Below, piece by piece: positions 1-24,000 of a DNA stretch of 24,000 nt; within the stretch, counting starts at the first letter, position 1, and each line of letters starts with the position of its first letter. The stretch lies in NCBI RefSeq assembly GCF_004297265.1, contig NZ_SCUT01000030.1:95447-119446 (forward strand), written 5' to 3'. This DNA is from Reyranella sp. GTDB taxonomy: Bacteria > Pseudomonadota > Alphaproteobacteria > Reyranellales > Reyranellaceae. The notes under the pieces were generated by a model that saw nothing but the letters and a program-made list of their open reading frames with translations, did no database searches and was not told the DNA's origin. The position numbers were made by a program, and so were the translations under genes.

Positions 1-1
1 G

Positions 2-649
2 GCGAAGCTGAAGGTCGGCGTTCTGATCTCCGGCCGCGGCAGCAATCTCGCTGCGCTGATCGAGGCGGCACGAGCCGCGGACTATCCCGCCGGAATCGGC
101 TGTGTGGTGAGCAACAAGGCCGAGGCGCCCGGCCTCTCGATCGCCGCCGCGGCCGGCATCCCCACGGCCATCGTCTCGCACCGCGACCATCCCGACCGCG
201 AGACCTTCGATCGCGCCGTCTCGGCGGAACTCGAGCGCCATGGCGTCGAGTTGGTCGTGCTGGCCGGGTTCATGCGCATCTTCAGCCCCTGGTTTCCCGC
301 GCGCTGGGCGAACCGGCTGATCAACATCCACCCATCGCTGTTGCCGGCCTTCAAGGGGACACACGTGCAACGGCAGGCGCTGGCGGCCGGCGTCCGCGTG
401 AGCGGCTGCACGGTCCATCTGGTCATCCCGGATCTCGATTCCGGCCCGATCATCGCGCAGGCGGCGGTACCGGTGTTGGCCGGTGACAGCGAGGAAAAGC
501 TATCGGCACGCATCCTGCGCCAGGAGCACCGCCTCTATCCGCTGGTGGTGCGTTGGTTTGCCGAAGGGCGGATCGCCATCGACGGGCACAGCGTCGCGGT
601 CAAGGGCGTGGCATGCGACGCCACGCTCCTCTTTTCCCGAGAAGCCTAG
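2..649 (+). CDS. purN: Phosphoribosylglycinamide formyltransferase (GAR transformylase), 5' end cut by window edge
   Basis: The frame of listed ORF 104..649 stays open back to nt 2 (AKLKVGVLISGRGSNLAALIEAA...). It carries the PurN-type motifs GRGSNL, NIHPSLLP and SGCTVH...DSGPII. Stop TAG at 647-649. Confidence 0.9.
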   Translation, partial: AKLKVGVLISGRGSNLAALIEAARAADYPAGIGCVVSNKAEAPGLSIAAAAGIPTAIVSHRDHPDRETFDRAVSAELERHGVELVVLAGFMRIFSPWFPARWANRLINIHPSLLPAFKGTHVQRQALAAGVRVSGCTVHLVIPDLDSGPIIAQAAVPVLAGDSEEKLSARILRQEHRLYPLVVRWFAEGRIAIDGHSVAVKGVACDATLLFSREA

Positions 650-690
650 TCCGATATAAGATCGCCAACGATTTCAAGCGGGGATGAGAT

Positions 691-894
691 ATGGCTGAAG
701 CAACGGATGACTATCCGGCTCATTTGGCGACCTACACGTCCTTCAACAAACTGGTGACGTTCGGGATTCTTTGGATCGTCCTCCTGCTGGTATCCATGGC
801 CCTCGGCCTGGTCGGCCATCTGCCGCTCCTCGGCCTCTTGCTGGGCGTCGGCGGCTCGATCGCCCTCCTGATTGCGTTTGCCGTCCTGAACTGA
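691..894 (+). CDS. Small two-TM membrane protein, possibly aa3-type cytochrome c oxidase subunit IV-like (COX4_pro_2-like)
   Basis: ATG start at 691, 67 aa. Polar N-terminus (H..TY..F) followed by two hydrophobic helices (LVTFGILWIVLLLVSMALGLV and LPLLGLLLGVGGSIALLIAFAVL), with a strong terminator just downstream. The functional call rests only on a remembered family pattern. Confidence 0.45.
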   Translation: MAEATDDYPAHLATYTSFNKLVTFGILWIVLLLVSMALGLVGHLPLLGLLLGVGGSIALLIAFAVLN

Positions 895-914
895 CGTCCG
901 GAAACGGATCGACC

Positions 915-947
915 AAAAGAAAAGCGGCCCTTTCGGGCCGCTTTTTT
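915..947. terminator. Bidirectional rho-independent terminator shared by the small membrane gene (+) and ndk (-)
   Basis: Perfect 8-bp GC-rich stem agcggccc (923-930) / gggccgct (935-942) with a tttc loop. It is flanked by an A-run (915-923) on one side and a T-run (942-947) on the other. Confidence 0.75.
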
Positions 948-967
948 CGTATCCGGGCCGTTTCGCG

Positions 968-1390
968 TCAGCCGACGATCTCGGAGCCCGCGAAGAAGTA
1001 GGCGATCTCGATGGCCGCGTTCTCCGGCGAGTCGGAGCCGTGCACCGAATTGGCCTCGATCGACTCGGCGAAGTCCTTGCGGATCGTGCCGGCGTCGGCG
1101 TTGGCCGGGTTGGTGGCGCCCATGATCTCGCGGTTCTTCGCGACGGCATTCTCGCCTTCCAGGACCTGCACGACGACCGGGCCGGACGTCATGAAAGTGC
1201 AGAGGTCGTTGAAGAACGGACGGGCCTTGTGCACGCCGTAGAACTGCTCGGCCTGCTGGCGGCTCATCTGGATGCGCTTCTGGGCGACGATGCGCAGGCC
1301 CTTCTCCTCGAACCGGGCGTTGATCTTGCCGGTCAGGTTCCGGCGGGTCGCATCCGGCTTGATGATCGAGAAAGTACGTTCGACGGCCAT
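968..1390 (-). CDS. ndk: Nucleoside diphosphate kinase
   Basis: The last 140 aa of listed ORF 968..2977(-) read [14 protein letters not shown]...NSVHGSDS...YFF, a full-length NDK with the active-site His motif. ATG at 1388-1390, GAGGGA RBS just upstream. The rest of that long ORF is antisense shadow of the ABC-F gene. Confidence 0.95.
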
Positions 1391-1516
1391 GAATTCCCTC
1401 GTGGAGGCAGTGATTTCAGCGCTTGGGCGCGCCTTATAGACGCGGGGTTTGGACCCCGCAAGCGCGGCCAATGCGCTTGGTTTGCGGCCAAATCGCATGG
1501 TAAATGCCCGCCGCCC

Positions 1517-3394
<1,878 letters not shown>

Positions 3395-3397
3395 ATC

Positions 3398-4624
3398 CTA
3401 CTCGGCGACGGCCGGATAGGCCTTCGGCGCGGCGCTCTGCCGGATCAGCATCACCAGGCCGGCATTGACCGTATAGAGCCCGACTGCGATCCAGAAAATC
3501 GCCGTCGGCAGGCCCACGTTCATCAGCACGCCGAACAGCGGCGGCGCCACGAACGAGCCGATATCGAGCCCCGAATAGACGAAGCCGAAGACCTTGCCGG
3601 AAGCGCCCGGTGGCGTCGCATTGCGCACGATCATGTCGCGCGACGGATTGGTAACGCCGCCCGCCGCACCGGCCAGCGCCAGCAGGAACGGCAGCAAGGT
3701 CGGCGACACGGTCTGCGTGGCGATCGGCACCGTGAGGCAGGCGGCGGCCAACAGGCCAAACGACGCGACAAGGTCGTGCCGACGCACGCGGTCGGCGAAG
3801 TAGCCGCCCACCAGGATGCCGGCTGCAGAACCGACGATGAAGACGATCAGGCAGAAGGCGGCGTAGTTCTCGGTGACGCCGAACATGCCGCTCCAGGCCG
3901 GAACCGCGAACTGCTGGATGCCGATGGTATTGGCCGCAATCAGCGCGAAATAGAGAAGGCAGAGCAGAAGTGCGGGCTGCAGGAAAAGCGCCAATGCGGG
4001 CTTGGCGCCGTGCTGCGCGGCCGCGGCCCGCACCTTGACGCGATGGTCGACCAGCTGCTCGCGATGGATCAGGACGAGGCCCGACAGGATGAGTCCGGGC
4101 AATGCGCCAATCAGGGCGGCGCCGACCCAGCCGAACAGGCTGTCGAGGAAGTACATCACCGGCGCCGCGGCCCAGCCCAGCGAACCACCGAGACCGTGGA
4201 TGCTGAAGGCACGGCCAAGACGGTTCTGGTTCACCGAGGCATTGAGCAACGCGAAGTCGGCCGGATGAAAGACCGAGTTCCCCAGTCCCGCGATCACCGC
4301 AATGCCGACGAAGCCTACGAAGGAATGCGCGACCGAGATGCACGCAAGGCCGAGACCGACCACGAAGAGACCACCGGCCAGGATCGGCCGGGCGCCGAAA
4401 CGGTCGACGGCGAAGCCGGCCGCCGTCTGCGCCAAACCGGAGACACCGTAGAAGGTGCCTGCGAGCAGACCGACATCGGCATAGGTGAGTCCCGCCTCCT
4501 GGCGAACGATCAGAAGCATCGTCGCGAAGGCGAGCTGGTAGAAGTGGCTGGCGCCATGGGCGACGCCGATCAGGCTGATCACCCTGAAATCATGCTGGAG
4601 CGGTGCAGTGGTTGCAGCGGACAT
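3398..4624 (-). CDS. MFS transporter
   Basis: 408 aa dominated by ~12 hydrophobic segments, with an MFS-like loop motif (GFAVDRFGARP) after TM2. ATG at 4622-4624 with a GAGAGG RBS 4 nt upstream. Confidence 0.8.
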   Translation of the reverse strand: MSAATTAPLQHDFRVISLIGVAHGASHFYQLAFATMLLIVRQEAGLTYADVGLLAGTFYGVSGLAQTAAGFAVDRFGARPILAGGLFVVGLGLACISVAHSFVGFVGIAVIAGLGNSVFHPADFALLNASVNQNRLGRAFSIHGLGGSLGWAAAPVMYFLDSLFGWVGAALIGALPGLILSGLVLIHREQLVDHRVKVRAAAAQHGAKPALALFLQPALLLCLLYFALIAANTIGIQQFAVPAWSGMFGVTENYAAFCLIVFIVGSAAGILVGGYFADRVRRHDLVASFGLLAAACLTVPIATQTVSPTLLPFLLALAGAAGGVTNPSRDMIVRNATPPGASGKVFGFVYSGLDIGSFVAPPLFGVLMNVGLPTAIFWIAVGLYTVNAGLVMLIRQSAAPKAYPAVAE

Positions 4625-4759
4625 GAAGACCTCTCGTTTCCATCATAGGCGATCCGCATCGCGGACGTTGGCGGAAATGCGCGGGGGAGCCATGCGCATG
4701 TAATGACGGGCTGCAGCGGGCCTTGTAGTGTCCCCGCCGGCAAAAGGGAGAAACGCATC

Positions 4760-5797
4760 ATGAAGCGCTGGAAGCATCGCCCTGAAGGATCGACCTGGGG
4801 CGACTGGGGTGACGACGATCAGCTCGGCCGCCTGAACCTGATCACGCCTAAGAAGGTGATGGAGGGCATCGCCGAGGTGAAGGAAGGCATTTCATTCTGC
4901 CTGAGCTTGCCGCTCGACTTTCCGGGCGGCAACGTGCTGAACCCTCGCCGCCTGCCGCCGGTCCTTTCCCCCACCGGTGACGAGAATGGCTGGCGCTTCA
5001 ACTTCCTCACCAACAGCCTCAATCCCCAGTTCGTGGACGTGGCGAGCGACGACCGGGTGATCCTGACGCTGCAGTATTCGACGCAGTGGGACACGCTGGC
5101 GCATGTCGGTGGCCTGTTCGACGCCGACGGCGACGGTGTGCCCGAACCGCTCTACTACAATGGCTTCAAGGCCGGCTCCGACGTGGTCGGGCCGCAACCC
5201 GACGCCGGCCGCGACGGCTGCGGCCACCTTTCCTATGCCCACAAGCTCGGCGTGGAGAACATGGCGGCCAAGGCGATCCAGGGCCGCGCCGTTCTCGTTG
5301 ACCTCGAGAAGCATTACGGCCGCGACCATAAGTATGTGAGCTACGACGACTTCAAGCGCGTGCTCGATACCGACAAGGTGATCGTGGAGCCCGGCGACAT
5401 GCTGCTGCTCTATACGGGCTTCACCGACGAGATCATGAAGATGAACAAGAACGTCGACCCGGCGCGCGCGCATGCGATGTGCTGCGTCCTCGACGGCCGC
5501 GACAGTCGCCTGCTGCAGTGGATCACCGACAGCCAGATCTCGGCCCTGATCGCCGACAATTACGGCGTCGAGGCCGTTCCGGCGAAGCCTGGTCCCGAGA
5601 ATTCCGAGCACCCCTCACTGCCGATCCACAATCACTGCCTGTTCAAGCTGGGGCTGAACCTCGGCGAGATCTGGTGGCTGAAGGACCTTGCCCTGTGGCT
5701 GCGCGACCGGAAGCGCTCGCGCTTCCTGCTGACCGCGCCGCCACTGCGTCTTCCGGGCGCGGTCGGCTCGCCTGCGACCCCGGTCGCCACGGTCTGA
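4760..5797 (+). CDS. Cyclase-family protein (kynurenine formamidase-like fold), variant metal motif
   Basis: Internal ATG at 4760 with a GGGAG RBS. The N-terminus WGDWGDDDQLGRLNLITPKKVMEGIAEVKEG is typical of putative cyclase family members. The expected HxGTHxDxPxH region reads YSTQWDTLAH. Confidence 0.6.
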   Translation: MKRWKHRPEGSTWGDWGDDDQLGRLNLITPKKVMEGIAEVKEGISFCLSLPLDFPGGNVLNPRRLPPVLSPTGDENGWRFNFLTNSLNPQFVDVASDDRVILTLQYSTQWDTLAHVGGLFDADGDGVPEPLYYNGFKAGSDVVGPQPDAGRDGCGHLSYAHKLGVENMAAKAIQGRAVLVDLEKHYGRDHKYVSYDDFKRVLDTDKVIVEPGDMLLLYTGFTDEIMKMNKNVDPARAHAMCCVLDGRDSRLLQWITDSQISALIADNYGVEAVPAKPGPENSEHPSLPIHNHCLFKLGLNLGEIWWLKDLALWLRDRKRSRFLLTAPPLRLPGAVGSPATPVATV

Positions 5798-5811
5798 GTT
5801 TGGCCATCGCG

Positions 5812-6897
5812 ATGTCGTTCCCGGCGTTCGTCGCTCGAGGGCTGAAGGCGGAACGGTTCGCGCTGCTGGACATCGGCTGCTCCGGCGGCCTCGATCTGAA
5901 ATGGCGCGCCTTCGGCGAGCAACTGAAGGCGCTGGGCATCGATGCCAGCGCGAGCGAGTGCGAGCGTCTCGCCGCCGCCGAGCGCAATCCGGAAGTTTCG
6001 TACGTCGCGGCCTTCGTGAGCCCCCGCGCCGACGAGCCGATCGACCTGTCGGCCGGCCCGGCGGCGCCGCTGATCATGATGATGCGCGATCGCATGAGCT
6101 TCATGCGGACGCGCGAGATCCGCGACGCCAAGCTACGAACCGCGTCGACCGAGGAACAGCTCCGGCACAATGCCTGGGAACTGACCGGGCTCGCCGATCC
6201 GAACAAGCCGGTGGTCGTGCCCGACCTTCTGGCGGAACGTGGCTGGACCGATCTCGACTACATGAAGATCGATACCGACGGCATCGACTGGCAGATCCTG
6301 CAGAGCTTCGAGGGCCGCTTGCCCGCGAACCTCCTGGCCGTGCAGATGGAAGTGAACTTCGTGGGTGACGGCGCCGACGACGAGCATTCCTTCCACAACA
6401 CCGACCGCTTCATGCGCCGTCATGGCTTCGATCTCTTCCGGCTCGACGTTCGCAACTACTCCTCGCGCGCGCTGCCTGCCCGGTACATTTGGCCGACCCC
6501 GGCCGAGACTCATTCCGGCCGACCCTTCCAGGGTGAAGCCTACTACGCACTCGATCTCCTGGGTCCGAACGGTCCGGCAAGGCTTGCGAGCCTCAGTGCC
6601 GAGAAAGTGGCCAAGCTGGCGGCGATCCTGTCGGCCTGGGACGTGCCCGATGCCGCCGCCGAAATTCTGCTCGGTTGTCGCGACAGGCTGAAGCCGGTGA
6701 TCGATGTCGACCGCGGTCTCGATCTGCTCGCGGCGCAGGCCCAGGGCGACCGCGCCCGGCCACTGGACTATCGAAGCTACATGGCCCGCTTCGAATCCGA
6801 TCCGCCGGACTTCTACCGGCCCGAGGGGCCGATACCCCTGCGCGAGCGTCTCGCCGCTGCCTGGCAGGCCTATCTGAGACCGCGCGACAGGCGTTAG
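5812..6897 (+). CDS. FkbM-family (Methyltransf_21-like) SAM-dependent methyltransferase
   Basis: ATG at 5812, 14 nt after the upstream stop. Motif I LLDIGCSGG near the N-terminus and the FkbM-type YMKIDTDGIDWQILQS motif. The upstream part of listed ORF 5479..6897 overlaps the cyclase gene and is Arg/Pro-rich shadow. Confidence 0.55.
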   Translation: MSFPAFVARGLKAERFALLDIGCSGGLDLKWRAFGEQLKALGIDASASECERLAAAERNPEVSYVAAFVSPRADEPIDLSAGPAAPLIMMMRDRMSFMRTREIRDAKLRTASTEEQLRHNAWELTGLADPNKPVVVPDLLAERGWTDLDYMKIDTDGIDWQILQSFEGRLPANLLAVQMEVNFVGDGADDEHSFHNTDRFMRRHGFDLFRLDVRNYSSRALPARYIWPTPAETHSGRPFQGEAYYALDLLGPNGPARLASLSAEKVAKLAAILSAWDVPDAAAEILLGCRDRLKPVIDVDRGLDLLAAQAQGDRARPLDYRSYMARFESDPPDFYRPEGPIPLRERLAAAWQAYLRPRDRR

Positions 6898-6898
6898 C

Positions 6899-7351
6899 TC
6901 AAGCCTTCTTCTCCCAGCCGCCGGTGTCGGTCTGCTGCCAGTAGGCCACGGTGTGGCCCGCCCTCTTGTATTCCTTCCAGCGCTCGCGCGCATCGGCGAC
7001 CGCGGTGTCGTCCCGGCCGTCGAACAATTCGAAGCAGCGCTTGTAATCGCCGACCTTCCCGGACTTTGCCCGGTCGGCGACGAAGAGAAATGCGGCGCCG
7101 TTCGGATTCTCGTCCAAATGCGTCAGCCAGATGGGCTGGCGATCGGCCTCGCCATCGCGCGCGGCACCGTGCGGCAGGAAGCCGTTGGGATCGTAGACCC
7201 AGAGATGCGTGTTCAACGCGTCCACGCGCTCCGGCGATCCGAGCATCACCACCGCCCGCTCCCCCGCCTGCAATGTCTTGGTCAGCAGGCGTGGCAGCGT
7301 GTCTTCGAGTGACGATCGGGTCAGGTGGTAGAAGTTGACCTCGGTCGCCAT
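6899..7351 (-). CDS. holC: DNA polymerase III subunit chi
   Basis: 150 aa, N-terminus MATEVNFYHL with chi-like layout. It lies 7 nt downstream of pepA on the same strand, the classic pepA-holC pairing. Confidence 0.85.
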   Translation of the reverse strand: MATEVNFYHLTRSSLEDTLPRLLTKTLQAGERAVVMLGSPERVDALNTHLWVYDPNGFLPHGAARDGEADRQPIWLTHLDENPNGAAFLFVADRAKSGKVGDYKRCFELFDGRDDTAVADARERWKEYKRAGHTVAYWQQTDTGGWEKKA

Positions 7352-7358
7352 CGGCGGA

Positions 7359-8852
7359 TCAGCGCTCGTAGTTCTCGGCGATCAGCCGGTCGAGCAGGCG
7401 CACGCCGAAAGCGGTCGCACCCTTGGGCGTGGTGGTGTCGCCCTTGCCCGACCAGGCGACGCCCGCGATGTCGATATGCGCCCAGGCCACCCCCTCCTGC
7501 ACGAAGCGCTGCAGGAATTGCGCGGCCGTGATGGAGCCGCCATCTCGCCCGCCGCCCACATTCTTCATGTCGGCGATTTCGGACTCGATCAGCTTGTCGT
7601 ACTTCGGTCCGAGCGGCATGCGCCACAGCTTCTCGCCGATTCCGGAACCGGCCGCGCGCAACCGGTTGGACAGCTCCGTGTCGTTGCAGAACAGACCCGC
7701 GCGCTCATGGCCCAGCGCGACGATGATCGCGCCGGTCAGCGTCGACAGCTCGACCATCGCCTGCGGCTTGAACTTCTGCTGCGCGTACCACATGGCGTCG
7801 CACAGGATCAGCCGGCCTTCGGCGTCGGTATTGATGACCTCAACCGTCTGTCCCGACATCGATTTCACGACGTCGCCCGGACGCTGGGCATTGCCGTCGG
7901 GCATGTTCTCGACGAGCGCGCACACCGCCACGACATTCGCCTTGGCCTTGCGGCCGGCGATCAGGCGCATCGCACCGGTGACCGCACCGGCGCCGCCCAT
8001 GTCCCATTTCATGTCTTCCATGCCGGCGGCCGGCTTCAGCGAGATACCGCCGGTATCGAAGCACACGCCCTTGCCGATCAGGGCGACAGGAGCCTGCCCC
8101 TTCGGGCCGTTCATCCACTTCATGACGAGGAGCTGGGAGTCGCGGCCGCTGCCCTGCCCAACGGCCAGCAGCGTCTCCATGCCGAGCTTCTTCATCTGGG
8201 CCTCACCCAGGATTTCCACTTTCACGCCGAGCTTGGTGAGCTCCTTGGCGCGGCGGGCGAATTCCGCCGGAAAGAGAACGTTCGGCGGCTCGCTCACCAG
8301 GTCGCGAGTCAGGAACACCGCATCCACCACCGGCTCAAGCTGGCCGTAGGCCTTCCGCGCATCGGCGGGTGTGGCCAGGACGACGGTGAGGCGCTGGAGC
8401 GACAACTTCTGATCCGGCTTGTCCTTGGTCTTGTACTTGTCGAAACGGTAGCTGCGCAGGCGGACACCCAGCGCGAGATGAGCGGCCAACTGCGCCGGCG
8501 ACAGACGGCTCCCCTTGACCGGGTCGACGACCACGGTCACGGCGGTATGGCCGGCGGCATTGGCCTCGGCGGCGACCACGCCGCCCAGTTCCTCGGCTGC
8601 CCGCGCATCGAGATCCTGCCCCTTGCCGACGCCAAGCAGCAGCAGGCGTGCAATATCGCCGGACTGGCCCAGGACGGTCTGGGTCTGGCCCTTGGCTCCG
8701 GTGAAGCGCCCCGCCTCCAGGGCGCGGGTGACGGCCCCGCCGGCCGCCTGGTCGACGGCTTCAGCCGTCGCCAGAAGCTGCTTCTCCGCGCCAACAAACA
8801 CCGCAACATTGCCGGCAAAGGCCTTCGGAAAGGCCGAAAACTCCACTTTCAT
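7359..8852 (-). CDS. pepA: Leucyl aminopeptidase (M17 family)
   Basis: NTDAEGRLILCD signature plus the M17 metal-site context (VCFDTGG, MKWDMGGAG). Two in-frame ATGs at 8858 and 8852. The AGGGG RBS abuts the first and is well spaced for the second, so 8852 is preferred and 8858 remains possible. Confidence 0.93.
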   Translation of the reverse strand: MKVEFSAFPKAFAGNVAVFVGAEKQLLATAEAVDQAAGGAVTRALEAGRFTGAKGQTQTVLGQSGDIARLLLLGVGKGQDLDARAAEELGGVVAAEANAAGHTAVTVVVDPVKGSRLSPAQLAAHLALGVRLRSYRFDKYKTKDKPDQKLSLQRLTVVLATPADARKAYGQLEPVVDAVFLTRDLVSEPPNVLFPAEFARRAKELTKLGVKVEILGEAQMKKLGMETLLAVGQGSGRDSQLLVMKWMNGPKGQAPVALIGKGVCFDTGGISLKPAAGMEDMKWDMGGAGAVTGAMRLIAGRKAKANVVAVCALVENMPDGNAQRPGDVVKSMSGQTVEVINTDAEGRLILCDAMWYAQQKFKPQAMVELSTLTGAIIVALGHERAGLFCNDTELSNRLRAAGSGIGEKLWRMPLGPKYDKLIESEIADMKNVGGGRDGGSITAAQFLQRFVQEGVAWAHIDIAGVAWSGKGDTTTPKGATAFGVRLLDRLIAENYER

Positions 8853-9002
8853 CCACATCCCCTGCGCCTGGCGCCTCGTTTAATCCAATATTTCACCCCT
8901 GCGACGGGACCGCGCAAGCTGCGTTTGGCCGCCGCGCCCCTGCAAAATCGGAGTGGCATCCGGCCGCTGGCACCAGTATCAGTACCGGCCCTCAAAACGG
9001 AC

Positions 9003-10340
9003 ATGGAAATGACCTCAGCAACTCTGCCTCGCGTCTCGGTCGTCGGTCTCGGCAAGCTCGGTGCCCCTCTGGCCGCGGTTCTCGCCAGCCGCGGCTTCAA
9101 CGTGATCGGCCTCGACGTGAACAAGACGCTGGTCGACGCGATGAACGCCGGCAAGATGCCGATCGTCGAGCCGCAGCTCAACGAGCTGATCGCCGCCAAC
9201 AAGCAGCGTCTGTCGGCAACCATGGACGCCAACGAGGCGATCCAGAAGAGCGACGCCAGCTTCGTGATCGTCCCGACCCCGTCTGACAGCACCGGGTTCT
9301 TTTCCAACCGTTTCGTGCTCCAGGCCATGGAGACGCTCGGCAAGGCCCTGAAGAACAAGCAGGGCTATCATATGGTCGTCATCACCAGCACGGTGATGCC
9401 CGGCACGACCGGCACGGAGATCAAGGACGCCCTCGAGGCGGCCTCCGGCCGCAAGGTCGGGCCGGATCTCGGCCTCTGCTACAATCCGGAATTCATTGCG
9501 CTCGGCAGCGTCGTGCGCGACATGCTCTTCCCCGACTCGATTCTGATCGGCGAGAGCGATACCAAGGCCGGCGACATGCTGCAGACCATCTACCTGCAGA
9601 TGTGTGAAAAGAAGCCGCCGGTGCAGCGCATGAACTTCGTGAACGCCGAACTCACCAAGATTTCGGTCAACACCTACGTCACCACCAAGATCTCCTACGC
9701 CAACATGCTGGCCGACATCTGCGACCGCATCCCCGGCGCCGACGTTGACGCGGTGACCAAGGCGCTGGGCGCCGACACCCGCATCGGCGCGAAGTACCTC
9801 AAGGGCGCGATGGGCTACGGTGGCCCCTGCTTCCCGCGCGACAACGTGGCCTTCGCCGCCTTCGCCCGCAAGATCGGCGCCCGCGCCGATGTGGCCGAGG
9901 CGACTGACCGCATCAACAACTTCCAGGTGGAGCGTCTTTCCACCCTCGTTTCGAAGTTCGCGAAGGCGGGCACGCGCATCGCCATACTCGGCCTTTCCTA
10001 CAAGCCGCAGACGCCGGTGGTGGAAGAGAGCCACAGCGTGAAGCTCGCCGCCAAGCTTGCCGACGCGGGCTATGTCGTCACCGTGCACGATCCGCTGGCG
10101 CAGGATGCGGCGCTGGCCGTTCTGGGTGACAAAGTGGTCGGCGCCTCCTCGATCGAAGGCGCGGTCCGCGAATGCGACCTGCTGATCGTCGCGACCGGTT
10201 GGCCGCAATACAAGGAACTCGACCCGGCCTGGTGCAAGCGCAACGGCCAGCGCCTGACCGTACTGGACCTGTGGCGCACCCTCCCCGCCGATACGTTCGA
10301 GGAAGTCGCCGACCTCCTGTATCTCGGATCGGGCCGGTAG
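9003..10340 (+). CDS. Nucleotide-sugar dehydrogenase (UDP-glucose/GDP-mannose dehydrogenase family), substrate unknown
   Basis: Real start at ATG 9003 (or 9009) inside listed ORF 7335..10340; the upstream part is antisense to pepA. N-terminal Rossmann VSVVGLGKLGAPLA, NPEF motif, catalytic-Cys motif GYGGPCFPRDN and a C-terminal UDP-binding-type domain (ILGLSYKPQT). Confidence 0.85.
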   Translation: MEMTSATLPRVSVVGLGKLGAPLAAVLASRGFNVIGLDVNKTLVDAMNAGKMPIVEPQLNELIAANKQRLSATMDANEAIQKSDASFVIVPTPSDSTGFFSNRFVLQAMETLGKALKNKQGYHMVVITSTVMPGTTGTEIKDALEAASGRKVGPDLGLCYNPEFIALGSVVRDMLFPDSILIGESDTKAGDMLQTIYLQMCEKKPPVQRMNFVNAELTKISVNTYVTTKISYANMLADICDRIPGADVDAVTKALGADTRIGAKYLKGAMGYGGPCFPRDNVAFAAFARKIGARADVAEATDRINNFQVERLSTLVSKFAKAGTRIAILGLSYKPQTPVVEESHSVKLAAKLADAGYVVTVHDPLAQDAALAVLGDKVVGASSIEGAVRECDLLIVATGWPQYKELDPAWCKRNGQRLTVLDLWRTLPADTFEEVADLLYLGSGR

Positions 10341-10363
10341 GACCGAGCCCTCATCGGATGACG

Positions 10364-10388
10364 AAGCCCGCCACGTGCGGGCTTTTTC
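10364..10388 (+). terminator. Rho-independent terminator after the dehydrogenase gene
   Basis: Stem aagcccgc (10364-10371) / gcgggctt (10377-10384) with a 5-nt loop, running into a T-run (10383-10387). Confidence 0.6.
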
Positions 10389-10560
10389 ATGCCCTCCCGG
10401 ACAAGCGCGGCGAAGCAAAATCGTCAGCCTCCCCATTCAGATGGGGAGGTGTCGACGTCCTACGTCGACGGAGGGGTCATGAGGCGGTCGTTCGTCCTTC
10501 GGCGCTCTCGGACATTGCAAGCTTGGCGGCTTGTAGCCAAGCCGCAGCCTGTCGCTCAAC

Positions 10561-10581
10561 GGGCCGAGCTTCGCTCGGCCC
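10561..10581 (-). terminator. GC-rich hairpin immediately after the 525-aa GT-like gene (putative terminator, no U-tract)
   Basis: Perfect 9-bp stem gggccgagc (10561-10569) / gctcggccc (10573-10581) with a 3-nt loop, 5 nt beyond the stop at 10587-10589. No T-run follows on the minus strand. Confidence 0.35.
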
Positions 10582-10586
10582 ATACG

Positions 10587-12164
10587 TCAGATCGCGCGAC
10601 GTCCGCGGAAGCGGAGCACCTTGCCGCGCAGGCTCGGATCGACGCGCGGCAGGCCGGCAAGCACCTGGCTGCAGAACGGGTTGATGTTGGCCCCGACATA
10701 GTCGGTGAACAGCGGCCAGAACCGGTTGTAGATCACGTTCACGCCGACGAAGCGACGCGGGGTCCGCCGGCCCGGGGGCCGCGTTTCCGCCTCGGTCGAG
10801 GTCGCCTGCCTGAAGAGCTTCGTCACGACCTTGAGGCGCCTGGCGTCGAGCGGGCCGGCCTGCCGTCCGATCCGGATCGGCTCTTCCGGACTCTGCGTCG
10901 CCAGGCCGAACTCGAAGATGAACATCTCGGCCCGCGGGAGCAGATCCTCGAAGGCCCCCCTCTCCAGTCCTTCCAGATCCGACGGCAGCCCTTCGCACTC
11001 GTTCGGCACCAGGATCGGACCGGTGAAACCCATGGCCCGCCACGCCGTCAGGAACCGCTCGACGAACTCCTTGCGCGTTGCGACGATCATCACCGATGTC
11101 GAGCGCGGATAGGTCAGCATCTGATCGGCCACGAAGGGCAGCGTGTGGTCGATATCGTAGGTGAGATCGTCGTAGAGGAACCATTCGAGGCTCGTCGACG
11201 TGTACGGCACCTTGGCCGGCTTCAGCGCCGCATCGAGCCCTGCCGTGAAGCGCTGGTAGGACGTCTCGCGGTCGAGCCTCACTTCCTCGATCTCGACATC
11301 CGGCCAGCCCCAGTTATCGGCCTGCTCCGGCACATAGGGCGTCGACACGTTCCAGATGTACTGGTCCTGGTCGTTCATCCGCGTCTGCCGGCCCTTGTTG
11401 TTGGCGGCGGCGACGCGGGTGTGATCGCAGTGATACCCGAAGACCTTGTCGATCAGCGTGTCCACGCGTCCGCGATACAGGGCAAGGCGCGCGGCCAGGT
11501 TCGAATCGCAATGCCAGCCCAGCAGCATCGATTCGTCGAAGCCATGGATGGCGAACATGTCCTCGCGAAGCGCCGCCTGGAAATCACCCAGCGCGTCGTA
11601 CTTCATGGGCATGAAGTTATGGACGACCTGATTGAGATGGTAGCGGACCGACCAGTCCCGCAACTTCTCGAGATTGCCGGCGGGATCGCGGCGATCGAAG
11701 GCCGCCTCCCACAGCATCTCCGGCAACTCGAAGCGCGGGATCTGGTAGAAGCCGTCCGGCACAGAGCCCAGGATATCGCTGAGCGACTCGCCCGGGGTGC
11801 GCGAAACCAGAAGCATGTCGGTGTTGGTATAGAGGACCCACCGGTTCCTCGGATTCGACCGGCGCAGCGCCACGTTGCGCGACTGGGCTTCCAGCGCGAC
11901 CAGGTGGGTCTTCGACTTCAGATGCGCATGCTGCTCGGGGCGAATCCGCAGGATCCGGATGACCTTCTTGGCCTTCTCGGTCAGCGTGTCGTGGATCGCC
12001 TCGGGAAACGTCGGATGATCGTCGGGCGTGTTGTAGTCGACGAAGAGAATCTCGTCGTCCGGATCCGACATCACTTCGGCGAGGGCATTGAAGCTGATGG
12101 CCGCCCGCTTGTGCAGGTTGTAGCCGTGCGTGTCGTTGCGGCCGTAGATGATGACGGAAAACAT
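10587..12164 (-). CDS. Atypical GT-A-like glycosyltransferase domain (~250 aa) plus ~275-aa C-terminal region of unknown function
   Basis: ATG at 12162-12164 with a GAGG RBS. N-terminus MFSVIIYGRNDTHGYN resembles the GT2-type first strand. A single-Asp DXD-like site (YTNTDMLL) and a GT-A C-terminal motif (GDFQAALREDMFAIHGFDESMLLGWHCDSNLAARL, compare gWGgEDxdLxxRl). No TM segment. Function is inferred from motif resemblance only. Confidence 0.5.
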   Translation of the reverse strand: MFSVIIYGRNDTHGYNLHKRAAISFNALAEVMSDPDDEILFVDYNTPDDHPTFPEAIHDTLTEKAKKVIRILRIRPEQHAHLKSKTHLVALEAQSRNVALRRSNPRNRWVLYTNTDMLLVSRTPGESLSDILGSVPDGFYQIPRFELPEMLWEAAFDRRDPAGNLEKLRDWSVRYHLNQVVHNFMPMKYDALGDFQAALREDMFAIHGFDESMLLGWHCDSNLAARLALYRGRVDTLIDKVFGYHCDHTRVAAANNKGRQTRMNDQDQYIWNVSTPYVPEQADNWGWPDVEIEEVRLDRETSYQRFTAGLDAALKPAKVPYTSTSLEWFLYDDLTYDIDHTLPFVADQMLTYPRSTSVMIVATRKEFVERFLTAWRAMGFTGPILVPNECEGLPSDLEGLERGAFEDLLPRAEMFIFEFGLATQSPEEPIRIGRQAGPLDARRLKVVTKLFRQATSTEAETRPPGRRTPRRFVGVNVIYNRFWPLFTDYVGANINPFCSQVLAGLPRVDPSLRGKVLRFRGRRAI

Positions 12165-12189
12165 GGGACCTCGCGTGACGGGCGATCAG

Positions 12190-13323
12190 TCAGGAAGCGG
12201 AACGTGCCAGCTCGTTGCGGGCTGCAGCATACTCCACGAGCGTCGGGAGGCCGATGTCCACCACCTGCTGCCAATACGAACGGGCAGCGGACCGGTCCCT
12301 GCCATGGGCGGCGACGCCGAGCTGGAACAGCGCTTCGGCACGACGACCGGCGGTGTCGGCCCGGCCCAGCAGCTCTGATTCAGAAGCCGCTCCGGATTGC
12401 AAAGCCAGCAGCGACGCGACCCAGGAATCCCCGTCGACGATGCCGTCGGAGGACAGAGGCCGCCCAAGACGGAGCAACGCCGTGCGCAGGTACACCGTCC
12501 AGTAGGGATCACGCCTGTCGTTCCTCACCATCATCTCGAGATGGGGCAACGCGGCATCATAGTCGGCCAGGCGCAGGGCGACATAGGCGGCGGCGGAGGG
12601 ACGCCCTCCCAGCAGCCCGAGTTGCTGCCGCCAGTCGGCGTTCGCCTGGTCGATGTGCCCGAGCGCCATGTGCGCAATCCCCCGGGCATTCAAGGCTTCC
12701 GCGTCCTTCGCCCGCGCGGCGAGTACCCGGTCGAGGGCCTCGATGGCGGCCGCGTACTGGCCAAGCGCGGACAGGGCCTCGCCCTTCAGCGCGAGGGCGT
12801 CGAGCGAATTGGGATGAAGCTTCAGCGTGCGTTCATAGTCGGCCAGCGCAAGATCGGGCTGCCCGTCGGCAAGATAGGCATTCCCGCGCGCGAGGTGCGG
12901 CAGGGCAAATTTCTTGAGGGACTTCAGGACCCTCGTGTAGGCGACGATCTCGGCGGTGTGCGATCCCTGCTGGCGCAGGACGAAGTGCCGGTCGGGCGCC
13001 CCTGCCCGCCCCGCCTGCCTGAGCTTGCGGGCCTGCTCGTATCTCGCCGAAGCCGCAGCCGTGTCGCCGCTCATGTCGAGGGCCTCGCCTTCGGCCTCGA
13101 TCGCATCCGAAAAAGCAGGGGAGATTGCAATCGCCTGCCGAAGCAGACGGATGGCCGTCTCGGCGTCACCGGTGCGAAAAAGCGCGGTCGCCCGCAGGAA
13201 GAGATGTTCCGCTTCGCCGCCGTTGCTGCCCGCGACCCATTCGTCGGCCGATTGCCGTCGCCGCGTCCCCAGCACCTCTCGCAGGCTTCCCGACAAGCGC
13301 AACAACATCCCTGAGTTACTCAC
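12190..13323 (-). CDS. Tetratricopeptide-repeat (TPR) protein, soluble
   Basis: Repeated 34-aa TPR-like units (for example ARGNAYLADGQPDLALADYERTLKLHPNS, LALKGEALSALGQYAAAIEALDRVLAA, NARGIAHMALGHIDQANADW). GTG start at 13323 with an AGGAG RBS 7 nt upstream (alternative ATG at 13308). It ends 25 nt upstream of the 525-aa GT-like gene on the same strand. Confidence 0.8.
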   Translation of the reverse strand: MSNSGMLLRLSGSLREVLGTRRRQSADEWVAGSNGGEAEHLFLRATALFRTGDAETAIRLLRQAIAISPAFSDAIEAEGEALDMSGDTAAASARYEQARKLRQAGRAGAPDRHFVLRQQGSHTAEIVAYTRVLKSLKKFALPHLARGNAYLADGQPDLALADYERTLKLHPNSLDALALKGEALSALGQYAAAIEALDRVLAARAKDAEALNARGIAHMALGHIDQANADWRQQLGLLGGRPSAAAYVALRLADYDAALPHLEMMVRNDRRDPYWTVYLRTALLRLGRPLSSDGIVDGDSWVASLLALQSGAASESELLGRADTAGRRAEALFQLGVAAHGRDRSAARSYWQQVVDIGLPTLVEYAAARNELARSAS

Positions 13324-13524
13324 ACAAATGCTCCTGCACGGTACGGGACCGAATAAGCCGCCAAGACGGTGGGGGCCCTATTCTGCCCCGAGATCACACG
13401 CAGAACTGCCGGAAAGCTCCGATGACCCGCCAAAACCGCCATTTCGGCCTGTCCGCTAACTTAGCGTCGCGGGAACGTCAAGGCACCCGGATCGCCCACA
13501 AGGTGCGTCGCCCCGTCGGCGCAA

Positions 13525-13553
13525 TTGACGGAATTCTACCGCGCCGATAACAA
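13525..13553 (+). promoter_or_regulatory. Candidate sigma70-type promoter for the GT354 / nucleotidyltransferase-phosphatase operon
   Basis: TTGACG (13525-13530), 17-nt spacer, TAACAA (13548-13553), about 50 nt upstream of the ATG at 13602. The -10 element is weak. This is a pattern match only. Confidence 0.2.
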
Positions 13554-13601
13554 ACCGGCCCACATAACCGGCGATTCAGCCGTCCGAGCAGGTGTCAACG
13601 A

Positions 13602-14666
13602 ATGAATGCCCCGCCCTATCTCAGCATCGTTGGCTGGGCACGGAACGACGGCTACACGCCGAATTACGCAAAACGCCTCGAACACTCCATAGGCTTTCTC
13701 GTCCGCCAGCTCGACAGGCACAGGATCCCCTCCGAGGTGATCGTCGTGGAATGGAACCCGCCGCCGGGGAGTCCTCTTCTCGCAGACCAGATGAATGGTT
13801 TCCTCGGCGGCACATCCCACGCCAGCGTGCGGTTCATCGTCGTGCCCCCGCAATTCCATCGTGGCCCGCGAGGCTGGCAGAAGCGCGGGATGCACGTGAA
13901 CAACGCGGCGAATGTCGGCTTCCGGCGGGCTCGGGGGCGCTTCGTGACGCCCAAAGCCCTGGATACCTTCTATTCGGACAAGCTCGTCTCGACGATCGGC
14001 CGGCTCGATCTCGACGACCGGCGCGTCTATCGCTGTGACAGGCTCGATGCACGCATGGAGGCCGAGTCCTGGCTCGACCTTGCGGATGACGAACTCCTGG
14101 CCGCGCTGGCACGGCATGTCGTCCTCAGGAACGGGCGGCTGACCCACAGCATCGACTGGAAGATGCGGGACCTTCACACGAATGCCTGCGGTGACTTCAT
14201 CCTCATGTCCACGCCGCGGTGGCACGAAATCCGTGGGTACCAGAAGGATCCGACGGTCCTCTGTCTGGATTCGGACTCGATCGCGCTCCATGCCGCGGCC
14301 GCGCATGGAGCGTCCGAGGTCCACTGGCAGGAAGAGTGCATCTACAAGGTGGTGCATGGAAACACCCACGCGCAACGCGTGGCCACGATCTGGAAGGACT
14401 GGCAACTCAAACTTGACCACTACCTGATCTTGCGCCACCGGCGGGAGCTGGCGATGAATCTCCGGGTGTGGCTCAACTATCCCCGCCGGCGCGTCCGTGG
14501 CCTGGAGGAGATTCTGGCTCCCTCGATCGAACGCCACTTCGTCGCCAAAGCCGCTCGATACGCGAAGAACGACACCTCCCTCGTCACGAACGATGCCGAC
14601 TGGGGCTTGGCCCGCGAGTCACTGTCCGATCGGACCGTGGTTCGCGCCGCCTGGGACACGCCATGA
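13602..14666 (+). CDS. Atypical GT-A-like glycosyltransferase, distant paralog of the 525-aa protein
   Basis: 354 aa. By eye it aligns with the N-terminal half of the 10587..12164 product: LSIVGWARNDGYTPNY vs SVIIYGRNDTHGYNL; VIVVEWNPPPG vs ILFVDYNTPDD; CGDFILMSTPRWHEIRGY vs LGDFQAALREDMFAIHGF; LCLDSDSIALHAA vs LGWHCDSNLAARL. The stop overlaps the next start (ATGA at 14663-14666). Confidence 0.5.
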   Translation: MNAPPYLSIVGWARNDGYTPNYAKRLEHSIGFLVRQLDRHRIPSEVIVVEWNPPPGSPLLADQMNGFLGGTSHASVRFIVVPPQFHRGPRGWQKRGMHVNNAANVGFRRARGRFVTPKALDTFYSDKLVSTIGRLDLDDRRVYRCDRLDARMEAESWLDLADDELLAALARHVVLRNGRLTHSIDWKMRDLHTNACGDFILMSTPRWHEIRGYQKDPTVLCLDSDSIALHAAAAHGASEVHWQEECIYKVVHGNTHAQRVATIWKDWQLKLDHYLILRHRRELAMNLRVWLNYPRRRVRGLEEILAPSIERHFVAKAARYAKNDTSLVTNDADWGLARESLSDRTVVRAAWDTP

Positions 14667-15880
14667 CCGTCCGGCAGGTCGTTTGCCTGGTCGGCGGTCG
14701 CGGGACCCGCCTCGGCCCGCTCACCCAGAACATGCCGAAGCCTCTTCTGGAGGTCGGCGGCCGCCCCTTCCTCGACTATCTGATCGACGAGGCAAACCGC
14801 TTCGGCCTCCAGCGACTGCTGCTGCTGGCCGGGCATAGTGCCGGCGAAGTCGTGCGGCACTATGCCGGCAAGGTCGTCGGCGGACTGTCGATCGACGTGA
14901 TCGTCGAAACGGCTCCCGCGGGGACTGCCGGTGCTCTGGCCAATGCCGCGGCCTCGCTCGATCCGACCTTCTTCCTGGCCAACGGCGATTCCTTCTTCGG
15001 CTTCAACTGGCTGTCCCTCGTGCCGGCGCTGGACCGGGACGACTGGACGGTCCATCTCGCGCTCGCGCGCGGCGTCCGGGGAGGACGCTACGGTCGCCTG
15101 GAAACCCGGGGCAATCGCATATCGAGGTTCCTGCCCAAGGCGGATAGCGACCTGCCGATAAATGCCGGCGTGTATCTCGTCCGGCGCCGGATCCTCGACC
15201 GGATCCGGGAAATCCCCTGCTCGCTCGAGGACGATATTCTTCCGCCTCTCGCCTCGGAAGGCGAACTCCTGGGAACCGCCGCGGAGGGCACATTCATCGA
15301 CATCGGTGTTCCCGACGATTTTGCGCGTTCACAGCAGGCCATGCCGGCCTTCACGCGCCGGCCGGCGGCCTTCCTCGACCGGGATGGCGTGATCAATCAC
15401 GACGACAATTATGTGCATCGGCCGGAGCAGATACGCTGGATCGACGGCGCGAAAGAGGCGGTCCGCTGGCTGAACGATACCGGATACTATGTGTTCGCCG
15501 TCACGAACCAGGCCGGAGTCGCGCGCGGCTACTATGGCGAGGACGCCGTAAACTCGCTCCATGCCTGGATGCAGGGCCAACTGCAGGCCGCCGGGGCACA
15601 CGTGGATTGCTTCGAGTACTGCCCCTATCACCCCGAGGGTACCGTCGAGCGATATCGACGGGTTTCCGAGATGCGCAAGCCGGGACCGGGGATGATCCTC
15701 AAGATCAGAAGAGAGTGGAACATCGACTGGGATCGATCATTCATGATCGGCGATCGCGACATCGACATGCAGGCGGCGGAGGCGGCCGGTATCGCCGGCT
15801 ACCGGTTCCCCGGCGGCAACCTCCTGGATTTCGTCAGGATGCACGCGCCGGCGAAACGAAGAAATCCCTCTTCGCGTTGA
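14663..15880 (+). CDS. Bifunctional sugar-1-phosphate nucleotidyltransferase (HddC/ManC-like) / D,D-heptose 1,7-bisphosphate phosphatase (GmhB-like, HAD-IIIA)
   Basis: ATG at 14663 inside listed ORF 14468..15880. The N-terminal domain has GGRGTRLGPLTQNMPKPLLEV (NTP_transferase). The C-terminal domain, from about nt 15355, matches GmhB motif for motif: FLDRDGVIN, VTNQAGVARG, YCPYHPEG, RKPGPGM, IGDRDIDMQAAEAAG. Confidence 0.8.
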   Translation: MTVRQVVCLVGGRGTRLGPLTQNMPKPLLEVGGRPFLDYLIDEANRFGLQRLLLLAGHSAGEVVRHYAGKVVGGLSIDVIVETAPAGTAGALANAAASLDPTFFLANGDSFFGFNWLSLVPALDRDDWTVHLALARGVRGGRYGRLETRGNRISRFLPKADSDLPINAGVYLVRRRILDRIREIPCSLEDDILPPLASEGELLGTAAEGTFIDIGVPDDFARSQQAMPAFTRRPAAFLDRDGVINHDDNYVHRPEQIRWIDGAKEAVRWLNDTGYYVFAVTNQAGVARGYYGEDAVNSLHAWMQGQLQAAGAHVDCFEYCPYHPEGTVERYRRVSEMRKPGPGMILKIRREWNIDWDRSFMIGDRDIDMQAAEAAGIAGYRFPGGNLLDFVRMHAPAKRRNPSSR

Positions 15881-16808
15881 TTTCCAGCACTCTTTCCACG
15901 ATTTCGGGGGGCAAGGGTCCCTGATCGCTCGCTGCGGCGTTCGTCTCGGCTTCCGCCGGGTGCAGCACGCCCGGAATGACGCTCGAGACGCCGTCGAACG
16001 AAAGGCAGAAGCGCAAGGCGCTCAGCACGGCCTCCCGTCCCGGTGTCGCCGAGACCGCCGATATCAGATCGCGCGCTCCATCGATCCAGTTGTCGAGCTG
16101 GACGCGCGACCACGCCGCCCGATGGTCACCGGCGGCGAAGGCGGTCGACCGGTCGATCGTACCCGTGAGGAAGCCAAAGCAAAGCGGCGTTCGAGCGATG
16201 AACGCCGCCCCCTGCCGAATGACTTCCTGAAGCAGTCCCTCCGTGACGACGCGAACATCCATCATGTTGAAGTTGGCCTGAACGATGGGCGCGCGGGCGA
16301 CACGCAGCGCTTCGACCGCCCCTCCCGGATTCTTCGCGGAGACGCCCCAGGCCCGGATTTTCCCCTCGGCTAGCAACGAGGCGATCACCTCCCTGGTCTC
16401 GTCCGCGGACAGAACGTCCGAAGGAGGATTGTGGAGCTGCAGGACGTCGAGATAATCCGTCCCCAGGCGCTTCAGGCTGAGTTCTGTCGAGCGCCTGATG
16501 GCGGCGGCCGAGAAATCCGCCGGCTTCGTCCAATCGTCGTAGCCGGCCTTGGTGGCGATCACGGCCTTGTCCCGCCCGCCCGCCACCGCCCTGCCGATCA
16601 GGACCTCGCTATGCCCTGAACCGTAGGCACTGGACGTGTCGAAGAAAGTGATCCCGAGGTCCAGCGCCCGTCGAAGCGCCGCCAGGGACTGGGCGTCATC
16701 CGTATCGCCGTACGAGGTTGCACCGGCCGTTCTGCCACCGATCCCCCAGGCACCGAATCCGACCTCCGAGACCAGAATTCCGGTCTCGCCCAGCTTACGA
16801 TATTTCAT
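15834..16808 (-). CDS. Aldo/keto reductase
   Basis: Internal ATG at 16806-16808 gives MKYRKLGETGILVSEVGFGAW. The AKR tetrad context is present (DTSSAYG, IATK, LQLHNP). It starts 14 nt after the radical SAM stop with a GAGG RBS. The 3' end overlaps the convergent gene by 47 nt. Confidence 0.9.
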   Translation of the reverse strand: MKYRKLGETGILVSEVGFGAWGIGGRTAGATSYGDTDDAQSLAALRRALDLGITFFDTSSAYGSGHSEVLIGRAVAGGRDKAVIATKAGYDDWTKPADFSAAAIRRSTELSLKRLGTDYLDVLQLHNPPSDVLSADETREVIASLLAEGKIRAWGVSAKNPGGAVEALRVARAPIVQANFNMMDVRVVTEGLLQEVIRQGAAFIARTPLCFGFLTGTIDRSTAFAAGDHRAAWSRVQLDNWIDGARDLISAVSATPGREAVLSALRFCLSFDGVSSVIPGVLHPAEAETNAAASDQGPLPPEIVERVLEINAKRDFFVSPARAS

Positions 16809-16822
16809 CGCCTCGATCGCGG

Positions 16823-18853
16823 TCAGTAGTGTCCGGCCAGCTCGGGCGTGATCTCGACGGCGCGCGGCGAATAGAGATAGGCGCCCTTCTTGTTGCCCCA
16901 CCAGACGATCTCCCGGCACCACTTCTGGAAGTCGTCGTAGGGCCGGCTCGTGCGGTCGATTTCCACGACGATCGGCACCTTGCGCAGCAGCGCCGGCTCG
17001 CCGCCGCGCACCTTGTTCCAGTAGTCCAGCAGATCGTAGTTGAGCTTCACCTTCACATTGCCCCGGACGAAGGGCTGGTGGACCAACGCATGGTTCAGCT
17101 TAATGGCCTCTTCGACGACCTCGATGGGAAGGCCCGAGCTTCGCGCCTGCACGGTCTCGGACAGCAGCTCGCCGGCTTCGCGGTAGAAGTCGTCGAACTT
17201 CCCGTCGGCCGTCAGCCTGACGAAGATGTACTCGTCTGCCGGCCAGAAGATATTGAGGTATTCCTTCGAGAAGACGTACTCGGAACCACCCTGCTGGATG
17301 GACCGGGCCTCGCTCTCGAAAAAGTCGTTGATCCAGGCGATCGTCGGAAACCGCTTCGCGTCGGCGGCCATGAAGGCCTCGATCATGTCGCGGTAGGAAA
17401 TGCCGGATATACCGTGCGCCAGGATGAGCGGGATCTGGAACAGCTTGTCGAAATGCAGCAGCGCCGTCATCCAGCAGAAGGTGCGCGTGCGGCGCCAGTC
17501 GTCGAGCGGCGTCGCCGCGGTGGCGATGACCAGGTCCTGGACTTCCGGCACATCGTCGTCGAGCTCGATGCGCTCGCCGTGGATGTTGATGATCTTCGAT
17601 TCCACGGTAACCATGCCGTACTTGGCCTGGTAGGCGGGATCGCCCATCTCCGCGTTCGGCAGAATCGACAGGTTGTTGAACTGGATGCGGTTGTGCTGGC
17701 CGTTCTCCATCAGCTGATCGACACCGCGCACGAAGGACTCGTAGGTCTCACCGGGCAGGCCCAGGATCAGGTCCGAGTAGGTCTCGACCTTGTCGCGCGT
17801 GAATCGGCGCTGGAGTTCCATGTAGGTACCGAGCGAGATGTTGTCGCGCTTGATCGCCTCCAGCGTCGGCATGTCGACGCTCTGCATCGACAGGGCGACA
17901 CCCTTGTTCAGGCCGGCGTCGGACAGGATCTTCTGGGTCTCATAGGCCCGTTCCGTGGCGTTCTTGGTGTTCTGGACCGAGAGCGCCACCGGAAAGCCGG
18001 TCTTCGTCTTCACGTCGGCGACGTAGTTGGCGATGTCGACGTCGCGCTTCTGGATGCCGAAGTTGGCATCGCAGCAGAAGATGTACTCGATCTTCTTCTC
18101 GGCGAACCAATCGACCTCGCGATAGAGCCGCTCTTCACCGAACTTGGTGACCTTGCCGGCCGTGGCCGACCCCCAGTCGCAGAAGGTGCAGCGGAACGGG
18201 CAACCGCGGTTGGTTTCCCACAGGCCGATCCAGCTTTCCGTCCGGTTGGCCGCCATGATCTCGTCAAAGGCGCCTTCGAGGAAGGGCGAAGGAATTTCGT
18301 CGAGGTCGCGCACGCGGTCGAGATTCTTGGTGCGGACGAAGCTGCCGTCGGGCTTCACCATGCTGATGCCGGGAATGGCGTCCCAGGTGCTCCGATCGTG
18401 AAATGTCTCCAGGAGCTTCAGGAAAGTCCGCTCGCCCTCATTGTGGACGGCGAGATCGATCTGGCGATTGGCCCGCATGAAGGACTCGGGCTGGTCGGGT
18501 ACGTGCGGCCCACCGAAGATGATGACGATGCCCGGCTTCAACGCCTTCAGGCGACGGGCGATCTCGAGCGAGATCCGGCCGTTCCACACATAGGTGCTGA
18601 AGCCGACGATGTCGGCATCCTTCAGGGCCTCGACCGCATCGGCGATGCGCACGCGCTTGTAGAGCGGCGGCAGGAACCGGTAGAGCTCGGGCTCGGCTGC
18701 AAACTTCTTCACGTAGGTCTGCAGCAACGCGACCGAATATGGCAGATAGTTCTGGCCGGAGAAGGAGTTGTTGATCTGAACCAGGCCGACGACCAAGGCC
18801 CCCGCTCGGGGCGTGGCTTGCGTAGCGGCTTCTGCGGCGTGGGGCGTCGACAT
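16823..18853 (-). CDS. B12-binding-domain radical SAM enzyme (class B-like) with ~255-aa C-terminal extension
   Basis: CxxxCxxC cluster motif in WETNRGCPFRCTFCDWGS (C218/C222/C225 counted from the 18853 start). N-terminal Rossmann-like B12-binding-type domain (ALVVGLVQIN...ADIVGFSTYVW...IIFGGPHV). Start set at ATG 18853 because the 31 upstream codons of the listed ORF are rich in rare A/T-ending codons (tta, cta, caa, tct, aga). Confidence 0.85.
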   Translation of the reverse strand: MSTPHAAEAATQATPRAGALVVGLVQINNSFSGQNYLPYSVALLQTYVKKFAAEPELYRFLPPLYKRVRIADAVEALKDADIVGFSTYVWNGRISLEIARRLKALKPGIVIIFGGPHVPDQPESFMRANRQIDLAVHNEGERTFLKLLETFHDRSTWDAIPGISMVKPDGSFVRTKNLDRVRDLDEIPSPFLEGAFDEIMAANRTESWIGLWETNRGCPFRCTFCDWGSATAGKVTKFGEERLYREVDWFAEKKIEYIFCCDANFGIQKRDVDIANYVADVKTKTGFPVALSVQNTKNATERAYETQKILSDAGLNKGVALSMQSVDMPTLEAIKRDNISLGTYMELQRRFTRDKVETYSDLILGLPGETYESFVRGVDQLMENGQHNRIQFNNLSILPNAEMGDPAYQAKYGMVTVESKIINIHGERIELDDDVPEVQDLVIATAATPLDDWRRTRTFCWMTALLHFDKLFQIPLILAHGISGISYRDMIEAFMAADAKRFPTIAWINDFFESEARSIQQGGSEYVFSKEYLNIFWPADEYIFVRLTADGKFDDFYREAGELLSETVQARSSGLPIEVVEEAIKLNHALVHQPFVRGNVKVKLNYDLLDYWNKVRGGEPALLRKVPIVVEIDRTSRPYDDFQKWCREIVWWGNKKGAYLYSPRAVEITPELAGHY

Positions 18854-18982
18854 TCGCTGCGCTCTGTGTCCGGTCTTCTTGGCGGAAGACGAAGAGGTAG
18901 AGCGCCACTCTTCGCATTGCAATAGGATTGACTGCCATAATCCCATGGTTCAGCAGGGATTTTTCGGTGTCCTGAGGCGAAA

Positions 18983-19960
18983 ATGCAGTTTGCGGGCAAA
19001 AAGATTCTGATCACCGGCGGGGCCGGATTCCTGGGAACCAACCTGGCTCTGAAATTGACGGCCCTCGGCGCCAGACTGCGTCTCACGATGCATCGGAAGC
19101 CTCTTCAGGTCGCGTTCCCTGACGCCGAACTCGTGCAAGCCGACCTGCGACGCCCCGAGGATTGCGCCCGCGTCGTCGAAGGAATGGACGTCGTCTTCAT
19201 CTGCTCGGCACAGACTTCCGGCGCGGGCGTCATCCGCACCACTCCCCTGGTGCATGTCACGCCCAACGTGCTGATCAACAGCCTCCTCCTCGAAGCCGCC
19301 TACCAGGCGCAGGTGAAGAAGGTGTGCTTCATTTCGAGCGGCGCCGCCTATCCGGGGACGGGCGCGCGGCCCGTGACGGAAGCGGAGATGTTCAACGGCG
19401 ATCCGGAGGAGGTCTATTTTCCCGCCGGCTGGATGAAGCGCTACGCCGAGATCCTCTGCCGGACCTATGCCGAGAAGATCGCGAATCCGATGCCCACCGT
19501 GGTCATCCGCCCCTCCAACGTCTACGGCCCCTACGACAAGTTCGACTTTGCCGTGAGCCACGTCACGGCCGCGCTGGTGCGGCGGGTCGCCGAACGGCAG
19601 ACGCCGCTCCAAGTGTGGGGCACCGGCGACGACATCCGGGACCTGATCTACATCGACGATTTCGTCGAGGGCACCCTTGCCGCCGTCGCGACGGACCGGC
19701 CGTTCCTGGCCATCAACATCTGCGCCGGCCAAGGCTATGCCGTCCGGCAGGTCCTCGAAACGCTGCTGGACGTCGATGCATTCCACGACGCCCAAGTGAC
19801 GTTCGATGCCTCGAAACCCAGCACGGTTCCCGTGCGCCTGATGGACAATGGTCTCGCCCGCTCGCTGCTCGGCTTCGAGGCGAAGCTATCCCTGGCGGAA
19901 GGCCTCCGGCGAACCCTGGCCTGGTACAGGAGCGACCCGGCCAGCCCGGCGCGCCGCTAG
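18983..19960 (+). CDS. Extended SDR, GDP-L-fucose synthase (Fcl/GMER)-like, non-canonical active site
   Basis: ATG 18983 with a GAGG RBS. GGAGFLG Rossmann motif. Strong Fcl-like blocks: IRPSNVYGPYDKFDFAVSHVTAALVRR, QVWGTGDDIRDLIYIDD, FDASKPSTVPVRLMD. The YxxxK region reads PAGWMKRY, so Tyr is replaced. Confidence 0.85.
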   Translation: MQFAGKKILITGGAGFLGTNLALKLTALGARLRLTMHRKPLQVAFPDAELVQADLRRPEDCARVVEGMDVVFICSAQTSGAGVIRTTPLVHVTPNVLINSLLLEAAYQAQVKKVCFISSGAAYPGTGARPVTEAEMFNGDPEEVYFPAGWMKRYAEILCRTYAEKIANPMPTVVIRPSNVYGPYDKFDFAVSHVTAALVRRVAERQTPLQVWGTGDDIRDLIYIDDFVEGTLAAVATDRPFLAINICAGQGYAVRQVLETLLDVDAFHDAQVTFDASKPSTVPVRLMDNGLARSLLGFEAKLSLAEGLRRTLAWYRSDPASPARR

Positions 19961-21051
19961 AACGGGCCCCTGAAGCGCTTGTAGCCTTCGGTCATCGATC
20001 GCTCGACCGGAAGCTCGATGCCGTGGCGGCTGCCACAAACCTGCGTCAGGATTGCTTCCACGGTCTCGTGCTGGCTCGGGTAGTAGATGTCCTCGAGGCT
20101 CTTCGCCGTCGGGCAAGGTGCCGCGGCCATGCCGAGCATCGCTGGCGCCTGCCGCAACATCGCCGGATCCCGCATCATGACCTGACGGCAGACCTCGCCA
20201 GCCACGCCATACTCGAGCCAGGACGTATCAGCGATGACCAGACGGCCCGTCTTGCGGATGCTGCCGATCACCAGCTCCCAATCCGGGTGACTGATGGAGT
20301 TGAGATCGATGACTTCGACCTCGATGCCTGCCTTCTCGGCAACGTACTGGGCCGCGCGCAACGCCTCGAGCACCATCACCGACGTCGCCACGACCGTCAC
20401 GTCGCGCCCTTCGCGGGCCACGTAGCTGGTGAGCGGGATCGGCTTCGCCGGCGTCCCGGCGGAAACGGAGAAGTCCAGGTTGTAGAGGAGCCGGTGCTCG
20501 ATGCTCACCACCGGGCCCGGATGCCGGACGATGATCTGCGGATACATGTCCACGATCGCCTGGCTGGTCGACGGCATGACGACCGTCAGGCCGGGATAAT
20601 GGGCGAACGTCGCCTGCGGGCTCTGCGAATGCTGGGCGCCCTGCCCCCAGCTGCGCCCGACGACGAGGCGGATCAGCATGGGGCACGACATGATGCCGCC
20701 GAACATGTAGCGGTACTTCGAGGCCAGGTTGACGATCTGGTTCATCGCCAGGAACGAGAAGTCGGCGCGGATGTGCGTTGTGATCGGATAGTCGCCGACC
20801 AACGCCGCACCGATCGCCACGCCCGTCATGCCTTCTTCCATCAACGGAACGTCGAACACGCGCTGGGCGCCGTACTTCTGCGCGAGGCCGGTGGTCGAGC
20901 CGAAGATGCCCTTAAAGTCGTCGACGCCCTGGCCCATGATGAAGACGTTCGGATGGTCGGCCAGCGCCGAGTCCATCGTCTCCAGCAGCGCACCGGCATA
21001 GGACAGGACGCGCGTCTGTGTCGACGGACGCTCTTTCGAAGAGACGTTCAT
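19957..21051 (-). CDS. TPP-dependent 2-oxoacid dehydrogenase E1 component, beta subunit-like (Transket_pyr + Transketolase_C)
   Basis: 364 aa with FDVPLMEEGMTGVAIGAALVG (pyrimidine-binding domain) and a C-terminal transketolase-C-like domain (GRDVTVVATSVMVLEALRAA...IEVEVIDL). ATG at 21049-21051, 14 nt after the alpha-subunit stop. Confidence 0.85.
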   Translation of the reverse strand: MNVSSKERPSTQTRVLSYAGALLETMDSALADHPNVFIMGQGVDDFKGIFGSTTGLAQKYGAQRVFDVPLMEEGMTGVAIGAALVGDYPITTHIRADFSFLAMNQIVNLASKYRYMFGGIMSCPMLIRLVVGRSWGQGAQHSQSPQATFAHYPGLTVVMPSTSQAIVDMYPQIIVRHPGPVVSIEHRLLYNLDFSVSAGTPAKPIPLTSYVAREGRDVTVVATSVMVLEALRAAQYVAEKAGIEVEVIDLNSISHPDWELVIGSIRKTGRLVIADTSWLEYGVAGEVCRQVMMRDPAMLRQAPAMLGMAAAPCPTAKSLEDIYYPSQHETVEAILTQVCGSRHGIELPVERSMTEGYKRFRGPF

Positions 21052-21065
21052 GCTTCAAGCCCTGT

Positions 21066-21992
21066 CTAGATGATGTCGGTCAGCAGTTCATCGCGCCCCG
21101 GGAAGGGGCTTGTCTCGGCGAACTCGGCGGCTGCCGCGATCTCCCGATCGATCTCCGGCTTGAGCTCGGCAACGAGCTTCTCGTCGAGCAGCAGCGGATC
21201 GCGCGCCTTCCAGGCGTCGATGTCGGTCGCGTTGCGATACCCGAAATGGAAATCGTCGCCGACGCCGACATGCTCCTTGTAGCGCCCGGTTGCGATCTCG
21301 AGGACGAAGGGGCGGCCTGCCCGTACGACGGACAACGCATCCAGCGTGGCCTGCCGGATCGCCAGCATGTCCCAACCCTCGTCCAGCCGTCGCGCTTCGA
21401 TGCCGAAGGTCTTGGCGTGTTCGAGCAGATTGTAGGATTGCCGGGCGTTCTTGAAACTGTGCACGGCGAGCCCGTTATCCTCGCACAGGAACAGGACCGG
21501 CACCTTCATGAGTGCCGCGAAGTTCAGGCTCTCGTGGTAGACGCCCTCCTCGGTCGCACCGTCGCCGAACACCGCGACGGCCACGCGCGAGCTGCCCCGG
21601 CGCTTGAACGAGAGCGCCGCGCCGACGGCGTGGGGAATGGAACTGGCGACGACGGCGGAGGAGCCCATCAGCCCGACTTCCGGCGCCGACAGGTGCATCG
21701 AGCCAGCCTTTCCCTTGGAGACGCCGCCGACGCGGCCATAGAGTTCCGCGAACATCTTGGGCAGCGAGCCGCCCTTGGCGATGTAGAAGCCATGCGAGCG
21801 ATAGGTCGCAAACACGAGATCGTCGACGTTCAAGGCGTCGCAAACCCCGACGGCTACGGCTTCCTGGCCGATCGACAGATGAACGGGGCTTTGGATCCTG
21901 TCGGAGGGGTAGAGCTCGATGATGCGCTCTTCGACCAGCCTGATCGTCAGCGCTGTCCGGAAAAGTCGGCGGTAGCGCTCGTCGCTGTCCAT
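21066..21992 (-). CDS. TPP-dependent 2-oxoacid dehydrogenase E1 component, alpha subunit-like
   Basis: E1_dh-like: ELYPSDRIQSPVHLSIGQEA, YRSHG, and the TPP motif GDGATEEG-x-CEDNG (GDG...N spacing ~27). The listed ORF begins at a TTG (21995); the adjacent ATG at 21990-21992 is the more likely start. Confidence 0.85.
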   Translation of the reverse strand: MDSDERYRRLFRTALTIRLVEERIIELYPSDRIQSPVHLSIGQEAVAVGVCDALNVDDLVFATYRSHGFYIAKGGSLPKMFAELYGRVGGVSKGKAGSMHLSAPEVGLMGSSAVVASSIPHAVGAALSFKRRGSSRVAVAVFGDGATEEGVYHESLNFAALMKVPVLFLCEDNGLAVHSFKNARQSYNLLEHAKTFGIEARRLDEGWDMLAIRQATLDALSVVRAGRPFVLEIATGRYKEHVGVGDDFHFGYRNATDIDAWKARDPLLLDEKLVAELKPEIDREIAAAAEFAETSPFPGRDELLTDII

Positions 21993-22067
21993 CAAACTAC
22001 ATTCCCCAAGCCTGAAAGTCGGCCATTCCGGCCGCCGGTGCCGCCTCTCCTAGCGATACACCTGCAA

Positions 22068-23018
22068 CTATTCAACATTCCGGTTGGCCCGATACCAGGC
22101 GAGCAGTTCGGTCAGTCCGTCCTGAACCGACGTTGCCGGACGCCAACCCGTGGCTTCCATGAACCGGCGCCCAGAAACGCGCAGCATCGCAGGGCCCAGA
22201 TTCTGGCCTTCCAGTTCGACCTCCGCATCGCCAAAGCCGTCGGCGTCGAGCAGCGCCTCCAGGATCGACCGGACCGAGACTTCGTCCGGAGTTGCCACGT
22301 TGAAAGCCCGGAAGCCCCGTTCGTCGGGCCGGCAGACCGCTTTCACGGCCGCGGCCAGATCGCGGGCGTGGATCAGGTTTCGCGTCTGGGTACCATCTCC
22401 GGCCAGCCGGATCGGCCGGGTGCGCTCGACCACCCGTCGGACGAGCGACGGCAGGAAGTGGCCTGTTCGCGGGTCGAAGTCGTCGTGCGGACCGTAGACG
22501 AGGGTCGGTCTCAGGACGATGGCGGAGTCCAGCCAACCCAGCGTCCTGACATACCATTCGAGCTGTTTTTCCAGGTAGCGGTGCATCCACCCCACCCCGA
22601 ACCAGTGCCCCGGTGGATTGCCGGACTCGTATTGCTCCTCCTCCAGCAACTCCGTGGCGGGCGGATAGCCCGTGCAGGAGCTGACGAGCACGACATGCCT
22701 CGCGTCGCCTCGTGCCGCGGCTTCCAGGGCATTGGTGACGATACGCAGGTTGTCGAGTACCGACTCCACCGGCTCCTCCCGCAGCACGGCACTGGTGGAG
22801 ACCCGGCCGGCGCACAGGACGACCGTGTTGCAGCCGGCGAAAGCGCGCGACGCCTGGGCCCGATCGTTGAAATCGCACTGGACCCACTGGATGCCTTCGG
22901 CGGCAAAGGGCCGGCGCGACCTGTAGGTCGCAACCACGGGCTCTCCCGTCGGGCCAGCGAGCACCTCGACGACGTGCCTTCCGATCAGGCCCGTCGCACC
23001 CGCCACTGCGATCGTCAT
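22068..23018 (-). CDS. Extended SDR, Fcl/GMER-like paralog, non-canonical active site
   Basis: MTIAVAGATGLIG Rossmann motif at ATG 23016-23018 (GAAGGA upstream; alternative ATG at 23039). Fcl-like blocks VSSCTGYP, LRPTLVYGPHDDFDPRTGHFLPSLVRR, GDGTQTRNLIHARD. The YxxxK region reads GVGWMHRY, so Tyr and Lys are both replaced. Confidence 0.8.
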   Translation of the reverse strand: MTIAVAGATGLIGRHVVEVLAGPTGEPVVATYRSRRPFAAEGIQWVQCDFNDRAQASRAFAGCNTVVLCAGRVSTSAVLREEPVESVLDNLRIVTNALEAAARGDARHVVLVSSCTGYPPATELLEEEQYESGNPPGHWFGVGWMHRYLEKQLEWYVRTLGWLDSAIVLRPTLVYGPHDDFDPRTGHFLPSLVRRVVERTRPIRLAGDGTQTRNLIHARDLAAAVKAVCRPDERGFRAFNVATPDEVSVRSILEALLDADGFGDAEVELEGQNLGPAMLRVSGRRFMEATGWRPATSVQDGLTELLAWYRANRNVE

Positions 23019-23150
23019 CGTCCTTCGGTCTCCCCTCATCTGCTTGCCGCGTCGACCGTAACCGCCGGCCGGCAGATTGTCGCATAGTTCGGTCGACCGG
23101 GCCGTTGGACGTGCTAAGGAACGCGCGCAAACGGACGAGTTGACGGGAAA

Positions 23151-24000
23151 ATGGGAATGTCGCCGCAGCAGCGCCTTGGACAGAAAGAATTCGAAGTCGC
23201 GGTCGGGATCCCGGCGGGAAGCCTGGACGAGCGCACCAAGGCGCTCCTGGAGAAGACCCCGCTGCTGTTTTCAGCCCTCGACGACCAAGCCCAGGCGGCC
23301 GCGCGCGCGAACGTGGCCGAGGACATCGACCGCGGTTTCACGGTCGTCGGCGAGCATCGCGCCTCCATCTGGCGCGACGCGTGGCAAGATCACCTGGACG
23401 ATTTCATCGGGTCCGGACACGCGCTGGAAGCGCTCAATCCGCGGTTCGTGGGCGGCACCGTCCTCCTGCGCTGGCAGGGCGCCTATATCGAGGGTGTCAC
23501 CGAGCGCTTCGAGCTGGCCTTCCTCGAGATCTTCCGCGACTGGCTGTTCCGGACCTATCTTGCGGATGCGTCGCATCTCTACGAGTTCGGCAGCGGCAGC
23601 GCCTTCAACGTCGCAGCCTATGCGAAACTCTATCCACAGACCTCGATCACCGCGCTCGACTGGGCACCCGCTGCGGTGAAGATCGCCGACCTGCTGGGCG
23701 AGCGGCATGGCATGAAGATCTCCGGCCGGCGGTTCGATTTCTTCGCCCCGGAAAGCGGTTTCGAGTTCGCTCCTAACAGCAGCGTGCTGACCATGTGTGC
23801 GCTGGAACAGGTGGGCGACAGGTTCCAGCCGTTCCTGGATTTCCTCCTCGCAAAGCGCCCGCAGCGAGTGGTGCATGTGGAGCCCATGCTGGAACTCTAC
23901 GATCCGGATCTGCCGCACGACGCCCTGGCCATCCGGTATCACCAGCAGCGCAAGTACCTCAGCGGGCTCCTGCCTCATCTGCGCTCGCTCGAGAAGGCCG
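23151..24000 (+). CDS. Class I SAM-dependent methyltransferase (putative), 3' end beyond window; not in the supplied ORF track
   Basis: My own translation from ATG 23151 (in-frame stop TAA at 23115) is open to nt 24000: MGMSPQQRLGQKEFEVAVGIP...HLYEFGSGSAFNVAAYAKLYPQTSITALDWAP...VLTMCALEQV.... It has a motif I-like EFGSGSAFN, G/C-rich third codon positions and ordinary amino-acid composition. The listed competing ORFs (23077..23679 +, 23271..23978 -) are Arg/Ser/Pro-rich or antisense. Confidence 0.6.
   Translation, partial: MGMSPQQRLGQKEFEVAVGIPAGSLDERTKALLEKTPLLFSALDDQAQAAARANVAEDIDRGFTVVGEHRASIWRDAWQDHLDDFIGSGHALEALNPRFVGGTVLLRWQGAYIEGVTERFELAFLEIFRDWLFRTYLADASHLYEFGSGSAFNVAAYAKLYPQTSITALDWAPAAVKIADLLGERHGMKISGRRFDFFAPESGFEFAPNSSVLTMCALEQVGDRFQPFLDFLLAKRPQRVVHVEPMLELYDPDLPHDALAIRYHQQRKYLSGLLPHLRSLEKA

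Follow-up and report, generated by a model that had tools for sequence, protein, structure and literature searches.

Heavily tailored deoxy-heptoses occur in surface glycans such as those of Campylobacter and Yersinia, and a TPR domain joined with a glycosyltransferase is the architecture of FlmG and OGT. In the branching of sugars, Plm8/9 (= Pau11/12) and AviB1/B2, which are E1alpha/beta homologues, transfer a C2 branch that stems from pyruvate onto 4-keto sugars (PMC4802897), and the aldo-keto reductase Pau7 reduces the C-4 acetyl branch put on by such homologues (PMC4753412). The locus described here lies in a window of 24,000 nucleotides from the soil and water alphaproteobacterium Reyranella sp. 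(contig NZ_SCUT01000030.1), where positions 9003-24000 hold 12 genes for soluble proteins in seven transcription units of alternating orientation, as judged from GC3 framing, Pfam and NCBIfam matches and ortholog lengths. We propose that the most likely product of the cluster is an unusual branched sugar of seven carbons, destined for a polysaccharide exported to the cell surface and not for a cytoplasmic protein.

Layout and conservation of the island

An earlier note, made from the letters of the window, had described the alternating units; the seven that it listed stand, its count of six does not. The three divergent gaps that it gave as control regions (13324-13601, 18854-18982 and 23019-23150) agree with the called gene starts, and both convergent overlaps were found again, one of 47 bp (15834-15880) and one of 4 bp (19957-19960). 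The region between the TPR and GT354 genes (13324-13601), which was read directly, yielded no Rfam family, tRNA or sigma-70 consensus. As the note had stated, no TM-like segment was seen in any of the 12 products, in which the 19-residue Kyte-Doolittle mean peaks at 1.63, within a Rossmann GxGxxG strand, and Pfam and NCBIfam searches of 9003-24000 found no domain of Wzx, Wzy, an ABC-2 exporter, a PCP or a polyprenyl-phosphate transferase.

The locus is a glycan island, replaceable and variable between strains, that occupies one fixed hot spot in the chromosome of the Reyranellales, bounded by pepA-holC/UGDH on one side and by surA-pdxA on the other. The conserved left flank is the gene of an NDP-sugar 6-dehydrogenase, UDP-glucose dehydrogenase-like (UGDH; 9003/9009-10340, + strand), which probably starts at 9009 to give 443 aa. 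UGDH has the N-terminal, central and C-terminal UDPG_MGDP_dh domains of Pfam, scores 350 bits against TIGR03026 and is 81-97% identical in relatives. Its gene adjoins that of GT525 in 46 of 56 loci and also lies within ~2 kb of the distant GT525 homologues in L106 and L109. The variable island has its left recombination junction at the convergent spacer between UGDH and GT525 (10341-10586), and the blastn alignments to L073, L010 and L011 all end at ~10393-10593. In locus L058 the backbone is 95-97% identical, GT525 80% and the TPR protein 43%, and the cassette is a different one.

Within the island, the block of E1alpha-E1beta, SDR1, radical SAM-AKR and NTP-HAD genes recurs, its members oriented in the same way to one another, in Enhydrobacter aerosaccus ATCC 27094 as well as in many Reyranella genomes and metagenome contigs. 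Since the 12-gene set recurs in many genomes, it is far beyond chance juxtaposition and represents a real, co-inherited sugar-building set, which bears out the co-conservation on which the earlier note depended.

To the left of the island, the ABC protein encoded at 1040-3394 is a soluble ABC-F protein, and the MFS gene at 3398-4624 is part of the conserved backbone. The backbone, outside the 12-gene set, also encodes an FkbM-like protein (5812-6897, + strand) with a weak match to Methyltransf_21 (E 9e-4); its syntenic counterparts in relatives are 55-94% identical. In other cassette types, paralogues (46-50% identity) are encoded immediately downstream of GT525, and the protein may serve the system as an accessory methyltransferase.

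The glycosyltransferases and the TPR protein

GT525 (10587-12164, - strand) gave no match in Pfam, NCBIfam or PDB sequence searches, and was characterised from its AF2 model (pLDDT 89.2), which has an N-terminal GT-A-fold glycosyltransferase domain (residues ~1-290) and a Rossmann-like C-terminal domain. The best Foldseek matches were K4CP chondroitin polymerase (E 1e-8), LARGE1, B4GALNT1, hyaluronan synthase, GalNAc-T2 and LgtC, and the GlcA-using enzymes among these are K4CP and LARGE1. The family comprises 1223 representatives at 50% identity, with D43, N45, D116, D194, H245, C246 and H248 among the invariant residues. Across the order GT525 is 75-98% identical, unusually high for an O-antigen transferase.

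GT354 (13602-14666, + strand) is a single-domain protein without a match in Pfam or NCBIfam. An hhalign comparison of GT354 (A4) with GT525 (A2) returned a probability of 98.4% and an E value of 4.9e-15 over 228 columns, and the two share the motifs RNDxY, EWNPP/DYNTP, NVxxRR and GDF. This homology makes GT354 a distant paralogue of the catalytic domain of GT525, and putatively the second glycosyltransferase of the locus. Its orthologues (42-93% identity) are found in cassette-bearing loci. Both proteins have a single conserved Asp (NTD / ASD) in place of the canonical DxD, and the description of them as atypical GT-A enzymes is upheld, for GT525 by fold and for GT354 by profile homology. Together they belong to a large sugar-transferase family that has no database name.

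The soluble TPR protein (12190-13308/13323, - strand) matches Pfam TPR_1/2/16/19 over residues 117-240. In 73 of 74 related loci its gene shares the strand of GT525 and directly precedes it, at a distance of 17-168 bp, and its identity (41-86%) diverges along with the cassette type. In the homologue P0304, furthermore, one chain unites a GT525 module with a GT4 domain and TPR repeats. It is probable that the TPR protein, co-transcribed upstream, acts as a scaffold or partner of GT525.

Probable destination of the product

Of the 56 related loci whose flanks extend far enough, 22 (~40%) encode a Wzm/Wzt ABC-2 exporter beside TPR-GT525. The order in the Reyranella soli type strain is Wzt-Wzm-TPR-GT525-UGDH, L098 contains all the cassette genes of the window together with Wzm/Wzt, and in Microvirga the neighbours of the distant GT525 homologues are UGDH, methyltransferases, GT4 and Wzm/Wzt. 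Since the exporter is beside the pair in so many relatives and accompanies the full set in L098, the product is most likely exported, and most likely an O-antigen-like polysaccharide. In the window lineage, the island up to surA contains no exporter, initiating polyprenyl-phosphate transferase or ligase, which means that the exporter is either encoded elsewhere or absent. The standard export pathway that the earlier note had named as evidence against its own reading is therefore found in the flanks of relatives and not in the window genome. Its remark that the locus does not resemble a textbook O-antigen or capsule layout is right about the sugar chemistry and not about the logic, since the exporter linkage in relatives marks the layout as the soluble portion of a polysaccharide locus that depends on an ABC transporter. 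Our preferred reading, which we hold with reasonable but far from full confidence, is that the 12 genes encode the soluble, cytoplasmic-face enzyme set of such a strain-variable surface-polysaccharide locus with an O-antigen-like or capsule-like product. Against this reading stand the missing exporter, initiating transferase and ligase in the island of the window lineage, the high conservation of GT525, the single Asp of GT525 and GT354, the NCBIfam scores under their cut-offs, the missing catalytic Tyr of the SDRs and the lack of a GmhA in the window-type island. No glycan structure was found for any Reyranella.

It is also conceivable, but we think unlikely, that two unrelated systems share one insertion hot spot: a conserved UGDH-GT525-TPR housekeeping glycan module (making, say, a primer, core or linker that contains GlcA) and an independent heptose/E1/radical SAM pathway to a nucleotide sugar or small molecule with a different acceptor. 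Most loci do have TPR-GT525 without the cassette, in L009, a locus that shares its 150-kb contig with P0019, over 10 kb separates the cassette from GT525, the cargo of L001 and L019 is entirely different, and TokK, CysS and KedN5 are natural-product enzymes. Against such a division, the cassette is accompanied by GT354, the GT525 paralogue, whose stop codon overlaps the ATG of the HddC-GmhB gene, the two genes being translationally coupled. Furthermore, the TPR and GT525 alleles switch with the cassette type in equally related backbones (L058 versus L011 and L073), and PKS, NRPS and aglycone genes are absent.

The earlier note had favoured transfer in the cytoplasm, possibly onto a protein. 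GT525/GT354 would then move the tailored nucleotide sugar onto a flagellin, adhesin or S-layer protein recognised by the TPR protein, as in FlmG and OGT, whose architecture the TPR and GT pairing does match. The 12 products and those of ~5 further genes up to surA in syntenic relatives all belong to soluble enzyme families, the high conservation of GT525 would be expected with a fixed acceptor, and L098 encodes a GT2-GT41 fusion; to our knowledge, all characterised GT41 activities are protein glycosylation. Against this proposal stands the exporter immediately beside TPR-GT525 in ~40% of related loci and in Microvirga. In addition, genes for a flagellin, adhesin or S-layer protein were not seen in any of ~100 loci, and distant family members have typical O-polysaccharide genes as neighbours (GT2, GT4, DegT, WbqC, acyltransferase and FkbM methyltransferases), so that we consider a protein acceptor quite improbable. 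A polymethylated polysaccharide or storage glycan that stays inside the cell, like those of the mycobacterial MMP/MGLP systems, would explain an all-soluble, methyltransferase-rich enzyme set, given that the window lineage encodes no membrane protein between UGDH and surA and that FkbM and class I methyltransferases recur beside GT525 homologues in every lineage examined, but the exporter linkage in relatives, the occurrence of heavily tailored deoxy-heptoses in surface glycans elsewhere and the lack of any MMP-type hydrolase or GH partner among the genes seen make it highly implausible.

Proposed synthesis of the sugar

For the preferred, exported polysaccharide, the gene content, co-conservation, folds, family assignments and exporter linkage in relatives are observed, and we infer the order of steps that follows, with its substrates and acceptor and with an exporter in the window genome. 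An HddA-like GHMP kinase, encoded just beyond the window in syntenic relatives, would phosphorylate heptose 7-phosphate, and the fused GmhB-HddC would carry out dephosphorylation and nucleotidylation to GDP-D-glycero-alpha-D-manno-heptose, which a heptose 4,6-dehydratase, also encoded just past the window in those relatives, would convert to a 4-keto-6-deoxy intermediate. The stand-alone ThDP-dependent E1alpha/beta may then add a two-carbon acyl branch from pyruvate and the AKR may reduce it to hydroxyethyl, after which the B12 radical SAM enzyme would C-methylate an unactivated carbon, possibly repeatedly, and the sugar would be completed by the two Fcl-like SDRs without the catalytic Tyr and by the methyltransferase(s). 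With this sugar and UDP-GlcA from the adjacent dehydrogenase as donors, GT354 and GT525, the latter held by its TPR partner, would assemble a lipid-linked glycan on the membrane's inner face for export by Wzm/Wzt, which in the window lineage would have its genes elsewhere.

The fusion (14663-15880, + strand; Pfam NTP_transferase and HAD) matches E. coli GmhB in the PDB with its C-terminal half (E 1e-36) and Yersinia HddC 5XHW/6JQ8 with its N-terminal half (E 3e-23), and GMPPB is a further match (9e-24). Activation of the GDP-heptose type thus bears out the NDP-heptose-type activation claimed earlier. Its NCBIfam scores are 153 bits for GmhB (cut-off 178) and 81 bits for HddC (cut-off 300), and since these, like the PDH E1 and KedN5 scores below, are under the curated cut-offs, the proteins are relatives and not equivalogs. 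By homology it is predicted to be a bifunctional HddC-like sugar-1-phosphate nucleotidyltransferase and heptose 1,7-bisphosphate 7-phosphatase (GmhB). The fusion co-occurs with the radical SAM gene in all 22 tabulated loci. The GMD-like dehydratase and HddA-like kinase that the earlier note had sought past 24000 are present just beyond the window end in syntenic relatives: in L090, L092, L093 and L096 the dehydratase scores 352 bits to the solved structure 7US5 of GDP-D-glycero-D-manno-heptose 4,6-dehydratase, and the GHMP kinase adjoins it. GmhA (SIS) and HldE-like genes are present in L005, L009 and L078, and no GmhA was seen in the window-type island.

The cobalamin-dependent radical SAM enzyme (16823-18853, - strand; Pfam B12-binding and Radical_SAM) has the CxxxCxxC motif CPFRCTFC at residue 218 and a B12 domain. 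It scores 292 bits against the KedN5 family of NCBIfam (cut-off 700), matches TokK (E 9e-99) and CysS (1.5e-59) in the PDB, and has orthologues of 676-683 aa that are 82-96% identical; we regard it as a candidate C-methylase of the TokK/CysS/KedN5 type acting on an sp3 carbon, possibly iteratively. The probable class I SAM methyltransferase (23151 to beyond 24000, + strand) runs past the window end, carries a motif I (YEFGSGSA) and has no Pfam match; it is 312 aa long in L090 and 35-38% identical to 309-aa proteins of L005 and L009 that match Methyltransf_12/25 weakly. The two Fcl-like (GDP-fucose synthase-like) SDRs are atypical, as had been claimed, in that YxxxK is absent from both and the catalytic Tyr of Fcl is replaced. 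SDR1 (18983-19960, + strand), an extended SDR, matches E. coli GMER 1E6U (E 2e-31), and PYAIAK of Fcl aligns with its PAGWMK; GWMKRY is kept in 20 of 20 orthologues. SDR2 (22068-23018, - strand), ~30% identical to SDR1, matches GDP-L-fucose synthase 8DU0 (E 8e-19), and GWMHRY is kept in 10 of 10.

E1alpha (21066-21992, - strand; Pfam E1_dh, E 1.3e-49) has the ThDP-binding motif GDG...(27 residues)...EDN and is always paired with E1beta. The latter, also thiamine-diphosphate-type (19957-21051, - strand), has transketolase-like Pyr and C domains (Pfam Transket_pyr and Transketolase_C), scores 230 bits against PDH E1 beta of NCBIfam (cut-off 321) and is 83-96% identical in relatives. No E2 or E3 gene is present in the locus. 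The AKR (15834-16808, - strand; Pfam Aldo_ket_red, E 3.5e-50) is encoded downstream of the radical SAM gene and translationally linked to it, and by analogy with Pau7 is a candidate reductase of an acetyl branch. The C-branching and C-methylation suggested in the earlier note are thus plausible, the radical SAM enzyme being closest to TokK and CysS, and E1alpha/beta together with the AKR paralleling Pau11/Pau12 and Pau7 of the two-carbon branching system of paulomycin.

Gene content, conservation and replacement of the island

Since the GC content of the window is 61-67%, long spurious ORFs are common, and genes were called from third-position GC (GC3), matches to Pfam and NCBIfam, and the lengths of orthologues. 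Positions 1-8858 hold a conserved backbone consisting of a formyltransferase fragment, an ABC-F ATPase, an MFS transporter, a cyclase-family protein, an FkbM-like protein, holC and pepA. The twelve genes at 9003-24000 are the dehydrogenase gene UGDH (+); GT525 (10587-12164) and TPR (12190-13323), both on the minus strand; GT354 (13602-14666) and a nucleotidyltransferase-GmhB fusion (14663-15880), both on the plus strand; an aldo-keto reductase (AKR) and a B12 radical SAM protein (-); SDR1 (+); E1beta, E1alpha and SDR2 (-); and a truncated putative methyltransferase (+). GT525 and GT354 are named after the lengths of their products. The starts were refined to 14663 for the fusion, 16808 for AKR, 18853 for the radical SAM gene and 23018 for SDR2, the last being preferred to an upstream ATG at 23039 that would give 323 aa. 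With these starts the three divergent gaps (13324-13601, 18854-18982 and 23019-23150) coincide exactly with those of an earlier note made by reading the sequence alone. Its twelve genes, their strands and coordinates, the two convergent overlaps (47 bp and 4 bp) and the lack of a TM-like segment in any of the twelve products were all confirmed. A radical SAM start at ATG 18946 (16823-18946, minus strand), 31 codons longer, was rejected since all orthologues, at 676-683 aa, favour ATG 18853, which leaves a divergent gap of 129 bp to SDR1.

Four long plus-strand ORFs of 689-1001 aa (7335-10340, 10389-12917, 16718-18925 and 21018-23087), lying antisense to real genes or crossing them, were considered as overlapping genes and rejected as high-GC artefacts because of their position and their overlap with Pfam-supported genes; GC3 alone was non-discriminating for the single antisense ORF that passed the GC3 filter, and the ORF at 7335-10340 also enters the true UGDH frame. 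The three divergent hubs contained no Rfam family, no tRNA and no sigma-70 consensus, and their terminator-like sites were no more frequent than expected by chance. Neither Pfam nor NCBIfam detected an exporter, flippase, polymerase or initiating transferase domain in 9003-24000. The ABC protein at 1040-3394 was rejected as an exporter, being a soluble ABC-F protein with two ATPase domains and without a permease. The FkbM-like protein of 361 aa at 5812-6897 (+) has a weak Methyltransf_21 match and is a backbone gene beside holC, outside the twelve genes. Other cassette types have paralogues of it (46-50% identity) immediately downstream of GT525, so it may have a part in the glycan system.

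GT525 has hundreds of close homologues, with best identities of 95% in the protein database and 98% in GTDB genomes, where there were 320 hits, and their organism labels, where given, are Reyranella, Enhydrobacter or Reyranellales. In a synteny table built with tblastn, which lists 80 genome loci, all from Reyranellales, together with 16 metagenome loci, the backbone UGDH-pepA-holC-FkbM-like-cyclase-MFS-ABC-F is conserved, and in 73 of 74 loci GT525 is immediately preceded, in its own reading direction, by a TPR gene on its strand. Past TPR the loci vary. Of the 56 loci whose upstream sequence extends for 8 kb or more, 20 carry the radical SAM cassette of the window type and 22 have a Wzm/Wzt ABC-2 exporter pair adjoining TPR-GT525; these counts overlap, as five of the 22 also have the radical SAM cassette. 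In a further count of the same loci, surA-pdxA was reached within 10 kb upstream in 8/56, some of them with intervening methyltransferase genes (MT24, FkbM). Wherever the cassette is present, the block E1alpha-E1beta / SDR1 / rSAM-AKR / NTP-HAD (rSAM being the radical SAM gene and NTP-HAD the fusion) keeps its content and its zig-zag orientation, and it was also found in the type strain Enhydrobacter aerosaccus ATCC 27094 and on several metagenome contigs. Two complete Reyranella chromosomes (NZ_OZ252257.1 and NZ_OZ257251.1) and the contig NZ_CAMFKM010000004.1 likewise have an island of the window type. This recurrence across genomes means that random juxtaposition fails as an account of the locus and that the genes belong together, as the earlier note had supposed. 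That two independent systems merely share one hot spot is doubtful in our judgement.

The nearest genome locus, L073, has a GT525 that is 98% identical and DNA that is about 90% identical to the window. In another related locus, L058 (NZ_OZ245767.1), the backbone proteins are 88-97% identical to those of the window while GT525 is only 80% and TPR 43% identical, and a different cassette is present. DNA alignments to relatives stop in the spacer between UGDH and GT525, at about 10393-10593. This contrast, together with the alignment breaks, is a signature of whole-locus replacement by recombination, and the island between pepA-UGDH and surA-pdxA behaves like a replaceable serotype locus.

Two side observations came from the synteny table. 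In an 8-Mb Reyranella genome (L008:19033-21974, minus strand), TPR-GT525-Wzm-Wzt abuts a gene for a 2,859-aa GH94 cyclic beta-1,2-glucan synthase-like protein; since this GH94-type neighbour replaces the usual UGDH-pepA, the pair has been relocated or is present at a second site. In addition, the titles of several metagenome-assembled genomes are at odds with their Reyranella-type synteny and proteins 75-94% identical: L015 and L079 (Asaia bogorensis), L066 (Devosia equisanguinis), L068 (Rhizobium sp. Q54), L088 (Novosphingobium sp.) and L048 (Hyphomonas). The taxonomic labels of these six look wrong.

GT525, GT354 and the TPR partner

GT525 matched nothing in Pfam (including GT2, GT7 and GT8), NCBIfam or PDB sequences, and GT354 matched nothing in Pfam or NCBIfam; profile searches of both against PDB sequences likewise gave no meaningful match. 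Among 31 members of the GT525 family, a single one showed a marginal match to Glyco_transf_7C (E 0.005). The family is nevertheless large, with 1,223 representatives at 50% identity, and many members, with lengths of 700-2,500 aa, begin with the GT525 module. The distant homologues P0244-P0390 are mostly of this length, and their C-terminal extensions of 200-2,000 aa have no Pfam match; one homologue, P0304, is a fusion of the GT525 module with a GT4 domain and with TPR repeats.

When GT525 was modelled with AF2 from a shallow alignment (74-87% identity), the catalytic half reached a pLDDT of 58; with homologues of about 40% identity added, the pLDDT was 89.2 and the pTM 0.85. Foldseek returned 44 PDB matches to this model at E<=1e-3, and all the matches listed are GT-A enzymes. 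They are led by two enzymes that use UDP-GlcA, the two-domain chondroitin polymerase K4CP and LARGE1; after these come B4GALNT1, hyaluronan synthases, GalNAc-T2, RmlT and LgtC. GT354 was placed by hhalign profile-profile comparison, where it aligned to the GT525 catalytic domain with 98.4% probability (E 5e-15, 228 columns) and with motifs common to both. On the strength of these two comparisons, GT525 and GT354 are predicted to be GT-A-like and to form a single family that has no database name. The canonical DxD is reduced to one invariant Asp at the expected strand-end position (N114-T115-D116 in GT525; A-S/L-D121 in GT354), and the invariant H245-C246-x-H248 could supply the C-terminal His of GT-A enzymes. 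A conserved acidic motif is missing from the C-terminal domain of GT525, so that the protein probably has only one active site.

The nucleotide-sugar cassette

The C-terminal half of the fusion protein matches E. coli GmhB (E 1e-36), and its N-terminal half matches the Yersinia HddC structures 5XHW/6JQ8 (E 3e-23) as well as GDP-mannose pyrophosphorylases in the PDB. Both NCBIfam scores lie below the equivalog cut-offs (153 of 178 bits for GmhB; 81 of 300 bits for HddC), and from these matches we infer the nucleotide specificity. Neither the HddA kinase nor GmhA is encoded in the window, and GmhA is also absent from the window-type island; among the related loci, only L005, L009 and L078 showed GmhA (SIS).

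The content past 24000 was predicted from the contigs of relatives. Four metagenome contigs (L090, L092, L093 and L096) align collinearly with the window (83-89% identity in DNA) and continue with a complete methyltransferase of 312 aa; an SDR matching 7US5, a solved GDP-D-glycero-D-manno-heptose 4,6-dehydratase, with 352 bits (E 2e-104); and then a GHMP kinase, an RmlC-like epimerase, an AGE-family epimerase and an FkbM methyltransferase, before surA-pdxA is reached. The GHMP kinase lies two genes past the window end in these four contigs and in L007. A GMD-like dehydratase and an HddA-like kinase, which the earlier note had suggested looking for beyond the window, are thus in place in the relatives. 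Together with the matches of the fusion, the relatives' dehydratase and kinase indicate that the route would lead through GDP-heptose to GDP-4-keto-6-deoxyheptose.

E1alpha and E1beta match Pfam E1_dh, Transket_pyr and Transketolase_C and contain the ThDP motif GDG-x27-EDN, and the locus has no lipoyl or E3 gene that could provide E2/E3 partners. In actinomycetes, the pairs AviB1/B2 and Pau11/12 = Plm8/9 furnish 4-keto sugars with a two-carbon branch derived from pyruvate (PMC4802897), and the acetyl branch of paulomycin is reduced by the aldo-keto reductase Pau7 (PMC4753412). Since the known branching enzyme of Gram-negative bacteria is a single flavoprotein, YerE (PMC4753412), the E1alpha/beta and AKR set in an alphaproteobacterium would be a variant by this analogy. 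In some relatives (L005:630-2649 and L009:2918-4937), an adh_short reductase and a class I methyltransferase accompany another, divergent E1alpha/beta pair that is about 40% identical to the first, which implies that two different branch-adding modules may be present in one locus.

The radical SAM protein combines PF02310 and PF04055, with CPFRCTFC (CxxxCxxC) at residue 218. Its closest solved relatives are TokK (E 9e-99, residues 35-486) and CysS (E 1.5e-59), which methylate sp3 carbons sequentially; against NCBIfam KedN5 it scores 292 bits, the cut-off being 700. In the synteny table the radical SAM gene and the nucleotidyltransferase gene accompany each other in all the loci counted (22/22), and this pairing suggests that the enzyme may act on a nucleotide-linked sugar. 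The YxxxK of the Ser-Tyr-Lys triad of Fcl/GMER is absent from both SDR1 (18983-19960) and SDR2 (22068-23018). In its place are GWMKRY in 20/20 orthologues of SDR1, in whose alignment Fcl Y136 corresponds to Ala, and GWMHRY in 10/10 orthologues of SDR2. The domain and structure matches, and the gene matches in relatives, largely support the earlier proposal of a tailored NDP-heptose with C-branching, C-methylation and atypical GT-A enzymes, and we infer the order of the steps and the final structure of the sugar from them.

Destination of the sugar and comparison with known systems

The earlier note saw in the combination of enzymes a departure from the usual O-antigen or capsule locus, and proposed, as no membrane components are encoded, that the sugar is transferred in the cytoplasm, possibly onto a protein. 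ABC-transporter-dependent pathways make the whole glycan on the cytoplasmic side with enzymes that are soluble or peripheral, so that an all-soluble set is what would be expected, and the linkage of exporters to TPR-GT525 in relatives argues against both views. Besides the 22/56 loci, the linkage is seen in the Reyranella soli type strain, where the order is methyltransferase, SDR, cytidylyltransferase-PfkB, SDR, RmlD-like, APH-type kinase, Wzt, Wzm, TPR, GT525 and UGDH, and in L098, where all cassette genes, an FkbM methyltransferase, a GT2-GT41 fusion, Wzt, Wzm, TPR and GT525 are found within 20 kb. Four individual loci around distant GT525 homologues were inspected. In Microvirga the homologue (47% identical) is flanked by UGDH and methyltransferases, GT4 and Wzm/Wzt being found 6-9 kb downstream, and the others lie among typical O-polysaccharide genes. 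On this gene linkage, the locus is most likely a variable O-antigen-like or capsule-like island. What most weakens the exported-glycan reading is the lack of an island exporter in the lineage of the window itself: none is found up to surA, in the window and its syntenic continuation in relatives.

Transfer of the cassette sugar onto a protein acceptor appears unlikely to us. The one hint in its favour is the GT2-GT41 fusion of L098 (10968-13412, plus strand), an OGT-like protein of 814 aa beside the full cassette and Wzm/Wzt; all characterised GT41 activities known to us are protein glycosylation. Against this stand the Wzm/Wzt linkage of TPR-GT525 in relatives and the finding that no related locus examined contains a flagellin or S-layer gene. 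An intracellular methylated glycan is more improbable still. A flagellin glycosylation island was rejected since no locus examined has flagellar genes, as was a phosphonate or natural-product cluster since no PEP mutase, PKS or NRPS is present.

Returning to an exported glycan, we tentatively propose, as a joint claim that is possible rather than probable, that GT525 and GT354 found a widespread new GT-A family (>1,200 clusters at 50% identity, with no Pfam or NCBIfam model); that its TPR-partnered member serves, in Reyranellales and Hyphomicrobiales, as the conserved module that polymerises ABC-transporter-dependent glycans or controls their chains; and that the cassette makes an undescribed GDP-6-deoxyheptose with a pyruvate-derived C2 branch, lengthened by iterative TokK-like methylation to a C9-C11 branched sugar. 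If so, radical alkylation of this kind would be seen for the first time on a nucleotide sugar of primary cell-surface glycan synthesis. What is new here is the combination of a GDP-heptose pathway, an E1alpha/beta-AKR branching module and a TokK-like methylase, as well as the Tyr-less SDRs and a large GT-A family without a name that has a dedicated TPR partner.

Reyranella and Enhydrobacter abound in soil, in freshwater and in drinking-water systems. A literature search on Reyranella LPS found nothing relevant, and the locus predicts for both genera a surface glycan with unusual chemistry. It brings together three modules formerly studied apart, namely the tailoring of GDP-heptose known from pathogen capsules, the sugar branching by E1alpha/beta and an AKR known from actinomycete antibiotics, and iterative radical methylation of the TokK/CysS type. 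If all three act on one nucleotide sugar, the substrate range of B12 radical SAM methylases and ThDP carboligases would be widened; both enzyme classes are of interest for biocatalysis. An unnamed large glycosyltransferase family gains a functional context, a confident model and conserved motifs, and the pepA-surA glycan hot spot could be used for serotyping-like comparison of environmental genomes. Since cultured type strains carry each variant, these predictions are directly testable: the window-type cassette is in E. aerosaccus ATCC 27094 (FUWJ01) and the Wzm/Wzt type in R. soli NBRC 108950, while types rich in methyltransferases are in R. massiliensis 521 and R. aquatilis KCTC 52223.

Among known glycosyltransferases, GT525 resembles K4CP and LARGE1, its top Foldseek matches, in that both domains align (443 columns) and in that a UDP-sugar 6-dehydrogenase gene adjoins it, as kfoF/kfiD accompany the E. 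coli K4/K5 polymerases. It differs from them in its identity (about 10%), a TM-score of about 0.33 and another domain arrangement. From OGT/GT41 and FlmG it differs in having a GT-A rather than a GT-B fold and in that the TPR is a separate protein. The locus is like the E. coli O9a and Klebsiella O loci in its soluble or peripheral glycosyltransferases, its many methyltransferases and its replaceability between conserved flanks and, in relatives, in having Wzm/Wzt beside the glycosyltransferase genes; unlike them, the window-type island has no Wzm/Wzt, and no coiled-coil terminator was identified. In E. coli O9a the chain terminator is WbdD, a kinase and methyltransferase. R. soli NBRC 108950 has an APH-family kinase gene (L039:5649-6818) beside Wzt/Wzm with a methyltransferase gene about 5 kb upstream in the same cluster, a pair reminiscent of terminal capping by WbdD. 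A TPR-like module was described in 2024 on the chain-terminating, GT-B-like glycosyltransferase ORF7 (GT137) of Klebsiella O4 (PMC11231755), whereas GT525 is of the GT-A type with its TPR on a separate polypeptide.

The GDP-6-deoxy-heptose pathways of the Campylobacter jejuni capsule and the Yersinia pseudotuberculosis O-antigen employ HddA, GmhB, HddC, a heptose 4,6-dehydratase and Fcl-like C4 reductases. Shared with these are the GmhB and HddC-like domains, the Fcl-like SDRs and, in syntenic relatives past the window, the 4,6-dehydratase, a GHMP kinase and an RmlC-like epimerase. Here, unlike there, HddC and GmhB are fused, the SDRs lack YxxxK, GmhA is missing from the island, and E1alpha/beta, AKR and the B12 radical SAM protein are added. 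With the avilamycin and paulomycin clusters the locus shares a stand-alone PDH-like E1alpha and E1beta, with no E2/E3, beside an AKR and NDP-4-keto-sugar enzymes, a likeness based on domains and gene neighbours. Unlike AviB1/B2 and Pau11/12, the pair belongs to an alphaproteobacterial host and to a polysaccharide locus instead of an antibiotic cluster, and its substrate is presumed to be a GDP-heptose where the actinomycete systems use a dTDP-deoxyhexose. Finally, the radical SAM protein is like TokK/ThnK (carbapenem) and CysS (cystobactamid) in combining a B12 domain with CxxxCxxC, and differs from them in that about 190 aa at its C-terminus lie outside the TokK match, in that its substrate would be a nucleotide sugar, and in the tight coupling of its gene to a nucleotidyltransferase gene.

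Follow-up and report, generated by a model that had tools for sequence, protein, structure and literature searches.

What reaction is carried out by a cobalamin-binding radical SAM protein encoded within a sugar locus of the alphaproteobacterium Reyranella sp.? The window, by which we mean the whole stretch of 24,000 nucleotides that was analysed, encodes a 676-aa protein of this kind (designated rSAM here) next to an aldo/keto reductase (AKR) (Table 1). No curated family covers rSAM. A preliminary description, made from the sequence alone, had proposed that the pair performs a radical C-methylation or rearrangement of a sugar nucleotide followed by ketoreduction.

Table 1. Features of the rSAM locus (positions refer to the window)
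Feature	Position	Strand	Size or residues	Basis or remark
Protein without annotation	13602..14666	plus	354 aa	Stop overlaps start of NTP-transferase/HAD gene
Sugar-1-phosphate nucleotidyltransferase fused to GmhB-like HAD-IIIA phosphatase	14663..15880	plus		Pfam NTP_transferase and HAD
AKR	15834..16808	minus	324 aa	PF00248, E 2.4e-50; probable ketoreductase partner
rSAM gene, class B, TokK/CysS structural type	16823..18853	minus	676 aa	Pfam, PDB sequence search, AF2 model, GC3
C-terminal domain, mostly helical	16826..17593	minus	residues ~421-676	Homologous to TokK substrate-binding third domain
Radical SAM partial TIM-barrel core	17594..18241	minus	residues ~205-420	PF04055; alternating strand/helix pattern in model
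CxxxCxxC motif (C218/C222/C225), radical SAM [4Fe-4S] cluster	18179..18202	minus		Cys listing, invariant columns, TokK alignment
N-terminal Rossmann-type cobalamin-binding domain	18269..18796	minus	residues ~20-195	PF02310; HMMER alignment to TokK
Divergent intergenic region, rSAM/SDR1	18854..18982		129 nt	Promoters presumed here
GDP-fucose-synthase-like SDR (SDR1, epimerase/reductase)	18983..19960	plus	325 aa	PF01370; NCBIfam Fcl E 4.7e-40, under cutoff
ThDP-dependent E1 beta-like subunit (Transket_pyr and Transketolase_C)	19957..21051	minus	364 aa	Pfam/NCBIfam
ThDP-dependent E1 alpha-like subunit (E1_dh)	21066..21995	minus	309 aa	Pfam/NCBIfam
Second GDP-fucose-synthase-like SDR	22068..23039	minus	323 aa	Pfam/NCBIfam; PDB match
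Class I methyltransferase-like ORF, runs off window end	23151..24000	plus		Translation; conserved cassette member

Domain organization of rSAM

The rSAM reading frame opens with an ATG at 18853 on the minus strand, and an alternative in-frame ATG upstream at 18946 would extend the product to 707 aa. As relatives are 654-690 aa long and a homologue at 93% identity has 676 aa, the shorter form was preferred. GC3 was 0.88, compared with 0.59 in a plus-strand ORF overlapping rSAM, which indicates that rSAM is the real gene. Pfam matches were obtained to B12-binding (PF02310; residues 69-147, 48.8 bits, cutoff 32.1) and Radical_SAM (PF04055; residues 214-376, 54.2 bits, cutoff 29.5), and the domain-family search gave no match to SPASM or twitch families. 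Cys residues are found at 218, 222, 225, 260, 261, 460 and 646. The sole CxxxCxxC motif lies at 218-225, and the columns of C218, C222 and C225 are invariant among relatives. Of these Cys, only C460 and C646 fall within residues 421-676, and both positions vary across the orthogroup. The coordinates and anatomy in the preliminary description thus hold, including the B12-binding domain, the single cluster motif, the two Cys in the C-terminal part (257 aa) and the assignment to class B without an auxiliary cluster.

The AF2 model of rSAM had a pLDDT of 84.9 and a pTM of 0.85, with pLDDT mostly 85-98 over the C-terminal domain, and no membrane segment was predicted in it. The stop codon of rSAM (TGA, 16825-16823) and the AKR start (ATG, 16808-16806) are separated by 14 nt, as had been described. 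A ribosome binding site had also been assigned to the AKR, but the only Shine-Dalgarno-like element is a GAGG ending 2 nt before the ATG, and with such a short spacing it argues only weakly for one.

Relationship to TokK, ThnK, CysS and KedN5

Among characterised enzymes, rSAM is most closely related to TokK/ThnK, CysS and KedN5, which methylate sequentially, and not to the GenK/GenD1-type enzymes initially taken as a reference. TokK is a methylase of carbapenem antibiotics. The model superposed on TokK over its full length (~690 columns) with a TM of 0.82-0.86, and on CysS with 0.71-0.77, whereas OxsB, TsrM and AprD4 gave values of at most ~0.6. A PDB sequence search retrieved TokK with an E of 9e-99 and CysS with 1.5e-59, and a region of S. 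cattleya encoding ThnK was 37% identical to rSAM. When TokK was compared with a profile of the rSAM family (E 3.8e-164), the match extended to TokK residue 609, and family members aligned through to residues ~660-676. The C-terminal extension, regarded at first as an oddity, is thus, judging from the model and the alignments, the known substrate-binding third domain of TokK, ThnK and CysS, which is common to a very large family. In NCBIfam, the subfamily assignment that had been called for gave the KedN5 methylase family as the top match, at 292 bits against a curated cutoff of 700, a score at which function cannot be transferred by membership. Other matches were BchE (37 bits), ApyD (75 bits) and rSAM_ocin_1 (67 bits), the latter two confined to the N-terminal domains and far under their cutoffs.

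TokK Trp76 lies under the corrin ring and, together with Trp215, is common only to ThnK and CysS among characterised methylases (10.1101/2021.07.10.451909). These residues correspond to W90 (in the motif YVWN) and W227 (in D226-W227, following CxxxCxxC) of rSAM. W90 was invariant in both family alignments, A1 and A2, and W227 was likewise invariant. On the other hand, the carboxylate-binding Arg280 of TokK is replaced by Ser292, suggesting that the substrate of rSAM differs from that of TokK. We infer that rSAM belongs with the three-domain, cobalamin-dependent radical SAM methyltransferases of the TokK/ThnK/CysS type.

Gene neighbourhoods in the window and in relatives

Members of the rSAM orthogroup (54-70% identity) occur in Alphaproteobacteria, Burkholderiales, Cyanobacteria, Sericytochromatia and Planctomycetota, with more distant relatives in SAR11 and Methanoperedens. 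The step had been called uncommon; this holds for published work, but across genomes the orthogroup is widespread. All 14 orthogroup contexts were sugar loci with a reductase gene directly downstream of rSAM, encoding an AKR in eight and a GDP-fucose-synthase-like SDR in six. The sugar locus of the window is confirmed as well. A lack of sugar-nucleotide genes around rSAM in other genomes had been named beforehand as grounds for rejecting the proposal, and such genes accompanied rSAM throughout. A ThDP E1alpha/beta or split-transketolase pair was present within 10 kb of rSAM in 10 of the 14, an NTP-transferase in 9 and a GHMP kinase in 8, and NDP-heptose-type activation genes were present in most. 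In the SAR11 locus (L007), the genes for E1 alpha, E1 beta, rSAM, AKR and SDR are contiguous on one strand, with ORFs overlapping or abutting. These results support a functional coupling of rSAM to the reductase inside a nucleotide-sugar pathway. The preliminary description had recognized the rSAM-AKR pair, but missed the larger cassette comprising E1alpha/beta, the Fcl-like SDRs, the class I methyltransferase and the NTP-transferase/HAD fusion. The sugar-building gene set with this pair is conserved from soil bacteria to SAR11 in the ocean and to archaea, and probably makes a methylated, branched surface sugar.

Both SDRs of the window had GDP-fucose synthases as their closest matches. For SDR1 the best PDB matches were GDP-fucose synthase and GDP-mannose 3,5-epimerase, and its orthologues flank rSAM in five relatives' loci (L001, L081-L083 and L088). 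The E1 beta-like gene is kept with rSAM in L001, L007, L086, L087 and L089-L091, and neither an E2 nor an E3 gene accompanies the E1 pair in the window. The methyltransferase-like ORF was 45% identical to an Azospirillum p2 methyltransferase and 40% and 28% identical to those of L082 and L007. The best PDB match of the AKR, probably the ketoreductase partner of rSAM, was the AKR11-type GSP69 (1PZ1).

The NTP-transferase/HAD gene is convergent with the AKR gene, the 3' ends overlapping by 47 nt, and the same fusion adjoins rSAM in L001, L081, L082 and L014. It scored 153 bits with GmhB (cutoff 178) and 81 bits with HddC (cutoff 300), both under the cutoffs, so that a heptose is probable rather than proven. 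GmhA-like and HddA-like genes are absent from the window and were found only in relatives (e.g. L001). NUDIX and GMD genes were likewise seen in relatives. The 354-aa protein gave no Pfam or NCBIfam match; within Reyranellaceae it accompanies the cassette, and it has homologues in L001 and L049. No sigma-70 consensus was found within 18854-18982.

Proposed reaction of rSAM and its alternatives

Taking into account the fold, motifs, homology and gene co-occurrence, we consider it fairly probable that rSAM performs a radical C-methylation of a keto sugar derived from a GDP-activated heptose, and that ketoreduction follows. By homology with TokK, cob(I)alamin would be bound base-off over Trp90 and methylated by one SAM. 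A second SAM would be cleaved at the C218/C222/C225 [4Fe-4S] cluster, and the 5'-deoxyadenosyl radical formed would take hydrogen from an unactivated substrate carbon. The methyl group would then pass from methylcobalamin to the substrate radical, within a channel formed by the C-terminal domain. The presumed substrate is a keto-sugar intermediate of the GDP-activated heptose-type pathway encoded around the gene, to which the NTP-transferase/GmhB-like fusion and the Fcl-like SDRs would contribute, with GmhA-like and HddA-like proteins, a GMD-like dehydratase and an RmlC-like epimerase added in relatives. The remaining ketone would be reduced by the adjacent AKR, or by the Fcl-like SDR that replaces it in other genomes. 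It counts against a firm assignment to heptose that an octose-type route such as that of lincomycin (LmbN/P/K/O) employs the same four enzyme types.

AviB1/B2-type E1 pairs install acetyl branches on sugars; for paulomycin, an E1alpha/beta pair has been put forward as the source of the C4' acetyl branch, and reduction of this branch by the AKR Pau7 has been shown (PMC4753412). By analogy, we tentatively favour a route in which E1alpha/beta would place an acetyl branch from pyruvate on the sugar, as with AviB1/B2 and Pau11/12, rSAM would methylate the carbon alpha to the branch ketone once or several times, as in TokK, and the AKR would, like Pau7, finally reduce the acyl group so that a hydroxyalkyl branch results. 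This route is weakened by four contexts with no ThDP enzyme within reach (L004, L083, L084 and L085), although L004 is a short contig of 12.6 kb. Equally tentative is methylation of a carbon of the heptose skeleton, such as C6 or C7.

It is unlikely that an O-methyl sugar is made first by a conventional O-methyltransferase and that rSAM then methylates its methyl carbon, extending it to an O-ethyl, O-isopropyl or similar group. CysS and KedN5 do work on methoxy groups, and class I methyltransferase genes occur in the window (23151 onward) and in L088, L082 and L007, a TylF-type O-methyltransferase gene directly upstream of rSAM in the Methanoperedens locus L002, and Methyltransf_24-type genes in L002, L082 and L089. 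However, the invariable adjacency of a ketoreductase-type gene and the ThDP enzyme would be left unexplained, and rSAM is nearer to TokK/ThnK, which C-methylate beside a carbonyl, than to CysS. To our knowledge, O-ethyl and O-isopropyl sugars are not known from glycans.

Class B also takes in the non-methylases OxsB and BchE, and a ThDP-dependent C-C-forming enzyme would suit the building of unusual carbon skeletons. The 5'-deoxyadenosyl radical might therefore drive a rearrangement, ring contraction or carbocyclisation of a keto sugar, with cobalamin in another role, and a carbocyclic or bicyclic higher sugar could result and then be reduced. We give this little credence, as the TM with OxsB was ~0.45-0.48, far below that with TokK, the BchE match was weak, every characterised enzyme of the TokK/CysS/KedN5 clade is a methylase, and the two signature Trp residues are invariant in the orthogroup.

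Methylation might also occur after the nucleotide-sugar stage, on a lipid-linked or polymerised glycan, or on a non-sugar metabolite of the locus. Glycosyltransferase genes are frequent neighbours (L082, L084-L087 and L088), and in TokK and CysS the C-terminal domain binds large, carrier-linked (pantetheinylated) substrates. We judge this improbable: the genes that embed rSAM, often with translational coupling, are those of soluble nucleotide-sugar tailoring enzymes (SDR, AKR, RmlC-like and GMD-like) rather than of glycosyltransferases or transport, and the model lacks a membrane segment.

A RiPP or peptide methylase merely adjoining a sugar locus is highly improbable: although RiPP methylases are numerous in class B and ApyD and rSAM_ocin_1 were matched, the window contains no YcaO, protease or transporter gene and no precursor-sized ORF, for which the 129-nt divergent region is the sole intergenic space, and the uniformly sugar-related contexts largely refute it, in agreement with the earlier argument against a RiPP maturase here. 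A homologue 45% identical to rSAM (L005) does lie in a RiPP-like cluster, with YcaO, ThcOx and an S8 peptidase as its neighbours, indicating that the wider family also extends beyond sugars.

Domain structure and family of the radical SAM protein

The window has a G+C content of 65%. A comparison of third-position GC favoured the ORF of the radical SAM protein (rSAM, GC3 0.88) over an overlapping ORF on the forward strand, and the ORF of the aldo/keto reductase (AKR, GC3 0.78) was likewise favoured over the opposite strand. Homologues of rSAM range from 654 to 690 aa, the closest having 676 aa, and an alternative in-frame ATG would add 31 non-conserved residues. The nearest homologues (82-93% identity) carry the names Reyranella, Reyranellales and Enhydrobacter. 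The Pfam domains found in rSAM were B12-binding (PF02310, residues 69-147, 48.8 bits against a cutoff of 32.1) and Radical_SAM (PF04055, residues 214-376, 54.2 bits against 29.5), with no further domain and no SPASM match. Cys residues are present at positions 218, 222, 225, 260, 261, 460 and 646; the sole CxxxCxxC motif spans residues 218-225, and C218, C222 and C225 were invariant in the homologue alignments. Judged by its B12-binding Rossmann domain and CxxxCxxC core, rSAM is a class B (cobalamin-dependent) enzyme, as the preliminary description had it, and is predicted to use cobalamin. Since the final 257 residues contain only two Cys, neither conserved among homologues, rSAM lacks a SPASM/twitch auxiliary cluster, again in agreement with the earlier description; the Cys positions and the homologue alignment together rule out such a cluster in the C-terminal part.

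The AKR ATG lies 14 nt downstream of the rSAM stop codon, a spacing given correctly in the preliminary description, which had also assigned the AKR gene its own ribosome-binding site. The only Shine-Dalgarno-like element before the gene is a GAGG just 2 nt from the ATG, which argues weakly for an independent site. On the other side of rSAM, the 129-nt divergent region leaves no room for a precursor gene, and inspection of the ORFs around rSAM, this region included, revealed no precursor-sized ORF, as had been stated. Rfam and tRNA scans of the 24-kb window returned nothing, hence no B12 riboswitch, and a promoter and terminator scan around the rSAM-AKR pair gave nothing informative. AKR matched PF00248 (E 2.4e-50, 171.7 bits, model positions 1-290 of 291). 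Its nearest PDB entry is the AKR11-type GSP69 (1PZ1), and the translation and the 1PZ1 alignment showed the Asp-Tyr-Lys-His tetrad (D in FFDTS, Y in SAYG, K in IATKAG and H in LQLHNP). Two convergent gene pairs overlap at their 3' ends, by 47 nt and 4 nt, so that no terminator is possible between the genes of each pair and opposing transcription would collide.

Coordinates of features in the window and in homologue loci of other genomes (L numbers)
Locus	Feature	Position	Strand	Remark
Window	Housekeeping genes	1-9000
Window	FkbM-like methyltransferase	~5902-6897
Window	Start of glycan region	~9030
Window	525-aa protein	10587-12164	-	unannotated
Window	354-aa protein	13602-14666	+	unannotated
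Window	Nucleotidyltransferase/HAD-IIIA fusion	14663-15880
Window	Fusion/AKR overlap	15834-15880		47 nt
Window	AKR	15834-16808	-
Window	rSAM	16823-18853	-	676 aa counted from ATG 18853
Window	rSAM stop codon	16825-16823	-
Window	Alternative rSAM ATG	18946	-
Window	Divergent intergenic region	18854-18982		129 nt
Window	GDP-fucose-synthase-like SDR	18983-19960	+
Window	SDR/E1beta overlap	19957-19960		4 nt
Window	E1beta-like subunit	19957-21051	-
Window	E1alpha-like subunit	21066-21995	-
Window	Second SDR	22068-23039	-
Window	Class I methyltransferase-like ORF	23151-24000	+	runs past window end
L001	Paralogous E1alpha/beta pairs	4005-5979, 6865-8878
L086	Paralogous E1alpha/beta pairs	6443-8474, 14575-16367
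L082	Four-gene transketolase block	3992-7353
L002	Four-gene transketolase block	4531-6942		SDR in fourth position
L088	Four-gene transketolase block	7655-11065
L005	S8 peptidase, rSAM homologue, YcaO, ThcOx/nitroreductase	7669-15626
L007	Sites in the Pelagibacteraceae genome	4006-5307, 9977-12004, 13895-16332, 17888-18985

No curated NCBIfam family covers rSAM, all scores lying below the cutoffs. The best match was the KedN5 family of methylcobalamin-dependent C-methyltransferases (NF033712), with 291.9 bits against a curated cutoff of 700 (model positions 53-401 of 624, rSAM residues 70-419). HpnJ (94 bits against 578), HpnR (35 against 650) and BchE (37 against 481) were rejected, and PhpK, ApyD and other models scored far under their cutoffs; the assignment to BchE or a hopanoid methylase that the preliminary description had named as refuting its reading does not apply.

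Searches against PDB sequences retrieved TokK (7KDX, E 9e-99 over residues 35-486) and CysS (9N1B, E 1.5e-59). A profile built from 33 diverse homologues matched TokK with E 3.8e-164 over residues 19-609 of 681, an alignment that reaches well inside the third domain of TokK. An AlphaFold2 model of rSAM based on 58 homologues had a mean pLDDT of 84.9 and a pTM of 0.85, with the C-terminal part mostly at 85-98. The model superposed on TokK over its full length (TM 0.82-0.86, ~690 aligned columns), including the Cbl domain, and gave TM 0.71-0.77 with CysS; values with OxsB, TsrM, MgmA and AprD4 were only 0.38-0.61. TokK's C-terminal domain has been called unique and forms the substrate channel together with the Cbl and radical SAM domains (10.1101/2021.07.10.451909). 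An exhaustive representative search with rSAM gave 1,832 clusters at E<1e-30, and because many of these align to residues ~660-676, the C-terminal domain is family-wide. The preliminary description had noted a long, Cys-poor C-terminal extension. It is indeed Cys-poor; according to the model, the 'extension' is the known TokK-type third domain and no anomaly. Among its basic residues, R457, K470, R634 and K655 are invariant.

The likeness to TokK and ThnK, the sequential methylases of carbapenem C6 (7KDX, 7KDY), covers the entire layout, in which a Cbl Rossmann domain and the core of the radical SAM type are followed by a C-terminal substrate domain that is large and helical, as well as the size (676 aa against 681 aa for TokK). 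Full-length identity to TokK is only ~29-30%, placing rSAM in a separate orthogroup; in a plasmid search, the Streptantibioticus cattleyicolor region that encodes ThnK matched with 37% identity over residues 31-497. Two Trp residues highlighted in TokK, namely Trp76, located beneath the corrin, and Trp215, an active-site residue right after the third Cys, are common to TokK, ThnK and CysS and absent from TsrM, Fom3, PhpK and GenK (10.1101/2021.07.10.451909). Their counterparts in rSAM, according to the HMMER alignment, are W90 (STYVWN) and W227 (FCDWGS), both invariant in the two homologue alignments. By contrast, Arg280 of TokK, which binds the carbapenam carboxylate, is replaced by Ser292, a residue invariant in the orthogroup; the substrate should therefore differ from that of TokK, and a carbapenam methylase is ruled out. 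Tyr652 of TokK falls outside the sequence alignment. The genomic settings also differ, as rSAM lies among nucleotide-sugar and surface-glycan genes and TokK/ThnK in a beta-lactam cluster, and the rSAM locus shows no sign of a pantetheinyl-carrier logic.

CysS (cystobactamid; 9N1B-D) and KedN5 depend on methylcobalamin for a C-methylation by which small alkyl groups are lengthened. CysS shares the fold of rSAM, whereas the KedN5 alignment is limited to the N-terminal and core domains, and the substrates of both are aromatic methoxy groups of carrier-bound intermediates in antibiotic pathways. To our knowledge, cobalamin-dependent methylases of the TokK/ThnK/CysS/KedN5 type have come to date from antibiotic and natural-product pathways only. 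GenK and GenD1 are class B enzymes that methylate an unactivated sugar carbon, and Fom3 acts on a cytidylylated substrate. The preliminary description had drawn a functional analogy with the GenK/GenD1 type; the top matches were TokK, CysS and KedN5, in libraries without GenK or GenD1 entries, and neither these two nor Fom3 came closest in any search. All three belong to secondary-metabolite pathways rather than cell-surface glycan loci.

A conserved cassette in nucleotide-sugar loci

A profile search identified orthogroup members with 54-70% identity under the source names Kovacikia (Cyanobacteria), Sericytochromatia, Gemmataceae, Planctomycetota, Burkholderiales and Rhodospirillales. Further homologues, from Candidatus Methanoperedens (49%), Pelagibacteraceae (43%) and Ilumatobacter (40%), emerged when species-representative genomes were scanned. 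Homologues of rSAM number about 5,000 in all. We compared 14 orthogroup contexts, namely the window, L001, L004 and L081-L091. All were sugar loci with a reductase next to rSAM, consistent with the sugar pathway and the coupling to reduction proposed at the outset; co-occurrence with sugar-nucleotide genes, on which that reading depended, thus held in other genomes. The rSAM-AKR pair is part of a larger conserved module and does not stand alone.

Neighbours of rSAM in the 14 orthogroup contexts
Neighbour	Contexts	Loci
Reductase directly downstream	14/14
AKR downstream	8/14	window, L001, L082, L084, L087, L088, L089, L090
GDP-fucose-synthase-like SDR downstream	6/14	L004, L081, L083, L085, L086, L091
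ThDP two-subunit enzyme within 10 kb (E1alpha/E1beta, fused E1 or split transketolase)	10/14	window, L001, L081, L082, L086, L087, L088, L089, L090, L091
GHMP kinase	8/14	L001, L081, L082, L086, L087, L089, L090, L091
Sugar-phosphate nucleotidyltransferase	9/14	window, L001, L081, L082, L084, L085, L087, L089, L090
Nucleotidyltransferase fused to HAD-IIIA phosphatase		window, L001, L081, L082

Genes for SIS (GmhA-like) proteins, GMD-like dehydratases, RmlC-like epimerases, NUDIX proteins, DegT aminotransferases, methyltransferases and glycosyltransferases recur nearby. In a SAR11 single-cell genome (L007), E1a, E1b, rSAM, AKR and SDR genes follow one another on a single strand, their ORFs overlapping or abutting, close to SIS, GHMP kinase, two GMD-like, RmlC and NTP-transferase genes. 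In Methanoperedens (L002), rSAM is flanked by a TylF-type O-methyltransferase and a short-chain dehydrogenase, with GHMP kinase, NTP-transferase, DegT, SIS and GmhB-like genes downstream and a split transketolase upstream. The sister Reyranellaceae locus L001, whose rSAM is 85% identical by tblastn, has RmlC-like, GHMP kinase and GMD-like genes past a second E1alpha/beta pair. Of the GmhA/HddA/GmhB/HddC set, the window holds only the HddC-like/GmhB-like fusion (NCBIfam: GmhB 153 bits against a cutoff of 178, HddC 81 against 300); it ends at 24000, short of the gene positions in L001, and probably just before its own RmlC-like, GHMP kinase and GMD-like copies. SIS/GmhA-like and/or GHMP-kinase/HddA-like genes accompany rSAM in L001 (GHMP kinase only), L002, L007, L081, L082, L087 and L089-L091.

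Both SDRs of the window are closest in the PDB to GDP-fucose synthases and GDP-mannose 3,5-epimerase. They also match entries deposited as GDP-L-fucose synthase (7M13, 7CXT and 7ANC), which we take to be Campylobacter heptose C4 reductases. Taken together with the NUDIX and GMD genes of the relatives, these matches indicate GDP-linked sugars. The GDP-heptose and GDP-6-deoxyheptose pathways of the Campylobacter jejuni capsule share with the orthogroup loci the GmhA/HddA/GmhB/HddC-type set, a GMD-like dehydratase, an RmlC-like epimerase and Fcl-like C4 reductases, and differ in having no radical SAM protein, ThDP enzyme or AKR.

The E1alpha/beta proteins of the window matched PF00676, and PF02779 with PF02780, and scored below the PDH equivalog cutoffs (244 bits against 394 and 230 against 321). 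No lipoyl/E2 or E3 gene was found in the 24-kb window, and the pair is thus a stand-alone E1alpha/beta in a nucleotide-sugar locus. The cassette is also present on plasmid p2 of the cultured strain Azospirillum sp. TSA2s (rSAM identity 57.9%), so that the hypothesis is directly testable. There, the products of the two genes, WP_136701551.1 and WP_136701550.1, are annotated merely as 'radical SAM protein' and 'aldo/keto reductase', and the genes are flanked by GDP-mannose 4,6-dehydratase, split transketolase, methyltransferase, NUDIX hydrolase and glycosyltransferase genes.

Proposed reaction and alternatives

Based on its homology with TokK, rSAM would most likely methylate an unactivated sp3 carbon by means of a 5'-deoxyadenosyl radical and methylcobalamin. 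That a reductase gene constantly follows speaks for a keto compound as its substrate or product, and the neighbouring genes speak for a keto sugar of the heptose type, activated with GDP, as this compound. The GDP-octose route of lincomycin uses the same four activation enzyme types, and 'heptose' is therefore probable rather than proven.

Some evidence would also accommodate other chemistry. Methyltransferases are conserved in the cassette, and rSAM could conceivably extend the O-alkyl group of a sugar that carries O-methyl, in the manner of CysS and KedN5, although we consider this improbable. We attach equally little weight to a non-methylating class B reaction, against which stand the poor structural match to OxsB and the low BchE score, and to action on a lipid-linked or polymerised glycan in place of a soluble substrate. 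Modification of a RiPP, as might be imagined from a 45%-identical relative in a YcaO cluster (L005), is largely excluded at this locus, where no precursor ORF was found and all 14 orthogroup contexts are sugar loci.

As for the methylated position, a precedent for the remaining enzymes is found in paulomycin biosynthesis, in which Pau11/Pau12, an E1alpha/beta pair homologous to AviB1/AviB2, have been proposed to add a C4' acetyl branch, and the AKR Pau7 has been shown to reduce the acetyl group to a hydroxyethyl branch (PMC4753412). The E1alpha/beta pair and AKR of the window would fit this scheme with rSAM inserted between them. The analogy lies in the gene set, a stand-alone E1alpha/E1beta without E2/E3 plus an AKR in a deoxysugar pathway; Pau7 is AKR5-type whereas AKR is nearest to the AKR11-type GSP69, and the AviB/Pau pathways have no radical SAM protein and use dTDP-type 2,6-dideoxyhexoses of actinomycete antibiotics. 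Following the scheme, rSAM would methylate the acetyl branch carbon, possibly repeatedly, ahead of reduction by AKR, to give a hydroxypropyl-type or larger branch. The first target of TokK, carbapenam C6, adjoins the beta-lactam carbonyl, and on this account we tentatively favour methylation of the branch. As an alternative, rSAM would methylate a carbon of the sugar skeleton (C6 or C7), in analogy with GenK, a possibility that we regard as equally open and hold just as tentatively. No ThDP enzyme was found nearby in L004 (a short 12.6-kb contig), L083, L084 and L085, which argues that the branch model is not universal; in some loci split transketolases may instead supply a ketose-phosphate precursor.

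Erwiniose and caryophyllose were considered as specific products, on the basis of a heptose plus a C-methyl group and a C2 branch, and rejected, as enzyme type and nucleotide differ: they are accounted for by single-chain ThDP enzymes of the YerE type, for which the donors are longer 2-keto acids and the acceptor is a CDP-3,6-dideoxy-4-keto-hexose (PMC9306805).

Our search of the full-text literature found nothing linking a class B or cobalamin-dependent radical SAM enzyme with heptose, O-antigen or capsule pathways; a paper on C. jejuni HS:19, considered as a candidate link, concerns an anSME-like enzyme. The enzyme type is known, while the orthogroup, the cassette and the presumed substrate class are undescribed: a TokK-type orthogroup distributed across several phyla is fixed in cell-surface nucleotide-sugar cassettes, with a reductase always next to it and a ThDP-dependent C-C-forming enzyme usually present. 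If this reading of rSAM holds, the cassette would be a new sugar-tailoring module and predict that LPS, EPS or S-layer glycans contain higher sugars, C-methylated or branched, that are yet to be discovered. It would also mean that abundant environmental microbes, a SAR11 lineage among them, require B12 for the structure of their envelope, and provide enzymologists with a TokK-family member acting on a soluble substrate (an NDP-sugar). A more speculative proposal, which we consider rather unlikely in this full form, is that the cassette makes an undescribed class of surface sugar in which a GDP-heptose-derived keto sugar receives a ThDP-dependent acyl branch, one or more radical methylations and reduction of the ketone. 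This would place alkyl- or hydroxyalkyl-branched sugars of C10 or larger in the envelopes of Reyranella, Azospirillum, cyanobacteria, Sericytochromatia, Planctomycetota, SAR11 and Methanoperedens. Cell-surface glycan structure would then depend partly on vitamin B12, and 'sequential methylase' chemistry would shift from antibiotic pathways to primary envelope biogenesis.

Variants of the cassette and more distant relatives

A four-gene block of a Methyltransf_24-like gene, the N- and C-terminal halves of a transketolase and a class I methyltransferase stands in for the E1alpha/beta pair in L082 (Sericytochromatia), L002 and L088. The first gene of the Azospirillum block is labelled 'crotonobetainyl-CoA--carnitine CoA-transferase', an apparent mis-annotation. 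The class I methyltransferase-like ORF at the end of the window, which has no confident family match (BioC, E 0.024), is 45% identical to a protein of Azospirillum p2, 40% to one of L082 and 28% to one of SAR11 L007, and in all three the gene adjoins a split transketolase. Two paralogous E1alpha/beta pairs with ~40% mutual identity were found in L001 and in L086, the latter also carrying two TokK-like rSAMs together with Rieske and PhyH genes, a hint that branching and methylation may occur in two rounds, and that oxygenation takes part.

Outside the orthogroup, the L003 homologue (49%) lies in a sugar locus of a different kind, whose genes include a CMP-type cytidylyltransferase, a TylC3-like C-methyltransferase, FkbM and a DHDPS-like gene. 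The L005 homologue (Alphaproteobacteria MAG AP_29) lies between an S8 peptidase gene and YcaO and ThcOx/nitroreductase genes, a RiPP-like azoline setting which argues that peptide pathways, too, have recruited members of the wider family. Searching L003, L005 and L006 by tblastn with the window proteins revealed no cassette partners.

SAR11 is regarded as having little use for cobalamin. The island in L007 (Pelagibacteraceae SAG AH-321-K15) contains three radical SAM genes, two with B12-binding domains, and a TonB-dependent receptor next to a DUF6580 protein, which suggests a surface-glycan trait that depends on B12 and has uptake genes of its own. The genome scan also found Clostridia paralogues in tandem arrays. 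In the Clostridia/Oscillospiraceae MAGs of L009, L012, L013 and L014, two or three tandem TokK-like rSAMs are each ~30% identical to that of the window, followed in L014 by an NTP-transferase/HAD fusion and a GHMP kinase; these suggest several successive radical methylations of an activated sugar in Firmicutes. A second Reyranella locus (L049, NZ_JAFKJN010000022.1) encodes a distant TokK-like rSAM (29% identity) beside a paralogue of the 354-aa protein and an E1alpha-like gene, and the combination of rSAM and ThDP enzyme in a sugar locus may thus occur twice per Reyranella genome.

Returning to the window, the genes of the 354-aa and 525-aa proteins have GC3 values of 0.80 and 0.87, and neither protein had a Pfam or NCBIfam match. 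Their N-termini are weakly alike (SIVGWARND... and FSVIIYGRND..., E 0.011) and recall a GT-A-like start. The 354-aa protein is found again next to the L001 cassette and next to the distant class B rSAM in L049, and a 37%-identical homologue of the 525-aa protein adjoins a TokK-like rSAM in a Desulfuromonadales MAG (L017). Both may be novel glycosyltransferases. The glycan region begins with a UDP-glucose/GDP-mannose dehydrogenase. The housekeeping part before it contains a purN fragment, ndk, ABC-F, MFS and cyclase-family genes, holC and pepA, and an FkbM-like methyltransferase gene lies apart from the glycan region.

Follow-up and report, generated by a model that had tools for sequence, protein, structure and literature searches.

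A stand-alone E1 alpha/beta pair in a Reyranella glycan locus is a candidate two-carbon carboligase of nucleotide-sugar tailoring

The window analyzed here, a stretch of 24,000 nucleotides from Reyranella sp., contains two adjacent genes for E1 alpha-like and E1 beta-like subunits in the midst of a glycan locus (Table 1). We consider it probable that the pair constitutes a stand-alone ThDP carboligase of the alpha2beta2 type, which has departed from the 2-oxo-acid dehydrogenase complexes and functions in nucleotide-sugar tailoring. Most likely, its role would be to equip an activated keto-sugar, destined for a cell-surface glycan, with a side chain of two carbons.

Table 1. Features of the Reyranella glycan locus within the window
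Feature	Coordinates	Strand	Remarks
Nucleotide-sugar 6-dehydrogenase, UDP-glucose dehydrogenase family	9009..10340	+	TIGR03026 350 bits; left edge of the glycan locus
Conserved protein, 525 aa	10587..12164	-	no Pfam/NCBIfam match
TPR-repeat protein	12190..13323	-	multiple TPR Pfam families
Conserved protein, 354 aa	13602..14666	+	no Pfam/NCBIfam match
Sugar-1-phosphate nucleotidyltransferase + GmhB-type heptose-1,7-bisphosphate phosphatase fusion, 405 aa	14663..15880	+	NTP_transferase + HAD
Aldo/keto reductase (AKR), 324 aa	15834..16808	-	PF00248 171 bits; candidate reducer of the branch ketone
B12-binding radical SAM protein, KedN5-family C-methyltransferase-like	16823..18946	-	PF02310 + PF04055; NF033712 292 bits (cut-off 700)
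Second Fcl-like extended SDR	18983..19960	+	PF01370 142 bits
E1 beta-like subunit	19957..21051	-	364 aa; C-terminal extension ends ...KRFRGPF
E1 alpha-like ThDP-binding subunit	21066..21992	-	308 aa from ATG 21992
Extended-SDR/GDP-fucose-synthase-like protein	22068..23039	-	PF01370 132 bits; Fcl model 85 bits (cut-off 500)
Conserved 310-aa protein, 5' part, cut by window end	23157..24000	+	no Pfam/NCBIfam match

The first-pass annotation had described adjacent E1 alpha/beta-like genes, 14 nt apart and with a TPP motif, and a co-oriented SDR gene upstream of them, and the open reading frames and Pfam matches bear this out. The gap between the alpha stop codon (TAG, 21066-21068) and the beta ATG at 21051 is exactly 14 nt, and the SDR gene lies 75 nt from the alpha start. 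In the ORF list the alpha gene was delimited as 21066-21995 with a TTG start; the likely true start is the ATG at 21992. The alpha subunit matched Pfam E1_dh (PF00676) with 169 bits (E 1e-49) and the beta subunit matched Transket_pyr (PF02779, 87 bits) and Transketolase_C (PF02780, 70 bits), and judged by these profile matches the homology is strong and chance is excluded. The catalytic ThDP motifs of the pair are intact: the alpha motif reads GDGATEEGVYHESLNFAALMKVPVLFLCEDNG, with GDG...N and His241 kept, and the beta subunit has retained the activator Glu (PLMEEG) and the QHSQ His (His141). As the ThDP motif, the activator Glu and the pair of active-site His residues are common to both kinds of E1, these do not discriminate between stand-alone and complex enzymes.

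The pair resembles the E1 components of the pyruvate dehydrogenase (PDH), branched-chain 2-oxo-acid and acetoin complexes in fold and in the above residues, and human PDH E1 alpha and beta are its best PDB matches. It differs from them in lacking a local E2/E3, in its position in a separate clade, and in a remodelled alpha loop at His241, beta substitutions near the active site and a beta C-terminal tail. It also falls below the PDH equivalog cut-offs, with 244 bits for E1 alpha against TIGR03182 (cut-off 394) and 230 bits for E1 beta against NF006667 (cut-off 321). The claim that E2 and E3 are absent from the window holds, as family assignment of the large window ORFs revealed neither and a tblastn search with a real E2 as query gave no match at E<=1 in the window, in L001 or in L004. 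L001, a contig that is 95% identical to the window and reaches 10 kb past its right edge, was used as a stand-in for the exact locus, and the next 10 kb, as read from it, contained no E2/E3 either. PDH-like subunits with E2/E3 encoded just beyond the window, the arrangement that the first-pass annotation had set against its own reading, were thus not encountered. The transketolase and DXS models gave only short, weak matches to the pair (23-46 bits; cut-offs 466-575), an AHAS-like polypeptide (TPP_enzyme_N/M/C) was absent from the annotated ORFs of the window and L001, and an Rfam scan of the window gave no match.

In neighbour-joining trees, which were built on 80 loci from named genomes, the alpha subunit grouped with E2-less E1s of sugar clusters and apart from all E2-linked E1s (bootstrap 91/100). 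The split persisted (55/60) in an enlarged tree, to which TxnB3, an M. okii pair matching KstD7/D8, an S. rochei plasmid protein and an Azospirillum pair were added. The clade then held TxnB3 (trioxacarcin) and a protein matching KstD7, namely the E1 alpha encoded by the kosinostatin producer, although the identity of the Reyranella subunit to either of these is only 43%. For E1 beta the bipartition received 0/50 support under the first set definition, which held two mislabelled sequences, and 35/60 after correction of the sets; because this correction was post hoc, the beta tree is counted as weak support.

The genomic surroundings separate the two groups as well. An E2 was encoded at 0/33 loci inside the alpha clade versus 33/48 outside (Fisher p = 3e-11), and flanks with at least two sugar-nucleotide gene families were found at 15 of the 21 loci inside the clade and at none of the 30 outside. 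This synteny with nucleotide-sugar genes, mostly those of heptose pathways, spans more than 10 phyla. The M. okii pair, for instance, adjoins genes for an NDP-hexose 2,3-dehydratase, an EryCIII-type glycosyltransferase and an RmlC-like protein, and in another locus (L005) a dehydratase that is 79% identical to the one of the Reyranella locus is encoded immediately upstream of the two E1 genes. At many clade loci, the E1 genes are paired with a DegT-family or SPASM radical SAM enzyme and not with a 4,6-dehydratase, which implies that the acceptor may differ by locus. Moreover, on a Streptomyces plasmid (L085) the pair is found together with a condensation-domain protein, an ACP, a PPTase and a KS, without sugar genes. 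Since that pair bears the clade signatures, the clade is better described as 'E2-independent' than strictly as 'sugar-branching'.

These signatures comprise, in the alpha subunit, R184, H-V-G243 (H-x-G) and a 3-residue loop insertion, where the altered loop around the catalytic His aligns with phosphorylation loop A of human E1 alpha. In the beta subunit they comprise H93, R95, R133, W135 and Q137, and a C-terminal tail of 25-30 residues that is missing in all 48 E2-linked proteins; its terminal F-x-G-P-[FY] is shared by 26 of 38 clade members and by none of those 48. R184 and H-x-G, the five beta residues and the GP[FY] tail are common to the Reyranella, TxnB3/B4 and M. okii pairs. Current annotation names stand-alone and complex E1s alike 'pyruvate dehydrogenase E1', and the alpha R184 and H-x-G, the beta residues and the tail could serve as markers that separate them. 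A role of the clade-specific Arg residues in nucleotide binding was considered, but is weakened by the Streptomyces pair, which has the same residues outside a sugar context.

TxnB3/B4 and KstD7/D8 have been published as 'pyruvate dehydrogenase-like' two-carbon branching pairs and were grouped with AviB1/B2; deletion of txnB4, encoding the beta subunit, led to loss of the branched octose, and this knockout constitutes the genetic evidence that implicates actinomycete E1 pairs in the branching of 4-keto sugars with a pyruvate-derived C2 unit (PMC5659172). As of 2023 the role of E1 pairs in sugar branching was still called hypothesised (PMC10338323). The Reyranella pair has in common with these pairs and with AviB1/B2, Pau11/Pau12 (= Plm8/Plm9) and EvdU5/EvdS3 (from avilamycin, paulomycin and everninomicin, respectively) the adjacency of E1 alpha and beta, the lack of E2/E3 and the surrounding genes for an NDP-sugar 4,6-dehydratase and 3,5-epimerase, and with paulomycin also the AKR partner beside the pair. 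In this comparison TxnB3 and the KstD7-matching protein were used as sequence proxies, and AviB1/B2, Pau11/12 and AlmDI/DII were likened by description. The Reyranella pair differs from the actinomycete pairs in its host, a Gram-negative alphaproteobacterium, in its location in a surface-glycan locus instead of an antibiotic cluster, in activation genes of the kind used for GDP-heptose (a GHMP kinase and a GmhB fusion) instead of a dTDP-glucose synthase, and in being accompanied by a B12 radical SAM enzyme and by SDRs without the catalytic Tyr. Since TxnB3 and the KstD7-matching protein fall into the same E2-less clade, the first-pass reading of an acetyl- or hydroxyethyl-branched sugar is supported. 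To our knowledge, descriptions of the E1 alpha/beta route are confined to actinomycete antibiotics and no E1-type sugar-branching enzyme has been reconstituted in vitro, while C-acyl-branched sugars of Gram-negative and mycobacterial glycans have so far been explained only by YerE-type enzymes. YerE, ErwE and MyGE (yersiniose, erwiniose and mycobacterial branched sugars, respectively), the known solution in those glycans, catalyze the same reaction as proposed for the Reyranella pair, but they are single-chain AHAS-like flavoproteins with a fold that is unrelated to the split E1 alpha/beta. In the YerE-type sequence of events a 2-oxo acid is decarboxylated, the product is added to an NDP-deoxysugar at its C-4 keto group, and ketoreduction follows (PMC9306805).

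In the mechanism that we propose, the conserved Glu of the beta subunit would activate ThDP for decarboxylation of a 2-oxo acid, most likely pyruvate. Instead of being transferred to a lipoyl group, the resulting hydroxyethylidene-ThDP carbanion would attack an NDP-4-keto-6-deoxy sugar at its keto carbon. The acceptor would be made by the 4,6-dehydratase and the RmlC-like epimerase of the locus itself; with these two enzymes encoded, the pathway logic would match that of trioxacarcin. The product would be a 4-C-acetyl tertiary alcohol, the acetyl branch of which may be reduced by the neighbouring AKR to a 1-hydroxyethyl group. The B12 radical SAM enzyme would probably add a C-methyl group, and the final sugar would be incorporated into a surface polysaccharide. 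The identity of the donor (pyruvate), the site (C-4), the heptose scaffold and the sequence of steps are inferred.

The first-pass annotation had assigned reduction of the ketone to the AKR and the SDRs together. The former part has a precedent, as the AKR parallels Pau7, an AKR that acts on the 4-C-acetyl branch in paulomycose and reduces it (PMC4753412); the latter is doubtful, since the canonical catalytic Tyr is missing from both E1-flanking SDRs, and the Lys as well from one of the two. In the SDR upstream of E1 alpha, GVGWMH occupies the expected YxxxK site. The other SDR gene is convergent with E1 beta, the ends overlapping by 4 nt, and relative to E. coli GMER its product has Ala at Tyr136 and at Cys109, with Lys140 and His179 kept. 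The gene call for relatives of the radical SAM protein is 676 aa, so that its start is probably near 18853.

A heptose derivative in GDP-activated form is the probable sugar, in view of the fusion of nucleotidyltransferase and GmhB domains and of a kinase that resembles HddA; the HMM scores behind this heptose assignment are below threshold (GHMP kinase versus HddA, 125 bits of 600; transferase domain of the fusion versus HddC, 81 of 300). The transferase domain also scored 114 bits as a mannose-1-P guanylyltransferase, and the GmhB domain, with motifs DRDGV and YCPYHPEG, reached 153 bits against NF006506 (cut-off 178) and 139 against TIGR00213 (cut-off 150). The pathways to GDP-D-glycero-alpha-D-manno-heptose and GDP-6-deoxyheptose involve GmhA, HddA, GmhB, HddC, DmhA and, from Campylobacter and Yersinia, a C3/C5 epimerase and a C4 reductase. 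The locus resembles them in its HddA-like kinase, GmhB domain, guanylyltransferase-like domain, Gmd-like 4,6-dehydratase, RmlC-like epimerase and Fcl-like SDRs, but all scores are sub-equivalog, GmhA is missing, the SDRs lack the catalytic Tyr, and the E1 pair, radical SAM enzyme and AKR have no counterpart there. No GmhA was found in the locus (window and L001); in L006 a GmhA-like gene (183 bits, cut-off 209) is coupled to an orthologous kinase. Past the right edge, L001 encodes a hypothetical protein, the 4,6-dehydratase (Gmd model, 174 bits), the GHMP kinase, the RmlC-like epimerase (141.5 bits), an AGE-family protein and an FkbM methyltransferase, the dehydratase and epimerase lying 2-5 kb past the edge, followed by the housekeeping genes surA, pdxA and rsmA. 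The gene for the 310-aa protein is divergent from the SDR-E1 operon and corresponds to L001:7945-8877 (tblastn, 90% identity). The 354-aa protein, with counterparts in L001 (94% identity) and L004 (45%), is possibly a glycosyltransferase. A literature search for a link between heptose and ThDP/E1 yielded nothing relevant.

Several other roles of the pair were weighed. That it is an ordinary pyruvate, acetoin or branched-chain E1 with E2/E3 encoded elsewhere, in a sugar context by coincidence, would fit the best PDB and NCBIfam matches, which are PDH E1 alpha and beta, and the presence of every catalytic residue required for decarboxylation; yet the equivalog scores are well short, no E2 accompanies the clade, the beta tail has no equivalent among E2-linked proteins and the sugar-gene synteny holds across phyla, making this reading extremely improbable. 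Non-oxidative decarboxylation of a sugar-derived 2-oxo acid, e.g. an NDP-heptos-6-ulosonic or uronic keto acid, with amination or reduction of the resulting aldehyde, is unlikely but has more to recommend it, as E1 chemistry starts with decarboxylation, homologues of the nucleotide-sugar 6-dehydrogenase recur in three other clade loci (L010, L018, L027) and DegT-family genes directly follow E1 beta in seven. Against it, the only genetic data on clade members indicate carbon addition, the 4,6-dehydratase supplies a 4-keto sugar and no candidate was identified for an enzyme that makes the sugar 2-oxo acid.

The pair might also act before nucleotide activation, building or extending a sugar-phosphate skeleton like DXP synthase or transketolase, to both of which it is weakly similar; the skeleton would then be activated by the GHMP kinase, GmhB domain and nucleotidyltransferase. 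A GHMP kinase (50-60% identical) indeed always accompanies the closest E1 subclade, and the Azospirillum module adjoins MTA phosphorylase and MtnA. However, clade loci encode a full sedoheptulose-7-P route (a GmhA-like SIS protein with HldE, or a kinase-GmhB-transferase set), which makes the E1 an extra tailoring step, and the actinomycete relatives use NDP-sugars, so that we regard such a role as quite unlikely. The plasmid-borne Streptomyces pair, with its full set of signatures next to condensation-domain and carrier proteins, may provide a non-sugar acceptor (carrier protein, amine) with an acyl or hydroxyalkyl unit; if the Reyranella pair did likewise, the unit would become a glycan substituent. 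Neither the window nor L001 encodes a carrier protein, condensation domain or acyltransferase, and for the Reyranella pair there is only a slight chance that this applies.

With at least 30 syntenic counterparts in other phyla, the locus suggests common use of the E1 route in environmental surface glycans and a tie between this route and heptose nucleotide sugars. In a more speculative extension, which we put forward tentatively and hold to be doubtful, the E2-less clade would represent a widespread, unrecognised heptose-tailoring module that here adds C2 onto GDP-4-keto-6-deoxyheptose and, with the radical SAM enzyme and AKR, yields an undescribed C9-C10 branched sugar. Such a module would range from Alphaproteobacteria to Planctomycetota, Omnitrophota, Elusimicrobia, Cyanobacteria and Pelagibacter. 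A carbocyclic structure in the style of caryose or bradyrhizose, with the acetyl carbon bonded to C-4, would even be conceivable for this sugar. A direct link to bradyrhizose is speculation: the report on its putative 11-gene operon names no ThDP enzyme, and the gdh primer-encoded peptides, read by eye, are missing from the dehydratase of the locus. A possible occurrence of E1 alpha/beta genes in the O-antigen region of Coxiella burnetii was considered, but was unsupported by the papers on Coxiella LPS that were consulted and was dropped. If the extension is true, the C9-C10 sugar would be the Gram-negative counterpart of the actinomycete gamma-branched octoses, made without YerE. The locus thus points to unknown higher-carbon sugars, and the pair is a soluble, non-actinomycete candidate for a first in vitro proof of the branching reaction.

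The E1 alpha- and beta-like ORFs are separated by only 14 nt (alpha stop to beta ATG), and the ThDP motif GDG...EDNG is kept in the alpha subunit. Alignments to human PDH E1 made clear that both active-site histidines (alpha KEHV, beta QHSQ) and the activator glutamate of the beta subunit (PLMEEG) are kept as well. The adjacent and co-oriented genes with a TPP motif described in the first-pass annotation were thus borne out by the ORF coordinates, the Pfam matches and the motif itself. The pair lies in a glycan locus that fills the right two-thirds of the window (see table), which has a G+C content of around 65% and whose closest protein relatives were found in Reyranella, Enhydrobacter and other Reyranellaceae (77-96% identity); those in the cultivable Enhydrobacter aerosaccus and Reyranella strains are 77-85% identical. 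Positions 1-9000 are unrelated to this locus and hold housekeeping genes (ndk, an ABC-F ATPase, an MFS transporter, a cyclase-family protein, a weak FkbM-like protein and a leucyl aminopeptidase). The genes for the AKR and the nucleotidyltransferase-GmhB fusion converge and share 47 nt at their 3' ends.

Features of the glycan locus and the E1 alpha/beta pair
Feature	Coordinates	Strand	Remarks
Nucleotide-sugar dehydrogenase	9009-10340
Conserved 525-aa protein	10587-12164	minus	without Pfam or NCBIfam family; looks GT-A-like by eye
Conserved 354-aa protein	13602-14666	plus	without Pfam or NCBIfam family; looks GT-A-like by eye
TPR protein			within glycan locus
Nucleotidyltransferase-GmhB fusion	14663-15880	plus
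Aldo/keto reductase (AKR)	15834-16808	minus
B12 radical SAM enzyme	16823-18946		KedN5-family
Second Fcl-like SDR	18983-19960	plus
E1 beta-like ORF	19957-21051	minus	364 aa; Pfam Transket_pyr + Transketolase_C
E1 alpha-like ORF	21066-21995	minus	308 aa; likely start ATG 21992; Pfam E1_dh 169 bits
Fcl-like SDR	22068-23039	minus	co-oriented with E1 pair, 75 nt upstream of alpha
Conserved 310-aa protein	23157-24000	plus	cut by window end; without Pfam or NCBIfam family; G-x-G-x-G class I methyltransferase-like motif by eye

Whether the pair represents a regular dehydrogenase E1 was evaluated on basis of scores, gene context and phylogeny. Both subunits missed the NCBI equivalog cut-offs by far (alpha 244 vs 394, beta 230 vs 321). 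The related contig L001 (95% identical) continues past the right edge of the window with genes for a Gmd-like 4,6-dehydratase, an HddA-like GHMP kinase, an RmlC-like 3,5-epimerase, an AGE-family protein and an FkbM methyltransferase, with surA, pdxA and rsmA coming next. Neither in the window nor in L001 was an E2 or E3 recovered by annotation, and a tblastn search with a genuine E2 gave no match; the absence of such partners from the window, noted in the first-pass annotation, extends to L001 beyond the right edge. For a broader view, 80 loci of named genomes were fetched from one genome-collection scan via the alignment of alpha relatives, after which their ORFs were clustered and the recurrent families annotated. 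One such family proved to be a genuine E2, bearing lipoyl, E3-binding and catalytic domains. Of the 33 loci nearest to the window not one had this E2, as against 33 of the 48 that are more remote (Fisher p = 3e-11). Families recurring in the close loci included extended SDRs (20 loci), DegT-family enzymes (11), HldE-like kinase/adenylyltransferases (10), GHMP kinases that are 50-60% identical to the kinase of the window's locus (8), GmhA-like SIS isomerases (8), SPASM radical SAM enzymes (7), B12 radical SAM enzymes (7), GT2 glycosyltransferases (6) and NTP-transferase-GmhB fusions (5). Their hosts were Alpha- and Gammaproteobacteria, Planctomycetota, Brocadiaceae, Omnitrophota, Rokubacteria, Cyanobacteria, Pelagibacter, Elusimicrobia, Legionellaceae and Verrucomicrobia. 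In neighbour-joining trees with a simple distance correction, the alpha subunits of the E2-less, sugar-context group were separated from all E2-linked sequences (91/100 bootstrap); the beta subunits showed the same split, yet with a support of only 35/60, which was obtained once two labels had been corrected post hoc.

The E2-less clade is marked by a set of sequence signatures (window numbering). In the alpha subunit, R184 is Arg in 94% of the clade members and in 0% of the rest, the Trp at position 162 that is common in complex E1s is lost, and the invariant H241-x-G243 precedes an insertion of three residues that includes D247; this loop aligns with human phosphorylation loop A. In the beta subunit, H93, R95, R133, W135 and Q137 flank segments in which human E1 beta has Met81, Phe85 and His128. 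The beta subunit also carries a C-terminal extension of 23-40 residues that ends in F-x-G-P-[FY] (KRFRGPF in the window, EFHGPY in Micromonospora okii), a tail found in 26/38 clade members versus 0/48 E2-linked proteins. Because the E2-binding site of the Geobacillus E1 is formed by the beta C-terminus, this tail is compatible with a loss of E2 docking. Among the 139 best representatives of 50%-identity clusters that cover both positions, at least 103 combine R184 with G243; the clade is therefore large, and its members are annotated everywhere as pyruvate dehydrogenase E1. Seventeen of these signature carriers, P0123, P0126 and P0135 included, are natural fusions of alpha and beta with a length of 568-713 aa.

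A tblastn search of plasmids gave two informative gene contexts. The cultured Azospirillum lipoferum 4B carries a module of NTP-GmhB, SDR, E1 alpha, E1 beta and DegT, in this order; on plasmid AZO_p6 (L084:10826-19677) it adjoins genes for MTA phosphorylase, methylthioribose-1-P isomerase, sulfotransferases, a GT41 and a WavE-family protein. In Streptomyces griseofuscus, the E1 pair is located beside a condensation-domain protein, an ACP and a KS. This pair (pSGRIFU1, L085:14019-19549; the same proteins occur in S. rochei) belongs to the same clade and has all signature residues and a GPY tail; its neighbours are a 1103-aa condensation-domain protein, an ACP, a PPTase and ketosynthases, without sugar genes, and the condensation domain may stand in for an E2 catalytic domain. 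Given that this non-sugar pair has all of them, the signatures mark E2 independence and not nucleotide-sugar binding. With the Streptomyces alpha as a query, we recovered TxnB3 of the trioxacarcin cluster and the E1 alpha of M. okii, the kosinostatin producer, whose gene is flanked by those for an NDP-hexose 2,3-dehydratase and E1 beta, with genes for an EryCIII-type glycosyltransferase and an RmlC-like protein close by. In an alpha tree enlarged by TxnB3 and the M. okii, S. rochei plasmid and Azospirillum proteins, all four (43-46% identical to the window alpha) joined the window alpha in the E2-less clade (55/60 bootstrap). TxnB3/B4 have been described as homologues of KstD7/D8 and were proposed to join a pyruvate-derived two-carbon chain to a 4-keto sugar, in parallel with avilamycin; deletion of txnB4 led to loss of the gamma-branched octose (PMC5659172).

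The pair would most likely decarboxylate pyruvate in a ThDP-dependent reaction, and the acyl-anion equivalent would then attack the C-4 keto group of a sugar made by the 4,6-dehydratase and 3,5-epimerase of the locus. The same order, dehydratase/epimerase and then two-carbon addition, was proposed for trioxacarcinose (PMC5659172), and in L005 (Magnetospirillaceae) the gene for a 79%-identical dehydratase immediately precedes those for E1 alpha and beta, with a Wzy_C-like membrane protein after them. Reduction of the branch would next fall to the AKR (in paulomycin, the AKR Pau7 does this; PMC4753412) and C-methylation to the B12 radical SAM enzyme. The first-pass annotation had assigned the ketone reduction to the AKR and the SDRs; the AKR has the precedent of Pau7, and the SDR part is doubtful. 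Both flanking Fcl-like SDRs lack the canonical catalytic Tyr, as P-Y-x-x-x-K is replaced by PAGWMK and GVGWMH: at the position of the GDP-fucose synthase Tyr they align Ala or Val, and the upstream SDR also lacks the Lys (His). They may thus not be simple ketoreductases; the 'GW.K' variant is restricted to the closest loci (L004, L005, L006 and L028). A GDP-heptose derivative is the probable scaffold, since the GmhB domain scores near the cut-off with its motifs kept, the kinase is HddA-like, and in L006 the genes for the kinase orthologue and a GmhA-like isomerase are translationally coupled; as all of these scores are below equivalog level, we infer the heptose rather than assign it. The GmhB domain of the window fusion has S-E-M in place of the zinc-site C-x-C of E. 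coli GmhB.

In the literature consulted, E1-type branching is described only for actinomycete antibiotic clusters, where it is biochemically still a hypothesis (PMC5659172, PMC4753412, PMC10338323), and YerE-type enzymes are the ones named for Gram-negative and mycobacterial glycans (PMC4753412, PMC9306805). Judged from phylogeny and anatomy, the window locus is therefore of the actinomycete kind, but its setting is new: it differs from the actinomycete clusters in its Gram-negative host, surface-glycan target, heptose-type activation genes and radical SAM partner.

A Reyranellaceae MAG (L004:6979-12017; alpha 79% identical) contains two E1 alpha/beta pairs in tandem with a classical SDR between them; in that organism, two ThDP-dependent steps may thus follow one another. 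Several loci have a DegT-family gene directly after E1 beta. The one in L006 (11978-13159) has its best match, at 195 bits and below cut-off, to RfbH, which acts in the 3,6-dideoxyhexose pathway as a PMP-dependent 3-dehydrase; the match hints at a yersiniose-like logic and not at amination. Finally, L005:1217-3852 contains another split ThDP pair of much smaller size (a 207 aa E1_dh-like and a 188 aa Transket_pyr-like protein), with a SPASM radical SAM enzyme after it.
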